A DNA stretch of 64,000 bases, taken from assembly GCA_019058445.1 (NCBI GenBank), contig JAHPZA010000006.1, positions 1 through 64,000 of the forward strand. Direction: 5' to 3'. Positions 1 to 64,000 of this stretch are shown here, piece by piece. The translations under genes and the position numbers were made by a program. The notes beneath the pieces were generated by a model. The model ran no database searches and was not told the DNA's origin. It was given only the letters and a program-made list of their open reading frames with translations. Positions within the stretch are counted from its first letter, which is position 1; each line of letters begins with the position of its first letter. Source of the DNA: Promethearchaeota archaeon (GTDB lineage: Archaea > Asgardarchaeota > Lokiarchaeia > Sigyniarchaeales > SOKP01).

Positions 1-2
1 GA

Positions 3-305
3 ATAAAAAATGCTTTTGAAGAAGAATTGGGGTATGAAGTCATTATTCATGAAAACTATTACGTGATGGGAGCATTTGGTTCAGCCATTTTGGCAAGGGA
101 ACATGTAAATGGACAGGTATCTTCTTTTCATGGCCTAAAAGTTAGTGAAATGAACTTGGCTCCAGGTTCATTTGTCTGTCCTGATTGTGCAAATAGATGT
201 ACAGTTAAATACCTTGTCAGGGAAGAAGATAAAAATAGAGTAACTGGAAGAGAAAAGGATGATGCGATATTTGCACGATGGAATAGTAGGTGCGGTAAAT
301 GGTAA
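3..305 (+). CDS. C-terminal part of acyl-CoA dehydratase activase (BadF/BadG/BcrA/BcrD-type), truncated by window edge
   Basis: Frame open from position 3; 'VMGAFGSAILA' and 'CPDCANRC...RCGK' typical of CoA-activase C-terminus. Confidence 0.75.
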   Translation: MKNAFEEELGYEVIIHENYYVMGAFGSAILAREHVNGQVSSFHGLKVSEMNLAPGSFVCPDCANRCTVKYLVREEDKNRVTGREKDDAIFARWNSRCGKW

Positions 306-1627
306 ATATTAGAGTTTCATTTTCACGAATGGGTTGGAGCTATATTTTTTTCAAAGCTTTATTCCATGATCTTCCTGGTATTGAAGTTATTGATCCCCCT
401 CTAGTAAACACTGAAATCGTTAGTGAAGGAGTCAAAAATTCTCCTGAATTCGTTTGTTTTCCATTTAAAGTCATTCTTGGTGAAATGATAAACCTGTATC
501 GTAATTATGATGTTAAAGATTTTGCGATGATTGCTGACTACGGCCCATGTCGAGCAGGAATTTATGCTGTCGTCCAGAAAAGAATCTTGAAAAATATGGG
601 ATTCAAGGATGTTAGAATGTTTTATCTACGTCAAGATGATTTTCGAAATCTTGAATGGCTAAGGGTATTTCGTGATTTAGAAAAAAGAACAGGAAGAAAA
701 TTTGATGACTATAAAATTTTAAGAAACACACTCTTGTTCTTGGTCAAAGCATACTATGTTGAAAGAATAAGCCATATTGAAGGACTTGTTAGATGTCGAG
801 AAAAAAACAAAGCAATGACTACCAAAGTAGTTCATGCTTTGATGAATTTACTTGATAGCGAAAATAATTTGATGAAATTATCTAATTTTGATAGAACGAT
901 AGATGAAAATTTTCGCAAGATTCCTATTGACAAGGAAATGGAACCTTTGAGGGTTTGTTATACTGGGGAAATCCAAGTCATGTTGGAGAAATGGGTTAAT
1001 TATGATCTGATGGGAGAATTAGGCGTCATGGGTATCGAGGTTCACAAGCAGTATGATGTCTTTGATTGGGTCATGTACAAACTTGACGCCAGCAAACGAA
1101 GAAGACGACTTGAACGTGTTGCAAGAAAGTATATTCCAATGGATATTGGGGGGGAGGCTGTGTGGAATATGGGAAGTTATCTTGAGTCTCAAGAAAAAGG
1201 TTTTGATGGTTTTGTCCATATATTCCCATTTACTTGCATGCCTGAAATATCCCTCATGGGAATGTTAGAAGCTGAGAAAAACATGGACAAGTTTTACATG
1301 CCCCACATTCATTTTAGTCTTGATGGAAGTTCTGGTTTTGAAGGACTTAGAACAAGAATCGAAGCATTTCATGATTTAATGGTTGGCAACAAGAAAACTA
1401 ATCCCTTGTTTAGAGATGCCAAGTATGTGGTCCCGGATGAAATAAAAAGTATATATTTTAAGCCGAAATCTAATTTTGAATATTTCATGTCTAGTATTGA
1501 AAAACCAATGTCAATCGTTTTAACAATGCTGAATCCAACAAAGAAATTAGATGTAGGATTCACCGTTAAGAATGGACTCGAGTTTTTTTCAAGAAATTCG
1601 TTTTTGGGATCTCTTTTTAACCTTTGA
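299..1627 (+). CDS. CoA-activase-associated protein (COG3581 / 2-hydroxyacyl-CoA dehydratase-like)
   Basis: Motifs SPEFVCFPFK, GPCRAG, PFTCMPE, TRIEAF; overlaps activase stop. Confidence 0.7.
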   Translation: MVNIRVSFSRMGWSYIFFKALFHDLPGIEVIDPPLVNTEIVSEGVKNSPEFVCFPFKVILGEMINLYRNYDVKDFAMIADYGPCRAGIYAVVQKRILKNMGFKDVRMFYLRQDDFRNLEWLRVFRDLEKRTGRKFDDYKILRNTLLFLVKAYYVERISHIEGLVRCREKNKAMTTKVVHALMNLLDSENNLMKLSNFDRTIDENFRKIPIDKEMEPLRVCYTGEIQVMLEKWVNYDLMGELGVMGIEVHKQYDVFDWVMYKLDASKRRRRLERVARKYIPMDIGGEAVWNMGSYLESQEKGFDGFVHIFPFTCMPEISLMGMLEAEKNMDKFYMPHIHFSLDGSSGFEGLRTRIEAFHDLMVGNKKTNPLFRDAKYVVPDEIKSIYFKPKSNFEYFMSSIEKPMSIVLTMLNPTKKLDVGFTVKNGLEFFSRNSFLGSLFNL

Positions 1628-1641
1628 GAGGCTATTTTGTT

Positions 1642-1686
1642 ATGAAAGTTTCTTTTCCAAATATGGGCAATTCGTGGCCATTTTAG
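1642..1686 (+). pseudogene. Short remnant of a second COG3581-like paralogue
   Basis: Reads MKVSFPNMGNSWPF-stop, resembling the N-terminus of the upstream ORF (RVSFSRMGWSY). Confidence 0.45.
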
Positions 1687-1755
1687 CCCCTTTCATAATA
1701 AGATTTTGTGACATAATGTTATTCATACAATTCAATTATTTATAACAGAAAAATT

Positions 1756-3765
1756 CTATGCTTTTATTTTATAATCTGCTTTCATATCCCTTATTTTGTC
1801 TCTTAGATACGCTGCATCCTCAAACCTTAGCTCTTTAGCAGCCAAAAACATTTTATTTTCGAGATATTGGATTACAATATCAAGATCTCCTTGTTCATTT
1901 AATTCTTCAATTTTATCATATAAGGTTTTCTTAAACCTCTTTGTCTCTTTTTCTTTTAGTTCTTTTTCTTCAGAAAGTGATTCTAAAATATTCTTTTTAA
2001 TCGTTTGAGGTGTAATATTGTTTGCTTTATTATAAGCGATTTGCTTATTACGCCTCCTGTTGGTTTCATCGATCGCGGCTCTCATCGCGGGTGTAATTTT
2101 ATCGGCATATAATATAGCTCTACCCTCAACATTTCTCGATGCCCTTCCAATGGTCTGAATTAGGGACCTCGTATCTCTTAAAAAGCCAAGTTTGTCTGCA
2201 TCCAAAATCGCTACTAATTGAACCTCTGGTAAGTCCAAACCTTCCCGTAGGAGGTTTATCCCAACCAAAACATCATAAGTCCCATCTCGTAAATGTCTTA
2301 ATATCTCAAAACGTTCAACCGTATCGACCTCAGAATGCAAATATGCTACTTTCAAACTCAATTCAGAATAATATTCTGCAATGTCTTCTGCCATTCTTTT
2401 CGTTAGCGTCGTGATTAATACTCTTCCTTGATTCTTAATTACTTTTCTTATCTCTCCTAATAAATCATCAATTTGATTCTCAGCAGGTCTGATCTCAACA
2501 AAGGGATCAACGAGCCCTGTTGGTCTTATGATTTGCTCCGCCGAAATTCCATGACTTTTCTTTAATTCATACTCTCCGGGAGTGGCACTCATAAAGACAA
2601 CGTATTTTATCTTTTGTTCCCATTCTTCAAATTTAAGGGGTCTATTATCATAAGCACTCGGGAGTCTCCATCCAAATTCTGTGAGGTTTTTCTTGCGGGA
2701 AATATCCCCTCCAATCATACCATGTATTTGAGGAATGGTCACATGGGACTCATCGACCACAATTAAAAAATCCTCAGGGAAATAGTCAATAAGAGTCATT
2801 GGAGGTGTTCCAGGAGGGCGCCCGTCTAAATGTCGTGAATAATTCTCAATTCCTTTACAGAATCCCATTTCTCTCATCATTTCAAGATCGAATTTCACTC
2901 GTCGTTCTATCCGTTGAGCTTCGGCATATTTCTTTTCTTTTTTGAAAAAATCTATTTGACCTTTCATTTCTTCTTCTATCGAATCGAGTGCTTTTATTTT
3001 ATTTTCCTCAGGAATTATAAAATGAGTCGCAGGGAAAATACGGCAATTTGGAATATCTTTCAATACTTGGTTGGATATTGGATGTATTTCTTGAATTGAT
3101 TCTATTTCATCTCCAAACATCGATATTCGGATGGCTGTATCTAAGTAAGCGGGATAAATGTCAATTATATCACCTTTTACCCTTACAACACCCCTTTTAA
3201 ATTCGATATTTTTTCGTTCATAGTTCATTTTTATAAGGCCTTTTATGATATCAGCACGTTTGATAGTTTGCCCCAATTCTAAATTTAAAGATACTGCGAC
3301 CCATTCATCTGGATTACCGATTCCATAGATACAAGAAACGGTCGCTACAATAATTACGTCCTTTCGCGTTTTTATTGCATGAGTGGAAGCCAATCTTAAT
3401 TTTTCAATCTCTTCATTTACACTAAAATCTTTCTCAATATATAATCCCGTGATTGGCATATATGCTTCAGGCTGATAATAATCATAGTAGGACACAAAAT
3501 AGTGAACAGCATTATCAGGGAACAATTCTTTAAGTTCATTATATAATTGTGCAGCTAAAGTCTTATTAGGTGCCATAACGAGAGTAGGTTTTTGGATTCT
3601 CTGAATAATATTTGCGACAGAGAATGTTTTTCCCGTGCCAGTCGCTCCTAATAAAGTTTGAAATCTTTCTTTCTTTATTAAAATATTTTCTGCGAGAATT
3701 TCTATTGCTTGTGGTTGATCGCCACGAGGCTGAAATTCAGATTGTAAATTGAATTCTGTACTCAT
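1756..3765 (-). CDS. uvrB: Excinuclease ABC subunit B
   Basis: GATGTGKT Walker A, YYDYYQPEAY, VDESH, C-terminal FEDAAYLRD UVR motif. Confidence 0.98.
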   Translation of the reverse strand: MSTEFNLQSEFQPRGDQPQAIEILAENILIKKERFQTLLGATGTGKTFSVANIIQRIQKPTLVMAPNKTLAAQLYNELKELFPDNAVHYFVSYYDYYQPEAYMPITGLYIEKDFSVNEEIEKLRLASTHAIKTRKDVIIVATVSCIYGIGNPDEWVAVSLNLELGQTIKRADIIKGLIKMNYERKNIEFKRGVVRVKGDIIDIYPAYLDTAIRISMFGDEIESIQEIHPISNQVLKDIPNCRIFPATHFIIPEENKIKALDSIEEEMKGQIDFFKKEKKYAEAQRIERRVKFDLEMMREMGFCKGIENYSRHLDGRPPGTPPMTLIDYFPEDFLIVVDESHVTIPQIHGMIGGDISRKKNLTEFGWRLPSAYDNRPLKFEEWEQKIKYVVFMSATPGEYELKKSHGISAEQIIRPTGLVDPFVEIRPAENQIDDLLGEIRKVIKNQGRVLITTLTKRMAEDIAEYYSELSLKVAYLHSEVDTVERFEILRHLRDGTYDVLVGINLLREGLDLPEVQLVAILDADKLGFLRDTRSLIQTIGRASRNVEGRAILYADKITPAMRAAIDETNRRRNKQIAYNKANNITPQTIKKNILESLSEEKELKEKETKRFKKTLYDKIEELNEQGDLDIVIQYLENKMFLAAKELRFEDAAYLRDKIRDMKADYKIKA

Positions 3766-3960
3766 GAGAAATGATGATTAGATTTTTAATCAGATTAATT
3801 AAAATTATCATTTGTTTTAGTATTTAAACGATAAGTTAAGCTATTTAAATGAAAAGTCGCTTAAGATTTTTACGGCAAGATATTATTGAGTGCCAAGAAA
3901 TATTCTATATAATGAAATACGATCTCTTAAAAGAAAAAAAAGGTAAGATATTTAGTGTGT

Positions 3961-6900
3961 TTAAACTATGTGGTGATCGATTTCGTCTTCGGCTCCTTCT
4001 CTTGACCGAACAAGGATTTTATATGGATCATTATCAATTACAATGAAATATGCTGAGAGAACACCAAGGTCAATGGATAATTCAATAGAATCACCGCTTC
4101 TAAGGTTGAAATCACTTTGATCACTTTGAAATTCATTTATTGGAACATAAGTATTGTTGATATAAACCGACTCGAGCTCGACCATTGAATTTCCGAGATT
4201 GTTTACTGTTATATTTAAAGTATTGTCAGCACTTATCACTCTTGTAGCACCTTCGTTTATATCAAGATTATAATAATTAGGAACTTGTAAAAGATTTTCA
4301 AGGGCATTGAAAGTCTTAATATAATTAAGCGTTGTATTTGTTGTGATATTGACGAGTACACTGTTAGATTTATTTATGTTCAGATTAGGGATATCAAATG
4401 AGAGATAAGCACATTCTTGAACATCTAAAATTGGGTCGCCATAAATAAATTCAGCATCATCATTAATTGAGATTTGCGTCGTTGCATTAAGATATATATC
4501 ACCTATTTCTAAAGGTTTATTACCCATATTTTTAATAAGTAAAGCCCCTGTTTCATTAGCCATGATATAGGAGGTTGTATAATCATTAATTTTATCAATA
4601 GTGCGTAGATCTAGAGTATCATTTAATACGTTAATGAGCCCTATGTCAGACGCTGCTGTACTCAATAGGTCCTCACCACAAACCGCGGTTACTGCTATAG
4701 CAAGCTCTTCATTAACAGTTAAATCAAAATCGGAGGCATCTACTAGTATAGTATTTTCTTCACCTGGCTGTAATACTAGGCTTCTATCGATAGTATCCCA
4801 CTTATCAATACTTATATAGTCTGAAGCGGTTAAATTATAAATATTACCATACTTCACAGAATCGGCTTCTCCTATATAGACAGAATCTAAACCAAGTACG
4901 CCACTTCCCGTATTTTTTATTCGAATTCTCATACTTCCATTATAGTACACATATGTTCCACTGCTACTGAAATCCAGAGGAATATGGGTTCTATAAGTGC
5001 CTACACCTGCTGCAAGCGCCTCTGGTGAGAGCCTTCGATCTTGGTTCAGAATAGAAAGTTCATATCCTTCATTATTACCCGAAAATAGCATCTCATTAGT
5101 TTTACCGCTAGATGTTTTAACTCCAATTAAATGTCCTTTTACAGTATCTGGTATGAAAAAATCTGCTGGTGCGTCTGATATTTTGACAAGACATTTAGTA
5201 CCCGGATTTAAAACTGCAGAACCACTTAAATATTCAGTTCGATTAGGATTTACAATATTATTCTCTTTGTCAAAATAAAATTCATTTAGATTTTCTATTC
5301 TATTTCCGACATTTTCTACTTCAAGGTATACATCGCTTTGAGAGCCAGTATAGACCACTTTGCTATTTTCTTTATTAATTTGAATATCTCCAGGTTCAGC
5401 TTTAGTTACAAAAAAGTCTTTTGTGCTTTCATCGAAAACATATGATGTTCCTTCTAAAGCAATACTTTCGGCAGTAACAGAAATATTTACAACATCATTA
5501 AGTTGGTAATCTTTAGTAATATCCACCCAAACAGGAGCTTCATCACCTTGTTTTAATTCATTAGTCGCTGAACCAATAGTAAAATTGTATTCAATATTAT
5601 TTATAGCAACTTTCGAAATTGTGAGATCTTTCGTTCCAGTATTTCTCAAATTAAATGTCGCAGCGTCCTGTTCAAATACTTTTGCATCTTCAATTGAAAA
5701 ACTCGAATCTAACGCAGTATAATCAACTTTGTATAGTTTTACTAAACCGTGCTGTGAGAAGTATGCCTCTTTAAATATTTTAAAATCATAGGCTCCGTCA
5801 TCAGGTATATGTTCATTCCATTCATTTCCATCATCATCTTCTCTTGCACTAATACCTTGTGCTGTATTTCCAGCAATTTGTGAGGCATAATACCATCGTA
5901 AATAGTCGTCATATGGATCCACTCCACTAGGACTTGTTGGTTCACTATAAAACATCAACCTTACTAATTGAGAGTCAAACCACGCATCTTTATATAACCC
6001 ACTTGTCTCGTTAATATAATCATCTTCAAGAAAAACGCTGTCTTCAGCCCAATTATCCTCTTCAAAGCCTTCATCTTTATAATATTCGTAATGATCATTA
6101 CAAATTCTTAACATCCAAGGCCATTTACCCTCATCACCACCGAATCCTGGAATTAAAAACCCAAAATATACTAATACATAATCTGCTTCTAGCTCGCGGA
6201 GTATCTTTGCACTATATATTTCATTTGTCTGCATCATTGCCATACCTACTAATCCTATTCTAGGTCCATTATGAGTATTGTTATCATTTACTGTTGTTAC
6301 ATTTCCTACGGGGGTTAACCAATAACCATAATCCCACCAGCTTACAACCACATCAGTTCCATCAATATTGTCTTTCATCCAAACAAGTGTTTCTTCCCAA
6401 TCATGATATTCCCCACCTATAACCATTTGACTGTAAGATAATTGATTAATTGAAATATCTGTAGCATGTAAAACTTGAGCAAGGCACAAAAATCCAACAA
6501 GAAAATAAACTGCAAAAACTTCTGAATTACCTACAGATCTTTTCAATTGTCTCCTGCGCTTTCTTATAGGAGTTATCCTTTTTTCTCCTACAAATGAACC
6601 GAAGATTTTTAGTACATTTACTAATCCATAAGCACCTAGTAATGCGGCAGCTGGAGCAAATAGTAATATTATTCGAATCATACTTCCCGTAAAATAGAAT
6701 AAGGTTAGGAGAAATGTCATCATTAAGATATCTGATGTTTTTAATCTTTTGAAACAGAAAAACACACCGAGTGGTAAAAGAGTTAGGGGAATAAGGGTAT
6801 TATAATAAAAAACTGACCATGCACTAGGCATATGTTCTGCAACTGACGCAACTAAATGCAAATCCTCACGCGTCAATGGACTTAGAATTGATCCTAGCCT

Positions 6901-7923
6901 TCCACCAAGTCCCAATTGGTCTAGTGGAATCCATTCTGGCTTAATCCAGACTATTATAGCAATAATTATGAAGATTGGAATAATGCCCCATTTTATCGAA
7001 TTTAACATCTTATAGTATATTTTTGGGAACTCTTTCTTTTTAATAAAAATTAAGTGAAATAATATTAAAACTAATGTAAATAGATATACCCCTCCCATAC
7101 TCATATCGGTGAAAAAATCATCATGATTAAAAGAAAAGTAAAACGAAAAAATTAAAAAACCAGTTCCTTGCACTCCAGCATATGCGATTAGTACATTTTC
7201 ATCATATTTATCCATCAAAATAATAATTGTTACCACTATTGGTATTGTGTAAAAAACGAATTGATATCCCCCCCAACTTAAAGATAAATACCCTAGAAAC
7301 ATACCACCAATTATGCTATATAAGAATTTACCAGTTTTAATTGTTTTTAAGAAAAATAACAATGTCATAAGTGTGGCAAAAACCCCAATAGTTTCATTAT
7401 CAAAAAATCCCGCCATGGTTCTTTGCATATGACCTGTATTGAATGCTAGAAAAAATGCGGTAAATAGACCACAACTACGATTATATACTTCTTTACCTAA
7501 AAAATATGCTGCTAACACAGTCAAACCTCCCATAAATGCGGGGAAAAAATAGCATACTTCATAGATTGTTACTGGGATTCCAAAAAATGTCAAAATTTTA
7601 TATATTACTACTGCGGTAAATGGTAATCCAGGTCTTAGAGTTGCACGATCTTTCCCTTCTGGATACCAGCTTTTCTCGTCATGCCAATGAAAATATTCAT
7701 AAAGAGAATGTTCTGAAATATATTTTGCATTATAATATTGGATCCAAGGATCAAAAGCTTTAATAAGAAGAGGTCCTCTTAATATTGGTGTTAATCTTAT
7801 CATAATGGCTACAATTACAACTAACGATAGAGCCATAAAAAACAAAATATTATCTGGCTTTACATTTACTGAAGCGCGTATACGATCTCGAAGATTTCGA
7901 AGCGAGTCTCCAATTTTAATCAT
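3961..7923 (-). CDS. aglB: Oligosaccharyltransferase STT3/AglB with long C-terminal Ig-like extension
   Basis: FDPW, GFFDNE, SVAEH, WWDYG, DEGKWPWMLRI; multiple TM segments; about 580 aa beta-rich tail. Confidence 0.95.
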   Translation of the reverse strand: MIKIGDSLRNLRDRIRASVNVKPDNILFFMALSLVVIVAIMIRLTPILRGPLLIKAFDPWIQYYNAKYISEHSLYEYFHWHDEKSWYPEGKDRATLRPGLPFTAVVIYKILTFFGIPVTIYEVCYFFPAFMGGLTVLAAYFLGKEVYNRSCGLFTAFFLAFNTGHMQRTMAGFFDNETIGVFATLMTLLFFLKTIKTGKFLYSIIGGMFLGYLSLSWGGYQFVFYTIPIVVTIIILMDKYDENVLIAYAGVQGTGFLIFSFYFSFNHDDFFTDMSMGGVYLFTLVLILFHLIFIKKKEFPKIYYKMLNSIKWGIIPIFIIIAIIVWIKPEWIPLDQLGLGGRLGSILSPLTREDLHLVASVAEHMPSAWSVFYYNTLIPLTLLPLGVFFCFKRLKTSDILMMTFLLTLFYFTGSMIRIILLFAPAAALLGAYGLVNVLKIFGSFVGEKRITPIRKRRRQLKRSVGNSEVFAVYFLVGFLCLAQVLHATDISINQLSYSQMVIGGEYHDWEETLVWMKDNIDGTDVVVSWWDYGYWLTPVGNVTTVNDNNTHNGPRIGLVGMAMMQTNEIYSAKILRELEADYVLVYFGFLIPGFGGDEGKWPWMLRICNDHYEYYKDEGFEEDNWAEDSVFLEDDYINETSGLYKDAWFDSQLVRLMFYSEPTSPSGVDPYDDYLRWYYASQIAGNTAQGISAREDDDGNEWNEHIPDDGAYDFKIFKEAYFSQHGLVKLYKVDYTALDSSFSIEDAKVFEQDAATFNLRNTGTKDLTISKVAINNIEYNFTIGSATNELKQGDEAPVWVDITKDYQLNDVVNISVTAESIALEGTSYVFDESTKDFFVTKAEPGDIQINKENSKVVYTGSQSDVYLEVENVGNRIENLNEFYFDKENNIVNPNRTEYLSGSAVLNPGTKCLVKISDAPADFFIPDTVKGHLIGVKTSSGKTNEMLFSGNNEGYELSILNQDRRLSPEALAAGVGTYRTHIPLDFSSSGTYVYYNGSMRIRIKNTGSGVLGLDSVYIGEADSVKYGNIYNLTASDYISIDKWDTIDRSLVLQPGEENTILVDASDFDLTVNEELAIAVTAVCGEDLLSTAASDIGLINVLNDTLDLRTIDKINDYTTSYIMANETGALLIKNMGNKPLEIGDIYLNATTQISINDDAEFIYGDPILDVQECAYLSFDIPNLNINKSNSVLVNITTNTTLNYIKTFNALENLLQVPNYYNLDINEGATRVISADNTLNITVNNLGNSMVELESVYINNTYVPINEFQSDQSDFNLRSGDSIELSIDLGVLSAYFIVIDNDPYKILVRSREGAEDEIDHHIV

Positions 7924-8186
7924 ATTTTTTAAAAAAACATTTGATTAAATAATTCTTTAAAAATCAACATAAAATTTAGATTATAAAAAAATCCTTTTCA
8001 TTAAAAGATTTTTCTTTCAACCGATATTCTACTTAGCTCGAACTTTATTGGAATATTACTGAAGACTTTAAGATTTTTATATTTATTTTACTCGAATGTA
8101 AATTAGATTTTTTTAGTAGTTTTAAGCCATGATTTAAATATGGTACTATTATATCTCTAGTAAATAAAAAAAAAACATAGAGTTGT

Positions 8187-9047
8187 GTGAGAATCTTAGC
8201 TGATCCTCATAGATATCTATTCAAATTCTACTATATTGGAACTAATGAGTTTCATGGCTCTCAGAGGCAATTGGATAAATTTACAACTGAAGAGTGTTTA
8301 CTGAAAGCCCTATTAAAAAAAAAATATATCAACAATGTTAAAAGCTCTGGATTTGAAGTTGCTAGTAGAACAGATAGATTTGTTTCTGCTCGGGGGGCAG
8401 CTTTTTCTTTTATATCTCTTAAAATTCCTATTTTAATGGAGATTAACTCTATTTTACCTGATGAAATAGGGTTATGGGCTTATACAAAAGTAGGAATGGA
8501 TTTCCACTCCAGATTTAATGCAGTTTGTCGGCATTACAAATATATCGTACCCCGTCCTATTTCTTTACTTGAAAAAGATTTTACTCTAAACCTTGAAATT
8601 ATCAGAAAAGCTTGCAAACAATTAGTGGGAAAGCATGATTTCAAAAATTTCTCTAAAAAAGAAAAAGTAGAGAAAAATACTATTAGAGACATAGATTCGG
8701 TCACAATGGATATCTATAATGGATATATAATTTTTGATTTCAAAAGCAAAGCTTTTTTAAGACAACAGGTTCGTAGAATGGCTAAAAAACTTTTAGAATT
8801 AGGCACAGGAATGATTGATTATTCTGATTTTTTAGATTTATTGAATCCATCAAATGATATTTCTTATCAACCTGCAGACCCAACTGGTTTAATTTTATGG
8901 GATGTAGAATTTCATGATAGCATTAAACTAAATGTAGAAAGTAAATCTGCTGAGAGAATGAAGAAATATTTTTTAAATCAGACCTTAAAATTTGGACATA
9001 GACATCAATTATTTAAGATTTTGCATCAAAACAATCTTAGCCAATAA
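8187..9047 (+). CDS. truA: tRNA pseudouridine(38-40) synthase
   Basis: FHGSQRQ, ASRTDRFVSA, HDFKNF, FLRQQVR. Confidence 0.92.
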   Translation: MRILADPHRYLFKFYYIGTNEFHGSQRQLDKFTTEECLLKALLKKKYINNVKSSGFEVASRTDRFVSARGAAFSFISLKIPILMEINSILPDEIGLWAYTKVGMDFHSRFNAVCRHYKYIVPRPISLLEKDFTLNLEIIRKACKQLVGKHDFKNFSKKEKVEKNTIRDIDSVTMDIYNGYIIFDFKSKAFLRQQVRRMAKKLLELGTGMIDYSDFLDLLNPSNDISYQPADPTGLILWDVEFHDSIKLNVESKSAERMKKYFLNQTLKFGHRHQLFKILHQNNLSQ

Positions 9048-9980
9048 AGCCTGGAGTTGAATTTCTTCTGTTCCTCCTTGACTTAAACGATATTCAAATT
9101 CTGCTAATAATTTTGACAATTCTATTTTTAGATCTTCAGAAATATTCAGTTTATAAATCTCCCTATGTATATTCTTAATAATATTCCTGCCAGAAAGTCC
9201 ATATTCTTTTATTAAATCTTTAAGTAATTTGATGGATAGTTGTAATTGCCCTTCCATAGCTGTTTGAAGAATTTCAATAATTTTATCAGAGGGTACCTCA
9301 CCAGCTACTCTAAATACTAAATCCTGATTAATATTTTTTGAAATAGTACCACAAGATTGTAAATAATTAATCGCTCTTCTACAATCACCTCTGGAAACAT
9401 CTACTAACGCGTTTAAACCATTAGTGGCAAGGGTAATTTTTTCATTTTTTGCGATATATTCTATTCTATCTTTAATATCGTCATCATTTAAAGAAGAAAA
9501 TCGAAACACAACACATCTACTCTGGATTGGAGGAATTATCTTGTTAGAATAATTACAAATTAAAATCATTCTGCAATTTTTAGTGTACTTTTCCATAGTT
9601 CTTCTTAAAGCCTGCTGGGCCGGAGCGGTCATATTATCGGCCTCATCTAAAATCAAAATTTTAAAGGAAACCTCTCGTGGGGGGCGAGCTTTTGCAAAAT
9701 CCTTGATATATGTTCTAATTACATCTATACCACGAGCATCGCTTGCATTTAATTCCATGTGTGTGATATTTGGCGACATTTTTCTTCCATATAATTCTCG
9801 TACCATGCAAAGCGCTGAGGTAGTTTTACCAGTTCCTGCAGGACCTGCAAAAATTAAATGAGGCATTGATATGTCTTTAACAAATTGCTTTAGGCGCTTA
9901 ATAATTCCTGATTGGTTTACAACATCATCTAGAATACGAGGACGATACTTTTCCACCCACGGCCGGTTTTCAATAGCCAT
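9009..9980 (-). CDS. rfcS: Replication factor C small subunit
   Basis: PWVEKYRP, GPAGTGKT, ELNASD, LDEAD, IQSRC. Confidence 0.97.
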   Translation of the reverse strand: MAIENRPWVEKYRPRILDDVVNQSGIIKRLKQFVKDISMPHLIFAGPAGTGKTTSALCMVRELYGRKMSPNITHMELNASDARGIDVIRTYIKDFAKARPPREVSFKILILDEADNMTAPAQQALRRTMEKYTKNCRMILICNYSNKIIPPIQSRCVVFRFSSLNDDDIKDRIEYIAKNEKITLATNGLNALVDVSRGDCRRAINYLQSCGTISKNINQDLVFRVAGEVPSDKIIEILQTAMEGQLQLSIKLLKDLIKEYGLSGRNIIKNIHREIYKLNISEDLKIELSKLLAEFEYRLSQGGTEEIQLQALLAKIVLMQNLK

Positions 9981-10086
9981 ATTTTCTCATATTGTTAGTA
10001 TAATTTTCTGTTCATGCATAAAAAAAACAATTAAGAATTAAATTTTCTTATGAATTAATTAATAAAAAATAATTGGAAAATTACTT

Positions 10087-11391
10087 ATGACTAACTTTAA
10101 AATTACAAATGTTAAATCTCGCTGGATTTTGGATTCAAGAGGAAATCCAACTGTAGAAACTGATGTATTTGCTGAAAAAGTCTTTGCTAGAGCTGCAGTC
10201 CCATCAGGAGCTTCTACAGGTGTATTAGAAGCTCTAGAATTAAGGGATGGAGGTAAAGAATTTTTAGGTAAACATGTTACAAAAGCAGTTTCTAATGTGA
10301 ATGAAATCCTAGCAAAAAAACTAGTTGGTTTTGATGTAAGAGAACAAAAAAAAATAGATGATGAAATGATTTCTATTGATGGGACTGAAAATAAAAGTAA
10401 ATTAGGAGCTAATGCAATTTTATCAGTCTCTTTAGCTGCAGCAAAGTTAGCAGCTAAATTAGCCGAGAAACAACAGTTTGAATATCTTTATGAATTGAGC
10501 TATAATACTCATAGAGAAGACTTTCTGTTACCCCTTCCTTGTTGCAATATATTGAATGGAGGAGAGCATGCAGGAAATAATTTAGCAATTCAAGAATTTA
10601 TGGTGCTTCCAATAGGGGCAAAATCTTTTTCACATGCAATTCAAAATGTTGCGGAAGTATATCATACCCTGAAAGGAATATTATCTAAAAAATATGGAAG
10701 ACCGGCTGTAAATGTTGGAGATGAGGGAGGGTTTGCTCCTAATCTTACGAATACTAGAGAAGCCATGGATGTAATATTAGAGGCAATTGAAGAAGCAGGA
10801 TTTTTAGAAGGTACTGATTTTGTTCTAGGAATAGATGCGGCTGCAAGTGAATTTTATAAAGATAATGTTTATCATATTGATGGGAAGAAACTAAATGAAG
10901 AAGAACTGCTGCAATATTATATCGATTTAATTCATGATTACCCCCTAAATTCAATTGAAGATCCTTTTGAAGAGAAAGCATTTAGAGGTTTCACAAATTT
11001 GACAGCTAAAGTCGATGATTCTATTCAAATTGTATGTGACGATATTACTGTAACTAATATTAAGATACTTGAAAAAGCAGTTAAAGAAAAAGCGGGGAAC
11101 TCCTTGCTACTAAAAGTTAATCAAATTGGTTCTCTAACTGAAGCTATTAATGCAGCTAAGATGGCTTTCAAGGATGATTTTAATGTGATGGTCTCACATA
11201 GATCCGGTGAAACTGAAGATACTTTCATAGCAGATTTAGCAGTTGGGTTATGTTCTGGCCAAATAAAGACAGGTGCTACAGCACGATCAGATCGTTGTGC
11301 AAAATACAACCAGATTCTTAGAATTGAAGAAATATTAGGAGAAAGAGCAGATTATCCTTCAAATTTCGGCTCTTGGAAAAAATATCAGTAA
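10087..11391 (+). CDS. eno: Enolase
   Basis: DSRGNPTVE, VPSGASTG, VGDEGG, SHRSGET, AKYNQ. Confidence 0.98.
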   Translation: MTNFKITNVKSRWILDSRGNPTVETDVFAEKVFARAAVPSGASTGVLEALELRDGGKEFLGKHVTKAVSNVNEILAKKLVGFDVREQKKIDDEMISIDGTENKSKLGANAILSVSLAAAKLAAKLAEKQQFEYLYELSYNTHREDFLLPLPCCNILNGGEHAGNNLAIQEFMVLPIGAKSFSHAIQNVAEVYHTLKGILSKKYGRPAVNVGDEGGFAPNLTNTREAMDVILEAIEEAGFLEGTDFVLGIDAAASEFYKDNVYHIDGKKLNEEELLQYYIDLIHDYPLNSIEDPFEEKAFRGFTNLTAKVDDSIQIVCDDITVTNIKILEKAVKEKAGNSLLLKVNQIGSLTEAINAAKMAFKDDFNVMVSHRSGETEDTFIADLAVGLCSGQIKTGATARSDRCAKYNQILRIEEILGERADYPSNFGSWKKYQ

Positions 11392-11426
11392 TAAAAAGCT
11401 ATAGTTAAATTATATCTTTATAATTT

Positions 11427-12071
11427 TTATTTTTTAATGAATCTATAGAGATTCACATCAATTTTTTTCTTTTTGTATTGATGAAATTCAAATGTTTTTT
11501 CAAGTACCATCTTAAATGGGAGTACATAATCAATTTTCCAATTATATTTTCTAATAAAGCTTGAAATGAAATTATGGACTTCATTATGGGCCAAATGTAT
11601 GGAATAAATTACATCAGAAAACGTAAAAGCACGTTTTAAAAAAATTCTATCTGCGGTTCTTTTTTGTACTCCGAACGGCGGATTCATTATTGATGTAATT
11701 TTTAAATTTTTAGGTAAATGTAATTTAGAGATTTCAAAATTATTTACATCAGCACATATAGGAAAGATAAGATGTTCAAGCTGAAGGTTCAGGATATTTT
11801 TTTTTAAAATCAATAGTGCGCTTAAATCAATATCCACGCTTAGAATATAAATGGGATGGAAGAAACTACTTGCTATAGACAATCTCCCAGTACCTGTTCC
11901 TAAATCTATTATAATTCTATGTTTTATATCGTTAAATTCAAATCCCGCAAAAAAGATTATATCTACTGCACAAGATGCATTAATACAATATTGTTCTAAT
12001 TCAACATTAGGGGTGCTAAATGTATCTGTGTTTTGAATCCTAAAGATCATTTCCTTTTTGTTTATAATCAT
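11427..12071 (-). CDS. METTL5-like N6-adenine RNA methyltransferase
   Basis: LEQY, DLGTGTG, MNPPFG, IYSIH. Confidence 0.85.
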   Translation of the reverse strand: MIINKKEMIFRIQNTDTFSTPNVELEQYCINASCAVDIIFFAGFEFNDIKHRIIIDLGTGTGRLSIASSFFHPIYILSVDIDLSALLILKKNILNLQLEHLIFPICADVNNFEISKLHLPKNLKITSIMNPPFGVQKRTADRIFLKRAFTFSDVIYSIHLAHNEVHNFISSFIRKYNWKIDYVLPFKMVLEKTFEFHQYKKKKIDVNLYRFIKK

Positions 12072-12180
12072 CGCCTAAAATTATTTTCTCCGTTATAAAC
12101 CAGTATAAATAAATTTATTTACGTTATTTAATAATAATTACTTAAAAAAGAAAGAATACGAGAAAAATAAAACAAAAATT

Positions 12181-12786
12181 TTGATTTTAATGAAGAAAGA
12201 TACTGTTAAAAATAAAGACATTGTAATAACGGGTCAATATCTTGGTGTTGTGGAAGAATTCTTACCAGACGAACAATCAACATTCGTCAAAGAGGGTGAA
12301 ATTTTTGCGACAAAAACGGGTATGATTTCTATAGATAATAAACGAAAGGTCGAAATAGAAACTCATCAAGAAAAAGACCGAAAAACTGTTAAAATTGGAG
12401 ATATAATACTTGGTCCTATTATTTTTTTAAGAAAGTATTCCGTTGGATTAAATTTCTACACAATTAATGGAAAAATACATTTTAATTCGTCTTATTTAGG
12501 TAATGTTCATGTTTCCCAAATATCAAATAAATATGTAGAACAAGTTAAAGATGCTTTTCAATTAACTGATATTGTAAGAGCCAAAGTAATTGATCAAAAT
12601 GCAAATGAATTTACATTGAGCACTGTAGGAAAACATTTAGGAGTAATACATGCTGATTGTTCCATTTGTGGAACTGTTTTGGAAAAAGCTGGTTTTAATA
12701 AGTTAAAATGTAGTCTATGTGGAAATATTGAGAAAAGAAAATTAGCAGATGATTATAATTCTACAAAAGAAAATTTAAGATTCTAA
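12181..12786 (+). CDS. csl4: Exosome subunit Csl4
   Basis: EEFLP N-terminus, S1 domain (HVSQI..DIVRAKV), C-terminal Zn ribbon, EKRKLA. Confidence 0.9.
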   Translation: MILMKKDTVKNKDIVITGQYLGVVEEFLPDEQSTFVKEGEIFATKTGMISIDNKRKVEIETHQEKDRKTVKIGDIILGPIIFLRKYSVGLNFYTINGKIHFNSSYLGNVHVSQISNKYVEQVKDAFQLTDIVRAKVIDQNANEFTLSTVGKHLGVIHADCSICGTVLEKAGFNKLKCSLCGNIEKRKLADDYNSTKENLRF

Positions 12787-12830
12787 TTTAATCTTTATAA
12801 GCACTAACATTATTTAGAGGAGAGTATTTA

Positions 12831-13058
12831 TTGCCAAGATCAGCAAAAAAAGTCATTCATTTTTATAATAATAGTGGCAAATTAGAAAACGTAATTAAAT
12901 TTCTTGAGAGTATACAAAAAAAAATAGATTATCTAAATCTTAATGTATCAGTAGACGGGTGTAAATCTATAAAAATTACTTTATATGGCACAAGGGATCT
13001 TCAATACTTAGCATGTGATAGATTAAGAGAGTTAGCAGAAAGATTTTTGCAATATTAA
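12831..13058 (+). CDS. Small conserved protein between csl4 and rpoL (DUF2067-like)
   Basis: Position in csl4-rpoL cluster; TTG start. Confidence 0.45.
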   Translation: MPRSAKKVIHFYNNSGKLENVIKFLESIQKKIDYLNLNVSVDGCKSIKITLYGTRDLQYLACDRLRELAERFLQY

Positions 13059-13146
13059 TCGTTCCTCCAATAAATTAGAAACCAAAAAAGATTTATTTTA
13101 TTATATATTAAGGTTTAACAGAACTAATGATTTTGGAGTTTTTAGA

Positions 13147-13638
13147 ATGGCAAAAAAGAAAAAAGTAGAGCCAGAAGATGATGATGATTTAGAGGATCTT
13201 GAAGAAGAAGAATTTGAAAGCGCTTATCCAGAAATAGAAAAAAAAACAACTGAAGGAGGCACAGATCTTAAAGAGCCTCAACCTTTAGTTTCCGAAGATG
13301 AGGAAGAAATTGAAGAATTTGAATATGAACTTGAAGAAGAACCTGAAATTCCAGAATATAAGCATCTCAATCTTATTTTAAATAGGGGTCTTACAGATAA
13401 TGATTACGAGTTAAAAATTGAGGGGCAATCGCATGGTTTTTGTAATATTTTAGTGAAACACTTGTTAAATGTTAAAGGTGTGAATATGGCAGCATACAAA
13501 TATACACGTATAGAGCCTGCCCAAATTTTTATACGTCTTGAACCAGATCATAAAATTAAAGAAATAATTTATCAAGGAATTGAATCATTAAGAGAAGAAG
13601 TGATTGAAGTTCAAAATATTTTTAAAAAGTTAACATAA
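13147..13638 (+). CDS. rpoL: RNA polymerase subunit L (Rpo11) with acidic N-terminal extension
   Basis: IEGQSHGFCNIL...VNMAAY fits the Rpb11/RpoL motif; cluster context. Confidence 0.8.
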   Translation: MAKKKKVEPEDDDDLEDLEEEEFESAYPEIEKKTTEGGTDLKEPQPLVSEDEEEIEEFEYELEEEPEIPEYKHLNLILNRGLTDNDYELKIEGQSHGFCNILVKHLLNVKGVNMAAYKYTRIEPAQIFIRLEPDHKIKEIIYQGIESLREEVIEVQNIFKKLT

Positions 13639-13692
13639 AGCTATTTCTTTTTGATATAAACTTTAAAAGATTTTGCAATTCTAGTTAATATA

Positions 13693-14130
13693 ATGTCCTA
13701 TAAATTTTTAATAAAGGATCTTAATTCTCAAAAAGAGATAGGAACAGATAAAGGATTAGCAAAAATAGGAGATGGTATCGTAAATTTAACCTATTCTATT
13801 GCCAAATCAATTTTTTTAACTGAAAATAGTTCAACTATTTTAAGGACAGGAATAAAGGTTAATAAAACGATACTATCCAATGCCTTGAAAAACGCAAATA
13901 TGAAAAATTTTGCTAAAAATAGAGCAGATGCACATGATCTTGCTAATACAGTAGAAGCAATTATCGCATTTGTTTTCTTAAATGATAAAATGACATTAAA
14001 TGAAATTATTGATTTCCTTAAGGATAATCTCATAGGAAATATAGAAAATAGAACTCAAGAAATAAAGTATGCATCAATCGCGTTTACTAATTTATTAATT
14101 CATATTAAAAAGTTCTTACCAGAAGAATAA
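13693..14130 (+). CDS. Archaeal RNase III-like protein
   Basis: DKGLAKIGDGIVN and ANTVEAII motifs. Confidence 0.75.
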   Translation: MSYKFLIKDLNSQKEIGTDKGLAKIGDGIVNLTYSIAKSIFLTENSSTILRTGIKVNKTILSNALKNANMKNFAKNRADAHDLANTVEAIIAFVFLNDKMTLNEIIDFLKDNLIGNIENRTQEIKYASIAFTNLLIHIKKFLPEE

Positions 14131-14133
14131 AAC

Positions 14134-14697
14134 ATGAAAGAACATCCCATTACAATAGGATTTGATGACGCTACATTTTCGCTTAAATCAACCTCAAAGA
14201 AAACAACACAATTGATTGGAGTAGTCTGTCAAGGAGTTAGGATGGTAAATGTCGTAAGAAAAACCATTACTATTGATGGTGATGACGCGACAGATGCCTT
14301 AATAACTCTTATAGATTTAAATAAGAAACACGTACAATATGTTCTCACCGATACTATTACATTTGCTGGATTTAATATATATGATATCAATGAAGTGTAT
14401 GAAAATACAGGAAAACCTATTATAGCAATTACAGAGAGAGAGATTAATCTTGATTCAGTAAAGAAGGCGTTAGTAAAAAAATTCCCGAATACGTATAAAA
14501 AGAAGTTTCAAAAAATAATAAATGCCGGAAATTTATTCCAAACTGAAATAAACACTGCAGGAGGTTTCACTTCAATTTATTTTCATTATAAAGGAATAGA
14601 AATCAAAAAGATTGAGGCATTATTACCAAAAATTTGCATAGATTCTAAACTTCCCGAATGTGTACGCCTCGCTCACATAATAGGGACACTATTTTAA
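14134..14697 (+). CDS. DUF99 / endonuclease V-fold protein
   Basis: IGFDD, IDGDDAT, ITFAGFN, LPECVRLAH. Confidence 0.85.
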   Translation: MKEHPITIGFDDATFSLKSTSKKTTQLIGVVCQGVRMVNVVRKTITIDGDDATDALITLIDLNKKHVQYVLTDTITFAGFNIYDINEVYENTGKPIIAITEREINLDSVKKALVKKFPNTYKKKFQKIINAGNLFQTEINTAGGFTSIYFHYKGIEIKKIEALLPKICIDSKLPECVRLAHIIGTLF

Positions 14698-14720
14698 AGA
14701 GATTATAATATAATGAGCCC

Positions 14721-15197
14721 TTAATCAGAATTTATTTCATATTCTAAAATTTGTCTCATTCGGTCTCTTAATTCCTTTTTAATAGCACTCATTTCATATG
14801 TTTTAATACCACCTAATCTGTTTTGGACTGTATTAGCTTTTAATGCTCCAGGAAGATCTTGTTTATTTGCAATAGCAATAATTTTAGCCCCCATAAATCG
14901 TGAAAATCTCTCATAAATTTCCTTAGTTTTTTGTACGTTGGTTTCTGTGGAATCTGTGACTAATACTGCTAATCCAGTTCCTTTTAAAAAGTCTTGCCAC
15001 ATAAATCTGAATCGTTCTTGCCCTCCTAAATCCCATATGGAACATTTTTTTTCATTGAGAATAGAATCATCAACCTCTAAGCCAACAGTGGGATTACGTT
15101 CTTTGTCTATTCTTTTCCCTTGGAGTAGGCTTACTAGTGAAGTTTTACCAACTCCACCTTCTCCTAAGAAACAAATTTTACTCTTTGAAGTAAGCAC
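14721..15197 (-). CDS. Small Arf/Rab-like GTPase
   Basis: GEGGVGKT, PTVG, WDLGGQ, NKQD, SA motifs. Confidence 0.93.
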   Translation of the reverse strand: MLTSKSKICFLGEGGVGKTSLVSLLQGKRIDKERNPTVGLEVDDSILNEKKCSIWDLGGQERFRFMWQDFLKGTGLAVLVTDSTETNVQKTKEIYERFSRFMGAKIIAIANKQDLPGALKANTVQNRLGGIKTYEMSAIKKELRDRMRQILEYEINSD

Positions 15198-15514
15198 TTT
15201 AAATCGAGCCTTCTAACTTAAATATTTTTAATTAGAAAACGCGAATTATTGCTCAAAAAGTAAAATATTATTTGGATATTACAAAAATCTTAAGAAATCT
15301 TCTCATAAAATATTTAGAGATTTATAGTGATCATTGAAAATCATTACCTAATCATAATAAAGTGTTACAAAAATAATCTGTCAATAGCAAGGTATAAATA
15401 CCTTTGAGCATAAGTTTATCTATTAAAATTTAATAATAAAAATCAGCAATATTTAGTTAACACTAATTACCTTATTTTTAAATAAATACTTAATCAAACA
15501 CGGGTTGAAAAAAA

Positions 15515-16366
15515 TTGAAAAAATCACAAATATATAGTATGATTTTTTTAATAACGATATTAATTATACCTTTCATAAGTTTCGCGACAGCGGCTCCAAT
15601 TCCTGATTATGTTAACATAAATGAGGGAGATGAACTTATATGGGATGTATTTATCGATGATGGGGAATATGAAGATTATTTAACAGACTTGGGATATTCA
15701 GATGAGTTTGCTGAAAATTATACTAAATACATTTTTGATGATGAATTAGATGATGACATTGTCGGTTGGAAAATAAAAATATTAGAAGTGGAAGAAGAGG
15801 ATGAGGCTGATGATGAAAAATATGTCGAATATAAGTATAGACACTATATAAAGGAAGAAGATGAAGATTGGAAAGTGGAAGATCAAAAAGATGACAGAGA
15901 TATCTGGAAGTATGATAAGGATGTTTATACAGATTTGTTTTATGCATATACAGTCGCAGGGTCTTATGGTTGGTATTCAGGTTATGCAATTCCATTAATC
16001 GTAGCAGATAATGTGAAATGGGGAAAAGTTGCTGAAGAACTTGATGATGAGTTCGATGACGATTATGATCGTGATGATGAGTCAGCAGGTGCCGAAACAG
16101 CAACTTCTATGTACTTTTTTATGCAAAAAGAAAATGGAATCTCTAGTTTCGTAAATGACGATGAAGATCATCTTGAAGATTTCACACTAATTGTGCAATT
16201 CACTGACAATGGTATTTTATTGTATTATAATTATGCTTATGATGGTGATACAATTGTTGAATTTGAATTGCAATACCGTATGGTATATCAGTGGTGGTGG
16301 GCAGCTGCTTTAATTGCTGTTGCAGCTATAATAATTATCGTTATTATACTTATAAAAAGGAGATAA
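15515..16366 (+). CDS. Acidic exported protein with C-terminal membrane anchor
   Basis: N-terminal signal-like segment, D/E-rich body, C-terminal TM followed by KRR. Confidence 0.7.
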   Translation: MKKSQIYSMIFLITILIIPFISFATAAPIPDYVNINEGDELIWDVFIDDGEYEDYLTDLGYSDEFAENYTKYIFDDELDDDIVGWKIKILEVEEEDEADDEKYVEYKYRHYIKEEDEDWKVEDQKDDRDIWKYDKDVYTDLFYAYTVAGSYGWYSGYAIPLIVADNVKWGKVAEELDDEFDDDYDRDDESAGAETATSMYFFMQKENGISSFVNDDEDHLEDFTLIVQFTDNGILLYYNYAYDGDTIVEFELQYRMVYQWWWAAALIAVAAIIIIVIILIKRR

Positions 16367-16592
16367 GTCTACTCTACTATATGAATAAACATATCTCTCA
16401 AATCTTTTTTTTTATTTTAGCTACAAAATATATAGCAGAAAAGTCAAATTTTGATTATCTTATATGATGTAATTTGCTATTCAATGCTGTTTCTTTTATC
16501 AATAATTTAGATTAAAATCTAATTCATAAATTAAAATAGAAAATTCAAAAAAAATAAATGATAAATAAAAAGTATCAAAAAAAAGTATAGAT

Positions 16593-17891
16593 TTACGCGC
16601 CTGTGTTAATCTCTTTGACTATCCCTACGCAAACTGTTCTGCCCATGTCGCGTACGGCAAAACGGCCCATTTCTGGAATCTCAGTATATTTTTCAAGGCA
16701 CATCTTTTTTATTGGGCTGAGTTCTACAATTGCGGCTTCGTTTCTTTTCAGGAATTTAGGATTATCTTCAATTACAGCCCCAGTTTTTTGATCTAACTTT
16801 TTCGCTAAGACGTTAAATTTAGCAGCGACTTGTGCAGTATGTGCGTGAACGACTGGAGTATACCCTTGAGCAATCGCTGTTGGATGCCATATTACAATAA
16901 TTTGTCCAGTCCAGTTGCCAGCTGGAGTTATAACTGTTGGAGGATTATCAGGATGTCCTAAGCAATCGCCTCTACCTGCATCAGCTATTGTTATACCTCG
17001 AATGCTAAATCCAACATTATCACCCGGGATAGCTTGGGGGATTTCTTCGTGATGCATTTCAATACTTCGGATTTCACCTTTAAATCCAGTTGGCATAATA
17101 ATGATTTTGTCATTTTTTTTCAATATACCCGTTTCCACTCTCCCGACAGGAACAACTCCAGTGCCTTTAATTTTGTATGCATCTTGAATAGGTAATCTTA
17201 ACGGTTTATCAGTTGGTTTCTCAGGAACAGTGAACTTGTCAATGGCGTCAATTAAAGTTGGTCCTTTATACCAGGGCATTTTATCACTAGGTTTCGATAA
17301 ATTTTCCATAGCAAGTCCGCTTACGGGAACGAATGGTATCTTTTTTACGGGAAACCCGATATTTCTTAAGAGATCAGAAACACTTTCTTTAACCTCATTA
17401 TATCTGTCTTCACTGTAATCCCATACATCTGCTTTATTTACAGCAACAACAAGTTGTTTAACGCCGAGAGTTTGTGCGAGGTATGCATGTTCTCTTGTTT
17501 GTCCATTAGCCGCAATACCAACTTCCATTTCACCCTTCTTTCCAGACACTACTAAAATTGCAGCATCAGCTTGGGATGCTCCAGTAATCATGTTTTTTAC
17601 GAAGTCTTGATGCCCTGGAGCGTCAATGATTGTAAAATAAAGACTTGGAGTCTCAAATTTTCTGAAGGCAAGATCAATAGTAATTCCTCTTTGTCGTTCT
17701 TCCTTTAATCGGTCAAAAACATATGCGTAAGACCATGATTCTCTATCATATTCTTTTGCGAGTTTCTCTAATTCTCTAGATTCTCTCTCGGTGATGGCAC
17801 CAGTTTCTATGAGCAAGGCCCCCATCATAGTGCTCTTACCATGGTCGATGTGTCCAATAATAACTAAATTCAAATGATTTTTCTCAACCAT
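16593..17891 (-). CDS. tuf: Translation elongation factor EF-1 alpha
   Basis: GHIDHGKST, RGITI, DAPGH, NKAD, GRFAVRDM. Confidence 0.98.
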   Translation of the reverse strand: MVEKNHLNLVIIGHIDHGKSTMMGALLIETGAITERESRELEKLAKEYDRESWSYAYVFDRLKEERQRGITIDLAFRKFETPSLYFTIIDAPGHQDFVKNMITGASQADAAILVVSGKKGEMEVGIAANGQTREHAYLAQTLGVKQLVVAVNKADVWDYSEDRYNEVKESVSDLLRNIGFPVKKIPFVPVSGLAMENLSKPSDKMPWYKGPTLIDAIDKFTVPEKPTDKPLRLPIQDAYKIKGTGVVPVGRVETGILKKNDKIIIMPTGFKGEIRSIEMHHEEIPQAIPGDNVGFSIRGITIADAGRGDCLGHPDNPPTVITPAGNWTGQIIVIWHPTAIAQGYTPVVHAHTAQVAAKFNVLAKKLDQKTGAVIEDNPKFLKRNEAAIVELSPIKKMCLEKYTEIPEMGRFAVRDMGRTVCVGIVKEINTGA

Positions 17892-18061
17892 TTTTCAATC
17901 AACTTCTCTTTTATTTTAATTTTAAATTGATAATTTTGAATAGTATACCATTTTACTTAAATGATATAACTCTTAAGTGATGGTAAACTTATATTTTTTT
18001 CTGTTTTTTATAATTTTAAATAATAGATATTGAAATGAGACCTAAATTTTTTACAATAACA

Positions 18062-18556
18062 TTAAAAGATTTTTTCATTACTATTTTCTTTGGTCTCTAA
18101 ACTGAGGAGGTAACTCCCTTTTAAATCATCGTAGAGTTCTTGTTTGTACTCTCTCAATAGCTCAAATATCTCTTCAACTTCATGTTGAAAATTAATAATT
18201 TTGCCGGAGGAATCATAAAATTCAATTACTACTTTTTCTTCTAGATATTTCTGAAAAATTAACTCCATATTGTTGATATCAAAACGAGTTTCTCTAAAAT
18301 AATCTAATAAATGATGTAAATAATAAGCTTTAACATATAAGTTTTCTTTCTCGTATTGTTTTTCTACATCTTTTTGATAAAGGTATTTTAATTGGCTTAG
18401 AAGGGCGGATTCATTTAATTCATCATAATTAACCTCATTTTCATCGCACACACTATAATGTGCACCATAATCGATGAACGTATTTACGATATTTGATATA
18501 AGTTTATCTATCCCAAGTTTTTCTGCCCATTTAGTATGAATAAGCCAGTTAGGTAT
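18062..18556 (-). CDS. Hypothetical protein, probably extending to an ATA codon
   Basis: Frame open 35 codons above the called GTG (IPNWLIHTKWAEKLGI...); HHLLD motif. Confidence 0.55.
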   Translation of the reverse strand: MPNWLIHTKWAEKLGIDKLISNIVNTFIDYGAHYSVCDENEVNYDELNESALLSQLKYLYQKDVEKQYEKENLYVKAYYLHHLLDYFRETRFDINNMELIFQKYLEEKVVIEFYDSSGKIINFQHEVEEIFELLREYKQELYDDLKGSYLLSLETKENSNEKIF

Positions 18557-18715
18557 TTTTAGACACTTAAATTTAATAGTTTAGTAATATAATTGTTAAA
18601 AAATCAATTCTAAATAAAGTTTAACTTTACAGATATAATAAAAATAAAAAACCATAGTACTTTAATTAGAATTAAAGAAATTAAAAAAAAAATTATTTCT
18701 AAATGATAAAATAAA

Positions 18716-19531
18716 ATGGTGCGCTCGAGAACAAAATTTCCTAAAGAAGGGGAATTTGTAGTGGGGAAAATTGCTGATATTCAACAACAATATGTCTATG
18801 TGGATCTCATTGATTATAAAGGACTAGATACGGAAAAAACTGCTCGTGGTATGATCCATATTAGTGAAATCTCAAGTAGGTGGATAAAAAATATTCGCAA
18901 TTACGTGAGAATTGGTCAAAGAGTGGTATTGCGAGTCTTCCGAGTTGACCCCGTAAAGGGTCATGTGGATTTATCATTAAGAAAAGTAAACTCTGCTCAA
19001 AAAGAAAATCGAATTAAAGAATGGAAGTATGCTCTGAAGTATGAGAATTTATTACAGTTCCTGGTTGATGATACGGAATTAACTTTAGATGATGCATATG
19101 AATTAATAGGGTGGCCAGTATTAGATAGGTATGAAACTTATCAAGAAGCCGTCGAAGAACTCAAGGAAAATGGGAAAACGATTCTAGATGGTTTGAAAAA
19201 TCTTTCAGAGGATCATAAAGAGAAGTTTCTAAAAATTATTGATGAGAATGTGAATATTTCTACAGTGGGAATCACTGGTAAGATTAAATTGTCATATGAT
19301 TTAGAAAATGGGATAGATTTAATTAAAGAATCGTTAATTGATGCTAAGAATGTTATTGATTCTAAGGAATCTAGACATTTGAGTATCCACTATCTTGGAG
19401 CACCATTTTATCGGATTGAAGTTGTCACAAAGGATTATTTAGATGCAGAAAATATATTATCTGATGCTTTAGAAGTTATTGAAGCTAAGGTAGAGAAATA
19501 CAACGGCACTTTTGAGTTTATTCGAGATTAA
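18716..19531 (+). CDS. eif2a: Translation initiation factor 2 alpha
   Basis: FPKEGEFVVG, IHISEISSRWIKNIR, HVDLSLR, GAPFYR. Confidence 0.96.
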   Translation: MVRSRTKFPKEGEFVVGKIADIQQQYVYVDLIDYKGLDTEKTARGMIHISEISSRWIKNIRNYVRIGQRVVLRVFRVDPVKGHVDLSLRKVNSAQKENRIKEWKYALKYENLLQFLVDDTELTLDDAYELIGWPVLDRYETYQEAVEELKENGKTILDGLKNLSEDHKEKFLKIIDENVNISTVGITGKIKLSYDLENGIDLIKESLIDAKNVIDSKESRHLSIHYLGAPFYRIEVVTKDYLDAENILSDALEVIEAKVEKYNGTFEFIRD

Positions 19532-19554
19532 AAAACAACCATAATTGAGATCAA

Positions 19555-19740
19555 TTGACAAAACACTTATTAAAATGTAAAAATTGCAAGAGATATGGTT
19601 TAGAGAATCCAAAATCAATATGTCGATATTGCGGTGGACCCTTGATAAATCCAAAGCCACCAAAATTCTCATTAATAGATAAATATGGTAAATATCGGCT
19701 TCAATATTTCAAAGAAGAATTTGAAAAAAAGGATACATAG
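19555..19740 (+). CDS. nop10: H/ACA RNP protein Nop10
   Basis: CxxC..CxxCG, PPKFSLIDKYGKYR. Confidence 0.92.
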   Translation: MTKHLLKCKNCKRYGLENPKSICRYCGGPLINPKPPKFSLIDKYGKYRLQYFKEEFEKKDT

Positions 19741-19742
19741 AT

Positions 19743-20405
19743 TTAACTTTGAGACTGTTCTATTAGTTCTGCTATTTTCTCAGTTAAAAGGATTTTAGCA
19801 TTTTTATATGGGATATTAGCGATATCTTCTTTTTCAAAAGGTCCATAATTAATTAAATCAATTCCAACTAATGGTGGTGCCTTTTTCAAAAACTTAATTA
19901 GAGTATAATTAAAATCCTCAACCTTAGTTGTAAGATCTATATCCCTAGGCGATGATTCTTTTGCCTCAGTGTGTTCAGTTTGAACAGCATTTTTTTGTAT
20001 TACATTCACTGTATCACTAAACTTGCTGGATTCAGCTCTTTCAACCACTTCTATGACTTTAACTTTTTCAAAACCTTTAATAGCACTAACTAAATTTTGG
20101 TAAAACAATTTTTCTGCTTCTAAGAGGCAGTTAAGATCAATTTCTTGTAGAGATAGAGCAGCATTGATTAATTTAATTTCCCTAATCTTAGAAAAATCGT
20201 TTATTAAGAAATCAAAGTTATCCTTATATGAATTTACAATATTATGGTTTATATCATCTTTCTGATTTAACTTAAAGTTTTTAATATAATCAGCAACTTC
20301 TAGATAGGTATTGTAATTTTCTTTTGTTAATTGAGTTAGTCCAATTTGCCTAAATTCTTTAAGCCAGTGTTGATAAAGCTTCTCATATACGCTTTTGATG
20401 TCCAT
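19743..20405 (-). CDS. GINS subunit (Gins51/Gins15)
   Basis: W..E...LTQL, IREIKLI, C-terminal VGIDLINYGPF; follows priS. Confidence 0.85.
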   Translation of the reverse strand: MDIKSVYEKLYQHWLKEFRQIGLTQLTKENYNTYLEVADYIKNFKLNQKDDINHNIVNSYKDNFDFLINDFSKIREIKLINAALSLQEIDLNCLLEAEKLFYQNLVSAIKGFEKVKVIEVVERAESSKFSDTVNVIQKNAVQTEHTEAKESSPRDIDLTTKVEDFNYTLIKFLKKAPPLVGIDLINYGPFEKEDIANIPYKNAKILLTEKIAELIEQSQS

Positions 20406-20464
20406 TAATCTTTCTATTATCCTTCTTATTATATTATGATGTTTTGACTAAATTTATTATTATG

Positions 20465-21730
20465 CTATAAAGTTTTTGCTACTCCCTTACATAATAGAAA
20501 CACCGCAATATGATGTGGAACCTCTATCTTATCTCCTTTTTTAAAAGGTCCAAAAACATCTCCTGCAATTTTTGTTGAAGGTACGAATGGCTCAAGAATT
20601 TCAATTTTTTGAAGATTTTTACTTTTAAATACAATCGGGTCAAGTTTTTCATTGTTTTCATTTAATGGATTAAAAGAGTTAAGTTCATTTAATCCTAATT
20701 CTTGAACTTTAAATCCTGTAGCCCCGTGTAAGGAACCGGGATACCTTATAAGCCTATGAATATCAATTGTGACAGGTTCATCAATTTCGGCCCCAATTTC
20801 ATGAACTATCCCATAGAGGAAAGATTTCCATGTAGCAATTCCAAAATTTGGAATAATCCATAAATTTCGATTCTTAGATATAGTATCGATAAATTCATCT
20901 TTTGAATTTAAAAAACTAGTAATAATATGTCTCTTTAAGCCAAATTTTAATAATAATCGCTCTAATTGAATATCTGAATAAGAATTTAGTATATCTTCTA
21001 TTTTTGTCACAATTTTTTGGGACCAATCCATATTCCTCTTTGTAAGACCATAGATGTTAGTTCCTACCTCTCTTAATCCAAGTATTTCAAATGAAATGTT
21101 TTCTCCTGTAACATAATCCACAATTTCTCTTCTTGCTTCACTAGTGAGTTTTCTAATTTTTTCATTTTCAACTTTAAGATGGTATCCACGATGTCCTGAA
21201 AATGCTACCTTAATATCACTTTCCCTTATTCCAAAGTCAGGGATTAGAAACTCGTAGACTAATTTTATAATTTCTTGTTTAGCAGTTTTTAGACAATCAT
21301 CACATATCCAATTTAAAGTGTTAAATTTTGTTTTTTTACATTTTGGACATTTACTAGGCATTCCATTGCCACTTTCACCACATTCCTTACAATACCATCG
21401 ATCATGATTATCTTTGCAGGGAGTGTAAAAGTGATCTACATCGATATCTATTATTAAGTCGCACCCTATGTATTGCTTTTTATTCATATCGGAGTTATCT
21501 GGTTGTAAATAGAGGCTACCACTTGAGTATACATGTCTATGTCCCGTTTGTATAAGATCTTTAAGTAGATACTCAGAAGTTTTAAAAGATAAGTGGCGTA
21601 TCATGATATGCTTGTCCCAAGGAATGAATCCAAATTCTCGTTGCTCAAATGAATTAACAACAGGGATATTGGGTTTAATTTTTTTATAATATGCTTGAAA
21701 TAATCGCTTTAAATAAGTATAATCCGTCAT
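20465..21730 (-). CDS. priS: DNA primase small subunit with Cys-rich insertion
   Basis: QREFGF, DIDVD, FSGHRGYH, IDEPVTIDIHRLIRYPGSLH. Confidence 0.96.
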   Translation of the reverse strand: MTDYTYLKRLFQAYYKKIKPNIPVVNSFEQREFGFIPWDKHIMIRHLSFKTSEYLLKDLIQTGHRHVYSSGSLYLQPDNSDMNKKQYIGCDLIIDIDVDHFYTPCKDNHDRWYCKECGESGNGMPSKCPKCKKTKFNTLNWICDDCLKTAKQEIIKLVYEFLIPDFGIRESDIKVAFSGHRGYHLKVENEKIRKLTSEARREIVDYVTGENISFEILGLREVGTNIYGLTKRNMDWSQKIVTKIEDILNSYSDIQLERLLLKFGLKRHIITSFLNSKDEFIDTISKNRNLWIIPNFGIATWKSFLYGIVHEIGAEIDEPVTIDIHRLIRYPGSLHGATGFKVQELGLNELNSFNPLNENNEKLDPIVFKSKNLQKIEILEPFVPSTKIAGDVFGPFKKGDKIEVPHHIAVFLLCKGVAKTL

Positions 21731-21734
21731 ATTT

Positions 21735-22913
21735 TTAGTTTATCTGCTTATCGGAATTTTTTTGTTTATGAGACGTTCGATATTGTTTAATGCGCACATA
21801 AGATAGAGGATGTTTTATTTCTCTTTGTGCATCATATTTTCTAGAGAAGTACCCTTCTAAACATAACTCATCCTTATACTTTTTAGCCATACACAAATTA
21901 TATGATTTTAAGGATTGACATGAATAGGGGATATACCCTTTTTTCTTTGCATATCTCACCTGATAGGTTGTTTTTTCTCGATTAAAATCAGGGAGTGTGG
22001 AAAAAATATTGACTATTTTATCTTCTGGATAATTAAGTGAGTTTAAAAACCATACTATATATAATCTCTCAGTATGGGTTAGATTTTGCCCTTCTTGAGC
22101 TTTTTTTAGAGTAGATTTTACACACGGAGGATAACTTCCCGAAAGTTCTTTACCAGATTTGAAATCCATTTCAAAAGTATATTCAAATTCCTCCTCTTTT
22201 AAAGACCATTCACTTGAAATGATATCATATATTTCTTTAAATTTTTCAAGCTTCAAAATTTCATTTTTAAAGTTATCTAGAGTCGCTTTATCTTCTTCCT
22301 GCTTTATAATTAATTTCTGGCGCACATATTCTTGCAATAATCGAATTAAATTTCTTTTTTGAATAAAAACATATCCATCAGAAAGAGAGTTATTTACCAA
22401 TCTTCTATATTCATCTCTTAAGCTAGCAGTAAGTTTTAAATAATCAAAAACATAAATTCGAAAATTAGTCTGAAGAATTTCTTCTTGGTCTTTTGTGATA
22501 TTTATTCCATATTGAATAGGAATATTATAGTATTTAATATCCAAATTTAAATCCATAAATATATCGTATATATACGCATCACCTTCATTTATTAACTCAT
22601 TGTAAGCGATTTTGGAATATAAGTTTGCAATACGGTTTGTAATGGCTCTATTATCTAATATATATAATAAGATTTTTAAAATCAAATAACAATGAACGTT
22701 AAGTTTATCAGCTTGATATTCGATAATTTGTTCTAAATTCTCAAATGCAGCTCGAAATAATCTTAAAAGCCTTTCTCGTATCTCCAAAAAAGGGTATGTC
22801 TCAAATGTTTTTTTAATAAACTCAAGAGGATCTTGAGAAGAAATTGATGATAAAACTGAATTAAGAGAAGGAAGCCATGGATAATGATAAATTAATTCGG
22901 TATGAATTTCCAT
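21735..22913 (-). CDS. priL: DNA primase large subunit
   Basis: YPW N-terminus, YPPCV, HTER, PDFN..TTYQV, SC..LC Fe-S cysteines. Confidence 0.92.
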   Translation of the reverse strand: MEIHTELIYHYPWLPSLNSVLSSISSQDPLEFIKKTFETYPFLEIRERLLRLFRAAFENLEQIIEYQADKLNVHCYLILKILLYILDNRAITNRIANLYSKIAYNELINEGDAYIYDIFMDLNLDIKYYNIPIQYGINITKDQEEILQTNFRIYVFDYLKLTASLRDEYRRLVNNSLSDGYVFIQKRNLIRLLQEYVRQKLIIKQEEDKATLDNFKNEILKLEKFKEIYDIISSEWSLKEEEFEYTFEMDFKSGKELSGSYPPCVKSTLKKAQEGQNLTHTERLYIVWFLNSLNYPEDKIVNIFSTLPDFNREKTTYQVRYAKKKGYIPYSCQSLKSYNLCMAKKYKDELCLEGYFSRKYDAQREIKHPLSYVRIKQYRTSHKQKNSDKQIN

Positions 22914-23038
22914 TTATGATTTCTCCTTTCATGATAAATGAATTAGTATATGTTAAATAAAATTGAAATTTTATAATTAAATATTCTAAGAGAATATTGA
23001 TTTATTAATGATTTTAAAAACAATGATTATGCCCTATT

Positions 23039-23842
23039 TTAAAACTCGTCCATATCCTCGTCTTCATCGTATTCTTCTTCCTCTACTCGGGGTGCGAGAA
23101 AATAAAACAATTCACCACCCTCAAGAAGGTTAAAGACCATTTTTAGTGGATGATCGGTTCTTAGGGAAATTTCTAATTTTTCAGTAATGGATGCAATTTT
23201 TAATATGGCTTTTAAGAATGTGAGTGAATACGCCGAACTACAATCTTCATTAATATCTGAATCAATTAACTCATCAAGTCCTATCTCATAATTCATTTCT
23301 CCAATTTGTCCCGATGAGCTGAAGGTTAATCCTTGACCCTTGGTCGATTTCATGTTTAATATTTCAGCATAAATTTCCGCGTCTTTTATTGCTTCGACTA
23401 AAAGTTCTGGTTCTATTACCCATTTTGAAGAATATTCAATTTTTAGTAAATTTTCCATTGGTATTTCTTCATATTCAATATCCAACAAGGCTAAACTAAA
23501 GGATCTTGAACGAGAACTTCCCTCACGGGTCATTTTAATCTTAATTTTTTGGTCTTCTTCGTTGAAATCAATTTCAATAGTATCATTGGCAGCACTTCTT
23601 TTCAAGATCTTATCTAAATCATCTAAATTTAAGCCAACTTTAGATTCCTTTTTACAAGTATATTCATCAAAATTTTCTTTTTTAATTGAGAGTTTTAATA
23701 GGCAAATTCTGCTCGGATCCATCGCAGAAATCGTAAACTCAGATGGACTTACTCGAAATTCTGTTTCGTCAATGATACTTGATAGAGTTTCTATTATACC
23801 TTTTAAAATCCGACTATTTTCTATTTTTAATGTAAAGCTCAT
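23039..23842 (-). CDS. pcn: PCNA sliding clamp
   Basis: AMDPSRICL, YSLTFL, FLAPR. Confidence 0.96.
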   Translation of the reverse strand: MSFTLKIENSRILKGIIETLSSIIDETEFRVSPSEFTISAMDPSRICLLKLSIKKENFDEYTCKKESKVGLNLDDLDKILKRSAANDTIEIDFNEEDQKIKIKMTREGSSRSRSFSLALLDIEYEEIPMENLLKIEYSSKWVIEPELLVEAIKDAEIYAEILNMKSTKGQGLTFSSSGQIGEMNYEIGLDELIDSDINEDCSSAYSLTFLKAILKIASITEKLEISLRTDHPLKMVFNLLEGGELFYFLAPRVEEEEYDEDEDMDEF

Positions 23843-24089
23843 AATTTATTTGCTCTTTTATAGAATTCTATTTTCGATAATATTGTTTTAATGGCACTTT
23901 TTATAAAATTTGATATTAGTCTTTTAATAACTGCTAAATTTAAGTCTTGAATTAGTTATATATACTAAACCTATATTAACGTCTTTTATTAAGGTGTATA
24001 CTCAAATTAATTATTAATTTGTTTCTTTTATTAATTTAATATTATATATAAAAAAAAAGACTTGAAATTCTATAAATAATTAAGAATTA

Positions 24090-24422
24090 TTGATTAAGAT
24101 GGAAATTAAATACGCGAAGCAGAGAATAATAGAAGATATTAAAAATTCGGATGAAAGAATCCAAGTCACTGGGTTTGTAAAAAGTACGGCGGAAGATCAT
24201 TTTATACTAAATGATGAAACTGACGAAATTAAAGTAAATATTAAAAATCTTGAGTTTAAATCAAAAGAGAAAGATTTAATTAATGTAATTGGAGATTTGA
24301 TTATTACTGTCGAGGGAGAAAAAATTATAAACGCTGAAATTATCCAAGATATGAATAAACTGAACTTCAAATATTATCAAAAATTATATCAACTAAAAAA
24401 GGAACTTGAAGAGACAAAATAA
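24090..24422 (+). CDS. Small OB-fold protein (RPA small-subunit-like)
   Basis: RIQVTGFV..FILNDETDEI..VIG OB pattern. Confidence 0.6.
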   Translation: MIKMEIKYAKQRIIEDIKNSDERIQVTGFVKSTAEDHFILNDETDEIKVNIKNLEFKSKEKDLINVIGDLIITVEGEKIINAEIIQDMNKLNFKYYQKLYQLKKELEETK

Positions 24423-24434
24423 ATTATCAAAAAA

Positions 24435-24773
24435 ATGGTTGAATTTTGCCCAGAATGCTCCAATCTTTTAAGAAAAAAACGAGAGAGTGGAAAAACATAT
24501 TTAGCTTGCAAATGCGGATATCAAAAAGAGATCGAAACGGACACTGATCAAATAAAAAAAACTATTCAAAATAAGAAAGATGCGTTAGATAATAACTTAA
24601 TTGTAGTTACTGATGATGATAAAATATCAATTCATCTTAAAACGGCTAAATTTTGTCCAAAATGTGGGCATAAAGAAGCTGAAACTTGGCAATCACAAAC
24701 AAGGAGTGCTGATGAACCAAGTACAACCTTTTTTAGATGTGTAAAGTGTAAATACACTTGGCGCGAATATTAA
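24435..24773 (+). CDS. tfs: Transcription factor S
   Basis: FCPEC, CPKCG, QTRSADEP, CVKC..WRE. Confidence 0.95.
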   Translation: MVEFCPECSNLLRKKRESGKTYLACKCGYQKEIETDTDQIKKTIQNKKDALDNNLIVVTDDDKISIHLKTAKFCPKCGHKEAETWQSQTRSADEPSTTFFRCVKCKYTWREY

Positions 24774-24871
24774 GATTTGTTCTTTTTTTTGTATAAAGCT
24801 AGCTCCTACAAAAATTATTTTAGCAATTAGATTATATTTTATTTTATACCATTAGAAAAAGGTATTAGAAG

Positions 24872-25642
24872 ATGGATTCACATGATTTTCCAATAATTGA
24901 ATATGATGATGAGCGAAATGCGATAATCAACCCTCATCAGATAGTTCATAAAATGGATGTACCTGAACACTGCCTTTTCCCTTTTTATTTTAAAACAATT
25001 GAACGCCTTAAAAAGAAAGGAATTCTAAAAGTGATTACATATGATATTGGATTTGCCATCCCCCCCTATCCTTTATATGAATTAGAACATAATGGCAAAC
25101 GCCTAGCTGTAATGACTTCAGGTCTCGGTGCTCCATTTGCAGCTGGTAACTTAGAATTTGCTATTGCAACAGGATGTAAGAAGTTTCTTGCGTTTGGATC
25201 ATGCGGAGTTTTAGATAAGACGATTGCAAGAGGACAATTTATTATCCCTACTGCTGCAATTCGCGATGAGGGAACTTCTTATCATTATATCCCCCCTAGT
25301 AGAGAAATTAGTGCTGATCCTAATATTATTACGAAAATTCAGGAAAGTCTGGATACAAAACAATTAAAATATAGCTGTGGTAAAACTTGGACAACAGATG
25401 CTTTTTACAGAGAAACTCCAAAAAAAGTTGAAAAAAGAAGGAGAGAGGGAGCTATTGTTGTTGAAATGGAAGCTTCTGCACTTTTTGCAGTCGCACAATT
25501 TAGAAACGTTCAATTAGGATATTTATTAGCAGGAAGTGATGATATTAGCGGAATTGAATGGGATCCTAGGATCTCATCAGGGGCACGTAAATTTCCAGAA
25601 AAATTTTTTTGGCTTGCTGTGGAAATCTGTCTTGAATTATAA
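24872..25642 (+). CDS. Nucleoside phosphorylase (PNP/UDP family)
   Basis: GLGAP, GSCG, RDEGTSYHY, WTTDAFYRE, VEMEAS. Confidence 0.92.
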   Translation: MDSHDFPIIEYDDERNAIINPHQIVHKMDVPEHCLFPFYFKTIERLKKKGILKVITYDIGFAIPPYPLYELEHNGKRLAVMTSGLGAPFAAGNLEFAIATGCKKFLAFGSCGVLDKTIARGQFIIPTAAIRDEGTSYHYIPPSREISADPNIITKIQESLDTKQLKYSCGKTWTTDAFYRETPKKVEKRRREGAIVVEMEASALFAVAQFRNVQLGYLLAGSDDISGIEWDPRISSGARKFPEKFFWLAVEICLEL

Positions 25643-25720
25643 AAAATCTAACTTAAGTACTTTTTTATTGATATTATTAGAAAAATATCCTCATAATATT
25701 TCGAGATTTATAAAATTTCG

Positions 25721-25737
25721 TGAAAGAGATGTTTCAC
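25721..25737 (+). repeat. attL core TGAAAGAGATGTTTCAC
   Basis: Identical to 43355-43371. Confidence 0.93.
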
Positions 25738-25764
25738 TATAAGATTAGGGATCGAATCGATACC

Positions 25765-25773
25765 TTTAAATAG
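25765..25773 (+). promoter_or_regulatory. TATA-like box TTTAAATAG of the integrase operon
   Basis: About 50 bp upstream of first viral ORF; same 9-mer at 28394 and 32377. Confidence 0.5.
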
Positions 25774-25825
25774 TTTCTTCTACAGTCATCAGTAACAAGA
25801 AAATTATGGAGATGAGAAGATAAAA

Positions 25826-26038
25826 ATGAAAATTTCCGAAGAAATGAAGTATAGGAATAAAATAAGAGAAATGAAAAACTTCTTAAAGCATTTAAATCAA
25901 TTACCCAATTATCCTAATGAACAGAGCAACATAACAGAAATAATGAATGGCTTCGGACATGTTGAGCTAAACGATTTGTTTGATACTTTAGAAGCTTTTA
26001 AAAATAAAATTGAATTTTACGATTTTCGAGGCGATTAA
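25826..26038 (+). CDS. Viral hypothetical protein
   Basis: 70-aa ORF starting the integrase operon. Confidence 0.6.
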   Translation: MKISEEMKYRNKIREMKNFLKHLNQLPNYPNEQSNITEIMNGFGHVELNDLFDTLEAFKNKIEFYDFRGD

Positions 26039-26042
26039 ACAA

Positions 26043-26180
26043 ATGGAAAAACCAAAATACGATAAGATTAAAACGCAAGATATACATTATATTAATGAAC
26101 TTAGACATAAAGAGTTTTTAATCGAAAATCGCTTAGTTAAAGAAGAAATAAAAGAAATGTTAATAGAGGTGATCCAATAA
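26043..26180 (+). CDS. Small viral protein (45 aa, not in ORF track)
   Basis: MEKPKYDKIK...LIEVIQ-stop fills the gap between neighbouring ORFs. Confidence 0.55.
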   Translation: MEKPKYDKIKTQDIHYINELRHKEFLIENRLVKEEIKEMLIEVIQ

Positions 26181-26669
26181 ATGACTAAATTAACAGAAGA
26201 TATACATCTAAGATTTACTGAAACGGAAAAACAAGATATAGTTAAAATGGCGGAAGAAACTAATATGAAAATTACAGAATTTTGTAGAAATGCTATTTTT
26301 AACCATATTAGGAGAATTGAAAATCCCGAATTATTTAAAGTGAAAAGTTCAATTAATTCCGCAGATCTTAATGAAATTATTTCCGAAGTTAAGGAAACAT
26401 CCGATATTTCAAATAGAATATTAGCAAAAACCAATTTAATGGAAATTATTGATAAAAAGCTTGATATAATTCATAAATATATAGTAGGCCCGTCAATAAG
26501 CACTAATAGGGATTTAATAACGGATTTGTTTAAAACTCATAAGACTTTATCTCTAAAGCAAATAATAGAGAAATTAGATTTAGATCCCGAATTGACAACC
26601 GATTTAGTTAAAATAATGCATAAAGAAGGAACATTAAAAACAAATTCTAGGGGGAGATACTATAAATGA
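26181..26669 (+). CDS. DNA-binding protein: N-terminal RHH plus C-terminal winged helix
   Basis: IHLRFTETEK..ITEFCRNAI (RHH-like); LSLKQII..MHKEGTL..GRY (wHTH-like). Confidence 0.65.
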   Translation: MTKLTEDIHLRFTETEKQDIVKMAEETNMKITEFCRNAIFNHIRRIENPELFKVKSSINSADLNEIISEVKETSDISNRILAKTNLMEIIDKKLDIIHKYIVGPSISTNRDLITDLFKTHKTLSLKQIIEKLDLDPELTTDLVKIMHKEGTLKTNSRGRYYK

Positions 26670-27571
26670 GTAATATAACAGATTTTACAAACAAGGAAAT
26701 AATTACTAAATATCTTAATCATTATAGACACTCAAAACAATCCCAAAACATGCGAAAAAGCTCATTAAACTATTTTTTTAGCGAAGATTACTTCGGTTAT
26801 GAAGGAGATATTAAAGATATTTCAAAATCCGATTTGTTTGATTATCATGACTACTTAAACCATAAAGAAGATATTAGTTTAACAACTAAGGAAAACAAAT
26901 GGCGAATATTAACGAGTTTTATACAATGGATTATGGAGTATTACGATGGTTTTTTAACTATTATTCCGTCAAAAACAGTTAGTTGGAAGCCTAATCATAA
27001 ACAAGCGAATTCAAACAAAAACGTTGTTCTTACTAAGGAAGAGATAAAAAAGATATGGAATTATTTAGAGCTAAATAACTTTAAATATTATTTAATCTTT
27101 AGGGTTTTTTCCGAAACGGGAGCACGAAAAAGTGAAATCATAGATGCTAAATATGACGATGTCAATATAGAAAAACGCTATATTAAAACTACTGGGAAAA
27201 AAGGAACTAAGATCTATTATATTTCAAAAGAACTGGCGGAATTATTGGAAATTCATATTAAAGAGCGAAAACCTCGAAATCCCAAACCTAAAAATCTATT
27301 TGTAACTAATCGTGGGAATAAATACAGAAGCAGGGCTTTTAACCTATATATACAAAAGCATATTAAAAACATCGGAATTGATAAACACGTTAGTTGTCAT
27401 ACTTTTAGAAGATCTCTAAATACAGAGCGAAAGAAAATGGGATGTAGTAATGAAGACAGAAAAATTCTAATTGGTCACGCAGTTCAAGATGTTAATATAA
27501 ACTCCTATGTGAAATTGAACTACAAGGATTTTATTAAAATGTTTGATAAATGGAATCCATATAAATTTTAA
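26666..27571 (+). CDS. Tyrosine recombinase / integrase
   Basis: TGARKSE, GKK, HTFRR, IGH, SY catalytic residues; stop/start overlap with upstream ORF. Confidence 0.95.
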   Translation: MSNITDFTNKEIITKYLNHYRHSKQSQNMRKSSLNYFFSEDYFGYEGDIKDISKSDLFDYHDYLNHKEDISLTTKENKWRILTSFIQWIMEYYDGFLTIIPSKTVSWKPNHKQANSNKNVVLTKEEIKKIWNYLELNNFKYYLIFRVFSETGARKSEIIDAKYDDVNIEKRYIKTTGKKGTKIYYISKELAELLEIHIKERKPRNPKPKNLFVTNRGNKYRSRAFNLYIQKHIKNIGIDKHVSCHTFRRSLNTERKKMGCSNEDRKILIGHAVQDVNINSYVKLNYKDFIKMFDKWNPYKF

Positions 27572-27910
27572 TAATTTTTTTACCCTATTTTTATACTATT
27601 TTATTAAATATTTTCCTGATTTTTATATTTTTGTCATTATTTTTAGCTTCTCGATGTATTCTATGAAGAGCTTAAGCGATATTTTTTTTCCATTTTTCTC
27701 CATTTCGATTTAAACTATCTTAAATGGAGATGATAAGATATTTTCTAGCGAAAAAGCGACATGTTTATCCGTATATTTCGCTTGATTCCTCTTATCCTGT
27801 GGGGAGATGTGGTTAATTTTTTGCGGAAAAGTTAAAATTACGTTATGTTTGATCGTACATATCCGTGAGGAGATATGTACAGGCGTACATATCGATAATA
27901 AACCTAATAG

Positions 27911-28205
27911 AGTCGCAGAATCTGCAACCCTAAAAAAAGATTCTAAACCCAAAGTCGACAAGGGAAAGTAAAGTAATATTTGATCCCAATCAATTTACTT
28001 TCTTGATTGCTTCTGTGTCTATTTTAGGTTTGACAGATTCTGTCTCTCCTAAACTCCAACTTGAGTATGTGCCTTTACTGTTGACTCCGACACCCCGAAT
28101 TTCTTAGCTGTCGCTTTAGTAAAGCGTTCAGCGGGTTTATCTACTTTCTTGATTGCTTCCTTGTCGATTTTAGGTTTATTTTCCCGTTTCGCAGATTCTG
28201 CGACT
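27911..28205. pseudogene. Rearranged fragments of a ParB-like HTH gene with three palindromic boxes
   Basis: VAESA..KPK(I/V)D cassette in three copies (one +, two -); FTKATAKKFGVSESTV HTH-like; 15-bp inverted repeat 27911-27925/28191-28205. Confidence 0.45.
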
Positions 28206-28393
28206 TGGGAAAATATAAAAATTTTTTGAGTGACAAAAATCTTTTCGCGTGACATATTTATCTCGCGTGACATTAACCAAATTGCAGAATAGTTTGAGGA
28301 AAAAAGCGAAATCGAAACATTTTTATAGTTACTTTGACTAGTATATGGTGAAGTATTACTAAATAATAAAAAGTAAAAAAAACCATGCAAGGT

Positions 28394-28402
28394 TTTAAAT
28401 AG
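28394..28402 (+). promoter_or_regulatory. TATA-like box of the RHH-TFB operon
   Basis: GCAAGGT-TTTAAATAG about 40 bp before ATG 28443. Confidence 0.55.
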
Positions 28403-28442
28403 ACTTTTTTTTTTATTTTTACTAGGTAAAAATTAGTAAAAA

Positions 28443-28574
28443 ATGAAATTATTGAATTTTAAAGTAACGGAAAAAATATACAAACAACTAAAAGAGTATA
28501 TAGAAAAACGTGGGCAAACCAAATCCGCAATTCTAAGAGAAGCTTTATTCGAATACTTAGAGAAGAATAGATAA
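28443..28574 (+). CDS. CopG-like ribbon-helix-helix protein (43 aa, not in ORF track)
   Basis: MKLLNFKVTEKIYKQLKEYIEKRGQTKSAILREALFEYL. Confidence 0.8.
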   Translation: MKLLNFKVTEKIYKQLKEYIEKRGQTKSAILREALFEYLEKNR

Positions 28575-28580
28575 GCTTCA

Positions 28581-29390
28581 ATGCATTGCGACGAATGTTC
28601 GGGCGCTATTAATTATATCGGAATCTGTGAAGAATGCGGATTAATTGATAACGAAATCCATAAAGAAAGTATGCTAGATTTAGATCCTATGAGTTTTAAT
28701 AAGAATGGTGAGCTTAAGAAAGATCATGGAATTTTTTATAAATCTAATATTCCGTGTATAGCAGTTACAACAAAAGTAAGTAGAAAAAACGCTAACAATT
28801 CCGATTTATTTAGAGCTTTAAAATGGGATGGAAATTACAAATGGGATATACAAAAATTCATGATTTTTAAAAAAGAAATTGAGTATATTTGCGAAAATTT
28901 AAACATAAAAAACGATTTGAAGTTTACAATCTTAGATATGGGAAAACGGATTTTGGGAAATCTAATCTTATCTGGGAAAAGGATTGAAGATATGGCGGGA
29001 GCAATTGTTTATTTGACGGCTAGAATTGAAGAATTGCCTATATTGATTGATGATCTTAAAGATTTAGAATACAAAAATACTTATCGTTATTACGTTTTCT
29101 TAGTTAAAAAAATGGGATATTTTAACATATTAAAAAACCCAAATCTGAGAAGATTTTTATATCGGTTTATAGTAGAATTAGAATTAAGTGAAAAAGTTGC
29201 GTTAGAATGTCTGAAAACGCTATTAAAATTAAAGCAAATTTCCGCGAAAATAAATATCAAATCTGCAAGTGTTATTTACTATGTTTGTAAAAAAAACGGA
29301 ATTAATATAACTCAAAATAAGATTTCCGAAGTTTGTAAATGTAGTGTGGTGCAAATGAGGGAAATAATAAAAATATTGAATAAAAAATGA
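28581..29390 (+). CDS. Virus-encoded TFB/TFIIB homologue
   Basis: CDEC..CEECG Zn ribbon; GKRIEDMAGAIVYLTAR and ASVIYYVC..ITQNKISEVCKCSVVQMR cyclin repeats. Confidence 0.85.
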   Translation: MHCDECSGAINYIGICEECGLIDNEIHKESMLDLDPMSFNKNGELKKDHGIFYKSNIPCIAVTTKVSRKNANNSDLFRALKWDGNYKWDIQKFMIFKKEIEYICENLNIKNDLKFTILDMGKRILGNLILSGKRIEDMAGAIVYLTARIEELPILIDDLKDLEYKNTYRYYVFLVKKMGYFNILKNPNLRRFLYRFIVELELSEKVALECLKTLLKLKQISAKINIKSASVIYYVCKKNGINITQNKISEVCKCSVVQMREIIKILNKK

Positions 29391-29539
29391 ATCCAAAAAA
29401 AATAAGAGAATGCCCAGTGTGCGGTTCAAAACACTTCTTCATAGCTGGATCATTAAATACGTACGGTTGGTTTACCGATATCATAATTTACTGTTATTCT
29501 TGTAAGAAATATCGCGGAATAATAGATACAGAAGGTTAA
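29387..29539 (+). CDS. Small Zn-finger protein (50 aa, not in ORF track)
   Basis: CPVC...CYSC; ATGA overlap with TFB stop. Confidence 0.7.
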   Translation: MNPKKIRECPVCGSKHFFIAGSLNTYGWFTDIIIYCYSCKKYRGIIDTEG

Positions 29540-29553
29540 GTATTTTTACAAAA

Positions 29554-29811
29554 ATGAAAGAATTGAATAAAGTTAAACTTATAGAAAAAATTGAGATGGG
29601 AATAGGCGTGAAGAATGGGGATATAGAACACTGTTTAAACGACGATAATATGTTTGATATAACAAGTAGAATTAAGGAAAATGAACATAATTGTAATCCC
29701 CTTTATATTACTATTCCTTTCTCTTTTCTCCTAAAGCGTTTTAACCTTAGAAGGAAAAATCGAGAATTAAAAATAGGTTTAGGGTTAAAAGTAACATATA
29801 AAGAGGATTAA
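29554..29811 (+). CDS. Viral hypothetical protein
   Basis: Co-oriented ORF in tightly packed operon. Confidence 0.6.
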   Translation: MKELNKVKLIEKIEMGIGVKNGDIEHCLNDDNMFDITSRIKENEHNCNPLYITIPFSFLLKRFNLRRKNRELKIGLGLKVTYKED

Positions 29812-29835
29812 ACATCCTCTATTTTTTTTTCAAAA

Positions 29836-30150
29836 ATGCCAGAGTTAAAAGAAATGCCAGAAATTATAAGATCTCAGAGATTAATAACCTATGATAATAA
29901 AAAAGTATGGGCGACGGAAAGTGTTTGTATGGATGTTAAATTTAATGGAGTGGAAAATTATTTCACGATAGATAATGCCCAGTCAGAAGCTACTAAGAAA
30001 ATCAATGGGATTTTGGATGAGCTAGATAAATTGATTGAGAAGATATATTTCGCGGGAAAATTTTATGGTGCAAATATGTTAAATTGCAAGGTTAAGATCG
30101 CCAAAATTAAAGAATTGTTGCCTGTTACGATAAAAGATGACGGAAGATAA
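29836..30150 (+). CDS. Viral hypothetical protein
   Basis: Co-oriented ORF in operon. Confidence 0.6.
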   Translation: MPELKEMPEIIRSQRLITYDNKKVWATESVCMDVKFNGVENYFTIDNAQSEATKKINGILDELDKLIEKIYFAGKFYGANMLNCKVKIAKIKELLPVTIKDDGR

Positions 30151-30571
30151 ATCAACATTAGAAATTACTAAATTTCCGCAGACTAAAAAGAATGATAGTA
30201 TAGATGCATTAGGAATGGAAATAAAACAATTGAAGGGAAATTTGATGGAAATTGAAAATTTGAAAAACGATTTAAAAATCATAAAACGATTATTCTATTT
30301 GATGATCTCATATAAAGAATTCAGAAATAACGAATTTCTTTATTTGATTCAAGATTTATTAATAGATAACAATGTAAGAAATGATAAAACCTACAAGAAT
30401 CATCTAATAGAAGTAAACCTAGATCAATTAAGGAAAGCAATTAAGAAGATTGAAGATTTTAAGGAGATAGAAGATTTAGGACCTCATGAAGTAGGATTAA
30501 AAATTCTAAGAGAAAATGAAACCCTAAAAGATCATATTAATTGGATGATTAGGGAAAATGACGGAGATTAA
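30137..30571 (+). CDS. Viral coiled-coil hypothetical protein
   Basis: Overlaps both neighbours; heptad-like pattern. Confidence 0.6.
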   Translation: MTEDKSTLEITKFPQTKKNDSIDALGMEIKQLKGNLMEIENLKNDLKIIKRLFYLMISYKEFRNNEFLYLIQDLLIDNNVRNDKTYKNHLIEVNLDQLRKAIKKIEDFKEIEDLGPHEVGLKILRENETLKDHINWMIRENDGD

Positions 30572-30953
30572 AGATATACCTTTTGACATTGAAAATTTGA
30601 ATCTCTTAGAGTTAATTGGAGGGAAGACAGCAGATCTCTCCAGATTTTTAGGAGTGAATGGAGACATTGTTTTTATTACGTGTATCTGGGACGGGTTAAC
30701 CAATTTTTATACCCGAATAGCAGATTATGATCAAGCTTTACAAGAAAAGGAATTAACAAGAAAACAACATTTTGTTAAAATTTGGAAATTAAAGAATGAA
30801 ATGTTAAACATGTTTTCCTCAATTTGCGACACGATATCAACTGTTCCAGAGTTTAATGAAATGATTGACGACGATACAAAAAGCAGTATAAAGAAATGGC
30901 GTGAAGCGTATAAGAGCTTTATTGAAAATACAGAAAAAGTAGTTAAGGAATAA
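30558..30953 (+). CDS. Viral hypothetical protein
   Basis: Overlapping co-oriented ORF. Confidence 0.6.
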   Translation: MTEIKDIPFDIENLNLLELIGGKTADLSRFLGVNGDIVFITCIWDGLTNFYTRIADYDQALQEKELTRKQHFVKIWKLKNEMLNMFSSICDTISTVPEFNEMIDDDTKSSIKKWREAYKSFIENTEKVVKE

Positions 30954-30991
30954 ATTAAATTCCTTTATTTTTTTTATTGTAGTGAGAAAAA

Positions 30992-31234
30992 ATGATGCAA
31001 AATATAAATTTAGAAAAAGATTTTAAGGGAGTTTATTATGAGGCATCTTCTAATAATACTTCTTATAATGACGCGATAAATTCCCTTATTTCTAAAATAA
31101 TGCAAACACTTAAAAACTCTATTGATCCTAAAGAGAAAAAAGCATCGATTGGATTGTTTGGGAATATAATAACAACCTTATCTATAAAGGATCAAGATTT
31201 TAAAGAAATAGAAATATTTGGAAGTATTAGATAA
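30992..31234 (+). CDS. Viral hypothetical protein
   Basis: Co-oriented ORF. Confidence 0.55.
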   Translation: MMQNINLEKDFKGVYYEASSNNTSYNDAINSLISKIMQTLKNSIDPKEKKASIGLFGNIITTLSIKDQDFKEIEIFGSIR

Positions 31235-31265
31235 ATAACTAAAAAAGAACGGGTAAGTGAAATTT

Positions 31266-31415
31266 ATGAAATTATGGTTTAGTGCGAATATATTGAATCG
31301 AATAAACAATATAAAACATAAGAATGAGACAGTAACGCAATTTATTAAAAGGGCTGTTGAGTATTATGTTTTGGAATGTGAACGTGAATATAATGAAAAT
31401 AAAAAAGACACCTGA
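31266..31415 (+). CDS. Small RHH-like protein (49 aa, not in ORF track)
   Basis: MKLWFS..ETVTQFIKRAVEYY. Confidence 0.55.
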   Translation: MKLWFSANILNRINNIKHKNETVTQFIKRAVEYYVLECEREYNENKKDT

Positions 31416-31731
31416 AGAGAATTATTATAAAAAACGCACAGAGTATATCCGTTTATTCATAATTGAGGATAAAAAAATAAATGAAATATCGGAAATTACG
31501 GGAGATTCAAAATCGAGGGCAAGGTATTTAATTTATAGTAAATGGGATTTAAAGAAAAAAGGAAATCCATTATATTTGATGTATAAGAATAGGAGAGAGG
31601 AAACGGATAAACGGAAAATTGAGAGATTACTTGAAGATGGGAAAACAAGAAAGGAGATTTATTCGAAGTTTAAAGAAAATTACAAAACTTTTTTGTCTTA
31701 TTGTAAGCGTTTAGGAGTTAGGGGAGACTGA
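31393..31731 (+). CDS. Basic double-HTH-like protein adjoining origin-like repeats
   Basis: KKINEISEITGDSKSRARY and GKTRKEIY..YCKRLGV; ATG at 31393. Confidence 0.55.
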   Translation: MKIKKTPEENYYKKRTEYIRLFIIEDKKINEISEITGDSKSRARYLIYSKWDLKKKGNPLYLMYKNRREETDKRKIERLLEDGKTRKEIYSKFKENYKTFLSYCKRLGVRGD

Positions 31732-32210
31732 TTTTTGTCACATCGCGATCTCTTAGGAAATTGAAGAGACTGATTTTTGTCACATCATTTTCACTTTTTT
31801 CCTAAAACTAAAAATGGTTTTTTTGATCGAATTTGGTATTTAGGAGTTTTGAAGTCTTCATAAAATAATGAAGAGGAAAAATCGTCACATGATTTTTGCG
31901 GGAAAAATGTGGGAAAAAGTGGGGAAATGAAATATTTGACGAGATGGGGTTGTCTAAACAAAAATTATGAAAATTTAGTTTCTAGGAAAAAATGAAACTT
32001 ATAATATATAATATATAACTTTCATATTTATCTAGAAACTAAAATTATAAGTAGAGGCGTTTTAAAGCTATTTTAGAATTTTGGGTAAGGTTTACGTGGG
32101 AAAAATGTGGGAAAAAGTGGGTTAGTTTTCGGTTTTTAGTGAAATGAATGTGACATTTTTCAGTCTTCTGTATTCTGTTAAATCTCTAAGCGATCTAATA
32201 GCCAAATTTA
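31724..32210. repeat. Origin-like region: iteron pair, G-rich direct repeats, central AT-rich palindrome
   Basis: 21-bp repeats 31724-31744/31766-31786; 24-bp repeats 31900-31923/32098-32121; inverted arms 31974-31985/32032-32043. Confidence 0.7.
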
Positions 32211-32376
32211 AATTGAAAAAATGGTTTAATTTTTAAAATCCATAAATGATGGGAAGAACGGGTTTAGGGTATTTTTTTGGACACTTCGACTTATTTTAAT
32301 CATAAAAAAGCCTGTTTTCTCCCATCATTTTATTATTTTTCCGTAATGAGATGACTGAAAAGCGGGATTGGTAAGT

Positions 32377-32385
32377 TTTAAATAG
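32377..32385 (+). promoter_or_regulatory. TATA-like box of putative late transcript
   Basis: TTTAAATAG about 22 bp before the structured segment at 32407. Confidence 0.55.
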
Positions 32386-32406
32386 TCATTTTTTTTGGTT
32401 GTAATT

Positions 32407-32649
32407 GACAAATTTATGACTGAGATTGATCGCGTTAAGAGGGAATTCATACTTATTTCAAAAATGAATTCAAGATCGAAAGATCTTTTTGAAGAATATA
32501 TTTAAAGAGGCATGTTGACGTACAGTCACTTGGAAATTGAAATATCTTTCGAGAGATCTTTTGTTTGTTCGAATTCTACTTTTTTTATCACCTGTCATAA
32601 ATTGTCTTGTTCCATGTGAACAAAATCGGGACGATCTCATCAATCGTCC
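32407..32649 (+). ncRNA. Candidate structured RNA / long 5' leader
   Basis: Nested complementary segments 32407-32420/32594-32606 and 32479-32499/32542-32561 (G-U type mismatches) plus two small hairpins. Confidence 0.5.
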
Positions 32650-32656
32650 TTAAAAA

Positions 32657-33151
32657 ATGTTTTCCAGAGTAAAAGAAACGCGAAAATCGGAAGTAATCGC
32701 CAGAGAAGGGCAACCAAGAGTAGATGTGGACAGACCTGAAGTTATTGGCGGGCCTGTGGCGAGTTCTTGGATAAGTAGCTTGTATTATGATTTAGAAAAT
32801 GAAGTAGCTACTATGAATACATTCGATTTAGGAGAAAAAGGAATAGATTATCGCAGTTATGACTTTCCAGAATTTCCTCCCGCAGAATTTGATGATTGGT
32901 GGCTTGCAATGAGTAAAGGCACATTTTATCATGAAAGGGTTAAGAATCTGGGATATCTAAAGCGTAGAATGTTATTGAAAAGGGTTTTGGCTAAAGTAAA
33001 GGCTAGAAAGTATAGAAGGCGAGAAAATAGGAAGTTTAAGTATTATTCCGACGCGTTTAAAGAAGGATTGCCAGTTAAACAAAAAGGAACGGGAAAAAGA
33101 GCAATTCCGTATTCGAAAAGGAAATTAAAGCAAAAAGGGTTATTTGAGTAA
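32657..33151 (+). CDS. KTSC-domain protein with basic C-terminal tail
   Basis: VASSWISSLYYD...YDFPEFPPAEFDDWWLAMSKGTFYHERVK follows KTSC pattern. Confidence 0.75.
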   Translation: MFSRVKETRKSEVIAREGQPRVDVDRPEVIGGPVASSWISSLYYDLENEVATMNTFDLGEKGIDYRSYDFPEFPPAEFDDWWLAMSKGTFYHERVKNLGYLKRRMLLKRVLAKVKARKYRRRENRKFKYYSDAFKEGLPVKQKGTGKRAIPYSKRKLKQKGLFE

Positions 33152-33161
33152 AAAGTTAGAG

Positions 33162-33332
33162 CTTAGCCTTTTTCCGCAAGCATTCGAATTCAGGAAGCCA
33201 CGTTAACCATTTCCGTAAACCCATGAATTACGGTAATAGAACGCCCACGTTTAGCGTTCAAGAAAATTGAAAATAAATGAAAATTTTTCATGGGTTTTCT
33301 AAGATAAGAGAAGAGAAGCTAAGAACGGAAAT
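33162..33332. ncRNA. Second candidate structured element
   Basis: AAACCCATGAA/TTCATGGGTTT, GAACGC/GCGTTC, ATTTCCGT/ACGGAAAT pairings. Confidence 0.4.
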
Positions 33333-33538
33333 TATAACTATGTGAACTTCGCAAAATGATGATTTCACGCATATCTCATAGAATACGAGAAGATAACCCA
33401 GAAATAGCAAAAATAAAGAATTGAGTAAAAGAATCGTTTAAATCGTGTTTAAACGTTATTAGAAGGTTAGGTTACTTTTAATAGAAATTAACGGTTACAA
33501 ACGATTTAAAAATATAGGTATTAAGAGGGTATAAAAAT

Positions 33539-33697
33539 ATGAATAGAAGGTTAGAGAATAAAGAATTTGAAGGAGTAGCATTAGAGGGTAATAGCCTAGA
33601 GGATGGAATTATTAGAGAGTTTACGTTAAGTAATAGAATGGGCGTACTAAGAACATCCGGTGGGGATTTGGTAGAATATGAATATATTGTTAGATAA
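33539..33697 (+). CDS. Small viral protein (52 aa, not in ORF track)
   Basis: MNRRLENKEF...YIVR-stop, overlaps next ORF. Confidence 0.45.
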   Translation: MNRRLENKEFEGVALEGNSLEDGIIREFTLSNRMGVLRTSGGDLVEYEYIVR

Positions 33698-33884
33698 AGA
33701 AGATATTGAAGAGTTATTGAAAATAGGTATTACTAAGGTTGAAGTCTTCGAAACTAGTGGTTTAGTAGAATGTATAGGTACAGGCGCAGGAAAGCCAATA
33801 ATTTTAGATTTGGAGAAAATGGCAGGTACGAGGCTTGATATACCATTAAAAGAGGATTTGACAGAATATGTGGGAGAGGCTTAG
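33678..33884 (+). CDS. Viral hypothetical protein
   Basis: 68-aa ORF upstream of terminase. Confidence 0.5.
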   Translation: MNILLDKEDIEELLKIGITKVEVFETSGLVECIGTGAGKPIILDLEKMAGTRLDIPLKEDLTEYVGEA

Positions 33885-34014
33885 AAAACTTGATCTGTGA
33901 GAGATTGGTTCTTACGGTTTTACCTTTTAGATCACCAACCTGCAAAATGCCACTAGAAGCGTTCTACTCCCCATTTATGAAAATCAACATAAACGGAAAC
34001 ATCCAAAAATAAAT

Positions 34015-35505
34015 ATGAGTACTAGACAAGTCCAAATCTTCAAGGTCTTAGAGGAAAACCCAGAATTAGCGGAACGTAGTTCAAATGCCGAACTTTACGC
34101 CTTATTACCTAAAGTTCCTAAAAGTTCTATCCGTTTTAACAAAAAGCTATTTAAGGAACGTCTAAAACGCAAAAACGAGGAGTTACAGCTCTTCATAGAA
34201 AACAACCAGAAGTTCATACAACCGCCCACACAGAACGCTTACAAATGGCAAATTGACGCGTTTAACAAGATCATGGAGCATTTCGCTACTAAGCTTCTTG
34301 TACCGCGAGATCACGGTAAATCCTACTTAATCTGTTGGTTAATCGAATACTTATTAGATTTGAAGGCTACAAGCGTTCTTTTACTAGGTTGGACAGATCG
34401 GCGAAAAGATATCGCAGAATGGGTTTATAGTTATTGTATTCGCAAGGATTTAATAGAATCCGTTAGAAGCGAATTTTGGTTTACACTTAAGAACGGCTCT
34501 AAATTCCGTTGTTTTCTTACTTCGGAAAAGGCTATTCTAGGCTTCCACGGGGACGAGAAGGGTATGGTTCTTATCATAGATGATCCTATTGACGATTCTT
34601 GGCGCACAGAACCGTGGAGAGAAGCCAAGCTCGAACGTCGCTATAAATCAACGATTTCAAACATAAATCCGTTAAAGATACTAATTAGCGGAACGCGGAA
34701 ATGTGAAGGTGACTTTTTCGATTTCATAGATGATACGTACGGAAATAGTGATTACGATTATTATGATTACACACGTAAGCCATACTATGAGGAGAACGGT
34801 TCTAAAAAGCTTCTATGCCCAGAGAGATGGACACTAGCTAAATTAGAGAAGAAACGCGTAGAAATAGGAGAATATTGGTATGCAGCGGAATGGATGCAAG
34901 ATCCTCATCCCATAGAGGCAGGGATCTTAACTAAACCGACGTTTGACATACACGCGGGTAAATCTGCTTATTCACATTGCGCAATAAGCGTGGATTCCGC
35001 TACAACGATAAAGAAAACGTCAGACTTTACTGCAATCATTACAATCTTAAAGAAGCGAAACACTTTAGAGTATTTTGTACTCAGGGCTTTAGTAGATCAT
35101 TTAGATTTCGAGGAAATTCTAAAATCGATAGAGAAGGCTTATAGATATGTTTTAGAGAAGTTTATAGATATCAATATAATTGTTCCAATTGAGAAAAATG
35201 CGGGAGGAAATTATTTAATTCAATCATCTAAGAGACGTGGTTATACATTTAGTTCACACATCATTCCTGTTCATAGTAGTAAAGCCAAATTCATTAGAAT
35301 TGAATCCGCATTAGAAGTACCGTTAAGAGAAGCTACACTTATATTTTCTGAAGGTTTAAAAAATACAGAATTAATAACGGAAATTCTAACATTCCCAAAT
35401 AGCCGTAAACTCGACGCGATAGATGGATTAGCCATAGGAATAAAAGAACTTGAAAATAAACATTCAGCATATACATTTGATATATTAAAAGCAAATGCAT
35501 TTTAA
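34015..35505 (+). CDS. Terminase large subunit
   Basis: VPRDHGKS Walker A, LIIDDP Walker B, ISGT, WMQDP, SVDSA..SDFTA, DAIDG nuclease acids. Confidence 0.92.
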   Translation: MSTRQVQIFKVLEENPELAERSSNAELYALLPKVPKSSIRFNKKLFKERLKRKNEELQLFIENNQKFIQPPTQNAYKWQIDAFNKIMEHFATKLLVPRDHGKSYLICWLIEYLLDLKATSVLLLGWTDRRKDIAEWVYSYCIRKDLIESVRSEFWFTLKNGSKFRCFLTSEKAILGFHGDEKGMVLIIDDPIDDSWRTEPWREAKLERRYKSTISNINPLKILISGTRKCEGDFFDFIDDTYGNSDYDYYDYTRKPYYEENGSKKLLCPERWTLAKLEKKRVEIGEYWYAAEWMQDPHPIEAGILTKPTFDIHAGKSAYSHCAISVDSATTIKKTSDFTAIITILKKRNTLEYFVLRALVDHLDFEEILKSIEKAYRYVLEKFIDINIIVPIEKNAGGNYLIQSSKRRGYTFSSHIIPVHSSKAKFIRIESALEVPLREATLIFSEGLKNTELITEILTFPNSRKLDAIDGLAIGIKELENKHSAYTFDILKANAF

Positions 35506-35507
35506 AA

Positions 35508-35915
35508 ATGAAATTAAAAAATATTATTAATAAAATTAAGACTGGATATAAACGCTTTAGAGAGTACTTCTATAAAGGAGAAGTGGTGTTTATGACTAAT
35601 GATAAAGCCCATTTAGAGGCAATTTATACAAGTTTATCCGTTTTAGGAATAGATATTAAATATATAGGTAATAATGAATATATGTTTAAAATCTCCGCAA
35701 AAAAGGAAAAACATTATAAAAAGCTTGTAAATACAATTCTGGAAGATAAGGAGAGTTTAAAAGAGAAGTCTATGCGTTTATTTGATAAAGAACTTAAAAT
35801 AAAAGAATTAAATGAAAAATTAGCTTTTCTTAAAGGATTATTTGAATCAGAAAAAGCTATTATTTTTGAAGAGAATTTCAATGAAGATATGAAGGCTAAA
35901 TTAGATGCAATATAA
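35508..35915 (+). CDS. Viral coiled-coil protein between TerL and portal
   Basis: Co-oriented, K/E-rich helix. Confidence 0.6.
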   Translation: MKLKNIINKIKTGYKRFREYFYKGEVVFMTNDKAHLEAIYTSLSVLGIDIKYIGNNEYMFKISAKKEKHYKKLVNTILEDKESLKEKSMRLFDKELKIKELNEKLAFLKGLFESEKAIIFEENFNEDMKAKLDAI

Positions 35916-37077
35916 AACAGTAAATAGAGGCAGTTTTGATCGGTATTATGAAAACCAATATGCACCTAGTTTACTAAAAGATTATTATACTTCCGTAAAT
36001 GACGCAGAAACTAGGGAAAAGAGATCGGGGATTGATCCTTTAGCTTCAGCATTAACTTTACGTGTCGGAAAGCTTTTAACCATGAATCCCCCTAAATTCT
36101 TGGATGAGAATAAAGAAGAGATCAAGAAAATAAGAGAAGAATGGGTTAAAAATGATTATGATAGCGTTTTCCGTGAAGCGATAATAAGTACACGTACTCA
36201 TGGGTTTTGCGTGACAGAAAAACTGAAAAATTCTTTCGCGGGGAAAAACTTTTTAGTACATAATCTGGCGAATGGAATTATACGTGTAAATTATGAAGAT
36301 CGTTTGAATATAAAGAGTTATGATATTCTCCCAAAAATGGAAGAAGGCGAGAGGATTTCGAGTTATGCTATTCCAAAACAACGTGAATTAATGGGAAAAA
36401 ATGCTTTTCACTATGAAATAGGAAGGAAAAAATATAACCAACAAGGCGAGAGTTCTTTAAAACCAATTTGGGCCCAATTAGTACGCGCAAATGAGATAAT
36501 TGACAGTATGGCGGAATATGACTCGCGTATCGGTAAGGGCTGGCTATATGTTAAAGTAGATCCCGCATTATATAATAAAGATATTTCAAAACTTAATACT
36601 GTCGTGCGAAAAATGAATCGTCGACGTTTTATGATTCTAAAAAGTACAAAAGAATCGCCCACGGATATTAATTTATTAACAACGACTAGCACGATTGATT
36701 TTTCTAGAGATCTAGAAACTTTAGTGGGTATTATAGCTTCACAGACTGGATTGCCTACTCGGTGGTTTCTTGGTTCACCAAAAGGATTCATTTCTTCCGC
36801 AAAAGAAGATAGATATCAAGTTTATGCAACTTTAAAAAGTATATTTGCGGAATATAAAGACTGGATTAGGGGATTTATTGAGAAATTCTATGAAAGTGGA
36901 GAAGCTATAAACAATAAGATTAAAGAAATTGAATTTGACGACGAAGGCGTTTTAGAAGAAATAGGAAGACAAATGGAAAACGGTGTAGCTTTTGATAACA
37001 ATCAAATACAAGAATCAGGTAAAACTGAGAAACAAATTAAATATTTAGCTAATAAAGAACAATTAAAGGAGAGCTAA
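35905..37077 (+). CDS. Portal protein (DUF1073-like)
   Basis: Position after TerL; GESSL and IASQTGLPTRWFLGSPKG..ED..Y resemble DUF1073 portals. Confidence 0.8.
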   Translation: MQYKTVNRGSFDRYYENQYAPSLLKDYYTSVNDAETREKRSGIDPLASALTLRVGKLLTMNPPKFLDENKEEIKKIREEWVKNDYDSVFREAIISTRTHGFCVTEKLKNSFAGKNFLVHNLANGIIRVNYEDRLNIKSYDILPKMEEGERISSYAIPKQRELMGKNAFHYEIGRKKYNQQGESSLKPIWAQLVRANEIIDSMAEYDSRIGKGWLYVKVDPALYNKDISKLNTVVRKMNRRRFMILKSTKESPTDINLLTTTSTIDFSRDLETLVGIIASQTGLPTRWFLGSPKGFISSAKEDRYQVYATLKSIFAEYKDWIRGFIEKFYESGEAINNKIKEIEFDDEGVLEEIGRQMENGVAFDNNQIQESGKTEKQIKYLANKEQLKES

Positions 37078-37079
37078 TT

Positions 37080-37409
37080 ATGGAAGAATTAATTATAGAT
37101 GTAGAAAATATTGATGGAGAGAATTTAAAAATCGAACTTCCGTTTTTTAAGCCTTATATCGTTAATAATGAAGATTTTCTTAATATGGTTAGGTATTTAA
37201 AAAAGAAATTTGATTTAAATATTCCGTCTGAAGCGAATAAAGCTTTAAAACATTGGTCAGATTTAGAAGAATCGATGGTACAAGAATCTAAAGAATTTGT
37301 ACCATATGAAAGCGTTCATTTTAAGCATCATTTTAAACTAGAAGGGCTTAAACCTTTTGATATTGAGGAGTTTTATAAATCTCATTATAAAACTACTAGA
37401 GGATGGTAA
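37080..37409 (+). CDS. Viral hypothetical protein in head module
   Basis: Between portal and protease. Confidence 0.6.
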   Translation: MEELIIDVENIDGENLKIELPFFKPYIVNNEDFLNMVRYLKKKFDLNIPSEANKALKHWSDLEESMVQESKEFVPYESVHFKHHFKLEGLKPFDIEEFYKSHYKTTRGW

Positions 37410-37410
37410 A

Positions 37411-38139
37411 ATGACTCATTTAGAGGATTACGATTATATAGGAACAGCATGCTTAGGTGACGTTAAATACGACGACGGTTTTGATAAATGGGATGATATC
37501 AAGAAAGTAATTAAAAATAAGAAAGAAATTATCATAAAACCCAATCATGAAAGTAAAGATATCGTCGGAAGGGTCAAGTTTTTTGAGCTGTGCGATAAAA
37601 ATAAAGAATTGAAAATAGGAATTAATAGAAAGGATTTATCCGTTGGTTTAGATGCTTTTAATGGAGTTTCTCCCCAATTTTTAACCAATGATAAAGGCAA
37701 AATAGTAGATATAACACATTTTGCGATTGGGAATAGTTTTAAACCGAAGTGTGATAAATCAGTATGTTATATTGAAAAAAATCGAGGTAAACAAAAGAAA
37801 ATGGATGATTTAGAAAAAAAAATTGAAGATTTAAAAGCTGAAAATAAAAAACTTAAAGCGAAGTATTTAGAACTAGAAAATAAGATGCTAGAGACTGATA
37901 ATAAAGCTTTTGAAGAATTCTTAAAAGAAAAAAACAATAATAATAAGTCTAAAGATAAGGATAAAGATGGGAGTAATCCTAAAGATAAGGATAAAGATAA
38001 AGATTTAGACTTAACACCAAATCAAGATATCGAGCAAGATATCGAGACAAAACCCAAAAATAAGTTTGAATATAAAGGATTTTTGGGAAATACAACTAAA
38101 AACACAGAAAATTTAATCGCAAAAAGAAAAATAAAATAA
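37411..38139 (+). CDS. Prohead protease-scaffold fusion
   Basis: NH..IVG, GVSPQF, THFAI protease-like motifs; coiled-coil and KD-repeat C-terminus; ATG at 37411. Confidence 0.7.
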   Translation: MTHLEDYDYIGTACLGDVKYDDGFDKWDDIKKVIKNKKEIIIKPNHESKDIVGRVKFFELCDKNKELKIGINRKDLSVGLDAFNGVSPQFLTNDKGKIVDITHFAIGNSFKPKCDKSVCYIEKNRGKQKKMDDLEKKIEDLKAENKKLKAKYLELENKMLETDNKAFEEFLKEKNNNNKSKDKDKDGSNPKDKDKDKDLDLTPNQDIEQDIETKPKNKFEYKGFLGNTTKNTENLIAKRKIK

Positions 38140-38183
38140 ACTATTGATTGAAAATTAAAAATTAAATAAAAAGGTAAACGATA

Positions 38184-38636
38184 TTGGCAAATACTAAAAT
38201 TAGTGATATTGCAAATAGTGTAAGCTTAGGTATAAATCCAACAGAGAGCGTTAAAGCCTCAGAGGCTTCCTTAAAAGCAGGTATGGGCGTCTATCATTAT
38301 AACGAGACGGGCGTAAAAGCAATAGAGGGAAGTGCAGCATTGGTTAGCGGTTTTGCGGGAGTTTTAAAAGAACATTATTATTCTGGTCTTGATGCAACAT
38401 TAACTAATGGATCAGACTATGAGCTTATCAAAAGAGGTCCATGTGCTGTGTTTATTGATGATCCAGGTAAAACTTTTGGACCAGGTGTGGAGATCTGGGT
38501 AAGTGGTGCAACTGCTGGGAGTTTTGGTTTATTAACTGATCGTGACTTTATTGCTCTTTCGGGAGCTAGCGCAGTTGGTAAAACTATCGATACTATTAAC
38601 TCAGGCGATACCGTTGCTATGGTTAATCTTTATTAA
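38184..38636 (+). CDS. Capsid decoration/cement protein
   Basis: G/A/V-rich beta protein directly before MCP. Confidence 0.65.
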   Translation: MANTKISDIANSVSLGINPTESVKASEASLKAGMGVYHYNETGVKAIEGSAALVSGFAGVLKEHYYSGLDATLTNGSDYELIKRGPCAVFIDDPGKTFGPGVEIWVSGATAGSFGLLTDRDFIALSGASAVGKTIDTINSGDTVAMVNLY

Positions 38637-38648
38637 AGGTGATTTAAG

Positions 38649-39566
38649 ATGGTAAGATTAACAAGGCAAGAACTTAAAAGTATCGATGACATCGTTAAAC
38701 GTGTTCTTCGTGAGCCTCCAATCTTAGAGGCTTTCGGCATTAGACAAGTTGCTAATGGTAAAAGAGAACATATGTTTTTAAGCGCGTCAGATATGCCCAC
38801 ATCTAATATTGGTGCAGATTTCTCTTATGATGCTAGGAACTACCCTATGAGAATCCCTACTGGAACAAAACTAACATTTATAACCTTTCCTGTTCAAATT
38901 AAAAGAACGGATATTGATGCAAGCGAAAGTGCGGGAATTGAATCTCTCGCCGTAACGGCTGAAATTGAAGCAAACGCAGCAATAATGAAGGATGTTGAGG
39001 ATGTTGTTCTTCATGGCAATAATGCTCGCGGATCTAAAGGTATGTGCAATTATGATGGTTTAAATCATTATGGTGCAGATGCTAGTAAAGCCTTAACAAC
39101 TCATGGGAGTTTTTTTACCCAGTTGGAAGGGGCTATCTCACAGGTTCGCGAAAATCATATTAAACCCGGATCAGAAGGCTACGATCTAATAATTAGTCCT
39201 GGGATTTTTCCCGAATTAAGGAATAATTGGGTTACTGGGATTTATAATGAGTATAAGCAATTTAAGGAAACCTATACTGAAGGTCCAGCTCCAGTTATCG
39301 GTAATATTATCGAGACTGACGAGATCTGCACGGACAGTAATGGGAACGCTACAGGTTGCTTCACAGATACCCAAGGTTTCATTGTCGGGAAATTAGGACA
39401 GCCAAATAATTACATCGCTGAATCGTACGAACTTCACCGCGATTTGATTCCAGGAGAATTTGAAAGTGATGTAAATTATGCGCTACGTTGGGCTGGCGGA
39501 TTTATTCCGAAAGAACCGAAGGCTTTATGCTTAGTCACTGGGTTAACGACAACCACAGCATATTAA
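38649..39566 (+). CDS. Major capsid protein, HK97 fold (encapsulin/DUF2184-like)
   Basis: 305 aa, strong SD AAGGTGA, VEDVVLHGNNARGSKGMCN, YDLIISP, C-terminal PKAL. Confidence 0.82.
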   Translation: MVRLTRQELKSIDDIVKRVLREPPILEAFGIRQVANGKREHMFLSASDMPTSNIGADFSYDARNYPMRIPTGTKLTFITFPVQIKRTDIDASESAGIESLAVTAEIEANAAIMKDVEDVVLHGNNARGSKGMCNYDGLNHYGADASKALTTHGSFFTQLEGAISQVRENHIKPGSEGYDLIISPGIFPELRNNWVTGIYNEYKQFKETYTEGPAPVIGNIIETDEICTDSNGNATGCFTDTQGFIVGKLGQPNNYIAESYELHRDLIPGEFESDVNYALRWAGGFIPKEPKALCLVTGLTTTTAY

Positions 39567-39586
39567 GTACGGCTAATTAGCTTAAA

Positions 39587-39627
39587 GATTGGAAAACGTG
39601 CGTGTTTTTCCGATCAAATTTTTTTTT
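39587..39627 (+). terminator. Hairpin plus T-run after MCP
   Basis: GATTGGAAAA...TTTTCCGATC then 9 T. Confidence 0.65.
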
Positions 39628-39654
39628 ATTTTAGAAAAATGAAAATTAAAACTT

Positions 39655-40002
39655 TTGTTGGTGATGTTAAAATTGGTGTATAGTAAATTAACGGATATAG
39701 AAAATAGGTTACCATTTGATATAAACGCAAATTCAATTCCATCGAGTAGTCAATTAACGGGCGTACAACTTCAATCAAACTTATTCATTAATGGATTTAT
39801 AGGGAGACCTTCTGGTTTAACGGAAAATACTGGAGCTTTAAGAATAATAGAGACCGATATTGCAGTAAATTATTGTATGTATTGGCATGATCCCGAATTC
39901 TCGCCTTTTTTTAGGTTTACACGCGATCAGAGGATGATTTTAGATAATTATCGTAGCGATCAATGTGTAAGATTGGGAAAATTAGGTTTTGATAGGGATT
40001 AA
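39655..40002 (+). CDS. Head-tail adaptor-like protein
   Basis: Position after MCP; YSKLTDIE..FINGFIG pattern of gp15/gp6-like adaptors. Confidence 0.55.
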   Translation: MLVMLKLVYSKLTDIENRLPFDINANSIPSSSQLTGVQLQSNLFINGFIGRPSGLTENTGALRIIETDIAVNYCMYWHDPEFSPFFRFTRDQRMILDNYRSDQCVRLGKLGFDRD

Positions 40003-40004
40003 AA

Positions 40005-40418
40005 ATGACTATCGCGGATATTAAGAGTGACGTTGTATCTCATTTAACAGATAATTGGAATACAGGCGTTTGTTCAATGCCAGAGATCCTCGAAGGAGAT
40101 CGCAAAACTAATTTGCGTGGCAACCAAATCAAATATCGGAATTCTATTAAAGTCTGGGATAATGGAATGGAGCCAGAATATGTAGATCCGCAACGCAAGA
40201 TTTGGGACGAGTATTACAACGTAAAATTAGAAATAGGATCACGCGAATCGGAAAGTAATTTAAAAAATATTTTATCCGAAACGCAACGCATTATAGGATT
40301 GACTGGGATATCGAATTACGATAACCAATTAATTTTGGGTGTAAAAAGGAAAGATTCTTCCGAAGAATATTACTCAGAATTTGATTTTATTGCAATAAAA
40401 TACAACCAATCCGTGTAA
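40005..40418 (+). CDS. Neck / tail-terminator-like protein
   Basis: 137 aa, position, VKLEIGS..LSETQRII pattern. Confidence 0.5.
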   Translation: MTIADIKSDVVSHLTDNWNTGVCSMPEILEGDRKTNLRGNQIKYRNSIKVWDNGMEPEYVDPQRKIWDEYYNVKLEIGSRESESNLKNILSETQRIIGLTGISNYDNQLILGVKRKDSSEEYYSEFDFIAIKYNQSV

Positions 40419-40637
40419 AAAAAGCAAAAATGAAGAGGTGTCCGCTACACCTCTTAAAAACAATCCATAACAATCCAAGAACGGAACGGATTAAACTAGA
40501 AAAAGATTGACGGTTTTTCTTAAAATTGCTGTTCGCAAAACAAGGAAAAAACAAAAAGAAAAGTACTAGGTTAAGGTTAAATTAATCCGTTCTTCAAAAA
40601 TGAATAAAAAAATAAATATAAACAGGTGAAATGAAAT

Positions 40638-41504
40638 ATGGCAAAAATATATGCAATTCACTTAGGGTGGGTGTTAGTAGAATCTTATAATGTAGGTGAT
40701 TTAGGTGACAACGACGGTGCGCGAGGAATTTGTAATGACGGAACATTTTTTTACGTTGTTGATTATAATGGTTCAGCAGTATACAAATATCCTTCAGATT
40801 TTAGTTCATTAACGGATTCATATGATATAGGAGCATTGGGTGACAATGATAATCCTTGGGATATTTGTTGGGATGGAACTTATTTTTATGTCACTGATTT
40901 TATAGATGCAAAAGTCTATAAATATAATTCTGACTTCAGTACATTAGAAGACACTATTGATATAGGAGCATTGGGTGGTAATGACGAACCGTATGGTATT
41001 TGTTGGGATGGAACAAACTTCTTCATTACAGATTATGGGGAAGCGTACGTTTATAAATATCCTTCAGATTTTAGTTCATTAGAAGCAAGTTATGATATTG
41101 GCGCATTAGGTGGGAATGACGCACCTATGGGAATTGATTGGGATGGATCTGATTTTTATATATCTGACTATCAAGACGCTAAGGTTTATAAATACCCTTC
41201 AGACTTCTCAGAATTAACTACAAGTTTTAATTTAGCTAACTTAGGTGATAATACGCAACCAATGTGTATGTGTTGGGATGGCACATATTATTATGTAATT
41301 GAATATAAAGATACTGTTTATAAATATGCAGGGGAAATATTAGATATAACCTCCGATGTCAGCTACTGTAAAATCATCACAGAAGTCCGCCAAGTTCCTA
41401 AAGCTATTATAAAGGTACGAAATCAACCATTTGAAGCAGATGATCTCATTCGAATTGTCGGTAATTATACATCATTCAAAAACTGTATAAGGCATGGTAG
41501 TTAA
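40638..41504 (+). CDS. Beta-propeller repeat protein, possible receptor-binding protein
   Basis: Five ~43-aa repeats YDIGALGxNDxPxGICWDGTxFY..VYKYPSDFS. Confidence 0.75.
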   Translation: MAKIYAIHLGWVLVESYNVGDLGDNDGARGICNDGTFFYVVDYNGSAVYKYPSDFSSLTDSYDIGALGDNDNPWDICWDGTYFYVTDFIDAKVYKYNSDFSTLEDTIDIGALGGNDEPYGICWDGTNFFITDYGEAYVYKYPSDFSSLEASYDIGALGGNDAPMGIDWDGSDFYISDYQDAKVYKYPSDFSELTTSFNLANLGDNTQPMCMCWDGTYYYVIEYKDTVYKYAGEILDITSDVSYCKIITEVRQVPKAIIKVRNQPFEADDLIRIVGNYTSFKNCIRHGS

Positions 41505-42183
41505 AAGAATTAGAAAAACTATTCTAAGTAAATGGGTAAATAAGCTTAACTTAAATAATATTCCAATTGAGTTTATTTATACAAACAATAATACATTTGA
41601 AAATGGTTTATGTAGTTATGATTTTAACGCAAAAAAGTATAGGATATTTATAACTCCAAATTCTGATAAAGAAACCTATATTCACGAACTAGGGCATATT
41701 TACTTCGATAAATTGACTAATGCTTTAAACTACTATCAAAAAAACCCTTTTAAGAATATTTATATTAGAAATAGCATTGAGGACGGTTTTGTTAATTATA
41801 ACCTAAGTAAATTTAATGAGTTTTATGATCTTATTAATGAAAATATAGGAAGATCAAAACCAATTAATTATTTGATCAAGAGTTTTAGTTTAAATAGACT
41901 TTTAGGTGGTTATATTTATGATTATCTTCATTGGAACTTCATATTAAAACCAAAAGATCGAAATTTACAAAAAGAAATAATCGATTATAATCTCAATATT
42001 TACCAAAAAGCTATACTCATAAGAGCAAAACAAGAAAAGATTAAATTCAATCAAAAAGACTTATTCAAATTAAGAATAATCTTAAATCAATTTCCTAAAA
42101 TTAAAGATCTTAGAGATTATAAGATCTTAAAAAAGTATGAAGATCAGGTTTTAGAAAAATTTGAAAAAATAAGAGATATTTAA
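41494..42183 (+). CDS. HExxH metallopeptidase-like protein (ImmA/IrrE-like)
   Basis: YIHELGH plus downstream IEDxxVN. Confidence 0.7.
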   Translation: MVVKRIRKTILSKWVNKLNLNNIPIEFIYTNNNTFENGLCSYDFNAKKYRIFITPNSDKETYIHELGHIYFDKLTNALNYYQKNPFKNIYIRNSIEDGFVNYNLSKFNEFYDLINENIGRSKPINYLIKSFSLNRLLGGYIYDYLHWNFILKPKDRNLQKEIIDYNLNIYQKAILIRAKQEKIKFNQKDLFKLRIILNQFPKIKDLRDYKILKKYEDQVLEKFEKIRDI

Positions 42184-42231
42184 CCAAAAGACAAAAATCC
42201 AGATATCTAAAACCTTAAGATCTTCTTTAGA

Positions 42232-42624
42232 TTAATAAGAGGGTTTAAATCCCGTTATTTCATACACTAGGGATCGATGGAGAAATCCATCTTTCTCTAA
42301 ATTATTATTTCTTTTACTAAAATCATCAAAATGCGGAATAATTGATTTTCTTTTTTTGTATTGATTAAATAAGATCTTTTTTTGAGATTTCATGAATCTA
42401 TGCTCTTTTTCTTTCACATTTTTTTGATTTTTATCAGTCAAATCAAATATATCAAGTAAGAAATATAAAGAATCCATAGATAATTCATATTTTTCCGTTT
42501 TTTCGCTTTCTCTTTTACAATATAACCAAATACTAAAAACTGGCTTACGATTTTTATGAACTAACACATATTTCCATAAATATTTACAATTTCCTTTTTT
42601 TAGTTCTTTACTTATAATAAACAT
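42232..42624 (-). CDS. Viral hypothetical protein
   Basis: 130-aa ORF convergent on peptidase. Confidence 0.55.
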   Translation of the reverse strand: MFIISKELKKGNCKYLWKYVLVHKNRKPVFSIWLYCKRESEKTEKYELSMDSLYFLLDIFDLTDKNQKNVKEKEHRFMKSQKKILFNQYKKRKSIIPHFDDFSKRNNNLEKDGFLHRSLVYEITGFKPSY

Positions 42625-42668
42625 TTTCTTTCTAATATTTTACCTGTTTTTTATCATTTTAATAAAAT

Positions 42669-42698
42669 AAAAAAATAGATGGGGATTATTCCCCATCT
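42669..42698 (-). terminator. Hairpin plus T-run on minus strand
   Basis: AGATGGGGA/TCCCCATCT stem followed by T7 on minus strand. Confidence 0.65.
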
Positions 42699-42732
42699 TA
42701 AAACGTAGCAATAAATACGTTCAATGCGCGTT

Positions 42733-42885
42733 CTAACAATATACTAACGTTACTTTATTCTTTTTAATGAATCCTAATTTTTCTAATTTGTCAATAATTA
42801 CTTCTTCCGTTTTTTCTAAGCTTCGATATAGGTTTAAGAGACGTTCTATTTCTTCTTCTTTAGATGCTTCAATCTGCTGGCTCAT
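42733..42885 (-). CDS. Small viral protein (50 aa, not in ORF track)
   Basis: MSQQIEASKEEEIERLL...; SD GGAGGTGA; ATGA overlap with upstream ORF. Confidence 0.65.
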   Translation of the reverse strand: MSQQIEASKEEEIERLLNLYRSLEKTEEVIIDKLEKLGFIKKNKVTLVYC

Positions 42886-43163
42886 TTTATCACCTCCTCT
42901 ATTATTTTTTTAATTCCGTTAATTAGAATCATGATAATAACAAATATTTGAAACCCTATAAGCAAAAATAGAATTAAATCATATATTAAACTCCCGTGAA
43001 CAACTAAGCCACAGCAATTAACAAATCCCCCTTCACCTTTTTCATATGAATTTTTTATTGAGTTACTTACTAAATGTAATGTTAAAGCGAATACTATTAC
43101 AAATATAGCTAAAATGGTATTTACAATTAATAAAAATAATAGATTTTTTACTTTTTTTTCCAT
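42882..43163 (-). CDS. Two-TM viral membrane protein
   Basis: Two hydrophobic helices; likely start MEKKVK. Confidence 0.65.
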   Translation of the reverse strand: MEKKVKNLLFLLIVNTILAIFVIVFALTLHLVSNSIKNSYEKGEGGFVNCCGLVVHGSLIYDLILFLLIGFQIFVIIMILINGIKKIIEEVIK

Positions 43164-43354
43164 TTTTATCTCCAATACACGTCATCGTCGCAAGGTTTAT
43201 AAATCTTCTGACTACAAAACGGTACAAAAGTTTATAAGATTTAACAATAATATACAATTAGATCGGAAGAGTTCTTCTCATCTCCGAGAATTAAACTAAT
43301 TTTAGTTTAGCTCTTCCGATCGCTATTAATACCTTTTCGATCCCAGATTAAAAC

Positions 43355-43371
43355 TGAAAGAGATGTTTCAC
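43355..43371 (+). repeat. attR core TGAAAGAGATGTTTCAC
   Basis: Identical to 25721-25737. Confidence 0.93.
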
Positions 43372-43462
43372 GATCTTACCGACAAAGCTTTTCAAAGTTT
43401 AAAATTTAAAGAGAATTTTTAGTTAACTTTTAAAAATTAAGAGTATAATAGAAGCTTTTTCT

Positions 43463-43669
43463 TTAAGTCAGGACTTCTAATATTTTTGTAAGAATTCGGG
43501 CCTTTCCACCTGTAGATTGGAGTAGAGTCTTTCCACAAACTAAACAGGTTACATCTGTTGCGCTACACCCGAATATTATTTGCTGATTTCCACAATTTAA
43601 GCATTTCACACGTAAGAATCGAGATTTTGGTTGGGGAATTAATTCTTTACCTTTTATATTTTTTGCCAT
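43463..43669 (-). CDS. rps27e: 30S ribosomal protein S27e
   Basis: [19 protein letters not shown]. Confidence 0.96.
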
Positions 43670-43685
43670 ATTAATCACTCAATTA

Positions 43686-43967
43686 TTATTTTTCTTGTAG
43701 TTCAAGTTTTTTTACTCGATATGATTTACTATATTGTTTTTTACCACATTCCGAGCATTCAAGTAAAGGCGTTGTTCTTTTATTAATTTTCGCGTTTTTA
43801 TGAAAAATTTCTTTAGGAAAAGAGCCATATCCTTTCTTCTTTCTTTCCACTCTCCTCCTTCCATGATTCATCATTCGTTCTTTTCCCTTTTTATAAACAG
43901 AAACATTATGTACTGTGTGGCTTCTGCATGTTGGACAATATCTATTCATCGTTCGTGGAAACTTCAA
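43686..43967 (-). CDS. rpl44e: 50S ribosomal protein L44e
   Basis: YCPTC..HTVH, KKGYG, LECSECG. Confidence 0.95.
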   Translation of the reverse strand: MKFPRTMNRYCPTCRSHTVHNVSVYKKGKERMMNHGRRRVERKKKGYGSFPKEIFHKNAKINKRTTPLLECSECGKKQYSKSYRVKKLELQEK

Positions 43968-44155
43968 TTTTCACAGACCTTTCCTTTTATAATTAACATA
44001 AGTAGTTAATTATAAATTTTAAATTTTATGAGTTCTGTTTTCTGAAAGCTAAAAATTAATCTTCAAGATGAAAAATTAGTATGATATGGTTTAATAAAAA
44101 ATAATTTAAACAATTTCTACATAATTTTAATAAATACATAACTAAAGGATGTTTA

Positions 44156-45076
44156 ATGTTTAAGGAGAAATTTAAAGACGGAATTATAAGTGCCAAGCAA
44201 TTCACCAGAGAGGATATTTCGTATATTTTAAAGAAAGGCAAAGAAATGATAAAGAATACAAATTCTAACTTGCTCAGAGGAAAGATTTTAGCGACTTTAT
44301 TTTTTGAACCATCAACCCGTACACGTCTTAGTTTTGAATCTGCGATGTATAGATTAGGAGGAAGTGTTATTGGTTTCCAATCTGGTGATGTATCTTCAAT
44401 TAAAAAAGGGGAGAGTATTGCAGACACTATACGAACTGTAGAAAATTATTGTGATTGTATAGTGATGAGGCATCCGTTAGAAGGTTCTGCCAAATTAGCA
44501 GCAAACTTTGCAAAAATCCCAATAATTAACGCCGGTTCTGGCAGTGGTGAACATCCGACCCAAGGATTGCTTGATTTACTCACTATTTCTGAGGAGTGTG
44601 GAACTTTAGATGGATTGAATATTGGTATTATGGGAGACTTGAAATATGGTAGAACAGTACATTCACTTTCAATTTTATTGTCAAATTATGAAGTCAATCT
44701 CTATTTTATCAGCCCCCCGGAATTGTCAATGAGAAATCGATATAAAGAATTCTTAATTAATGAAAGAGAGGCAAAATTTAAAGAAATAACGCAATATAGA
44801 AAAATTCTGGATGTGTTAGATGTCCTTTATATAACCAGAATTCAAAAAGAAAGGTTTGTCGATCAAGAAGAATATGAACGAGTTAAAGGGATTTATGTTT
44901 TCAATAAAGATGATCTCAAGGAAACAAAAAGCACTTTCAAATTGATGCATCCTTTACCTCGAATTACTGAAATTTCTCCTGATGTCGATGATTCAGAAAA
45001 GGCAATTTACTTTCGGCAGACGAATTATGGGCTTCAACTAAGAAAGGCACTTTTAGCTGAATTACTAAAAGATTAA
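44156..45076 (+). CDS. pyrB: Aspartate carbamoyltransferase catalytic subunit
   Basis: FFEPSTRTRLSF, HPTQ, GDLKYGRTVHS, MHPLPR. Confidence 0.98.
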   Translation: MFKEKFKDGIISAKQFTREDISYILKKGKEMIKNTNSNLLRGKILATLFFEPSTRTRLSFESAMYRLGGSVIGFQSGDVSSIKKGESIADTIRTVENYCDCIVMRHPLEGSAKLAANFAKIPIINAGSGSGEHPTQGLLDLLTISEECGTLDGLNIGIMGDLKYGRTVHSLSILLSNYEVNLYFISPPELSMRNRYKEFLINEREAKFKEITQYRKILDVLDVLYITRIQKERFVDQEEYERVKGIYVFNKDDLKETKSTFKLMHPLPRITEISPDVDDSEKAIYFRQTNYGLQLRKALLAELLKD

Positions 45077-47064
45077 TGATTTATCATAAAAGCGTGTAAT
45101 TTGGATTTAAATAGGAAATTCATTATTTCTTTAGTTAAAACCTGATTTGAATCCATCTTACAAGCAAATAGAGATCCACCATCAAGTATTCTTTCGAACT
45201 TTTTGAATAATGAGATTTTATTTTGAAATGATAAGTTCGAGTTGGTTTGAATTATTTGGAAGGGGTTTTGATTCTTAAAACCATATGGAATTTGAAAAGT
45301 TTTAGCACCGTTTAAGATTTTAATATTACAAGGTTGACTTAAATTATAATTAGCGTTTTCAATATCATTTTTTTCTCTAATTAAATCTCTAAGAAAAGAT
45401 AAAACACTCAATGCAAAATTTTGACTTTTTTCAATTTTATCGAGATCTAAACCACAGTGGTGTTTAACCGCTTCATTTAATCCAAAGAAACTAATTGATT
45501 TTAAGGAATCCTCAACCCAGTCATCTAATTTTATTCCTAACACTTCAGTTATAATGAATTTCCAATCCTTCATTTGATTTAATTTTTTCACTACTAAAGT
45601 TTTCTTATAATCGAAAAATTCAAAGACTAAGTTTAATTTTTCCTGTAATAGCCTATAAAACATATCATCATTTTGATTCGCTTTTTGAGCAATAATATTT
45701 AAATTTATTAATATTTTGTCTAATATTATTCTGTTTTCATTATAATCTTGATTTTTAACACGTACAATTGCTGAATTTAATAAATTAGAAGATTTTTGAT
45801 TGTAAAATATAATATTCTTTAAACTGGTCAATGAAATAAATTCATTATAAACGTTATCATTAGATATTGAACGATCATATTTGAAATAATCGAACAAAAT
45901 TAAAGGAGGTATAAACTTTCTTTTGGGATAGTTTTCTGGATTTAAATTTTTAAAAAATACGCTATCGTCTTGAAATAGAGATGAGAAGTCCCTGCTTAGC
46001 TCATCACCATTACTATAATTAAAGTCTAATGTTATATGTGGATTATTGTCTCTAAAAGATTCACTATACCCAGACATTCGCGAAATTATTAAACTATAAA
46101 GTTCTGATTGATCTTCATTTTTAAGAATGTTAAAATAAGGTAGAAATTTTATATTAAATTCACTTAATAAGATATCTTCAGAAAAATAAGGTTGAAACAT
46201 TTTCAAGAAATCTGTAAATTTTAGGATTAATGAAATCAAATCCATCATATTTTTGTATTCTTTTGATAAGTTGGATTTATTTTGATAAAGCATCTCCAAA
46301 ATGCTGTCGGTGGTTAAATGGATGCTTAATGGCCTTAGAGCCCATTGGTTTAAATGAAGAAGTATAACCTCCCCAGATAAATACATATCAGCAAAAGGTT
46401 TTGGTAATAAATTTAAAAGTAAATATTGTTCTGAAACATCTGAACCTAAAAGACGGATAAAATCTATAGGAGTGATGTCCTTTGCATTAAAATATTTCGA
46501 GACTTCATAAGGAGGCGTCCCTAATCGAGTCAATTTATGTCTTACTTCTTCAAGATCATTTTCTAAGAGAATAACATTAATATATTCACGCATTAATGGA
46601 GCAGTTAAATAATCGATATTAGTATTTTTGAGACGTTGTTTAACTTGACTGGCAATATCTTCTGCTAAATGTTTTTCTAATTCACCTTCTTTAATTAAAT
46701 ATTCTTCGATTTTATTGATATTAAATCTCTCTTTAGAATATTTGGAAGTTCTGATCATAATAGGATTTTTACTATCGTTAAGAAGTTGTTCCATATTTAA
46801 AATGAACTTTACTATTTGTTTACCAAAAACTGTGATTGAATATCCATCCTCTTTAGAGGATATCAGAGATAAATTTTTTAAGGGTCTTAAGTGGAATGAA
46901 AAATTTTTAGAATTGGATATTTTACCTAAAACCTCTTTTTGAAGCGTTGAAAATGACACAGGATTGTCATGTTGATTCAATTTATTTAAAATTTCTCGTC
47001 TAATAGGTTGCTGGAGAACTTTCAAATATTTTCCTAAATCTGTTATATTTTTGTCGGAACTCAT
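45073..47064 (-). CDS. ArsR-like HTH + ATP-cone + degenerate class III RNR (NrdD)-like fusion
   Basis: N-terminal wHTH; IRTS..F...I..L..E ATP cone; TAPLMRE, RLG, SISFFGLNE, GGS; no C-terminal Zn/RxxGY domain. Confidence 0.75.
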   Translation of the reverse strand: MSSDKNITDLGKYLKVLQQPIRREILNKLNQHDNPVSFSTLQKEVLGKISNSKNFSFHLRPLKNLSLISSKEDGYSITVFGKQIVKFILNMEQLLNDSKNPIMIRTSKYSKERFNINKIEEYLIKEGELEKHLAEDIASQVKQRLKNTNIDYLTAPLMREYINVILLENDLEEVRHKLTRLGTPPYEVSKYFNAKDITPIDFIRLLGSDVSEQYLLLNLLPKPFADMYLSGEVILLHLNQWALRPLSIHLTTDSILEMLYQNKSNLSKEYKNMMDLISLILKFTDFLKMFQPYFSEDILLSEFNIKFLPYFNILKNEDQSELYSLIISRMSGYSESFRDNNPHITLDFNYSNGDELSRDFSSLFQDDSVFFKNLNPENYPKRKFIPPLILFDYFKYDRSISNDNVYNEFISLTSLKNIIFYNQKSSNLLNSAIVRVKNQDYNENRIILDKILINLNIIAQKANQNDDMFYRLLQEKLNLVFEFFDYKKTLVVKKLNQMKDWKFIITEVLGIKLDDWVEDSLKSISFFGLNEAVKHHCGLDLDKIEKSQNFALSVLSFLRDLIREKNDIENANYNLSQPCNIKILNGAKTFQIPYGFKNQNPFQIIQTNSNLSFQNKISLFKKFERILDGGSLFACKMDSNQVLTKEIMNFLFKSKLHAFMINH

Positions 47065-47229
47065 TAATGTATCAAAAACTTCTTTTGATTCTCTTAAATC
47101 TAATTATAAAATAATAGGTTCATCAGAAATATAAAAATTTAGGAAGTTTTGAGTTGCTTGCCATTTTCTGATGATACACTGGTGATATTGAACAGAATAT
47201 TTCAAATAAAAATTCAAAAACTAGAGAGT

Positions 47230-47844
47230 CTATCTCGCAGAAACGGCTATTCTTTCAATTTCATCTTTCCTTTTTACGGCTCTTGATTCTTGTGAATTTT
47301 TTGATGCTAATGCAAGCTCTTGTGCGAGATTTTCTTCAAAATTATGCAAATTTCCATGAGATCTTGCACCTACAGCCTGAACGAGGTATTTAAGAGCTAA
47401 GTCTACTCTCCTTTGAGGAGCAATATCAACAGCCGAAGCATAAGAAATACCACCCATCGCAATTCGAGTTGTTTCTTCTCTGGGAGCGGTATTGCATATT
47501 GCGTCTACTAAAACTTGAATAGGATTTTCTCTGGTAATATGTTCTATTAATGTAAATGCTGTCTTTATACATTTAATTAATTTATTTTTCTTTCCGGAGT
47601 TGTATGAACTCTTATGTCCTCTTATTTTACTTCCAATAAATCCAGGAGCTAATAATCTATTTAATAACCTTTCTACAATTGAAATGTTTGACTTCCAAAA
47701 CCTCTTATGTTCATGCCGTCCGCAAGATGATGGCACGATAATCGGTCTCAGATTAATATAATTTTCTAAGGTAAAATCTCTTACTTCTATATCTTCAAAA
47801 GACCATTTATTAAATAGCTTGACAGCTAAATTACTCTTACTCAT
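47230..47844 (-). CDS. rps7: 30S ribosomal protein S7
   Basis: KLFNKW, NPIQVL, PREETTRI, VDIAPQRRVD. Confidence 0.97.
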   Translation of the reverse strand: MSKSNLAVKLFNKWSFEDIEVRDFTLENYINLRPIIVPSSCGRHEHKRFWKSNISIVERLLNRLLAPGFIGSKIRGHKSSYNSGKKNKLIKCIKTAFTLIEHITRENPIQVLVDAICNTAPREETTRIAMGGISYASAVDIAPQRRVDLALKYLVQAVGARSHGNLHNFEENLAQELALASKNSQESRAVKRKDEIERIAVSAR

Positions 47845-47849
47845 CTTGA

Positions 47850-48284
47850 TTACCTCATTGGCTTTTCTTTCTTTCCGGTCAATAATGCTTGTAAGCTAAC
47901 ACCATTCACACTAACCACTTTCCAGCGAACCCCCGGTAAATCCCCGACAGCTCTGCCTTTTGCCCCTCCAATGCCCTCAACAATTACACGGTCATGTTCT
48001 TCTATGAAATTAAGGGCACCATCACCAGGCAAGAAAGCAGTCACACCTTTCCCGTTTTTCTTGAGCTGAACCCTTACACATTTTCGAATTGCAGAGTTTG
48101 GTTGTTTACTTTCTCGTCCCACTTTTTGCAAGACAATTCCCAATGCTTGCGGGGCACCTTCAAGTGGATCTGCCTTCTGTTTTAATTTTAATCTCTTCCT
48201 TTTATATTTAGTTTTACTCCATCTGAATCTCTTGCGATTCTTTTTCAGTTGTCTGGCAGCGTATAATCCTTTTGGCTTTCCTAT
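47850..48284 (-). CDS. rps12: 30S ribosomal protein S12 (144 aa, apparent ATA start)
   Basis: [25 protein letters not shown]; conserved N-terminus [10 protein letters not shown] extends 47 codons above the called ORF. Confidence 0.95.
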
Positions 48285-48361
48285 GTTAACACACCAAATA
48301 TCTAATTTTAAATAATAATTAATGAATTAATATTTCTTTAAACTTAAAATTTGTGATTTAA

Positions 48362-48835
48362 TTAGTTCTTAGTATTAATTATGACATTATCTACATCAAA
48401 ATGACGAAGAACTAATAATTTAATTTTTCGAATCATGCTCCCATCTTTTCCAATAGCTTTACCACGATCTTGGGGTCTTACGGAGATAATAACAGTTTTC
48501 TTTTGATTTCTACTCTCCCTTATTTCAATGTTTTGAACTTTTATTGAATTTTTAGTAGTATTTAGAATCGATTGTATGAATTCATTAAGATTTTCTGAGA
48601 ATGGTATGACATCTATCTTCTTTTGAAGTTTTGCCATTAAATCTTTTACATGTTCTCCAGCTTTACCTATTGCTTTTCCAACATCTTCCTTTTTAACTAA
48701 GAAAATTATGATCTCCGAGTGATTTTCTGGAGATTTAAAGATCATACAATCTTTGATAATCGCCCCAGAAATGTTATTAAATAGTGAGATAAGTTCCATT
48801 GAACCCCTATCAATTTTAATATTCTTTTTTAGCAT
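48362..48835 (-). CDS. nusA: Archaeal NusA
   Basis: Two KH motifs GKAIGKxG. Confidence 0.93.
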   Translation of the reverse strand: MLKKNIKIDRGSMELISLFNNISGAIIKDCMIFKSPENHSEIIIFLVKKEDVGKAIGKAGEHVKDLMAKLQKKIDVIPFSENLNEFIQSILNTTKNSIKVQNIEIRESRNQKKTVIISVRPQDRGKAIGKDGSMIRKIKLLVLRHFDVDNVIINTKN

Positions 48836-48856
48836 AGCTTAATTTCCAGATTAACG

Positions 48857-49237
48857 TTAATTTCTTTTGGTTTTTAAAGATAACAAATCAGAATCTCCCT
48901 GATCAATAATACCTATAGCAGAAATCATGTAAGGCTTAGCACACGCTAGTCCAAGATCCCAACTTGAACCCTTATATTTATAAATAAAAAGTTTATTCTT
49001 CAATAATGAATTATAATAATTAAATTGGCTTTCCAACTCTTTAGGACAATTGTTTGCAATTATTAACATCTTAAATGGATTATCCCTTAAGCCTCTTAAA
49101 ACTTGATTTTTCCCGTAAATAACTTTTCCTGTCTTGTAAGCGACTTTGATATTTGTATCAATATCAAATTCTTTTTTCTTTTTACGCGATAAGTCAACAG
49201 ACGTATCAGTTTGTTTGCTCTTCTTTTTTTTTGCCAT
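48857..49237 (-). CDS. rpl30e: 50S ribosomal protein L30e
   Basis: TGKVIYG, ANNCP, LGLACAKPY, GDSD. Confidence 0.95.
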   Translation of the reverse strand: MAKKKKSKQTDTSVDLSRKKKKEFDIDTNIKVAYKTGKVIYGKNQVLRGLRDNPFKMLIIANNCPKELESQFNYYNSLLKNKLFIYKYKGSSWDLGLACAKPYMISAIGIIDQGDSDLLSLKTKRN

Positions 49238-49411
49238 TAGTAGCCAACTTTTTAATTGCTAATATCGTCTTTTTATTATACATTATTTAAAAGTAATTAA
49301 AAAAAATATATTATCATTTTAATTTTTTTGCCATGTTTTACAAGTTCTTCTTCAACACATCTAATTTATTGCTTAAATCAAAGTTAATTTATTCTTTTAT
49401 TGGTTCCGGAT

Positions 49412-50608
49412 TTATTTATTACCCTTTATGATTTCAAGATTTTTATCTAAATCGAACATTATACTGACTCTTCCTGTCCCAATAGGTGAGATTTGCCCAA
49501 TTATGACGTTTTCAGGGATTCCAAGCAATTTTTCTTCTTCTCCATATAATCCCGCATCAAGTAATTGATTTACGGTAACTTCAAAGGCAGCCCTGGCAAA
49601 TACACTTGATTTAGAGCCAGAAATTCCATGCCTACCTATCGATTGAATGGTCCCGGATACGCACATGAGGTCAGATAAAATAAGCAAGTGTCTTAAATCA
49701 ACATCCAATCCTTGTTGTTCAAGAACTTTTTGAGATTCCCTAATTATCATGTTTCTAGCAGCTTCTATTCCGTATAGCTTTTCAACTTCATGTATATGAT
49801 TTGAAACAGTTCGTGCAGCATCAACACCTTCAATTTGTACTACTCCTTGTAGATTAGTTCCCTCAGTTTTAATTATCCATTCCTTTTTGACTTCTTCTAA
49901 AGGCATTAGTAATCCTCTTTTCACCCCTCTTATGCCCTTTACCACTTTTTTCAGAATTTTTTCTCGCATTTTTTGTAAGCTTTGTAAATCCTCAATTCCA
50001 GGATCGATAATTACAGAATTGCCTTCTCTTTTAATAGTTCCCTTTTTCTTATATCTTTTTAAAATCTCGGGAATTTCATCAATATCAATTCCTTTTTTTT
50101 CACAAATTTCAGGTATAAGATTAATGATAATATTCCAATCTACATAATCCAAATCTACATCATGTGTAATATTCTCTATTCTAATTTGTTCTATACGATT
50201 GTGAACTTTAATAGCAGTTTCTTCAGACCCCCCATACTCTTTTTCAAGAAATACCTCCATTTGGGGAGTTGATGGGAATCGTCTCGCATCAACAATCTCG
50301 ATTAAACGGGGAAGTCCTTGAGTTACGGAAAATTCCTCTACTCCAGCATAATGAAAAGTTCTTAAAGTCATTTGAGTACCGGGTTCTCCAATGCTTTGTG
50401 CAGCAACTACTCCACAAGCCTCCGATACTTCTATTTTTGCATTATTGTAATTTATAAATATTTTATTTAAAAAATATTCTAACTGTTCTTCTTCTAACTC
50501 AATATCAATTATTTTATCTCTAATTTTTTCAATTAAATCTTCTGGAATTCCATCATCTTGTAATTCTTTTAAACGTTCTTCTAAAATTTTTGGTGTAACT
50601 TTTGCCAT
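49412..50608 (-). CDS. rpoA2: RNA polymerase subunit A''
   Basis: [31 protein letters not shown]; likely start MAKVTP. Confidence 0.97.
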
Positions 50609-50636
50609 TTTACATACACACTCTTTATAATTTTTA

Positions 50637-53591
50637 TTATCCAAATTTTTCTGCTTTCCATTCAATATAACCTTTAGTTAATTTTCCCCGCCATACAGCA
50701 TTTTTTCCAGTTTCTTCATTGTATTGTGCTTGAAGTGCTTCTTCGTCCTGTTCATCGGCAGTTGGTCTATCTTTTTTTGCGGGTGCTTTTTTGGCAGGCT
50801 CTTTTTTGGCGGCAGCTTTTTTAGCTGGAACTTTTTTAGGAGCTGCTTTTTTTGGAGCGGATTCACTTTTGATTTCTTTTTGAATTTTATCAACATCAAG
50901 AGCTTTTGCTTTAAGTAATAGGACATCTAAATTAACGGCATTACCGTGATCAGTATGCATTGGATCTATTCCATCATCACCAAAACTAAATTGTATTATA
51001 TTTTTATCTGAATTACGAACTGTACCATCATTTTCAATGACCATATCTTGTAGGGCATTAACTAATCTCCTTTGCATATATCCACTTGTGGAGGTTCTTA
51101 CTGCAGTATCAACAAGACCCTCACGACCTCCCATTGCATGAAAAAAGAATTCTTCAGGGCGTAGACCATTACGATAAGAGGATGTAACAAAACCGCGTGA
51201 ACGGGGAGTAAGATCATTAATTTTGAAATGAGGTAAAGTTCTTTGACTATAACCTCTATTAATTCTTTCACCTCTTATTGCTTGTTGTCCAACTACAGCA
51301 GACATTTGGCCTAAATTCAAAATATTACCTCGAGCACCTGATTTCGTCATAATAACAGAATGAGCTTCATCTCCAATATAATGTGCTGCAGTTTCCTCTG
51401 CTTTTTTACGAGCTTCTGCCAACACTTGTCTTATCCTCAGCTCTAAAGTTTCTCTCATTGAACGTCCAGGGGCCCTTTTCAAAATTTTTGTGTTATTTTC
51501 ATTAAAGGCTTTTATGAGCTTTTCAGCCTCCTTATTCGCCTCATCCAATATCTGTTGAATTGCATCGTAAGCCAATCCTTTTACGTAAACTTCATCTAAA
51601 CCCATCGTCATCCCATTTTGACGAATCACATATAGCAGCATTTTAGTAGCATTATCTAAAAATTCTCTTCCCCTTGCATTGCCATGATCTTTTATTATTC
51701 GCGCTAAAATACTGTTCGATTGCATTGCGCCAAATGAATTTTCATCAATGGTTCCTGTAATCAATTCACCATTTTTAATCATTACATACGCATCAAATTT
51801 GCAGTCTTTTCCTTTACATACATCACATTTTTTACAAAATTTAGATCTTACTCGTATATTTAAATCATCCGGAAATAATGAACTAAATATTTGCTTTCCA
51901 GAATACATAGGTTCGGGATCAGTAGTAATTGGTGTTAGATGATCTAATTGAAAATCGGGATTGGTTTCAAAAATTCCACCCATATATAATAATTTTAATG
52001 TATCTTTTTTATTGTATAATGATTCCTTACTTGTAAATTGAAATACAGATGATATAAAATCTTGAATTCCACCTAATATGGGGCCTCCAAATCGAGGTGA
52101 TAAAATATGTTCTTGAACTTTTAGCAATAACTCTGCTTCTGTACGCGCTTCTTCACTTTGCGGTACATGTAAATTCATCTCATCACCATCAAAATCAGCA
52201 TTGTATGGAGGGCATACAGTCAAATTTAATCTAAATGTTTTTCCATCCATAATTTTTACTTCATGAGCCATAATCGACATTCTATGAAGAGATGGTTGTC
52301 GATTGAACAGAACTAAATCCCCATTATTTAAATGTCGTTCAACTGTAAATCCAGGAGCTAGCATATCAGCAATGATTTTTCTGTTTTTTACATATCGAAG
52401 ATCAATCCTTCTTCGATCATTTCTAATTATATAATTTGCCCCCGGATGTCTAAGAGGACCATTAAGAACTAATTGTTTCATTTCTTCGATGTTCCAATCA
52501 TTTACATTAGTTGGGATTGTTAATATTTTGGCAACGTCTTGGGGAACCCCTACATCATTAACACTAATATATGGATTTGGTGAAATTACACTTCTTGCGG
52601 AAAAATCTACCCTTTTACCGCTTAAATTACTTCTAAAACGTCCTTCTTTGCCTTTAAGCCTTTGAGTTAAGGTTCTTAACGCTCTCCCAGAGCGATGTCT
52701 TGCAGGGGGTATCCCTGAAACTTGATTATCAAAATAAGTAGTTATATGATATTGTAATAATTCCCATAAATCCTCAACGATTAAATGAGGGGCTCCTGCA
52801 TCAATATTTTCTCTTAACCGCTGATTAATTCTAATAACATCTACTAATTTATGGGTTAGATCATCTTCAGAGCGAATTCCACTGTCCAAGGTAATCGAAG
52901 GTCTTGCACAAACAGGAGGAATAGGTAATACAGTAAAAATTACCCATTCAAGTCTAGCATTTGCCGGAGAAATACCTAATATTCTTAAGTCAGGATCTTG
53001 TATTTTTTTAAGACGTTCTAATATTTCTATAGGAGTTAATCTACGCGATCCTTTATTTTCTTCCTCTTCATAAAAGGTTGTAGGTTTTTCAATTATAATT
53101 TTCTTTTTAATAGCTCCACAGTAAGGACATTGTTTTGTTTTTCTTGCTTTTTTAAATACAACTTTCGTAAAATCTTCCTCAGTCTCAAACGAGATTTGAA
53201 TATTTTTTACTTGTTCTTCTCTAAATTGTTCTTTTTCTTCGTCTGTAAGCATTAATTTAGAGCATTCTGGGCAAATGGAACGTAACACTTTTAATACTTT
53301 CTTGGCATATCCGACATGAATTACCGGTCTCGCCAATTCTATGTGTCCAAAGTGCCCCATACAATTACTTACAAGGTTTCCACAAGTTTGGCATCTTTGT
53401 CCCGGCTCAATAGTACCTAATCGCTGATCCATAAGTCCTGAAGGAATTGGTAACCCATCTTCATCATAAGTGTCGGCTGTAATTATTCTAGCAGCTGACA
53501 TTTTTCTAATCTCGTCCGGACTTAATAATCCGAATTTGATTTTCTCAATCATTTTGGTCCTAGAAAATGTATAACTCATAGGAGATAACAT
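50637..53591 (-). CDS. rpoA1: RNA polymerase subunit A'
   Basis: [28 protein letters not shown]; extra K/A/P-rich tail. Confidence 0.98.
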
Positions 53592-53808
53592 CCACTAATT
53601 TCTATTTGAAATTCTAATACTATATAAAAATAAGTTGACAACTCTTGCACTATGGAGTAAAAAATACATTAAAAAATAAAAATTTTTTGGTTTTAGAGCT
53701 AATATTTATCTCTTTTTTTATTTTTTATATCTATAGATAAAAATGATTTAAAAACCTCTGTTCTAAGAGGATTCATTTTAGACTTATTTACAGTCAGTGT
53801 GATTCATA

Positions 53809-54981
53809 ATGACAAAAAAATTATTCTGGATACAACCTTACGATAAAGAATTCGAAGCAACAATAACAGCAGTAAGGAAAGAGGGAACAGTATTAGATCA
53901 AACTTTATTTTACCCTAGAAGTGGTGGACAAGCAAGCGATCGGGGCATTCTAAAAATGGGTGATTTAAAATTAGAAGTTGACAATGTCTCGAAAGCTGAC
54001 GATGAAATAATTCATCAAATTCCTACGGAATTCCTCGATACTATGAATATAGGAGACAAAATTACAGGGACCATTGATTGGGAATACCGATATGGTTTAA
54101 TGAAAGCTCATACATCTCAACACTTATTTTCAGCAATCGTGAAAAAGATGCTTGATATAGATACAGGACGAGTAGATATTAGTTTTGAAGAAGTCACATT
54201 TCAATTAACTAAGAGTTTGAGTTATGATCAATTAAAATCAGCATATAAGGAGATAAATCGTATTTGCACTGTTGAAAATATCAAAATAATTAGTAAAATT
54301 ATCACATATAAAGAAGCGGTCGATCTTAGCAAAGATATTAGAGGAGAAGAATTGCCTAAACACGATACTATCAGGCTTATCGAAAGTGAAAATTATGATT
54401 TAACTGCTTGCGGGGGAACCCATGTTCGGAACTCTAACGAAATCGGTCTTTTATTCATATATGAATTTAAGAGGGGGACTGATATTAAATATAACGTTGG
54501 TATGAAAGCTTTAACAGAAATATCAGAAATGATTCCGGATCTTTTAGAATTTAGCAATTCAATAAACCAACCAATAACAAATTTAAATGAAACCCTTAAA
54601 AAACGTTCAAATCTAATTGATAATTTACAACGGGATAAGATCGATCTTACAATTAATATTTTACACAAACTTTCCGAAAATCCTAATTTGAAAATAGAAA
54701 ATATTGGCATAAGCTATATAGATTTTCAAGTTGATAACAAAACGCTTTCAAAGGAGTTCAAAAATTTTCCACCAAATTCGCTTCTTATTATCAAGCTAGA
54801 AGAGAAAAAGTATAAAATTTTTTCAAACTCTAAGGATATCCTAGCTAAGGAGGTTATACAATATTTAATAGAGAAATATGAGGGAAAAGGGGGTGGTTCA
54901 GACACTTCTGCTCAGTGTGCCCTAGATAACAAACCTGTGGACATTTTAAATGATATGAAAATATTTTTAAATCAGAAATAA
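53809..54981 (+). CDS. AlaX-type tRNA editing protein with DHHA1-like C-terminus
   Basis: FYPRSGGQ, HTSQH, CGGTH, GKGGG. Confidence 0.9.
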   Translation: MTKKLFWIQPYDKEFEATITAVRKEGTVLDQTLFYPRSGGQASDRGILKMGDLKLEVDNVSKADDEIIHQIPTEFLDTMNIGDKITGTIDWEYRYGLMKAHTSQHLFSAIVKKMLDIDTGRVDISFEEVTFQLTKSLSYDQLKSAYKEINRICTVENIKIISKIITYKEAVDLSKDIRGEELPKHDTIRLIESENYDLTACGGTHVRNSNEIGLLFIYEFKRGTDIKYNVGMKALTEISEMIPDLLEFSNSINQPITNLNETLKKRSNLIDNLQRDKIDLTINILHKLSENPNLKIENIGISYIDFQVDNKTLSKEFKNFPPNSLLIIKLEEKKYKIFSNSKDILAKEVIQYLIEKYEGKGGGSDTSAQCALDNKPVDILNDMKIFLNQK

Positions 54982-55233
54982 CACACACACCGCCTAATAA
55001 ATCTTATTATAATTGATACAGAACGGAATCGCAAAACGAGAGGTACAAGAACTAGTTTGAAAGATTGTCTTTCTTTACAGATAGGAGAAACTGTACTCTT
55101 TAAATTTTTGTGATTAAAAATGTTTTTGAATTTTATTAACCACTTTTCATTTGAGACCGACTATTTTAGCATATTAAAATAAGTAGATTTATATAAAAGA
55201 ATTTAATTTGATGTTATAATTTATACATTTATT

Positions 55234-55836
55234 ATGGATAAACTTGGCATTCTTAAAATTAAAGTTGTAAATTTTATTCTACAGATTTTCATTTTAAGTT
55301 TATTCATCTATGTTTTTAATTATAAGTTTGAAATTAATTTTGATGGAAGTATATCAAAAGAACGGCGAGATATTATTCAATTTCTCGCAAATTATATAAT
55401 GTTTGATGCAAACAATATCTCTGAAGTTCAATTCATATTCATATCATGGATTATTATATCGCTTATCCCAGTAATTAATTTCGATGATTATAAAACGATA
55501 TATTCCATGAATTTATATACGTTTTTCTTTCCCAATTTCTTTTTTTATATCTTCTTATATCGATATTCACCTAATTATTTTCATTCACGTTTTTCTACGC
55601 TTATTATACAAACCTTAATTCTTGGTGTTATTATCGTGGTTTTTTCAATTGGAATTTCGTTTGTATTAAAAAAAACCATAAGACATAAAGGGAAAGCTCA
55701 ATTTGAAGATTTTAAAAAAATTGTTAAGAACATTACATATAAGTGTCCCAACTGTGGGACTGAATTTAACTCAATCCCAAAATACTGTTATACTTGCTTA
55801 AAAGAATTAGAAACAAATGAGAATTTTCATGAGTGA
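55234..55836 (+). CDS. Membrane protein with C-terminal Zn ribbon
   Basis: About 4 TM segments; CPNC..CYTC. Confidence 0.7.
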   Translation: MDKLGILKIKVVNFILQIFILSLFIYVFNYKFEINFDGSISKERRDIIQFLANYIMFDANNISEVQFIFISWIIISLIPVINFDDYKTIYSMNLYTFFFPNFFFYIFLYRYSPNYFHSRFSTLIIQTLILGVIIVVFSIGISFVLKKTIRHKGKAQFEDFKKIVKNITYKCPNCGTEFNSIPKYCYTCLKELETNENFHE

Positions 55837-57307
55837 TAATAATATGGCCCTTGACGGCTTATTTAAGCCCCAAACTGCTGCTATTTTTGAAGCGAAGGAG
55901 AATTTTTCCTTTTTCATAGAAGGTTTTAAGACCCAAGGTTTTGATTTAGATAACTTATATTTAATTTCTCCATCAGAGGAGGAGATTTTAGGTATAAAAT
56001 GTTATAAATCTTTTAGCAACATACCAATTAATACAATTGATCTGTTAATCTTAGCAGTTGGCAGAGATCGCCTTATAGATTCTTTAAGAAGTATTTTAGC
56101 TGTGAAAAAAGTTAGATTTATTCACTTTTTCACAGCCAGAACGGGCGAAGCTGATGAGATTGGTCTCAAAATTGAAAACGAAATAAGAGAGATATTAGAG
56201 CATGAGTATCCTAACACTCAAGCAATCGGTCCCAATTGCATGGGTGTTTATTGTCCTAAACATAGTTCTTATCTTCCTGACTTTCCCACTGAAAAGGGAG
56301 TTATAGGATTAGTTTTTCATTCTGGTGATTTATGTACAAGAACAATAAGATATGGTTTCATAAGACATAATTTAACCTTCTCGAAGGGAGCAAGTATTGG
56401 TAATTGTGTAAATCTACAAGTTTCTGATTTTTTGAAATTTTTTAAACATGATGAAGAAACTAAGGTCATAGCTACCTATTTTGAAGGATTTTCTCGATAT
56501 GGAAAAAATGAAGGAAGAAAAATATTCAATTTATTGGAAAATATAAAAAAACCTGTTTTATTCTTAAGGGGAGGTAAAACTAAGAGAGGACAATCTGCGG
56601 TATTAACTCATACTGGCTCACTGGGAACAGATGAAAAAATTTGGAGAGCTATTTTTAATCAAACGCCTTTAATCGAGGTAGGAAGCTCTATAAATGAACT
56701 TCTTGACTTTTTATACATATTCAATAAATATTATAAGAATAATCGAGGAACATTGATAGAAGATCAAATAAGTTTTTATCCCAAAGGTAAAAATACATTA
56801 GTAATTATTTGGTCAGGAGGTCTGGGCATTCTTGACACTGATACTTTAACTGAATTTGGGTTGAATTTACCATTATTCGATGGGAAAATAGTAGAGAAAT
56901 TAATGGAAATATATTCTTTAAAAATAGGATCACTCTCAAATCCCCTTGATCTTCCTTGGATTTCATCCAGAAGACATCAACAATATCTCGATCTTTGCAA
57001 AGCAGCAATTTCTGAGGACATCCAATTAGTAATAATGTACTCGGATGCTCGTCGTCGTGATAAAAAGACTTTTGAAATTATGTATAATAATTTAAAAACA
57101 ATAAAAGAATATGTAGAGTCGCTAAATAAAGTGTTTATCCTTATATTGCCTGATTCACCTTCCAATCTTAGAAAACAATATTATAAAATGCTTCTTAAAG
57201 ATGATTTTCTGGTATATCCCGATATCCAAAGAGCAGCTAAAGCTTTTTTGGCATTTTATCAACATGGGAAACAATTAAGAAGAATGCTAAAGAAAGAAAA
57301 ATTATAA
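55829..57307 (+). CDS. ADP-forming acyl-CoA synthetase alpha-like paralogue 1
   Basis: LFKP, GPNCMG, SIGN, YFEG, THTG, SNPLD. Confidence 0.85.
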   Translation: MSDNNMALDGLFKPQTAAIFEAKENFSFFIEGFKTQGFDLDNLYLISPSEEEILGIKCYKSFSNIPINTIDLLILAVGRDRLIDSLRSILAVKKVRFIHFFTARTGEADEIGLKIENEIREILEHEYPNTQAIGPNCMGVYCPKHSSYLPDFPTEKGVIGLVFHSGDLCTRTIRYGFIRHNLTFSKGASIGNCVNLQVSDFLKFFKHDEETKVIATYFEGFSRYGKNEGRKIFNLLENIKKPVLFLRGGKTKRGQSAVLTHTGSLGTDEKIWRAIFNQTPLIEVGSSINELLDFLYIFNKYYKNNRGTLIEDQISFYPKGKNTLVIIWSGGLGILDTDTLTEFGLNLPLFDGKIVEKLMEIYSLKIGSLSNPLDLPWISSRRHQQYLDLCKAAISEDIQLVIMYSDARRRDKKTFEIMYNNLKTIKEYVESLNKVFILILPDSPSNLRKQYYKMLLKDDFLVYPDIQRAAKAFLAFYQHGKQLRRMLKKEKL

Positions 57308-57328
57308 TTTTTAAATCCAAGAATAAAA

Positions 57329-58834
57329 ATGTCAAGGTTAAAGAAAGAATTTACAATAAAAACGTCCAAGAGTATTGAAAATATGAAATCTTTAGATTTA
57401 TTGTTTAAACCTCGAAATGTAGTTATTTTTGAAGCGAAACCAAAAGTGGGTTATTTCATAGAAGGATTAAAATCACAAGGCTTTAATTTAGAGAATTTAT
57501 ATCTAATTTCTCCATCTAAAGATGAATTATCTGGCTTAAAATGCTATAATTCATTTGATGATCTTCCAATCGAAACCATTGATTTATTAATTTTATCTAT
57601 CAAAAGAGATTTAGTTATCCAAGCTTTAAATAATATTTTTTCTAAGAAAAAGGTAAATTTTATCCATTTTTTTACCGCAGGAATGAGTGAATCTGATGAA
57701 GAAGGACTATTTATTGAAAATCAAATTAGAAGAATTCTCGAGAATCCAGAAATTACCACCAGAGCGATTGGACCAAATTGTTTCGGTATATATTGTCCCA
57801 GTGGAAATAATTCATATATGCCATTTTTTCCAAATAAAAGTGGAAATATCGCCATAATTTCTCATTCTGGAGATATACTTTCTAGAACGGTGGGAAATGG
57901 AGCACTTATTTATAATCTGACATTTTCTAAGGGAGCTAGTATTGGTAATTGCGTGAGTTTACAAGTCTCTGATTTTTTAGAATATTTTAACCAAGATGAA
58001 GAGACCGATATTATTCTTATATATTTTGAGGGCTTTTCTCGTTATGAAAAATTGGAAGGGAGAAAATTATTTGAATTATTAATTAATATGCGAAAGCCTG
58101 TGTTAATTTTAAGAGGCGGAAAGACTAAGAGAGGGCAGTCTGCGGTTTTGTCCCACACTGGTTCATTGGGAACTCCTGAAAGAATATGGCATGCATTGTA
58201 TAAACAAACTCCTTTAATAGAAGTTGGAAGTTCTATAGAAGAAGTTATAGATCATTTATATTTCTTCTATGAATTTTATAAAAAAAATCGAGATTTGTCA
58301 TTAGATGCTAAGATCGATAAACTCCCTAAAGGAAAAAATGCCCTGGTAATTATTTGGAGCGGAGGGATTGGTATTATCGATACTGACGTCTTAACCGAAT
58401 TAGGATTTAATTTACCATTATTCAAGGGAGAAAAAGAGGAAAAATTAAATAAAATATATCCAGTTAAAATTGGTTCTCTTTCCAATCCTTTGGATCTTCC
58501 TTGGGTCTCGCGATCTGAAAAATATCTTGAATTATGTAAAGAAGCTATTTCCGAAGATATTGATATTGTGTTTATGCATACAGATGCAAGATTTGGTCGG
58601 AATTTAAAAAAACGTTTAGACAATTTGACAAAAATTAAAAATTATGTAGAATCCCAAAATAAAATATTAATCTTAATATTGCCTGAAACTCCCGAAAAAA
58701 ATCGGATTCGATACTTCCGTGCATTGGTTGAAAATGGATTTATTGTTTTTCCTGAACTTATGAGAGCTGGAAAAGCATATTTAGCCCTATATAATTATGG
58801 AATAAAAATTAAAAAGATGGAAAACAGAATTTAG
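57329..58834 (+). CDS. ADP-forming acyl-CoA synthetase alpha-like paralogue 2
   Basis: GPNCFG, SHTG, SNPLD. Confidence 0.85.
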   Translation: MSRLKKEFTIKTSKSIENMKSLDLLFKPRNVVIFEAKPKVGYFIEGLKSQGFNLENLYLISPSKDELSGLKCYNSFDDLPIETIDLLILSIKRDLVIQALNNIFSKKKVNFIHFFTAGMSESDEEGLFIENQIRRILENPEITTRAIGPNCFGIYCPSGNNSYMPFFPNKSGNIAIISHSGDILSRTVGNGALIYNLTFSKGASIGNCVSLQVSDFLEYFNQDEETDIILIYFEGFSRYEKLEGRKLFELLINMRKPVLILRGGKTKRGQSAVLSHTGSLGTPERIWHALYKQTPLIEVGSSIEEVIDHLYFFYEFYKKNRDLSLDAKIDKLPKGKNALVIIWSGGIGIIDTDVLTELGFNLPLFKGEKEEKLNKIYPVKIGSLSNPLDLPWVSRSEKYLELCKEAISEDIDIVFMHTDARFGRNLKKRLDNLTKIKNYVESQNKILILILPETPEKNRIRYFRALVENGFIVFPELMRAGKAYLALYNYGIKIKKMENRI

Positions 58835-58876
58835 ATTTGTTAAATTATTTAGAGAAATATAAAGTGAAATTTAATA

Positions 58877-60364
58877 ATGTCAAAAAACAAAGAAAAGGAA
58901 AAATACTTGGATCCTTTATTTAAACCTAAAACAGTAGCAATTTATGGTGCCAGCGAGAGGGGTTCAACAAAACATTTTGTTGGAGGATTAGAAGTCCAGG
59001 GATTTAACAAGAAAAATCTTTATTTGATTAATCCATCTAAAGAGGAATTATTTGGATTAAAAGTATATAAATCACTTAAGGAAGTTCCGGAAGAGGAAAT
59101 TGATCATCTTATTTTATCTATCAGAAGAGAAAGATTAATTCAAAGTTTAGAAGAAATTTTTTCACAGAAAAAAGTGAATTCAATCCAAATATTTACCGCA
59201 GGCACGGGAGAGTATGATACTGAGGGGATACAAATTGAAAGAGATATTAAAGAAATGCTTAATGATGAGAAAGTTAACACCAGAATTATTGGACCTAATT
59301 GTATGGGGGTTTACAGTCCAAGTGGACATATTGCATATTTAAAAAGTTTTCCGCAAGAACCTGGTAATATTGGTTTAGTATTTCAATCAGGTGATTTACA
59401 CACCAGATTGATTAAGTTTGCTAATTTAAGATATGGAGTTAAATTTTCAAAGGGGGTCAGCATAGGAAACACTGTAGATCTTCAAATATCTGAGGTCTTA
59501 GAATACTTCAATACTGATGAGGAAACTGATATTATCGCAGTATATTTTGAAGGATTCTCTACTCTTCATCCAAATGAGGGCAAAAAATTATTAAAAACTT
59601 TAAAAACTATGAAAAAACCTGTTCTTTTTATGAGAGGTGGTGAAACTGAACGCGGACAAACTGCGGTCCTTACACATACAGGTACGATCGGAACAAAACA
59701 AAAAATATGGGATGCTGTATTTAAACAAACACCTATCATTAAAGTTCCAAGCTCTCTAGATTCAATTTTAGATTATATTTATATTTTCTATACATATATC
59801 AATAGATATAAAAAAATTGGAATAAAGATTAATGAAATTCCATATCCAATTGGAAAAAATACTCTTGTAGTGTTATGGTCTGGAGGATTTGGAATATTGG
59901 CAACGGACACATTAACTAAATTAGGATTGAATTTGCCTAATTTCAAGGGAGAAGTCTTGGAAAAATTAAGACAAATTTACCACATCAAGATCGGGAGCTT
60001 AAGCAATCCTTTAGATATGCCGTGGATTGAAAGCAGTAAGGAATATTTAGAGATATGTAAAGCTGCAATTGCAGAAGACATTGATCTCGTCATAATCGAA
60101 ACGGATGTTGCTAAGAATTTTAAACAAACAAAACATTTTCCCGGGTATTATTCAAATTTAAAAGAAATTAAAGAATTTGTGGAATCTTTAGATAAACTTT
60201 TAATTCTAATTCTCTACCAATATCCCAGCCCACACCGAAAAGAATTTTACGATATGCTCATCGAAGATGGTTTTATCGTATATCCTACTCTTCCTCAAGC
60301 AGCAAAATCTTATTTAGCATTATATGAATATGGTCTGAAAATACAAGCCTTAAAAAATCAATAA
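58877..60364 (+). CDS. ADP-forming acyl-CoA synthetase alpha-like paralogue 3
   Basis: YGAS, INP, GPNCMG, QSG, THTG, SNPLD. Confidence 0.87.
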   Translation: MSKNKEKEKYLDPLFKPKTVAIYGASERGSTKHFVGGLEVQGFNKKNLYLINPSKEELFGLKVYKSLKEVPEEEIDHLILSIRRERLIQSLEEIFSQKKVNSIQIFTAGTGEYDTEGIQIERDIKEMLNDEKVNTRIIGPNCMGVYSPSGHIAYLKSFPQEPGNIGLVFQSGDLHTRLIKFANLRYGVKFSKGVSIGNTVDLQISEVLEYFNTDEETDIIAVYFEGFSTLHPNEGKKLLKTLKTMKKPVLFMRGGETERGQTAVLTHTGTIGTKQKIWDAVFKQTPIIKVPSSLDSILDYIYIFYTYINRYKKIGIKINEIPYPIGKNTLVVLWSGGFGILATDTLTKLGLNLPNFKGEVLEKLRQIYHIKIGSLSNPLDMPWIESSKEYLEICKAAIAEDIDLVIIETDVAKNFKQTKHFPGYYSNLKEIKEFVESLDKLLILILYQYPSPHRKEFYDMLIEDGFIVYPTLPQAAKSYLALYEYGLKIQALKNQ

Positions 60365-60475
60365 AATGGAATTAAGATCAATACGTATTCAATTTTAATC
60401 TTATTTTTGAAAAAACCTAAAATCTAAAGATAAAGTATAATTTACAAAATTAATATTAATAAAAGCCATTAATAA

Positions 60476-61951
60476 ATGGTTCTACCTATGAACAGTAAAA
60501 CAATTGAATCGCTTAATGCCTTATTTTATCCAAAAAATTTGGCGATATATGAGGCAAGTGAAAAACTATGGTATTTCATGATGGGGCTTAATGACCTTAA
60601 TTTTGATAAAAATAAATTATTTTTAATCAGTCCCTCAAAAGAAGAAATATCAGGTATAAAGTGTTATAAATCCTTAAAAGACGTTCCAGATGATACAATT
60701 GATCATTTAATATTATCAGTTGGAAGAGATAGAATAGTCGAAAGTCTAAAAACGATTCTATCTCAAAAAAAAATAAGATCAATGCACATTTTTACCGCAG
60801 GAATGGGAGAGTCTGACAATCAAGGTGTAGAAATTGAGAAACAAGTTAAAGATATCCTTGACAAGGATACAAACACGCGTGCAACTGGTCCTAACGGTAT
60901 GGGTGTTTATTCAGCAAAAGGACACTTAGCATATGAACCTCTAATGCCTAAAGAACCCGGAAATATATCTCTAGTATTTCAATCAGGAGATCTTCACTCG
61001 CAAATGGTAAGACTTGGTGCTATTCGCCATGGATTAAGATATTCAAAAGGAGTTAGCATTGGAAACTGTTTAGATCTGCAAGTTGCAGATATGCTAGAAT
61101 ATTATAATAATGATAGAGATACTGATTTAATTTTAGTGTATTTTGAAGGCTTTAACTCGCTACACCCAAACGAAGGAAAAAGATTCTTAAAAACTCTCAG
61201 AGAGATGAAAAAACCCGTATTATTTATGAATGGTGGAAGTACGAAAAGATCGCAAACTGCCGCATTATCTCATACAGGCTCAATTGGTACAAGTCAAAAG
61301 ATTTGGAAAGGAATCTATAAACAAATGCCTATATTGGAAGTTCCCACATCTTTAGATGATATGATAGACTACACTTATCTCTTTTCTAATGTAATAAATC
61401 GATATAAAAGTAAAAATAAGGAAGTAGTATACCCTAAAGGGAAAAATGCATTGATAATTCTCTGGTCTGGAGGTTTTGGAATTGCTGCAACAAATACTTT
61501 AACAGAATTAGGAATGAATGTGCCTGTCTTCAAAGGTGAGTTTTTAGAAAAATTAAGAAAAATCTATCCCGTTAAAATTGGAAGTCTTTCCAATCCTATA
61601 GATTTACCATGGATCTCCTCTTCTGATAAATACCTAGATCTTGCATTGACTGCCATCACAAAAGATATAAATCTTGTTATGGTTTTAACCGATGCGTGGG
61701 AAGATATTGAGAGTGAAGATTATTTTCAAAAATATTATAACAATTTACTGAAAATAAAGGAACACACAGAATCTTTAGATAGTATTTTTTCCTTGGTTTT
61801 TCCTTATTACCCCGCAAGAAGGAGGAGAAAATATTATTCTAAACTCCAGAAAGATGAATTTATAATTTATCCCTCTTTTCGAAGAGCCGCAAAATCATTC
61901 TTAGCTCTTTATGAGTATGGGAGGAAAATTAACAAAATTAATCAAAAATAA
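60476..61951 (+). CDS. ADP-forming acyl-CoA synthetase alpha-like paralogue 4
   Basis: GPNGMG, QSG, SHTG, SNPID. Confidence 0.85.
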   Translation: MVLPMNSKTIESLNALFYPKNLAIYEASEKLWYFMMGLNDLNFDKNKLFLISPSKEEISGIKCYKSLKDVPDDTIDHLILSVGRDRIVESLKTILSQKKIRSMHIFTAGMGESDNQGVEIEKQVKDILDKDTNTRATGPNGMGVYSAKGHLAYEPLMPKEPGNISLVFQSGDLHSQMVRLGAIRHGLRYSKGVSIGNCLDLQVADMLEYYNNDRDTDLILVYFEGFNSLHPNEGKRFLKTLREMKKPVLFMNGGSTKRSQTAALSHTGSIGTSQKIWKGIYKQMPILEVPTSLDDMIDYTYLFSNVINRYKSKNKEVVYPKGKNALIILWSGGFGIAATNTLTELGMNVPVFKGEFLEKLRKIYPVKIGSLSNPIDLPWISSSDKYLDLALTAITKDINLVMVLTDAWEDIESEDYFQKYYNNLLKIKEHTESLDSIFSLVFPYYPARRRRKYYSKLQKDEFIIYPSFRRAAKSFLALYEYGRKINKINQK

Positions 61952-62233
61952 TTTCTGAACTTATTATTTATCTTCATTCGAAGAAAATTTGATTTTTCAA
62001 TTCTTAACCAATTCTTTTTACTTTTTCAAATGGTGATACGGCAATATTACATGAGTATTTTTAGCATTAAAGGATTTGATTCTTAAGTAAGAAAAATTGT
62101 CATCGGAAAGATATCTAGAGGAGACATAAATAAATTCATTGAAAAGTTGTGCAGTTTATTACTAATTTTACAGAGTGTTTCAATATAAATGAAAAAAATT
62201 ATATTGAATTACTAAATTTAAACGAGATTAAAC

Positions 62234-62800
62234 ATGGCTATCGTAAAGACAACCAATCACGTTGAACTGAAGGCGGATGAACTAATTCACATCCAGTTCA
62301 TATGCCCAGTCTGTAAATCTGAAAAAGAGCTTTCAATAAATAAATCAGTCATTAATCAAGCAAAGCAATTAACCACCATATCAATACCCCAGAATAAAAT
62401 CTGTCAGCATCATTTTCAAGCATTTGTGGATAAAAATTTTAAAGTACGAGGTTACCAAAAAGTCGATTTCTCTTTTGATTCTGATAATACAGGGGATCAA
62501 AGTATCATTATTTATAATGCAAAACGGAATGATAAAGAACTATTTAAAAATTTGATGTTGAAAGCAAACTACGTCGAATATTGCCCTGGTGATGCGGAAA
62601 ATCATAAGGGTGAGAGACAAAATAAATTCAACCACCAAAAGAAAAAAAATGAAATATCAAGAGTGAAGAAATTGCGAATAGAAAAAAAAGAAATGACTCT
62701 TGAGGAAATTTATGAGCAATTTTGGGATTTTATCGATGATGATAACCAAGAATTTCGAGAGTTTATTATAAAGGATCAAAGAAGAGAGAATAAATTCTAA
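62234..62800 (+). CDS. Zn-binding hypothetical protein
   Basis: CPVC...CQHHFQAFVDKNFKVRGYQ. Confidence 0.65.
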   Translation: MAIVKTTNHVELKADELIHIQFICPVCKSEKELSINKSVINQAKQLTTISIPQNKICQHHFQAFVDKNFKVRGYQKVDFSFDSDNTGDQSIIIYNAKRNDKELFKNLMLKANYVEYCPGDAENHKGERQNKFNHQKKKNEISRVKKLRIEKKEMTLEEIYEQFWDFIDDDNQEFREFIIKDQRRENKF

Positions 62801-62970
62801 TGACAGAAATCATTTTGAAAGAAAATATCATAAAGGATAATTTCATAAATTGTGCCTTTTATGAAAAATGTACTTTACCTAAACGGAATACCCTCTGTGA
62901 CCGTTTTCCAGATTATACTATCTGCCCTGAATTTCAGGCAAAAAGAACCAAATTAATTCGTCATAATTAA
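62800..62970 (+). CDS. Small 4-Cys protein (56 aa, not in ORF track)
   Basis: TAATG coupling; CAFYEKC..LC..ICPEF. Confidence 0.6.
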   Translation: MTEIILKENIIKDNFINCAFYEKCTLPKRNTLCDRFPDYTICPEFQAKRTKLIRHN

Positions 62971-63102
62971 AATTCTCAAAAATTATTTTTATCTCTTTTT
63001 TAATAGCAATAAATTCTTATTGACAATCATCTTTAAATAAAGAGAAAATTAAAAAAAAAAAGAAAAGATTTAATTAATTAATTCAAGATTAATTTAATTT
63101 GC

Positions 63103-63309
63103 TTAGATTAAACCAATAGCAATTTTCATATCTTGTTGTGTGACTTTCTTTCGCCCACTGTGTTTTGCGATGTCAAGAGCACATGCAGTTAAGTCTTTGG
63201 CATATTCTTCAAGATAGTCCATTAACTTATCAACTGCGGCTCTACTTACGATCTCAGCTCCTGCTTTTTTCATTAAAGCTCTAAGTGGGCTCCAGGCAAA
63301 TGCGGCCAT
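63103..63309 (-). CDS. Archaeal histone
   Basis: PLRALMKKAGAEIVS..AKHSGRKKVT..D histone fold. Confidence 0.93.
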   Translation of the reverse strand: MAAFAWSPLRALMKKAGAEIVSRAAVDKLMDYLEEYAKDLTACALDIAKHSGRKKVTQQDMKIAIGLI

Positions 63310-63843
63310 AATTTATCATTCCTCCACTAATTTTTAATTAATAATTATGTTTTTTAAGATTTTAAATAACTTAGTTATATTAAGATTAACATTTCTTATA
63401 TTTAAATATGTTGGTTGATCTTTATGAATCCGATTAATTTGATCAACCACTTTTGGTCGACAAAAAAAGTTATCAAAGATAAAAAAAAAATTCTTTACTT
63501 GTGAAATTCATTTAATGATCTGAAATAAACATGAGTATATTTTGATCGGTTCATAATATGAATATGATCACACTGTATTATTAACATGAAAAATTTCAAC
63601 CCATTTATGTAAACTGAACTGATAGCAAAAACTTTTAGATGGTTATGGTTAGAAATCTAAAAGAAACCTCTTTTTTTAGTCTCATTTTCTCACATTTTTC
63701 CAATAAAGAAAATAATTAATATATTTAGTTTTTAAATAATCCTTGCATTATGATTCTTCCATTAAACAATATTATCAGTAGTATTAATTTTAAAAAGGAT
63801 TTATGTTAACAAGTAATATATTTCGAGATAATTGAGTTTTATT

Positions 63844-64000
63844 ATGAAGTATGATGTAGTAGTCTCGGGAGCGGGTCCCGCAGGTTCTAGGTGTGCTGAA
63901 GTCATCGCAAAAGCAGGTTATAAGGTTGCATTGATTGAAAAAGATATAAATTTCCGAAAGCCATGTGGTGGGGGAATTCCAAGAGCCAGCATATTTAGAT
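63844..64000 (+). CDS. Geranylgeranyl reductase-family flavoprotein, partial
   Basis: YDVVVSGAGPAGS..LIEK..KPCGGG; runs off window. Confidence 0.85.
   Translation, partial: MKYDVVVSGAGPAGSRCAEVIAKAGYKVALIEKDINFRKPCGGGIPRASIFR

Follow-up and report, generated by a model that had tools for sequence, protein, structure and literature searches.

The provirus on contig JAHPZA010000006.1 of a Promethearchaeota archaeon, of Loki-type Asgard affiliation, is inserted in an 11-6-11 palindrome that belongs to a multi-copy family with a strict 6-bp spacing, members of which have been used repeatedly by one integrase family. From sequence comparison, the provirus was probably inserted by its own Xer-like integrase at one member of this multi-copy, lineage-restricted family, in which individual sites would be addressed by their spacers. 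The target is a dif-like paralogue or a mimic of dif, not the unique chromosome-dimer resolution site. The window, which is the whole stretch of DNA analysed, comprises 64,000 nt (positions 1 to 64,000 of the contig), and the provirus with both of its junctions occupies 25715-43376.

The provirus (~17.6 kb) is flanked by an exact 17-bp direct repeat, TGAAAGAGATGTTTCAC, laid out as 5 + 6 + 6 around the spacer GAGATG (Table 1). No third copy of this core was found in the window at up to 2 mismatches (chance expectation 0). The right junction (43355-43376) reads TGAAA-GAGATG-TTTCACGATCT, and rejoining the outer flanks rebuilt attB as the 28-mer ATTTCGTGAAA-GAGATG-TTTCACGATCT, whose arms match at 9 of 11 positions with the inner 8 bp perfect. 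In the rebuilt attP, symmetry was limited to TGAAA/TTTCA. The first-pass annotation had described the target as an 11-6-11 palindrome of Xer-type geometry and the attP as retaining just this short symmetry, and both descriptions were borne out on reconstruction. A near-match to the core at G000:C7:75357 (1 mismatch, no palindromic arms) was set aside as probably due to chance; it lies ~300 bp past the point where an Orc1/Cdc6 gene matches the C-terminal domain, and is probably still inside that gene.

Table 1. Positions of the provirus, its attachment sites and neighbouring host genes in the window
Feature	Position	Strand	Remarks
TFS/RPB9-like zinc-ribbon gene	24435..24773	+	Pfam Zn_ribbon_TFIIS 1.1e-18
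Host PNP_UDP_1 phosphorylase gene	24872..25642	+	Left neighbour of attB; Pfam 6.3e-35
attL	25715..25742		ATTTCGTGAAA (host arm), GAGATG (spacer), TTTCACTATAA (element arm)
Left 17-bp repeat copy	25721..25737		TGAAAGAGATGTTTCAC; exact match; putative crossover region, centred on the 6-bp spacer
Provirus body	25738..43354	+	Head-tailed-type; strongly positive GC skew; nearly all genes on the + strand
RHH (ribbon-helix-helix, NikA-like) gene	26181..26669	+	Pfam NikA-like 1.3e-09; overlaps the integrase start
Xer-like tyrosine integrase	26666..27571	+	Intact, 301 aa; PF00589 5.8e-20
TFIIB/TFB homologue, virus-encoded	28581..29390	+	Pfam TFIIB 1.2e-12
Terminase large subunit candidate	34015..35505	+	Terminase_6C 9.2e-4, under the Pfam cut-off
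Portal protein candidate	35905..37077	+	Phage_portal_3 1.4e-05, under the Pfam cut-off
HK97-fold major capsid protein candidate	38649..39566	+	Linocin_M18 1e-04 and Major_capside 5.4e-03, both under the cut-off
attR	43349..43376		TAAAACTGAAA (element arm), GAGATG (spacer), TTTCACGATCT (host arm)
Right 17-bp repeat copy	43355..43371		TGAAAGAGATGTTTCAC; exact match
Host ribosomal protein S27e gene	43463..43678	-	Right neighbour of attB; Pfam 3.2e-21; convergent with PNP

Insertion was proven by comparison, because the exact 28-mer lies uninterrupted at the corresponding locus of a same-genus genome (G003), between a PNP-family phosphorylase gene and rpS27e. The PNP orthologue beside this empty site is 93% identical to that of the provirus genome, where the PNP stop codon lies 72 bp from the left arm and 78 bp from the repeat core. 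Within the genus, the block consisting of the TFS/RPB9-like gene, PNP and the palindrome was limited to the provirus genome and G003; four other congeners (G001, G005, G006 and G009), two of them 98-99% complete, showed the arrangement PCNA-p110-S27e without the palindrome.

A tRNA or ncRNA target was dismissed, since ARAGORN found no tRNA gene in the window and no Rfam family was found within 20000-48000. The first-pass annotation had likewise excluded a tRNA gene and a split, SSV-type integrase; the integrase ORF is whole, and the att core lies outside it, the gene starting 929 bp after the left repeat copy. The catalytic residues R, K, HxxR, H and Y are all present in the product, which is Xer-like along its full length and has XerA proteins as its best structural and family matches. 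Its best NCBIfam model was that of archaeal XerA (equivalog NF040815), but with 88.3 bits against a cut-off of 220 it is not a XerA orthologue, whereas a host protein encoded on contig C9 scored 239.1 bits and is a bona fide XerA. The two proteins share 29% identity over 140 aa and 20-23% in a full-length alignment. The match of the integrase to Phage_integr_3 was just 8.5e-4, under the cut-off. Homologues of the integrase formed 114 clusters; all organism-bearing cluster names are those of Asgard MAGs, two are marine-sediment metagenomes, and most clusters are nameless.

Besides attB, the provirus genome contains 10 copies (at most 1 mismatch) of the palindrome TCGTGAAA-N6-TTTCACGA, compared with 0-1 at spacers of 4, 5, 7 or 8 bp, and most relatives contain 4-14 copies (maximum 14). 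Among perfect 7-N(3..10)-7 palindromes of the genome, CGTGAAA-N6-TTTCACG was the most enriched (6 observed versus 0.009 expected). The palindrome is carried, in several copies, by 130 of the 151 genomes of the order (reversed-pattern control, ~0); its spacing is strictly 6 bp, and the spacer sequence differs at every copy. A logo derived from 96 half-sites (48 sites) indicated that each arm reaches ~11 bp, with a family consensus of approximately W-g-W-TCGTGAAA-N6-TTTCACGA-W-c-W. The inner bases were GAAA-N6-TTTC at all 48 sites, and GC content in this set was 52% in the spacers and 17.5% in the flanks. All but one of 72 distinct sites are intergenic, and the surrounding genes are arranged in tandem (35 sites), convergently (18) or divergently (15); a bias towards convergent genes, hinted at by the 10 sites of the provirus genome, was gone across the 72.

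The rebuilt attB could form a hairpin with an 8-bp stem (-6.3 kcal/mol). Across the family, left and right arms vary independently and compensatory changes are absent, which fits protein binding on duplex DNA, not a hairpin. With both half-sites holding the same sequence, an RNA or single-stranded DNA hairpin element was disfavoured. A MITE or IS end was ruled out, because the flanks of the 10 sites in the provirus genome share no similarity.

At least six independent elements carry an RHH gene together with a Xer-like integrase gene, among them viruses as well as elements that encode an MCM helicase or a primase. The gene pair stands at the head of unrelated elements, and every one of the six sits in a family palindrome with its own spacer. 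Both ends are known for the provirus and for a 16.4-kb element (G108:C22), whose 14-bp repeat gives the attB TCGTAAAA-GAAACG-TTTCACGA in the same layout; the remaining four are defined by attL alone, which combines a TCGTGAAA host arm with a weak element arm. From this attL to the RHH gene downstream the distance is ~100 bp in L138 (GGATGG), L136 (CAAGCC) and L140 (TTTAGA); in G064 (CAATGG) the integrase gene follows after 620 bp. Uninterrupted sites with the spacers GGATGG and CAAGCC are present in other genomes. Integrase fragments were located no more than ~1.2 kb from sites in both G070 and G021, and inside one 2.6-kb locus in G095. At orthologous sites the 22-mer is identical, and the abutting DNA differs, with indels. 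Wherever repeats were readable at both ends they were centred on the 6-bp spacer, which argues that the palindromes are core-type tyrosine recombinase sites serving as attB. The attP arms of the six elements are weak, so that a need of the integrase for the full 11-bp arm is conjectural.

At just about one quarter of 30 integrase loci examined was a recognisable palindrome present within 1.5 kb, and one integrase subfamily has a different repeat, GACTCTGAATTGACCTTTCC; only some members of the integrase family thus target palindromes. An exact-repeat search at eleven other integrase loci gave convincing borders nowhere except at G108:C22 and in the subfamily with the different att.

We consider it likely that the provirus entered through conservative site-specific recombination, with the Xer-like tyrosine integrase that it encodes as the catalyst. 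Crossover would occur in or beside GAGATG, presumably with cleavage at the spacer borders, and the adjacent RHH protein probably helps, as a candidate recombination directionality or architectural factor. Family members have common arms and different spacers; the attP spacer of each RHH+integrase element matches one member, so that the family would provide landing pads that are told apart by their spacers.

A dif mimic is a plausible description of the occupied site. Linkage of one copy of the palindrome to xerA in many relatives suggests that the arms may be XerA-type sites, to which host XerA might bind. The whole family could then be host XerA sites, the xerA-linked copy with an AT-rich spacer being the true dif, the differing spacers preventing recombination among the other copies, and mobile elements with Xer-like integrases exploiting the sites as others do tRNA genes. 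We consider this a real possibility, at somewhat less than an even chance. Of 43 family genomes, 15 have a palindrome (at most 2 mismatches) at a distance of 1.1-4.0 kb from xerA, always on the upstream side, whereas the density of sites across the 189 kb scanned predicts ~0.5. These copies, which come from five genera, have related spacers (TTTATG, CTTATG, CTTCTG, CTTTTG, TCTATG, TCTTTG and others), and a dif-like element has also been reported upstream of the Haloferax xerA operon (PMC11840125). In single-site genomes the sole site is near xerA (G013, -3.7 kb; G058, -7.7 kb; G005, a degenerate copy at -1.4 kb), and perfect 16/16 arms are kept in genomes having no integrase of the provirus-integrase family, which suggests host constraint. 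However, the xerA-linked copies are orthologous and thus represent few independent events, and no copy is near xerA in the provirus genome or in most genomes of genus g11. G005 has an intact XerA yet no intact site, whereas G179 (91% complete), G169 and G188 have 2-4 sites and no XerA match at 1e-25. The sites are located in variable, species-specific DNA, and the TAA/TTA hallmark is absent.

More tentatively, and rather doubtfully as a whole, one may envisage up to ~14 XerA-type sites per genome in a family of Lokiarchaeia-type Asgard archaea, with unique spacers blocking cross-recombination and the xerA-linked, AT-rich-spacer copy acting as dif. The others would be spacer-addressed docking sites, entered and left by means of Xer-derived integrases by viruses, plasmid-like elements and small modules of genes; this gene traffic would resemble that of dif modules or integrons, but on an archaeal chromosome. 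A copy with the spacer TCATYG, single-copy in 55 of 56 carrier genomes and common to 7 genera, was rejected as 'the' dif, as just 15 of 39 high-quality genomes carry it and its flanks are not syntenic; in G070 it adjoins an integrase fragment and a TumE-type toxin-antitoxin pair.

That the palindromes have no host function appears unlikely. On this view they would be footprints of mobile elements or their junctions (remnants of attL, attR or attP, or small site-bearing modules), kept uniform by repeated integration and excision. In its favour, sites lie at or within blocks present or absent between close relatives (TFS+PNP+site; a GNAT block at C4:115923; a 5.7-kb MFS island at C6:903535; the site with genes C and D upstream of xerA), with one flank syntenic and the other variable. 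Identical 22-mers including the spacer occur in different families, including f17, which suggests horizontal spread, and two contigs of G051 each bear a full CTCAGC copy whose outer flank shows synteny with other genomes. Some copies have toxin-antitoxin genes and integrase fragments as neighbours. Against this, the weak attP arms of the six elements mean that decaying elements would not yield perfect arms on both sides; sites far exceed integrases in number, with 11 versus 1 in the provirus genome; the ordinary genes on either side of the empty site in G003 are 186 bp apart, with no element remnant between them; and the neighbours are mostly ordinary metabolic genes.

We regard it as improbable that the palindromes serve as operators for a dimeric DNA-binding protein of the host (a transcription factor, chromatin or boundary protein), one of them being used by the virus only because tyrosine integrases favour dyad-symmetric DNA. 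Symmetric, conserved, intergenic half-sites at fixed spacing would suit such a protein, as would the position of some copies within divergent promoters and ~300 bp ahead of trxR-xerA, but the neighbouring genes, which include those for an epimerase, a GNAT acetyltransferase, MFS transporters, a kinase, a thioesterase and TPR proteins, are functionally unrelated, which ruled out a coherent regulon. Convergent genes flank one quarter of the sites, the nearest gene 3' end is at a median distance of 55 bp, and the spacers are GC-rich and conserved between species, which a protein reading the arms alone would not need.

Integration at the host dif had been suggested as a possibility in the first-pass annotation. 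That the target is the functional dif, the single XerA dimer-resolution site, entered as IMEX (integrative elements exploiting Xer) enter bacterial dif, is hardly credible: the 11-6-11 geometry with nearly symmetric arms, the XerA-like integrase and the bona fide host XerA would agree with it, but copy number and lack of conservation contradict it, as the site has ten more copies in the same genome and is missing from the locus in the four provirus-free congeners. The site also accompanies an accessory TFS-like and PNP block, and is entered by an element supplying its own integrase. The palindrome is also without TAA-N6-8-TTA, the most conserved feature of archaeal dif sites (PMC11840125). GC skew was too weak for placing the terminus; the cumulative curve was weak on all 10 contigs of an assembly that is not closed, and was locally dominated by the provirus. 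Three Orc1/Cdc6 genes are present in this assembly. Of that earlier reading, the 11-6-11 target distinct from a tRNA gene stands, the host dif does not, and its alternative of a dif mimic stays plausible.

Little has been described of where the viruses and plasmids of Asgard archaea integrate; tRNA-adjacent sites or short motifs have been reported (PMC8813620, PMC11529989), and no description of a multi-copy landing-pad palindrome family was found in the literature searched. A spacer-addressed family would give a simple rule for provirus and plasmid borders in Asgard metagenome assemblies, would account for hotspots of gene gain and loss in host genomes, and would supply orthogonal recombination sites as genetic tools for Asgard cultures. 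If the arms are XerA sites, this would be the first dif proposal for the lineage and a case of one recombinase site expanded to a multi-site system. Several public contigs terminate at family sites.

Like archaeal XerA/dif (PMC2958812; PMC8371274), the family has two ~11-bp inverted arms around a 6-bp spacer in intergenic DNA, arms nearly symmetric as expected of a homodimeric recombinase, and a copy near xerA in many relatives, as has been reported for Haloferax (PMC11840125). However, dif is a single-copy site at a fixed position with TAA-N6-8-TTA, whereas the palindromes reach 14 copies, have AAA/TTT inner bases and vary among congeners, the occupied copy being missing in four. Proviruses and plasmids with tyrosine integrases, including those in dyad-symmetric tRNA stem-loops (PMC8371274), resemble the present element in having an intact integrase gene beside attL, a short attP/attB identity block, crossover in a dyad-symmetric site and a small DNA-binding protein nearby. 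Here the target is not a gene but one of a family of palindromes repeated in intergenic DNA, and related integrases appear to address different members via the spacer. IMEX (CTX-phi, TLC-phi and the gonococcal island; PMC5357621; 10.1101/2021.09.09.459576) are also mobile elements in Xer-type 11-6-11 sites, but they have no recombinase and borrow host XerCD at one true dif, whereas the provirus has its own integrase and a paralogous site. In the 'suicidal' integrase elements of the SSV type, attP lies within the integrase gene, which is split on integration, unlike the whole integrase ORF of the provirus. Acinetobacter plasmids carry pdif modules, in which numerous dif-like sites, conserved in the arms and variable in the 6-bp spacer, border small modules, including toxin-antitoxin pairs; these plasmid sites have asymmetric XerC/XerD arms and probably move by means of host XerCD. 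The present family shares with pdif the conserved arms and variable 6-bp spacers at many sites, but it is archaeal and chromosomal, its sites are symmetric, and the integrases that use them are encoded by the elements themselves.

The provirus, an integrated element of about 17.6 kb, lies between two exact copies of the 17-bp core TGAAAGAGATGTTTCAC; no further copy with up to 2 mismatches was found in the window, where none is expected by chance. Between the core copies are genes for a ribbon-helix-helix (RHH) protein, an intact tyrosine integrase and a TFB homologue; further genes there are candidates for a terminase, a portal and an HK97-type capsid protein. The window is archaeal DNA; among the surrounding host genes are those for PCNA, a TFS-like protein and the ribosomal proteins S27e and L44e. 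Joining the outer flanks gave ATTTCGTGAAA-GAGATG-TTTCACGATCT, and because the congener G003 carries this exact 28-mer uninterrupted at the orthologous place, between the phosphorylase gene and rpS27e, the comparison established both the insertion and its target. The first-pass annotation had described the target as an 11-6-11 palindrome rather than a tRNA gene, with no split integrase. The coordinates and sequence of the palindrome were confirmed on re-reading, searches revealed no tRNA in the window and no Rfam family at the integration region, and the integrase is not split by integration.

Two other features of the provirus were recorded. One ORF, with no Pfam match, contains five tandem 135-bp (45-aa) repeats that are 65-73% identical, and its product resembles a structural or receptor-binding protein of the repeat or propeller type. 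A viral origin or a regulatory region may lie in a non-coding stretch, where a 31-bp direct repeat rich in GGGAAAAA (copies 90% identical) is accompanied by a 33-nt inverted repeat.

The target had also been proposed to be the host dif site or a mimic of it; we retain the dif-like mimic and reject host dif itself. The site is not single-copy: G000, the genome holding the window, has 10 more matches to its arms when any spacer is allowed, each with at most 1 mismatch in 16. Nor is it conserved at the locus, which reads PCNA-p110-S27e, with the palindrome absent, in four congeners (G001, G005, G006 and G009). The palindrome is accompanied by an extra TFS-like gene and phosphorylase gene, common only to G000 and G003, and the three together form a block of about 1.3 kb that is missing from the four congeners. 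The landing site itself lies in accessory DNA. Moreover, the palindromes have AAA/TTT as their inner bases, whereas PMC11840125 gives TAA/TTA as the feature best conserved among the archaeal dif sites described. In the GC-skew mapping, the skew was too weak and the assembly too fragmented for placing a terminus.

Among the perfect palindromes of its class in the 4.6-Mb genome G000, CGTGAAA-N6-TTTCACG showed the strongest enrichment (6 observed versus 0.009 expected), and the enrichment was confined to the 6-bp spacing. The motif was found in 130 of the 151 genomes of the order, usually in 4-14 copies each, with almost no matches to the reversed pattern used as a control; phylum-wide, it was concentrated in the host's family, where 44 of 45 genomes had it, and in a small number of other lineages. 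In a logo of 96 half-sites, each arm was conserved over about 11 bp (W-g-W-TCGTGAAA). The spacers were 52% GC versus 17.5% for the flanks, and A was almost never their first base. All but one of 72 distinct sites were intergenic, and these 72 showed no gene-orientation bias. The two arms deviate independently of each other, which points to sites for a dimeric protein on duplex DNA, not hairpins. The half-site GTGAAA/TTTCAC equals a hexamer of the bacterial parS consensus, but is everted and split by 6 bp; the resemblance is probably a coincidence. A second perfect palindrome, AGTGTAT-N4-ATACACT, was also enriched in G000 (5 observed versus 0.013 expected).

Within each genome every spacer was unique, with the sole exception of CTCAGC, present twice in G051. 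Across species, and even genera, the spacers CTCAGC, GACTTG, GCACAC, TCATCG, TGAGTG and TTGGCG recurred. At orthologous sites the 22-mer was identical and the abutting DNA different; usually one flank was syntenic and the other not, and indels touched the site. In G000, the site on contig C4 is the start of a 1.35-kb block missing from G003, and one on C6 lies inside a 5.7-kb genome-specific island. Genes beside the sites were ordinary and mutually unrelated. Three palindrome copies adjoin MFS_2 transporter genes, a pairing that could be due to chance or to a mobile module. The two complete CTCAGC palindromes of G051 differ in which side is syntenic with other genomes: the left flank at one, the right flank at the other. 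An insertion with a complete site at each end is implied; no integrase of the provirus-integrase family was found in G051.

Homologues of the provirus integrase formed 114 clusters (41-57% identity). Every organism named as a source was an Asgard MAG (Promethearchaeota, Lokiarchaeota and others); two clusters were named as marine-sediment metagenomes, and most were without a name. The RHH-integrase pair heads diverse elements, including the provirus of the window, which is of the head-tailed type, one element that has MCM and TFB genes, and another with restriction-modification genes and a D5-type primase. At the module-side junction, six independent elements had a host arm TCGTGAAA, then a spacer, then a weak element arm. 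The GGATGG- and CAAGCC-spacer sites were intact in other genomes, and integrase fragments adjoined further sites. Several public contigs stop about 140 bp upstream of the RHH gene, and in L136 and L140 the att junction is at most 45 bp from the contig end. Palindrome targeting is not universal in the integrase family, because the repeat used by one subfamily, about 51% identical to the provirus integrase, is another, non-palindromic one. Elements of that subfamily form tandem arrays; in G115, three copies of the repeat delimit two elements in tandem, about 12.4 kb and 7.6 kb long. A multi-copy, spacer-addressed palindrome family serves a diversified Asgard integrase module. We found no description of such a family and its use by integrases in the searchable literature.

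Locations of the features discussed (coordinates without a genome name are those of the window)
Feature	Location	Spacer or repeat	Remark
Junctions attL; attR	25715-25742; 43349-43376		
Core copies	25721-25737; 43355-43371	TGAAAGAGATGTTTCAC
Accessory block	24435-25742		compared with L102-L105
Repeat-containing ORF	40638-41504		repeats at 40686-41312
Non-coding stretch	31893-32121		direct repeat 31893/32091; inverted repeat 31971-32003/32014-32046
Provirus	the window	GAGATG
Element	G108:C22	GAAACG	both ends found; reconstructed attB TCGTAAAA-GAAACG-TTTCACGA
Element	G064	CAATGG
Element	L138	GGATGG
Element	L136	CAAGCC
Element	L140	TTTAGA
Subfamily elements	L093 (G115:C129) 1-20096; L098 (G127:C168)	ACTCTGAATTGACCTTTCC
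Island site	G000:C6:903535
MFS_2 with palindrome	G000:C6:902071-904917; G000:C10:22737-24291; L152 (G089)
Paired palindromes	L116/L117 (G051:C7:3306, G051:C39:7658)	CTCAGC
Host xerA	G000:C9:114213-115151		outside the window
Apparent xerA operon	G000:C9:114213-117531		outside the window
xerA orthologue	L142 (G003:C132:4519-5448)

The host encodes a true XerA on contig C9 (239 bits against a 220-bit cut-off; best solved-structure match, P. abyssi XerA), and the palindromes might be its sites, which we consider possible but rather doubtful. In 43 genomes from the host's family, the 5 kb upstream of xerA was scanned; 15 had a palindrome there, at 1.1-4.0 kb, versus about 0.5 expected from site density; these copies had related AT-rich spacers and came from five genera, and in single-site genomes the sole site was the xerA-proximal one (G013 and G058; degenerate in G005). 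However, the upstream copies are orthologous and therefore count as few independent events. G000 and most genomes of genus g11 had no palindrome near xerA, G005 had an intact XerA but no intact site, and three genomes of another family, f17, had sites, some with spacers identical to those of the host's family, yet no XerA match at 1e-25. Rival explanations are that the mobile elements themselves maintain the sites, or that a different host protein uses them as operators.

On C9, xerA and a thioredoxin-reductase-like gene form an apparent operon. About 2 kb downstream is an Orc1/Cdc6 homologue, and the cumulative GC skew along the contig peaks at about 140 kb, near xerA; xerA may therefore adjoin a replication origin. 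In the search output, the G003 orthologue (87% identical) contained two TAA codons in frame; either a pseudogene or an error of assembly may explain them.

Returning to use of the sites by the element-borne module, the provirus integrase is Xer-like over its whole length with all catalytic residues present, and its best NCBIfam model is archaeal XerA, far below the cut-off. Judging by XerA and other tyrosine recombinases (PMC3646895, PMC8371274), the integrase would bind the inner GAAA/TTTC of the arms and cleave at the spacer borders, strands would be exchanged over a 6-bp overlap whose sequence would have to be the same in attP and attB, and the RHH protein would probably shape attP or set directionality.

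What the first reader, a model, noticed from the sequence alone, without database searches (positions are those of the whole stretch)
25721..43371. Compact Asgard provirus with full head module but no tail tube, tape measure or replicase
Seen: intact att repeats and open integrase, TerL, portal, protease-scaffold, decoration, MCP and two neck genes. After 40418 there are only a propeller protein, a peptidase and small ORFs, none long or helical enough for a tape measure. No polymerase, MCM, primase or Rep is visible. Known: bacterial capsid-forming PICIs have a similar head-only content and borrow helper tails. Inference: this is an archaeal capsid-forming satellite, a tail-less HK97-fold virus, or a provirus with a tail deletion. 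The terminator-like gene at 40005 favours a tailed ancestor.
Basis: partly seen in the sequence, partly recalled or inferred. Interest (0 to 1): 0.9.

Follow-up and report, generated by a model that had tools for sequence, protein, structure and literature searches.

The report
Tail-defective verdandivirus-like provirus in a Lokiarchaeon
This is a 17.6-kb virus genome precisely integrated in an Asgard (Loki-type) archaeon that still has all its head and DNA-packaging genes. It has lost the tail-building genes that every informative relative carries, so it is most likely a crippled provirus rather than a new kind of tail-less virus or satellite.

Summary
The element is a 17,634-bp insertion bounded by an exact 17-nt direct repeat (25721-25737 and 43355-43371). 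A same-genus genome has the two flanks joined at one copy of that repeat, an empty site. The element carries a tyrosine integrase, a TFB homologue, TerL, portal, a scaffold-like protein, a decoration protein, an HK97-type capsid protein and two neck genes, all full length. No tail tube or tape measure was found in the element or elsewhere in the 4.6-Mb genome.

Eleven relatives whose contigs reach past the second neck gene or into the tail module carry tail genes there. The usual order is tube, two small genes, tape measure, a distal-tail protein and a large hub/adhesin. One relative is a complete 19.9-kb circular genome that matches published verdandiviruses. The window's portal nests inside a tailed clade.

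The 288-aa "propeller" gene is the 5' part of a hub/adhesin gene. It has the propeller domain plus about 42 residues of the hub core, then stops. The next gene is a cellular-type zinc metallopeptidase, not a tail part.

Best reading: a temperate verdandivirus-like provirus with two lesions in its tail module (about 0.67). A tail-stealing satellite is not excluded (about 0.17).

The parts
25721..25737 (.). attL core, a 17-nt direct repeat that is itself an imperfect palindrome (GTGAAA-6 nt-TTTCAC)
   Evidence: empty site in G045 with a single core
26181..26669 (+). 162-aa protein with an N-terminal ribbon-helix-helix (NikA-like) domain. It overlaps the integrase start by 4 nt. Candidate regulator or excision cofactor (inferred).
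   Evidence: PF21983, 1.3e-9
26666..27571 (+). Tyrosine integrase, full length
   Evidence: PF00589, 5.8e-20, profile positions 2-170 of 172. The R, HxxR and Y motifs are visible in the translation.
28581..29390 (+). TFB/TFIIB homologue with an N-terminal Zn ribbon. Candidate virus-specific transcription initiation factor.
   Evidence: PF00382, 1.2e-12. It is 22-28% identical to eight host TFB paralogues.
29387..31731 (+). Run of small early genes (50-144 aa, one a Zn ribbon) with no recognised replication protein
31732..32656 (.). ORF-poor stretch with a 31-nt direct repeat (31893 and 32091). Candidate regulatory, origin or pac region. Not tested.
   Evidence: D5; no Rfam match
32657..33151 (+). 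KTSC-like basic protein. Candidate small terminase by position only.
   Evidence: weak KTSC; homologues beside TerL or portal in L006, L024, L025 and G077
34015..35505 (+). Large terminase, full length
   Evidence: 49% identical over 491 aa to L006 TerL
35905..37077 (+). Portal protein, full length
   Evidence: 52% identical to L005 and L006, 34-44% to nine IMG/VR contigs
37357..38139 (+). Scaffold-like coiled-coil protein. A protease function is not confirmed, and the true start is probably near 37420.
38184..38636 (+). Capsid decoration (stabilisation) protein, in the position typical of verdandiviruses
   Evidence: layout described in bioRxiv 10.1101/2021.07.29.453957
38649..39566 (+). HK97-fold major capsid protein
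   Evidence: Linocin_M18, Major_capside
39655..40002 (+). Neck gene 1. Candidate head-tail adaptor (lead only).
   Evidence: homologues follow the MCP in the relatives; language-model lead to gp6-like connectors
40005..40418 (+). Neck gene 2, the last gene before the tube gene in relatives. Candidate tail terminator or stopper (lead only).
   Evidence: lead; the AF2 model failed
40419..40637 (.). Breakpoint 1. A 219-nt spacer stands where relatives have tube, two chaperone-size genes, tape measure and a distal-tail gene. It contains a 9-bp hairpin at 40433-40455.
40638..41504 (+). 3'-truncated hub/adhesin gene. It has the beta-propeller domain (residues 1-230) plus about 42 residues of the hub core (residues 239-279), then stops.
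41494..42183 (+). Zincin-type metallopeptidase of an archaeal cellular family (DUF5781-like fold). Cargo gene, not a virion part. Breakpoint 2 lies just upstream, at about 41475-41494.
42232..43175 (-). Three small reverse-strand ORFs (130, 50 and 97 aa; the last is hydrophobic), unknown cargo
   Evidence: no family
43355..43371 (.). attR core
   Evidence: a contig of run X4 bridges it

Best explanation
This is a temperate relative of the verdandiviruses, the small siphovirus-type HK97 viruses of Asgard archaea. Its own tyrosine integrase inserted it at a 17-bp palindromic core between a phosphorylase gene and the S27e gene of a Lokiarchaeon.

Shown: the boundaries, the empty site, a full-length integrase, terminase, portal, scaffold-like, decoration, capsid and two neck genes, and the absence of tube, tape measure and distal-tail genes.

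Also shown: the tail module carries two lesions. The block from tube to distal-tail protein is gone, replaced by a 219-nt spacer. The hub/adhesin gene is cut off about 50 codons into its core and is followed by a cellular-type metallopeptidase gene.

Inferred: on induction the element could excise. It would be transcribed with help from its TFB homologue and replicated by host enzymes, as proposed for verdandiviruses. It would package its DNA into decorated HK97 capsids closed by the neck proteins. These heads would have no tail, so the element cannot infect on its own. It is therefore a defective provirus. It could spread only vertically, or if a co-infecting tailed relative supplied free tails.
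For: Boundaries and empty site.

Relatives. The MCP, portal, TerL, decoration and both neck proteins are 38-61% identical and syntenic with L005, L006 and L007. Homology stops exactly at the end of neck gene 2. The next gene in L005 and L006 is a 309-aa Phage_tube_2 protein (40 bits against a cut-off of 27; PHROG 'tail', 2.5e-14), followed by a tape-measure-like protein and distal tail proteins. Nine further IMG/VR relatives were found. Every one that is long enough has tail genes after the neck genes, usually tube, two small genes, TMP, a Dit-size gene and a hub. L028 is a complete 19.9-kb circular genome with a 259-aa TMP, as published for verdandiviruses.

The window nests in a 100/100 clade with the tube-bearing L005 and L006.

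The 288-aa ORF aligns from residue 1 with the N-terminal propeller of the L021 893-aa hub (38%, 3e-34) and of the L008 781-aa hub. Its last part matches the start of the hub core (profile of five hubs, E 2.5e-4, the only hit among 95 window ORFs). No hub sequence follows.

The spacer after neck gene 2 is 219 nt, against 1-76 nt in relatives.

The metallopeptidase is cellular-type.

An independent contig bridges the region.
Against: All head, neck and integration genes are full length and the att cores are identical. An old defective provirus would be expected to show more decay, so the loss is either recent or the remaining genes are under selection.

Only one genome carries the element, so the age of the lesions cannot be measured. 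The nearest relatives are only about 50-60% identical, so no ancestor with a tail is directly seen. The match to the hub core is short (about 42 residues, 12.7 bits). Stand-alone propeller genes exist in a tailed relative (L008, 176 aa), so the 288-aa gene could be a functional gene in its own right.
Confidence: 0.67

Rival explanations
1. It is a capsid-forming satellite, an archaeal counterpart of bacterial cf-PICIs. The element makes its own DNA-filled heads with neck proteins and depends on tails made by a co-infecting tailed verdandivirus-like helper. The loss of the tail module is then an adaptation, not decay.
For: The integrase, att sites, terminase, portal, capsid and both neck genes are intact. 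Its size of 17.6 kb is close to the 19.5-20.6 kb packaged by complete relatives. Tailed relatives that could act as helpers exist in sediments, and two are reported to be matched by Lokiarchaeia spacers. Tails of siphoviruses assemble separately from heads (established knowledge).
Against: No second tail-less relative was found: all eleven informative relatives are tailed. A truncated hub gene remnant is not expected in a streamlined satellite. No helper or tube gene is present in this 92.6%-complete genome. No satellite-type replication or helper-sensing module was recognised. There is a single instance, in one genome.
Confidence: 0.17
2. It is a complete virus with an unrecognised minimal or tail-less delivery device. 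Portal, the two neck proteins and the propeller protein would form a stub that binds the host, with no tube or tape measure.
For: The propeller gene is intact with six well-kept blades and its own ribosome-binding site. It retains a short hub-core segment that might dock it to the neck.
Against: No nozzle, needle or tube candidate exists. The only other sizeable downstream gene is a cellular-type metallopeptidase. Homologous propeller domains in relatives are parts of 781-893-aa hub proteins of full siphovirus-type tails. The lineage is nested among tailed viruses.
Confidence: 0.05
3. It is an assembly or binning artefact. The tail module would be present in the real genome but collapsed out of the contig.
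For: The genome comes from a sediment metagenome, and breakpoint 1 lies in an AT-rich spacer.
Against: A separate assembly (a 28.8-kb Logan contig) of the probable source run covers 37970-44500 with no difference and continues into the host flanks, though it uses the same reads. The truncated hub ORF ends in a proper stop and overlaps the next gene's start. No tail genes occur on any other contig of the genome.
Confidence: 0.03

Closest known systems
Verdandiviruses (Asgard archaeal Caudoviricetes; Medvedeva et al., bioRxiv 10.1101/2021.07.29.453957, Nat Microbiol 2022)
   Same: Shared features: HK97 MCP with an encapsulin-like Pfam signal, a decoration gene directly upstream of the MCP, TerL and portal, no replication genes, a genome of about 20 kb, and an Asgard (Lokiarchaeia) host. 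The relatives found here (L020-L028, L005, L006, L008) have the published tail set: major tail protein, a short tape measure and a hub with an adhesin domain.
   Different: This element is integrated. It encodes a tyrosine integrase and a TFB homologue, whereas the published genomes were described as lacking replication and transcription proteins and as likely lytic. It also lacks the tail module. I could not obtain named VerdaV sequences, so membership rests on layout and on unnamed IMG/VR relatives. MCP identity to the complete genome L028 is only 37%.
Capsid-forming PICIs (cf-PICIs) of bacteria
   Same: A chromosomal island of 10-18 kb with an integrase, its own terminase, portal, capsid and head-tail connector genes, and no working tail genes. 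Such heads could in principle join helper tails.
   Different: cf-PICIs are a conserved, widespread family with a regular tail-less layout and their own regulation and replication module. Here the layout is a single case. It carries a truncated tail gene, its relatives are complete viruses, and no helper is known. There is no sequence relationship.
Defective (cryptic) prophages with tail-module deletions, such as tail-less defective lambdoid prophages
   Same: A precisely integrated virus genome in which one morphogenetic module is lost and a gene fragment marks the lesion, while other modules remain open.
   Different: The host is an Asgard archaeon. All remaining structural genes are still intact, so the defect looks young.
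Provirus in Promethearchaeota MAG DZ2S.179 (G077, contig JBHLNF010000002.1)
   Same: The only other integrated relative among 400 Asgard genomes. It has an integrase plus the same head module (portal 40%, MCP 30%).
   Different: After the MCP it has six further genes, including a 1275-aa beta-helix tail-fibre-like protein. Its ends were not defined.

Membership tests
Caudoviricetes / verdandivirus-like viruses | HK97-fold major capsid protein, large terminase and portal in one module | tested here: met
Caudoviricetes / verdandivirus-like viruses | Capsid-stabilising (decoration) gene directly upstream of the MCP | tested here: met
   38184-38636 is homologous to the gene upstream of the MCP in all relatives; the feature is described
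Caudoviricetes / verdandivirus-like viruses | Siphovirus-type tail genes: major tail protein, tape measure, baseplate hub with adhesin | tested here: not met
   Only a 5' fragment of the hub/adhesin gene remains; there is no tube or TMP
Caudoviricetes / verdandivirus-like viruses | No virus-encoded replication proteins; genome of about 20 kb | tested here: met
   No replication domain; 17.6 kb
Caudoviricetes / verdandivirus-like viruses | Sequence relationship to named VerdaV genomes | not testable with these tools
   NC_074645 is not held; the phage collection gave no match; the relationship is inferred through unnamed contigs that match the published layout
Capsid-forming satellite (cf-PICI-like) | Integrase plus a complete head and packaging set with head-tail connectors | tested here: met
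Capsid-forming satellite (cf-PICI-like) | Tail-less layout conserved in independent relatives | tested here: not met
   All eleven informative relatives carry tail genes; no other tail-less copy in 400 Asgard genomes or in the metagenome and viral collections
Capsid-forming satellite (cf-PICI-like) | Dependence on a helper virus's tails for transfer | not testable with these tools
   No helper in the genome; needs culture or virome data
Defective provirus | Descends from a lineage of complete viruses | tested here: met
   Portal tree: the window lies in a 100/100 clade with the tube-bearing L005 and L006
Defective provirus | An essential module is missing and a truncated gene remnant sits at the lesion | tested here: met
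Defective provirus | General decay: frameshifts, stops or degraded att sites | tested here: not met
   Head, neck and integrase genes are full length against homologues; the att cores are identical

The most novel reading that the evidence does not exclude
The element is a working archaeal capsid-forming satellite. It would be a verdandivirus-derived island that builds its own DNA-filled heads and takes tails from a co-infecting tailed relative. That would make it the first HK97 capsid-forming satellite in archaea, found in the lineage closest to eukaryotes.
Probability: 0.15. Interest if true: 0.85.

Novelty: new member of a known kind. Interest (0 to 1): 0.42.

Why it matters
Verdandiviruses were described from metagenomes as small, probably lytic viruses without integrases. 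This element and the provirus in G077 show that relatives integrate into Lokiarchaeial chromosomes through a tyrosine integrase at a non-tRNA palindromic site, with exactly defined ends.

That gives a firm virus-host link for an Asgard archaeon. It also provides a compact, intact head and packaging module that could be expressed.

The tail-less state is most simply decay. Even so, it is the kind of intermediate from which tail-stealing satellites could arise, so it is worth checking in raw reads and viromes.

Tried and rejected
AlphaFold2 of neck protein 2 with a 3-sequence alignment gave pLDDT 39.9, which is unusable, so no fold search was run.

Profile searches of both neck families against PDB sequences gave only chance-level hits, and Pfam scans of each member of the neck-2 alignment did too. 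The adaptor and terminator labels therefore remain language-model leads.

PHROGs and Pfam gave nothing for the genes after 39655. The word-based homologue search with neck protein 2 found only itself.

MCP and portal searches in the GenBank phage collection found no match. NC_074645 (VerdaV2) is not held.

MCP-pattern scans of IMG/VR found nothing. The portal alignment was needed to find relatives.

A crude CRISPR-array finder found no array in the genome, so spacer links to helpers could not be sought.

No att repeat could be defined for the G077 provirus.

The sequencing runs are held only as contigs. No coverage ratio, attP junction or excision test was possible. The listed joints all have a side of 20-23 letters and were treated as spurious. 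Parts without cover in runs X2-X4 were not interpreted.

Rfam gave no match in the element.

Fylgjavirus, a 16-kb Lokiarchaeum provirus, was considered as a relative. It has a double-jelly-roll capsid and is unrelated. The 3.8-kb NMV2S 'Asgard satellite' is plasmid-like and encodes no capsid.


Full report
**What is there.**

The window is the first 64 kb of contig C6 of a 4.6-Mb, 10-contig Lokiarchaeial genome. G+C content shows no break, but the 26-42 kb stretch has a consistently positive GC skew and nearly all its genes lie on the + strand.

An exact 17-nt direct repeat lies at 25721-25737 and 43355-43371. It occurs nowhere else in the genome.

The decisive check is an empty site. In genome G045 of the same genus, the left flank (88% identical to window 23037-25740) runs straight into the right flank (83% identical to 43355-50000). 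The two alignments share one copy of the core.

The element is therefore a 17,634-bp insertion with exactly known ends. It sits in an intergenic site between a PNP-type phosphorylase gene and the S27e/L44e ribosomal protein genes. No tRNA gene is involved.

**Gene content.**

Left arm:
- Two small ORFs.
- A 162-aa protein with a ribbon-helix-helix N-terminus (26181-26669).
- A tyrosine integrase (26666-27571; PF00589, 5.8e-20). Its start overlaps the RHH gene by 4 nt.
- A TFB/TFIIB homologue (28581-29390).
- A Zn-ribbon peptide.
- A run of small genes with no recognisable replication protein.

A 0.9-kb ORF-poor stretch with a 31-nt repeat pair follows. After it come a basic KTSC-like protein (32657-33151) and the morphogenetic block:
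- TerL (34015-35505).
- A 135-aa coiled-coil protein.
- Portal (35905-37077).
- A 109-aa ORF.
- A scaffold-like protein (up to 38139).
- A decoration protein (38184-38636).
- The HK97-type MCP (38649-39566).
- Two neck genes (39655-40002 and 40005-40418).

The Pfam scores for TerL, portal and MCP are below the curated cut-offs. The calls are secured instead by full-length homologues in syntenic contigs. A protease function for the 260-aa protein was not confirmed. It and its homologues give only coiled-coil-type noise.

**Relatives.**

The MCP family is rare. Five metagenomic proteins were found among 5.8 billion. One further genome was found among 400 Asgard genomes: G077, a Promethearchaeota MAG.

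Contigs L005, L006 and L007 are syntenic with the window from TerL to the second neck gene. Identities are:

| Protein | Identity to the window |
|---|---|
| TerL | 42-49% |
| Portal | 44-52% |
| Decoration | 49-57% |
| MCP | 52-61% |
| Neck 1 | 41-59% |
| Neck 2 | 38-42% |

 Homology ends exactly at the stop of neck gene 2.

In L005 and L006 the next gene is a 309-aa tail tube protein (PF18906, 40 bits against a cut-off of 27; PHROG 'tail', 2.5e-14). It starts 76 nt and 2 nt after neck gene 2 respectively. Both contigs then have two small genes. L005 goes on to a 479-aa tape-measure-like protein and further tail proteins of 132, 299, 484 and more than 176 aa.

A portal alignment brought in nine IMG/VR contigs. 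Six of them have recognisable neck homologues. In all six, a 199-347-aa tube homologue follows within 1-36 nt of neck gene 2. The four long enough continue with one or two small genes, a 259-636-aa tape measure, a distal-tail protein of about 140 aa and a hub of 566-1003 aa. L020, L021 and L023 have diverged neck genes but carry comparable tail genes. L022 and L007 end too early to tell.

L028 has a 123-bp terminal repeat, which makes it a complete circular genome of about 19.9 kb, and its tape measure is 259 aa. This matches the published description of verdandiviruses: 19.5-20.6 kb circular genomes, a capsid-stabilising gene upstream of the MCP, a major tail protein, a short tape measure (median 259 aa), a hub with an adhesin domain, and no replication or transcription genes (bioRxiv 10.1101/2021.07.29.453957).

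In a portal tree the window falls in a 100/100 clade with L005, L006 and L007. It is sister to the tube-bearing L006 (92/94). All other clades are tailed. Lack of a tail is therefore a derived loss.

**What replaced the tail.**

After the stop of neck gene 2 comes a 219-nt spacer with a 9-bp hairpin (-12.2 kcal/mol, z -4.5). A GGTGA ribosome-binding site follows, then the ATG at 40638.

The 288-aa product has six 45-aa blades. It is not a free invention:
- It aligns from its first residue with the N-terminal propeller of the 893-aa tail protein of L021 (residues 2-223, 38%, 3e-34).
- It also aligns with the first 180 residues of the 781-aa hub of L008. That hub continues into regions homologous to the distal tail proteins of L005.
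- L008 is itself a tail module with a tube-like gene, a 326-aa tape measure (PHROG 305, 9e-6) and a Dit-size gene.

A profile built from the first 120 residues of the hub core of five relatives hits residues 239-279 of the window protein (E 2.5e-4). This was the only hit among all 95 ORFs of the region; the next best had E 0.58. The ORF stops nine codons later.

No other piece of any of about 45 tail proteins of the relatives is detectable between 40300 and 43400, even at E of 1. None is detectable anywhere in the genome, and a tube HMM has no significant hit there (best E 0.06).

The tail module therefore carries two lesions:
- The tube-to-distal-tail block is gone (breakpoint 1, 40419-40637).
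- The hub gene is cut about 50 codons into its core (breakpoint 2, about 41475-41494).

**The rest of the right arm is cargo.**

The 229-aa gene overlaps the stop of the truncated hub gene by 11 nt. It has 48 homologues in the 1.84-billion-protein library (49 listed hits including itself). His64, Glu65, Gly67, His68 and Asp97 are conserved. With that alignment it folds at pLDDT 92.7.

The whole model matches the archaeal DUF5781 family (TM 0.70). Its N-terminal part matches minimal zincins (selecase, jannalysin) and SprT/IrrE-type proteases. Its closest homologue (39%) sits among KEOPS, Sua5 and pyruvate-ferredoxin oxidoreductase genes of an archaeal chromosome. It is a metallopeptidase and not a tail part.

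Three small reverse-strand ORFs with no family fill the space up to attR.

**Artefact check.**

A 28.8-kb contig from a separate assembly (Logan) of the probable source run covers 24600-37998 and 37970-44500. The second piece has no differences, so both breakpoints and both junctions with the host are bridged. The only irregularity is a 30-nt gap in a short tandem repeat near 37970.

Small contigs from two other samples of the same study bridge attL (X2) and attR (X4). These runs are held only as contigs. They say nothing about excision, copy number or rare variants.

**Reading.**

Relatives with tail genes exactly there were found in every informative case. The one 'tail-side' gene that remains is a truncated piece of the same module.

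The simplest account is a temperate verdandivirus-like provirus that lost its tail module through two deletions or replacements. It can no longer make infectious particles on its own (confidence 0.67).

This does not look like an old wreck. The integrase, both att cores, terminase, portal, capsid and neck genes are all intact. Either the damage is recent or the head module is kept by selection.

That leaves room for the satellite reading (0.17). Heads made by this element could be completed by tails of a co-infecting relative, as with bacterial cf-PICIs. Against it:
- There is no second tail-less relative.
- The gene remnant is unexpected in a streamlined satellite.
- No helper is present in the genome.
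- No satellite-type regulatory or replication module was recognised.

A self-sufficient tail-less or stub-tailed virus (0.05) and an assembly artefact (0.03) have little support.

**Novelty.**

Defective proviruses are ordinary, and the virus family is known. What is new is modest: an integrated relative of verdandiviruses with exactly bounded ends, an integrase and a TFB homologue, in a Lokiarchaeon.

The papers I could search describe two other Asgard elements. One is a 3.8-kb plasmid-like 'satellite' of a siphovirus (10.64898/2026.08.12.739948). The other is a double-jelly-roll provirus of Lokiarchaeum (10.64898/2026.02.13.705702). Neither is related to this element.

The same scan noted this stretch twice more from overlapping windows (e1-5498318 and e1-5498301). 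Those are readings of the same DNA, not independent finds.

Noticed in passing
window 25715-25745 and 43349-43379; attB in L016 (G045:C1): The 17-nt att core is an imperfect palindrome (GTGAAA, a 6-nt spacer, TTTCAC). In attB the flanks extend the symmetry, giving the form of a tyrosine-recombinase core site. Just inside both ends there is an inverted 9-mer: GGGATCGAA at about 25749 and TTCGATCCC at about 43331. These are possibly integrase arm sites.
   Followed up: partly
window 31732-32656 and 33152-33538: Two ORF-poor stretches flank the KTSC-like gene ahead of the terminase. The first holds a 31-nt direct repeat pair 198 nt apart (31893 and 32091). They are candidates for an origin, a pac site or a regulatory RNA. 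No Rfam match was found.
   Followed up: partly
window 32434-32469 and 40570-40605: A 36-nt motif (75% alike, GTTAAG...TTCAAAAATGAAT) lies upstream of both the KTSC-like gene and the truncated hub gene. It may be a shared promoter element.
   Followed up: no
G000 contig C4:395375-399169: A 1264-aa host ORF shares an adhesin-like domain with the middle part of the hub proteins of the viral contigs L020, L023 and L028 (E down to 3e-19). Its neighbours do not look viral.
   Followed up: partly
window 28581-29390 versus the rest of the genome: The provirus TFB homologue is only 22-28% identical to eight TFB paralogues spread over the host genome. That is an unusually large TFB family.
   Followed up: no
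L005:3704-4112: In the tailed relative L005 the second neck gene is split into two overlapping ORFs (82 and 71 aa). This is a frameshift or a sequencing error.
   Followed up: no
window 37944-37998: A short tandem repeat encoding Lys/Asp lies in the scaffold-like gene. The independent Logan contig differs here by a 30-nt gap, so repeat number may vary in the population or be mis-assembled.
   Followed up: no
L024 and L025: In these relatives the KTSC-like gene lies between TerL and portal. In the window and in L006 it lies upstream of TerL.
   Followed up: no

Follow-up and report, generated by a model that had tools for sequence, protein, structure and literature searches.

A diverged TFB homologue encoded by an integrated head-tailed provirus of a Promethearchaeota archaeon

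What might a virus of an Asgard archaeon do with a general transcription initiation factor of its own, in a host that already encodes about a dozen of them? According to PMC5569661, no archaeal virus is known to supply an RNA polymerase of its own, and little is therefore known about the viral capture of the host's eukaryote-like transcription machinery. TFB homologues have been annotated in the Asgard WyrdV1, 10H_0 and 7H_42-like elements (bioRxiv 10.1101/2021.07.29.453957), in JinchiV1 and the baiyanviruses (PMC13700489), and also in the Methanophagales virus PBV300 and some rudiviruses, while the verdandivirus paper describes Asgard tailed viruses of ~20 kb that encode no transcription proteins. 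We found no functional characterisation of any viral TFB in the literature, though homologues are listed in several archaeal virus genomes. Here we analyse a TFB-like gene, vTFB, in a 64,000-nucleotide stretch of a Promethearchaeota genome (GCA_019058445.1 JAHPZA010000006.1:1-64000), referred to as the window throughout; the positions of all features are collected in Table 1.

The first-pass annotation of this DNA had taken the gene for a virus-encoded TFB/TFIIB homologue, and the assignment to the TFB/TFIIB family is secure. The protein matches the TFIIB repeat PF00382 in two stretches (E 1.2e-12) with 48 bits, well above the Pfam cut-off of 23.6 bits and far below the ~150 bits of cellular TFBs. 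Its best sequence match in the PDB is the Pyrococcus TFB core (1ais_B/1d3u_B, E 1.5e-5, residues 113-266). An AF2 model, for which a 64-row alignment served as input, has a mean pLDDT of 90.6 and a pTM of 0.77 and places ten helices in residues 88-268, arranged as two repeats of the expected cyclin fold. In Foldseek searches with this model the TFIIB chains from Pol II pre-initiation complexes rank first, and the core superimposes on 1d3u_B with a TM score of 0.81 and an rmsd of 2.0 Å over 186 columns. Among the viral structures of BFVD the top matches are giant-virus TFIIBs and the TFB of rudivirus SSRV1. The TFIIB-like factors of the Nucleocytoviricota combine a diverged viral TFIIB fold with a length similar to that of vTFB; they share only 14-17% identity with it, and those viruses bring their own RNA polymerase. 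The same Nucleocytoviricota proteins, the top structural match in BFVD, are also the nearest neighbours of vTFB among the protein-language-model feature clusters of the Atlas, a likeness which may simply reflect the divergence common to viral TFIIBs.

The roles of the individual TFB domains (ribbon, reader, linker, cyclin repeats and HTH) are set out in a review (PMC7289017). Like cellular archaeal TFBs, represented by the Pyrococcus structures 1AIS and 1D3U and by the host paralogues, vTFB presents a Cys4 ribbon, a linker, two cyclin repeats and an HTH in this order, but it lacks the N-terminal leader and the RAF motif, has a shortened ribbon spacer and is encoded by a provirus. The zinc ribbon had been predicted from the start, and its four cysteines (C3, C6, C16 and C19) are indeed modelled with a pLDDT of ~91 within an N-terminal stretch of 20 residues that is of high confidence overall. 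It is a minimal version of the domain: the spacer between the cysteine pairs counts only 9 residues against 14-15 in the five host TFBs with a recognisable ribbon, and the zinc-ribbon family PF08271, which the host TFBs pass, does not match vTFB even at E 1. In an alignment with the host TFBs and the related sequences described below, no RAF or RAY motif of the B-reader helix, which is of the E-W-R-A-F type, follows the ribbon, and residues 30-60 are modelled at a pLDDT of 52-70. The canonical host TFB has the RAF motif, as do other cellular TFBs, but in its strict form it is missing from several cellular TFBs of our set too, including two from the host. Downstream of the reader, the segment IAVTTKV ... 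SDLFRALKWD aligns with PDMGLSTVI ... NPDLKRAAKW of the host paralogues, a B-linker-like likeness at the level of sequence conservation only; the NPDLKRAAKW-type motif is common to one group of host paralogues. The description of this region as a short and diverged reader/linker therefore holds in part: the reader is diverged, the linker keeps its motif, and the shortness is borne out only in one comparison, since the inter-domain stretch of 69 residues equals that of the nearest host paralogues (68-69) and is 9 residues shorter than in the canonical host TFB (78). Most of what vTFB lacks in length is due to the absent leader, to the shortened ribbon and to a cyclin core that is compact (181 residues against 191-200). 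In the C-terminal HTH, Q245, V257 and R260 are invariant across the related sequences, and V257 and R260 align with the Val and Arg of the TFB/TFIIB recognition helix in Pyrococcus. Judging from V283 and R286 of human TFIIB, these two residues are candidate BRE contacts. The positions beside the invariant residues differ, the recognition helix reading SVVQMREII in vTFB and SEVTLRxYI in the consensus of its relatives.

The window as a whole is a piece of archaeal chromosome, as shown by genes for PCNA, primase, EF1A, aIF2-alpha, AglB, RpoA', ATCase and NrdD; the EF1A shares 97% identity with that of a Promethearchaeota MAG. The virus is inserted between the genes for a phosphorylase and for ATCase. 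Its limits are given by a 20-nt direct repeat with an exact part of 17 nt (TGAAAGAGATGTTTCAC). In a genome of the same genus (G003) the sequences corresponding to the two flanks (92% identity on the left, 83% on the right) are joined directly, their overlap being precisely this att core. The insertion therefore measures 17,634 bp, and both its attL and its attR are defined. No tRNA or other RNA gene that could have served as the integration target lies in the 64-kb window. Together with the empty site and the att sites, the integrase, large terminase subunit, portal and HK97-type capsid genes identify the element as an integrated provirus of a temperate, head-tailed member of the Caudoviricetes, which bears out the earlier view that the TFB is virus-encoded.

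Table 1. Coordinates of the provirus, its candidate control regions and the parts of vTFB, counted from the first nucleotide of the window.
Feature	Position	Strand	Basis or remark
attL core	25721..25740	+	17 nt exact, 18/20 identical to attR; internal dyad TGAAA..TTTCA
TATA-like box P1 (TTTAAATAG)	25765..25773	+	ahead of leftmost operon: 70-aa ORF, RHH+wHTH gene, integrase
NikA-like RHH + weak wHTH DNA-binding protein, 162 aa	26181..26669	+	PF21983 E 1.3e-9
Tyrosine integrase, 301 aa	26666..27571	+	PF00589 E 5.8e-20
Repeat-dense region of 870 bp between integrase and RHH-TFB operon, without supported gene	27572..28442	.	repeat analysis
TATA-like box P2	28394..28402	+	41-49 nt upstream of RHH start codon
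CopG-type ribbon-helix-helix (RHH) protein, 43 aa, first gene of operon	28443..28574	+	PF01402 E 2.6e-8
vTFB ORF, 269 aa	28581..29390	+	ATG start
vTFB residues 1-22, minimal Cys4 Zn ribbon C-x2-C-x9-C-x2-C	28581..28646	+	four Cys, model
vTFB residues 23-87, diverged B-reader, then B-linker-like motif	28647..28841	+	alignment, pLDDT profile, lengths
vTFB residues 88-178, first cyclin repeat	28842..29114	+	PF00382 stretch 97-161; model helices 88-178
vTFB residues 189-269 and stop, second cyclin repeat with C-terminal HTH	29145..29390	+	PF00382, structure matches
Cys4 zinc-ribbon protein, 50 aa	29387..29539	+	only weak Zn-ribbon family matches; start overlaps vTFB stop by 4 nt
Seven small same-strand ORFs without family, rest of putative early operon	29554..31731	+	ORF calls, family search
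Non-coding, repeat-rich, origin-like region	31732..32376	.	GGGAAAAATGTGGGAAAAAGTGGG twice (31893, 32091); TGTCACAT boxes; AT-rich palindrome
TATA-like box P3	32377..32385	+	ahead of morphogenesis genes
Terminase large subunit	34015..35505	+	phrog_38 E 2.4e-39; PF17289 E 9e-4; distant TerL matches in phage records
Portal protein	35905..37077	+	PF06381 E 1.4e-5, below Pfam cut-off; 40% identical to G214 provirus portal
HK97-like major capsid protein, weak matches	38649..39566	+	PF04454 E 1e-4; phrog_264 E 4.9e-4; G214 homologue
attR core	43355..43374	+	direct repeat; empty site in G003

The family matches of the portal and capsid genes are weak, and both genes are conserved in a second provirus, a distant relative from the same morphogenetic lineage (G214:C28, ~133000-149000; portal 40%, capsid 30% identity), which has its own integrase and terminase genes and longer tail genes than the element in the window. 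This second provirus contains no TFB gene, so within the virus lineage the TFB is an accessory, dispensable gene. Pattern searches of IMG/VR with the capsid and the terminase gave no match, nor did the capsid find one among the phage records. The structural module further includes an ORF of 288 aa (40638-41504) with four tandem repeats of 135 nt (45 aa) at 40779-41216, which may encode a tail fibre or adhesin.

As the first-pass annotation had stated, vTFB lies in an operon behind an RHH gene, from whose end its start codon is separated by 6 nt. The gene follows straight after the integrase module and precedes the origin-like region and the structural genes; from this position the RHH-TFB operon, the first to run rightward, is probably expressed early. 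Two stretches devoid of supported genes flank the operon. The upstream one, in which two minus-strand ORFs match no family, carries a 39-bp near-palindrome (28177-28215), and two copies of TCGCGTGACAT spaced 18 nt apart (28245 and 28263). A direct repeat of 39 nt (27993/28139) is also found there, and the P2 TATA box is bracketed by an inverted repeat (28355-28382/28406-28433). The region has the look of a lysis-lysogeny switch that contains operators, and P2 is by its location presumably the promoter of the RHH-TFB operon. The downstream stretch, with its repeated motifs and palindrome, resembles a replication origin.

Where does the viral factor come from? The host genome (G000; 4.6 Mb on 10 contigs) encodes ~12 full-length TFB paralogues, one of them an ORF of 508 aa, and three TBP genes. 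This expansion of basal factors is large for an Asgard genome (examples are C7:28873-29775, which is the canonical TFB, C6:1263325-1264218 and C4:14572-15090). The first-pass annotation had named two findings that would count against its reading. One of them, a fold other than the cyclin type, is at odds with the model described above, and the other, a recent and unselected copy of a host gene, is rejected. The best identity between vTFB and any host TFB is 28-29% (the nearest is G000 C6:1263325-1264218), and in a careful maximum-likelihood tree vTFB and 18 metagenomic TFBs form one group with a support of 100/100, parted by a long branch from all cellular TFBs; a quick tree of 62 rows gives the same grouping with a support of 96. 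Within the clade vTFB is sister to the other members (99/96) and the most diverged of them, with an end branch of 1.5. An exhaustive search of 1.84 billion representative proteins returned 120 matches to vTFB, the best with 34% identity (E 8e-27); the highest identity among the 120 is 37%, barring one fragment of 108 aa (41% over 86 residues). A word-index search found only vTFB itself, and the species-representative genomes, IMG/VR and the GenBank phage records hold no close relative.

Two features of the N-terminal region accompany this phylogenetic separation. Of the 18 clade sequences with a recognisable ribbon, vTFB included, 17 have a ribbon spacer of 8-9 residues, compared with 13-15 in cellular TFBs, and the RAF reader motif is found in none of the 18 clade members and not in vTFB. 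The short spacer and the loss of RAF are shared derived characters and lend the clade independent support. When 400 Asgard genomes were searched with a clade profile built without vTFB, vTFB scored best (152.6 bits), and the next matches, at no more than 127.7 bits, were cellular TFBs solely from the host's own family. These share the linker motif NPDL(K/R)RA.KW, which hints at the lineage from which vTFB was derived. The dN/dS between clade members is 0.09-0.14, and the clade is thus under purifying selection.

The surroundings of eight clade members were examined. All lie on short, tightly packed contigs with the genes on the same strand, no cellular marker genes were seen on these eight contigs, and the contigs resemble mobile elements. 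For several clade members the source is a sediment metagenome (Ga0114923 and Ga0209976; JGI) that has also yielded published Asgard mobile elements, of the 7H_42-like kind. A recurring order comprises an ATP-dependent DNA ligase gene, sometimes a Zn-ribbon gene, the TFB and ParB_N (contigs L020, L022, L024 and L138), and its recurrence suggests a conserved module of a larger mobile element or virus of the Asgard type. Genes on other clade contigs encode GP88, an RFC-like ATPase, a radical-SAM protein, a pentapeptide-repeat protein and an N6/N4 methylase into which a LAGLIDADG domain is inserted. The ligase-TFB-ParB_N order is missing from the window, where the neighbours of vTFB are the RHH and Zn-ribbon genes, and the provirus has no gene beyond the TFB in common with the six clade contigs compared. 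On L138 (7978-10110) a 710-aa N6/N4 DNA methylase consists of two Pfam stretches split by a LAGLIDADG-like domain, perhaps an intein or else an inserted homing endonuclease.

How much of this is new? That Asgard viruses and mobile elements carry TFBs is already known from annotations, and the published elements share with ours a virus- or element-borne TFB, a comparison drawn from their published descriptions. JinchiV1 is head-tailed and has an integrase, like the provirus in the window, but it measures 33.5 kb and belongs to the Kariarchaeaceae, whereas the provirus in the window spans 17.6 kb, comes from another Asgard lineage and was found in the integrated state, between exact att sites. 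Rudivirus SSRV1 likewise has a full-length TFB-like protein (~270 aa), its putative transcription initiation factor B, which ranks second among the BFVD structure matches (E 1.3e-6) and has 18% identity to vTFB, but rudiviruses belong to the realm Adnaviria and infect other hosts; in the collection of phage and archaeal-virus records vTFB has no sequence-level match. New are the exact integrated state of a TFB-bearing provirus in the lineage of its host, the delineation of a clade of short-ribbon, reader-less TFBs on mobile-element-like contigs, and the demonstration that vTFB represents an old, selected lineage and was not picked up from the host. The case offers a temperate provirus whose limits in an Asgard genome are clear-cut, a circumscribed family in which ~20 related TFBs, all element-borne, evolve under purifying selection, and a specific anatomy that lends itself to testing: a mini-ribbon, no B-reader helix, and a linker and HTH that are kept. 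At present this amounts to a solid annotation and a useful comparative frame and not to a new mechanism.

In our preferred reading, which we hold to be about evenly poised between right and wrong, vTFB is a virus-borne, diverged TFB that acts as an alternative general initiation factor on TBP-bound promoters. The two cyclin repeats and the C-terminal HTH would seat the protein on TBP-bent promoter DNA, and contact with the host RNA polymerase would be made by the minimal Cys4 ribbon and the B-linker-like segment that is kept; viral transcription could then proceed independently of the ~12 host TFB paralogues, or out-compete them. Binding to TBP, DNA and RNA polymerase, early expression and any promoter preference are inferences that belong to this reading. 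A complex prediction for the vTFB core (residues 85-269) with a host TBP returned a score of 0.01 (mark 0.32) and weighs neither way. Should vTFB initiate without a canonical B-reader, it would offer insight into start-site selection by TFB and TFIIB.

Several findings weigh against this reading. vTFB is the most diverged member of its clade, with a recognition helix that departs from the consensus, and the G214 provirus does without a TFB. The loss of the B-reader motif and the shortening of the ribbon mean that RNA polymerase recruitment or start-site selection could be impaired, and they keep two other readings alive, of a decoy and of a co-activator. As a dominant-negative decoy, vTFB would occupy TBP-promoter complexes or the docking site on RNA polymerase without supporting open complex formation or start-site selection, and host transcription would be shut down or skewed. 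RAF is lost throughout the clade, the ribbon falls below the PF08271 cut-off, and the intact cyclin core and HTH make promoter binding plausible; precedent comes from the global RNA polymerase repressors of archaeal viruses, exemplified by ATV RIP (PMC5123050). Against this, the B-linker-like motif and the four cysteines are maintained by purifying selection, which exceeds what a simple DNA-bound blocker would need, and the strict RAF motif is dispensed with by several cellular TFBs, two host ones among them. A decoy that blocks promoters would moreover hit the virus itself, since the proviral promoters use the host's consensus TATA box. We consider the decoy unlikely; a vTFB that did block transcription would represent a novel form of viral host shut-off. 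A working initiation-type factor is favoured over a mere blocker because the Cys4 ribbon, linker, cyclin repeats and HTH are all kept under purifying selection.

The promoters bear on a further, more ambitious version of the initiation-factor reading. The first-pass annotation had spoken of the promoters with the box TTTAAATAG, and to take these as something viral finds no support. No 8-mer is more strongly enriched upstream of host genes than TTTAAATA (225 occurrences against 47.5 expected), so the TTTAAATAG boxes agree with the TATA box that the host itself prefers and do not define a viral promoter class. The window contains eight copies of TTTAAATAG where 4.4 are expected, a difference that is not significant, and the provirus four where the genome density predicts 0.99; the fourth proviral copy (41889-41897) sits within the last plus-strand gene (41494-42183), with no obvious gene after it. 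In an unbiased comparison of flanking sequences, one of the six pairs of proviral sites is more alike than the genome-wide background, namely P2 and P3, whose flanks match at 14 of 24 positions and fall into the top 0.5% of genome-wide pairs; the host positions corresponding to the BRE are AT-rich. The regular expression (AG|GT)TTTAAATAG.C.TTT, a pattern defined post hoc, matched only three sites in 4.6 Mb, all of them proviral.

It is conceivable, if improbable, that the short-ribbon, reader-less TFBs are a class of dedicated initiation factors of viruses and mobile elements, with RNA polymerase contacts unlike those of cellular TFB and with cognate element promoters that they drive, here P2 and P3. 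As such they could be likened to an archaeal counterpart of the phage sigma factors. The likeness to T4 gp55 and SPO1 gp28, which are virus-borne factors for promoter recognition and polymerase recruitment encoded among early genes, is a functional analogy only: sigma factors have no homology to vTFB, and the analysis brought no cognate class of viral promoters to light. The TATA boxes of the provirus follow the consensus of the host and no robust virus-specific promoter element was found; nothing thus points to a separate promoter class that vTFB could read, which counts against the initiation-factor reading.

Sulfolobus TFB3 is a truncated protein without the DNA-binding core, and Pyrococcus TFB2 lacks the B-finger. 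Both have an altered or missing B-reader region and yet act in transcription, and the reader of vTFB is likewise altered. A trans-acting co-activator of the TFB3 kind would bind RNA polymerase or the TBP-TFB-DNA complex and stimulate transcription without replacing the host TFB; TFB3 itself activates together with TFB but cannot take its place (PMC7289017). With its missing reader and short ribbon vTFB recalls such reduced paralogues, but unlike TFB3 it is virus-encoded and has retained the two cyclin repeats and the HTH, all modelled with high confidence. Its architecture is not reduced in the manner of TFB3, and we regard a co-activator role as distinctly improbable.

The neighbourhood of the clade members raises the thought that the TFIIB fold could have been exapted for DNA replication or segregation, as in Orc6. 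Several of them adjoin the genes for DNA ligase, ParB_N or RFC-like proteins, published Asgard mobile elements pair a TFB with PCNA (bioRxiv 10.1101/2021.07.29.453957), and in the window the vTFB gene lies upstream of the origin-like repeat region. vTFB also has a weak match to the second cyclin domain of ORC6 (E 0.039), but this is far below the cut-off, and a host TFB behaves similarly. Since the conserved ribbon, linker motif and HTH residues are parts specific to transcription, and no synteny with replication genes is seen in the window, such a use has very little to recommend it. Least credible of all is a decaying or neutral passenger gene of host origin that has no function: the very long branch of vTFB and the absence of a TFB from the related provirus would fit, but the reading frame is intact and tightly embedded in its operon down to the overlap with the next gene, the fold is predicted with high confidence, no close host donor exists, and conservation extends over the whole clade at a dN/dS of ~0.1.

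What the first reader, a model, noticed from the sequence alone, without database searches (positions are those of the whole stretch)
32407..33332. KTSC protein sandwiched between two structured non-coding elements ahead of the terminase
Seen: an ORF-poor 240-nt segment begins about 22 nt after a TATA box and folds back as nested stems, with G-U type mismatches on the + strand. Two small hairpins end 7 nt before the KTSC ATG. A second multi-stem segment follows the gene. Known: KTSC domains are nucleic-acid-binding modules. Inference: an undescribed viral RNA-protein module, such as a late-gene switch, antitoxin-like RNA or packaging-associated RNA, lying where a small terminase would be expected.
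Basis: partly seen in the sequence, partly recalled or inferred. Interest (0 to 1): 0.8.

Follow-up and report, generated by a model that had tools for sequence, protein, structure and literature searches.

The report
KTSC packaging-module gene with hairpin-rich flanks
A small gene at the head of the DNA-packaging genes of a virus integrated in an Asgard-type archaeon encodes a genuine KTSC-domain protein that related viruses always keep beside their packaging motor and portal genes. The folded non-coding stretches on either side of it are only modestly unusual and are not shared with those relatives, so they look like ordinary control DNA, not a new RNA-protein machine.

Summary
Observation partly confirmed. 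The TATA-like octamer, the ORF-poor 250 nt, the nested inverted repeat (32407-32606) and two small hairpins ending 6-7 nt before the ATG are all present. The upstream segment folds better than shuffles on the + strand (z -2.7 to -2.9). Against this AT-rich genome's own background that is only the top 0.4-1.5% of windows. The downstream segment (33152-33332) is not distinguishable from background.

The ORF is a real KTSC-domain protein: its family profile hits solved KTSC structures at E 6e-13 and its predicted fold agrees. In eight loci (six distinct lineages) its homologues lie next to TerL and/or portal. In all seven related loci the gene is tightly packed, with no non-coding flanks.

No Rfam match, no extra genomic copies, no RNA run listed and no close relative for a covariation test were found. 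The RNA-protein module reading is therefore unsupported, though not excluded.

Best reading: this is the first gene of the late/packaging operon of a 17.6-kb verdandivirus-like provirus, a KTSC accessory in the small-terminase position, flanked by lineage-specific control DNA. One lead remains: the closest relative also has an 8-bp hairpin 6 nt before its first late ATG. The scan had already noted this same stretch and its neighbours.

The parts
31732..32400 (.). Left part of the 925-nt ORF-poor gap. It has an origin- or control-like repeat architecture: two 20-nt direct repeats plus an inverted copy, two 24-31-nt direct repeats 198 nt apart, and a 76-nt AT-cored palindrome at 31971-32046. A second nested inverted-repeat domain lies at 32157-32361.
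   Evidence: the repeat finder families D1, D4, D5, I1, I2, I5, I16. The palindrome ranks 4th of 6390 windows. It matches itself in reverse in the own-genome search.
32377..32384 (+). TATA-like octamer TTTAAATA, 22 nt before the nested repeat
   Evidence: the pattern's frequency in the window equals the chance expectation
32389..32396 (+). T8 run between the TATA-like box and 32407. It is a possible stop signal for transcripts coming from the left.
   Evidence: the reading as an archaeal oligo-T terminator is inference from general knowledge
32407..32606 (+). Nested inverted repeat: an outer 13-bp stem (32407-32420 with 32594-32606) around the long hairpin
   Evidence: No further copies in the 4.6-Mb genome.
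32466..32576 (+). 111-nt imperfect hairpin built from palindromic hexamers: GAATTC three times, AGATCT twice. The 10-nt palindrome AAAGATCTTT occurs at 32479, with a 9-of-10 copy at 32551.
   Evidence: z -2.90 on + and -1.29 on -; 5 G-U pairs and no A-C mismatch; motif positions
32580..32586 (+). T7 run 4 nt after the long hairpin, giving a terminator- or attenuator-like arrangement
   Evidence: T runs of 7 or more are about ten times denser in this gap than in the late genes, but they also occur inside coding sequence.
32607..32650 (.). Two short perfect hairpins or palindromes (6 bp and 8 bp). The second ends 6-7 nt before the ATG.
   Evidence: z -3.3 (+) and -3.6 (-). The sister locus L013 has an 8-bp hairpin in the same position (L013:100-121, z -4.4).
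32657..33151 (+). KTSC-domain protein, 164 aa: KTSC core about residues 29-96, a long basic helix 99-135, and a basic C-terminal tail with a PYSKR motif
   Evidence: synteny
33152..33340 (.). The second 'structured' segment. Its only notable feature is an exact 11-bp inverted repeat, 33220-33230 with 33287-33297.
   Evidence: z -1.4 and -2.0; ordinary against the genomic background
33430..33515 (+). Stronger + strand hairpin just upstream of ORF52, outside the finding's coordinates
   Evidence: z -4.17 on + (0 of 200 shuffles), -1.8 on -. It ranks only 242nd of 6390 against the genomic background.
33539..33884 (+). Two small overlapping ORFs of 52 and 68 aa with similar 5' ends. No homologue was found in the related loci.
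   Evidence: (repeat D2)
34015..35505 (+). Large terminase subunit (TerL)
   Evidence: phrog_38 at E 2.4e-39; 79 homologues, the best 49% identical
35905..37077 (+). Portal protein
   Evidence: weak Pfam Phage_portal_3 match; 52% identical to the L013 portal and 37% to the L006 portal

Best explanation
The stretch is the start of the late (packaging and head) gene block of a 17.6-kb integrated head-type virus of an Asgard-like archaeon. The 17-nt att repeats lie at 25721 and 43355.

The ORF is a genuine KTSC-domain protein. In this virus lineage it is a fixed member of the packaging module. It sits directly upstream of TerL (window, L013) or between TerL and portal (L001, L006, L007, L008, L009, L010).

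I infer that it is an accessory of the packaging motor. It takes the place, and perhaps the role, of the missing small terminase. Its parts would work as follows: a KTSC core as the nucleic-acid or motor contact, a long helix for self-association, and a basic tail.

The non-coding stretches on either side are lineage-specific control DNA, not an RNA partner of the protein. They continue the origin-like repeat region on the left. They carry promoter-, operator- and terminator-type inverted repeats and T runs.

Only the start-proximal 8-bp hairpin (32628-32650) has any comparative support. It most likely acts at the promoter/transcription-start region or at the 5' end of the late mRNA.

Shown here: domain identity, synteny, the presence of the repeats and their statistics. 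Inferred: the packaging role, and the DNA-level or 5'-end role of the repeats.
For: KTSC identity:
- The family profile hits solved KTSC chains 4rgi (E 6e-13), 7x8c and the HerA C-terminus 8wiv.
- The AF2 model's best Foldseek matches are 4rgi and 7x8c, with target TM-scores of 0.64-0.65.
- The L006 homologue passes Pfam KTSC at E 4e-15.

Packaging-module membership:
- tblastn synteny shows the gene next to TerL and/or portal in all 8 loci that carry it (6 distinct lineages), across two TerL and two portal clades.

Flanks not conserved:
- Related KTSC loci have no non-coding flanks (same calls).
- The flanks have no DNA similarity to the upstream regions of 8 relatives and no coding similarity.
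- There are no extra copies in the genome.
- The two flanks share no k-mers.

DNA-level character:
- The arms are made of self-palindromic hexamers and are at once direct and inverted repeats (families D7, I13, I20).
- The small hairpins fold equally well on both strands.
- The adjacent 31732-32400 region is repeat-rich in an origin-like pattern.
- A relative (L015) also has a 240-nt palindrome with repeats in its ORF-poor stretch before TerL.

Start-proximal hairpin:
- It occurs in the window and in the sister locus L013. None of 13 other start-proximal stretches in relatives has one.
Against: - The 111-nt hairpin and the 33430-33515 hairpin beat shuffles only on the + strand. All their wobble positions are G-U on +. 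This is what an RNA-level element would show.
- No biochemical function is known for any KTSC domain, so the packaging role rests on gene position alone.
- TerL relatives L015-L020 package without a KTSC gene, so the protein is not universally needed.
- Promoter, operator and terminator roles are read from consensus-like motifs that are common by chance in 30% G+C DNA.
Confidence: 0.5

Rival explanations
1. Cis-acting RNA leader or attenuator. Transcription starts near 32407 from the TATA-like box. The RNA folds into the long hairpin, which is followed by a U7 tract, and most transcripts stop there. Read-through, or an alternative fold using the outer stem, switches on the KTSC and late genes. 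This is a late-gene switch analogous in logic to a phage late-promoter terminator.
For: - The TATA-like octamer lies 22 nt upstream.
- The hairpin 32466-32576 has z -2.90 on + but only -1.29 on -, with 5 G-U pairs and no A-C mismatch.
- A T7 run begins 4 nt after the hairpin.
- The 3' arm of the outer stem lies beyond the T run, so two alternative folds are possible.
- A second + strand-specific hairpin lies at 33430-33515.
Against: - It is not conserved in any relative, not even the sister locus L013, where an ORF fills the corresponding space.
- It ranks only 96th of 6390 windows against the genome background.
- The + strand folds better everywhere here for compositional reasons.
- TATA-like octamers and T runs are at chance frequency for this DNA.
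- No Rfam family matches.
Confidence: 0.2
2. DNA packaging-recognition site (pac or cos). The palindromes around the KTSC gene are the sites where the KTSC protein, acting as the recognition subunit, marks viral DNA for the terminase. This would parallel phages whose pac or cos sites lie in or beside the small-terminase gene.
For: - The position is immediately upstream of the packaging genes.
- The KTSC gene is in the small-terminase position.
- Palindromic sub-sites (AAAGATCTTT and a 9-of-10 copy) are repeated 72 nt apart.
- The small palindromes show no strand preference.
Against: - The flanks share no recurring motif.
- No such repeats flank KTSC genes in the relatives.
- No virion DNA ends or read pile-ups are available. 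The DNA contigs that were laid on the stretch show no termini here.
Confidence: 0.12
3. No function. The inverted repeats are chance or decaying sequence in a non-coding gap of a provirus that may be degenerating.
For: - The statistics are modest against the genomic background.
- The downstream segment is ordinary.
- There is no conservation.
Against: - The shuffle z-scores of -2.7 to -3.3 are unlikely all to be chance.
- The sister locus has a hairpin in the same position.
- The provirus sequence is identical in four samples of one study, and its late genes are intact.
Confidence: 0.12
4. Free-standing small RNA or RNAs that work with the KTSC protein as an RNA-protein module (antitoxin-like or packaging-associated RNA).
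For: The + strand folding bias. Conjectures in papers that KTSC binds RNA (PMC8541194, PMC7824862).
Against: - The related KTSC genes have no flanking non-coding DNA at all.
- The second element is not structured beyond background.
- No Rfam hit.
- No toxin-like partner gene is present.
Confidence: 0.06

Closest known systems
KTSC domain family (Pfam PF13619; solved structures 4rgi of Yersinia pestis YPO2434 and 7x8c of Methanolobus vulcani)
   Same: The family profile matches at E 6e-13 to 7e-12. The predicted four-strand-plus-helix core superposes on these structures. The conserved SS-I, Y and SKG positions are present.
   Different: The window protein has an 8-residue insertion in the core and scores below Pfam's cut-off on its own. 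It also carries a 65-residue basic helix and tail. Its nearest homologues form a small, mostly un-annotated clade of about 15 sequences with basic N- or C-terminal extensions.
Small terminase subunit (TerS) of tailed phages
   Same: The gene lies directly upstream of TerL in the window's lineage. The protein is small, with a putative nucleic-acid-binding N-terminal domain, a long central helix and a basic C-terminal tail. This mirrors the three-part TerS layout.
   Different: There is no helix-turn-helix domain. There is no sequence or PHROG match to any TerS. In other relatives the gene lies between TerL and portal, the slot of lambda gpW-type head-completion proteins. Oligomerisation and TerL binding are untested.
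C-terminal arm of the HerA translocase in the SIR2-HerA defence system (8wiv; PMC11472057)
   Same: A KTSC-like module is physically attached to a ring-shaped DNA translocase. The profile match is E 7e-12 to residues 624-696. This parallels a KTSC gene lying beside the TerL translocase.
   Different: It is fused to the translocase instead of standing alone. It is bacterial and belongs to a defence system, not a packaging system. In that structure the arm contacts a neighbouring subunit; no nucleic-acid contact is described.
Verdandiviruses (tailed Asgard viruses; bioRxiv 10.1101/2021.07.29.453957)
   Same: Genome of about 20 kb or less, with an HK97-type head module. Related KTSC loci come from the same sediment data sets (Ga0114925, WOR). 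TerL is 30% identical to that of a Lokiarchaeota virus.
   Different: That paper names no small terminase and does not mention KTSC. Membership of this provirus in the family was not tested by phylogeny here.
Hairpin-plus-U-tract terminators and attenuators, and operator palindromes at archaeal promoters
   Same: A long hairpin is followed by T7. Perfect 6-8-bp palindromes lie between a TATA-like element and the start codon.
   Different: There is no experimental start or stop site and no known regulator. Motifs of this kind are frequent by chance in 30% G+C DNA.

Membership tests
KTSC domain (PF13619) | Match to the Pfam model above the gathering score | tested here: inconclusive
   The window protein scores 17.5 bits against a cut-off of 25 (E 0.0035). 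Homologues L006 (55.7 bits) and, per precomputed hits, L013 pass.
KTSC domain (PF13619) | Profile-level similarity to proteins with solved KTSC structures | tested here: met
   Profile A3 against the PDB: 4rgi at 6.2e-13, 7x8c at 7.2e-12, the 8wiv C-terminus at 7.2e-12
KTSC domain (PF13619) | KTSC fold (small beta sheet packed on a helix) | tested here: met
   The AF2 core, residues 29-96, has pLDDT 89-93. Top Foldseek hits are 4rgi and 7x8c with target TM-scores of 0.64-0.65, although E-values are only 0.03-0.2.
Small terminase (TerS) | Gene adjacent to and co-oriented with TerL | tested here: met
   In the window the gene lies 864 nt upstream, with two small ORFs between. In L013 it lies 5 nt upstream. 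In L001, L006, L007, L008, L009 and L010 it lies downstream of TerL.
Small terminase (TerS) | Sequence or profile similarity to known TerS families | tested here: not met
   No PHROG or Pfam terminase-small hit
Small terminase (TerS) | Ring oligomer, specific binding to pac/cos DNA, stimulation of TerL | not testable with these tools
   This needs biochemistry. The model shows only a long helix at residues 99-135.
Any Rfam RNA family | Covariance-model match at or near the gathering score | tested here: not met
   The only hit is MIR529 at 21 bits against a gathering score of 75 (E 0.12). It lies outside the element.
Structured functional RNA (general) | Folding beyond shuffled and genomic background | tested here: inconclusive
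   The upstream segment has z -2.7 to -2.9 on + but ranks 9th of 2550 and 96th of 6390 in the genome background. The downstream segment is not significant.
Structured functional RNA (general) | Covariation in homologous loci | not testable with these tools
   No sequence relative of either flank was found in the own genome, in 60 relatives' genomes, or in viral and metagenome contigs. The four DNA runs carry identical sequence.
MITE / small transposable element | Several copies sharing terminal inverted repeats, with target-site duplication | tested here: not met
   There is a single copy in the 4.6-Mb genome. Matches to the terminal repeat equal the reversed-pattern control. No duplication is seen at the ends.

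The most novel reading that the evidence does not exclude
In a lineage of Asgard-archaeal head-type viruses a KTSC-domain protein has replaced the helix-turn-helix small terminase as the recognition subunit of the packaging motor. It acts through the palindromes or hairpins at the head of the late operon, either as a pac-site binder on DNA or as a translational or transcriptional operator on the start-proximal hairpin. That would give the KTSC domain its first assigned function.
Probability: 0.15. Interest if true: 0.6.

Novelty: new member of a known kind. Interest (0 to 1): 0.3.

Why it matters
The proposed RNA-protein module would have been a new kind of viral regulator, but the evidence does not carry it. 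What remains is useful though modest.

The KTSC domain has solved structures but no tested function. Here it turns out to be a constant neighbour of the terminase and portal genes in a poorly known group of Asgard-archaeal viruses, for which I found no small terminase described. That gives a concrete, testable idea for both questions: what KTSC does, and how these viruses recognise their DNA for packaging.

The result also warns that in G+T-rich coding strands of AT-rich genomes, fold-back structures with G-U wobbles are common background.

Tried and rejected
- Rfam at a permissive threshold gave only a chance microRNA hit.
- MITE idea: no other copy of the DNA or of its 14-nt terminal repeat occurs beyond the control count.
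- Covariation could not be tested. The protein is absent from 60 related genomes and from the species-representative genomes. Viral and metagenome scans gave only relatives of 40% identity or less. The upstream regions of 8 related loci share no DNA similarity with the window's flanks.
- Six-frame peptides of both flanks and of ORF52/ORF68 have no credible match in the related loci.
- The two flanks share no more 8-10-mers than shuffles do. TTCGAATTC occurs in both flanks but is not enriched in the window.
- Sequencing runs: no RNA holder is listed.
- Laying contigs of four DNA runs from one study showed identical sequence and no informative variation or ends in the region. One 21-nt-sided joint, 26010 to 42182, is too weak to use.
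- Complex prediction of TerL with the KTSC protein gave no verdict, score 0.00.
- The long proteins P0007 and P0015 that matched residues 55-97 are PAS-repeat sensors, which I judge spurious. No fused or longer forms were found.
- KTSC genes in deposited phage genomes are few (6 records) and were not seen to be tied to terminase genes (contexts not inspected).
- I considered that related contigs all begin a fixed distance upstream of TerL, which would hint at a genome end. I dropped this after the homology starts proved inconsistent.
- Energies of the mirrored structure on the - strand were not usable, because non-canonical pairs are not penalised.
- A two-sequence alignment of the window and L013 leaders is near random, so the two hairpins cannot be called homologous.

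Full report
**Setting**

The window is archaeal chromosome. It encodes AglB/STT3, aEF-1alpha, the PriS and PriL primase subunits, PCNA and RNA polymerase subunit A'. Its genome of 4.6 Mb is in 10 contigs.

Between a 17-nt direct repeat at 25721 and 43355 lies a 17.6-kb integrated virus. It carries:
- a NikA-like gene, a tyrosine integrase and a TFIIB-like gene;
- a run of small ORFs;
- a 925-nt ORF-poor gap (31732-32656);
- the finding's ORF (32657-33151);
- a 388-nt gap and two small ORFs;
- TerL (34015-35505, phrog_38 at E 2e-39);
- the portal (35905-37077) and an HK97-type capsid gene.

Earlier notes of this scan describe the same element as a Lokiarchaeial, verdandivirus-like, tail-less provirus. 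I checked the att repeat and the TFB call myself, but not the host assignment.

**The observation**

- TTTAAATA lies at 32377-32384.
- There are only very short ORFs up to 32656.
- An outer 13-bp stem (32407-32420 with 32594-32606) encloses a 111-nt imperfect hairpin (32466-32576). The hairpin has 42 pairs, 5 of them G-U.
- Two short perfect hairpins follow. The second ends 6-7 nt before the ATG.

By dinucleotide shuffles the 250-nt segment has z -2.74 on the + strand and -1.47 on the - strand. The 111-nt hairpin has -2.90 and -1.29. The pair of small hairpins has -3.3 and -3.6.

I then asked how unusual this is for this particular DNA. I folded every 250-nt window (step 50) and every 110-nt window (step 20) of the 64 kb on both strands and regressed energy on composition. 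The upstream segment ranks 9th of 2550. The hairpin window ranks 96th of 6390, alongside many windows inside ordinary genes.

The + strand folds 10-20 kcal/mol better than the - strand throughout the region, including inside the KTSC coding sequence. This is because the + strand is G+T-rich. The G-U wobble argument for RNA is therefore weaker than it looks. The strand-specific z-scores of the long hairpin do leave some signal.

The second segment (33152-33340) is not distinguishable from chance. Its z is -1.4 and -2.0, and it is ordinary against the background. Its one notable feature is an exact 11-bp inverted repeat.

A stronger + strand hairpin lies further right, at 33430-33515 (z -4.17), outside the finding's limits.

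**The protein**

On its own the ORF is below Pfam's KTSC threshold.

Exhaustive searches found only about 15 relatives. They share invariant GQP, V-SSWI, Y, W and A-SKGT positions. A profile of the family hits the solved KTSC structures 4rgi and 7x8c and the C-terminal arm of a HerA translocase (8wiv) at E 6e-13 to 7e-12.

The AlphaFold model has a confident KTSC core (residues 29-96), a long basic helix (99-135) and a tail. Its best structural matches are again 4rgi and 7x8c. The KTSC call is correct.

The statement that KTSC domains are known nucleic-acid binders is not correct as it stands. The papers I could read only postulate RNA binding (PMC8541194, PMC7824862) or call the domain DNA-binding without a test (PMC9503650). 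In the HerA structure the KTSC-like part lies within the C-terminal arm domain, which contacts the neighbouring subunit (PMC11472057).

**Relatives and gene order**

This is the most informative result. By tblastn and ORF maps:
- The closest relative, L013 (TerL 49%, portal 52%, capsid 53% identical), has a 118-aa KTSC gene ending 5 nt before TerL. Its C-terminal tail resembles the window's (PYGKR against PYSKR).
- In L006 and L010 the order is TerL, KTSC, portal.
- In L001/L002, L007, L008 and L009 a TerL-like gene, KTSC and a portal of a second clade follow each other, with overlapping or abutting stops and starts.

So in 8 loci (6 distinct lineages) that mix two TerL and two portal clades, the KTSC gene is always inside the packaging module.

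Two further points follow. First, no relative has non-coding DNA on either side of the gene. In L013 a 60-aa ORF fills the space upstream. Second, a group of TerL relatives (L015-L020) has no KTSC gene but does have 380-850 nt of ORF-poor DNA before TerL. In L015 this includes a 240-nt palindrome with repeats. Long repeat-rich gaps before the packaging genes are thus a habit of these viruses, independent of KTSC.

**What the flanks are**

They have no relatives:
- no second copy in the genome, and no excess of the terminal repeat, so the element is not a MITE;
- no DNA or coding similarity to any related locus;
- no motif shared between the two flanks;
- no Rfam family.

The arms of the long hairpin are built from self-palindromic hexamers (GAATTC three times, AGATCT twice). 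They are at the same time direct and inverted repeats of each other (families D7, I13, I20). The palindrome AAAGATCTTT and a 9-of-10 copy lie 72 nt apart. That pattern is what reiterated binding sites for a dimeric DNA-binding protein look like.

The segment also continues, without a break, a region to its left (31732-32400). That region has direct repeats, an inverted copy, and a 76-nt AT-cored palindrome that ranks 4th of 6390 windows. This is an origin- or control-region architecture.

On the other hand, a T7 run starts 4 nt after the long hairpin, and a T8 run lies just after the TATA-like box. From general knowledge of archaeal oligo-T termination, a transcript started at 32407 would tend to stop at 32586. 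That makes a 180-nt attenuator-type RNA conceivable. It also makes a simple 250-nt structured 5' UTR less likely.

T runs are about ten times denser in this gap than in the late genes, but they also occur within coding sequence. The signal is therefore weak.

**One comparative lead**

I folded the 70 nt before the first late-module start codon in the window and in relatives. Only the window and its sister L013 have a strong hairpin there.
- Window: z -3.3, an 8-bp stem ending 6-7 nt before the ATG.
- L013: z -4.4, a perfect 8-bp stem of different sequence ending 6 nt before the ATG.
- Both are followed by an A-rich spacer.
- The other 13 stretches tested reach at best z -2.3.

Both hairpins are perfect palindromes that fold on either strand. 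Each lies about 20 nt after a TATA-like AT-rich element. They could therefore be operators at the transcription start, or 5'-terminal mRNA hairpins. The two leaders do not align, so homology is unproven. This is the part of the finding most worth an experiment.

**Verdict**

The interpretation as a novel RNA-protein module is not supported, although it cannot be excluded, because neither transcription data nor close relatives exist.

The best-supported reading (about 0.5) has two parts:
- a KTSC-domain accessory protein of the packaging module, sitting in the small-terminase position;
- lineage-specific control DNA on either side of it.

The rivals are:
- an attenuator-type leader RNA (0.2);
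- a pac or cos site (0.12);
- no function (0.12);
- free-standing small RNAs partnered with KTSC (0.06).

The modest novelty lies in the constant association of a KTSC protein with TerL and portal in Asgard-type viruses. I did not find this described in the papers searched.

Noticed in passing
window 28581-29390: The provirus encodes a TFIIB/TFB-like protein. The Pfam TFIIB repeat matches at E 1e-12.
   Followed up: partly
window 31724-32210: Origin-like architecture: two 20-nt direct repeats with an inverted copy at 32148, two near-identical 24-31-mers 198 nt apart, and a 76-nt palindrome with an AT core at 31971-32046. The palindrome is the 4th most stable 110-nt window of the 64 kb. No replication-initiator gene was recognised in the provirus.
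   Followed up: partly
window 25721-25737 and 43355-43371: An exact 17-nt direct repeat, TGAAAGAGATGTTTCAC, brackets the integrase-to-head-gene block. These are the likely att sites of a 17.6-kb provirus.
   Followed up: partly
window 27800-28270, 14200-14330, 43220-43370, 15050-15400, 16000-16430: These stretches are the most stable folds of the 64 kb against the composition-corrected background (z -3.5 to -5.3, some on both strands). The first lies between the integrase and TFB genes. The third lies at the right att site. None was examined further, and ARAGORN finds no tRNA anywhere in the window.
   Followed up: no
window 42104-42378: Four copies of the palindrome AAGATCTT lie within 275 nt, near the end of the last + strand ORF of the late block (41494-42183). 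The same motif forms the core of the long hairpin upstream of the KTSC gene (32480). The window holds 8 copies against 4.3 expected.
   Followed up: partly
L015:7152-7991 (GCA_019057795.1 contig JAHLWS010000078.1): A related provirus without a KTSC gene has an 840-nt ORF-poor stretch before TerL. It contains a 240-nt region that is 70% self-complementary, and several 17-39-nt repeats. Parts of it are conserved in L016 (87% over 60 nt, 75% over 142 nt).
   Followed up: partly
window 33536-33572 and 33675-33711: The two small ORFs between the KTSC gene and TerL begin with 78% identical 37-nt stretches. They may be paralogues. No homologue was found in related loci.
   Followed up: partly
window 33895-33917: A hairpin plus T run on the + strand, right after ORF68 and 100 nt before TerL. 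It is terminator-like, which would split the 'late operon' into two transcription units.
   Followed up: no
window 26010 / 42182 (run X4): One low-depth contig joins 26010 to 42182, skipping 16.2 kb, and another joins 31485 to 42183. Only 20-21 letters lie on the shorter side of each joint. This may be an empty site, a variant element or an artefact.
   Followed up: no
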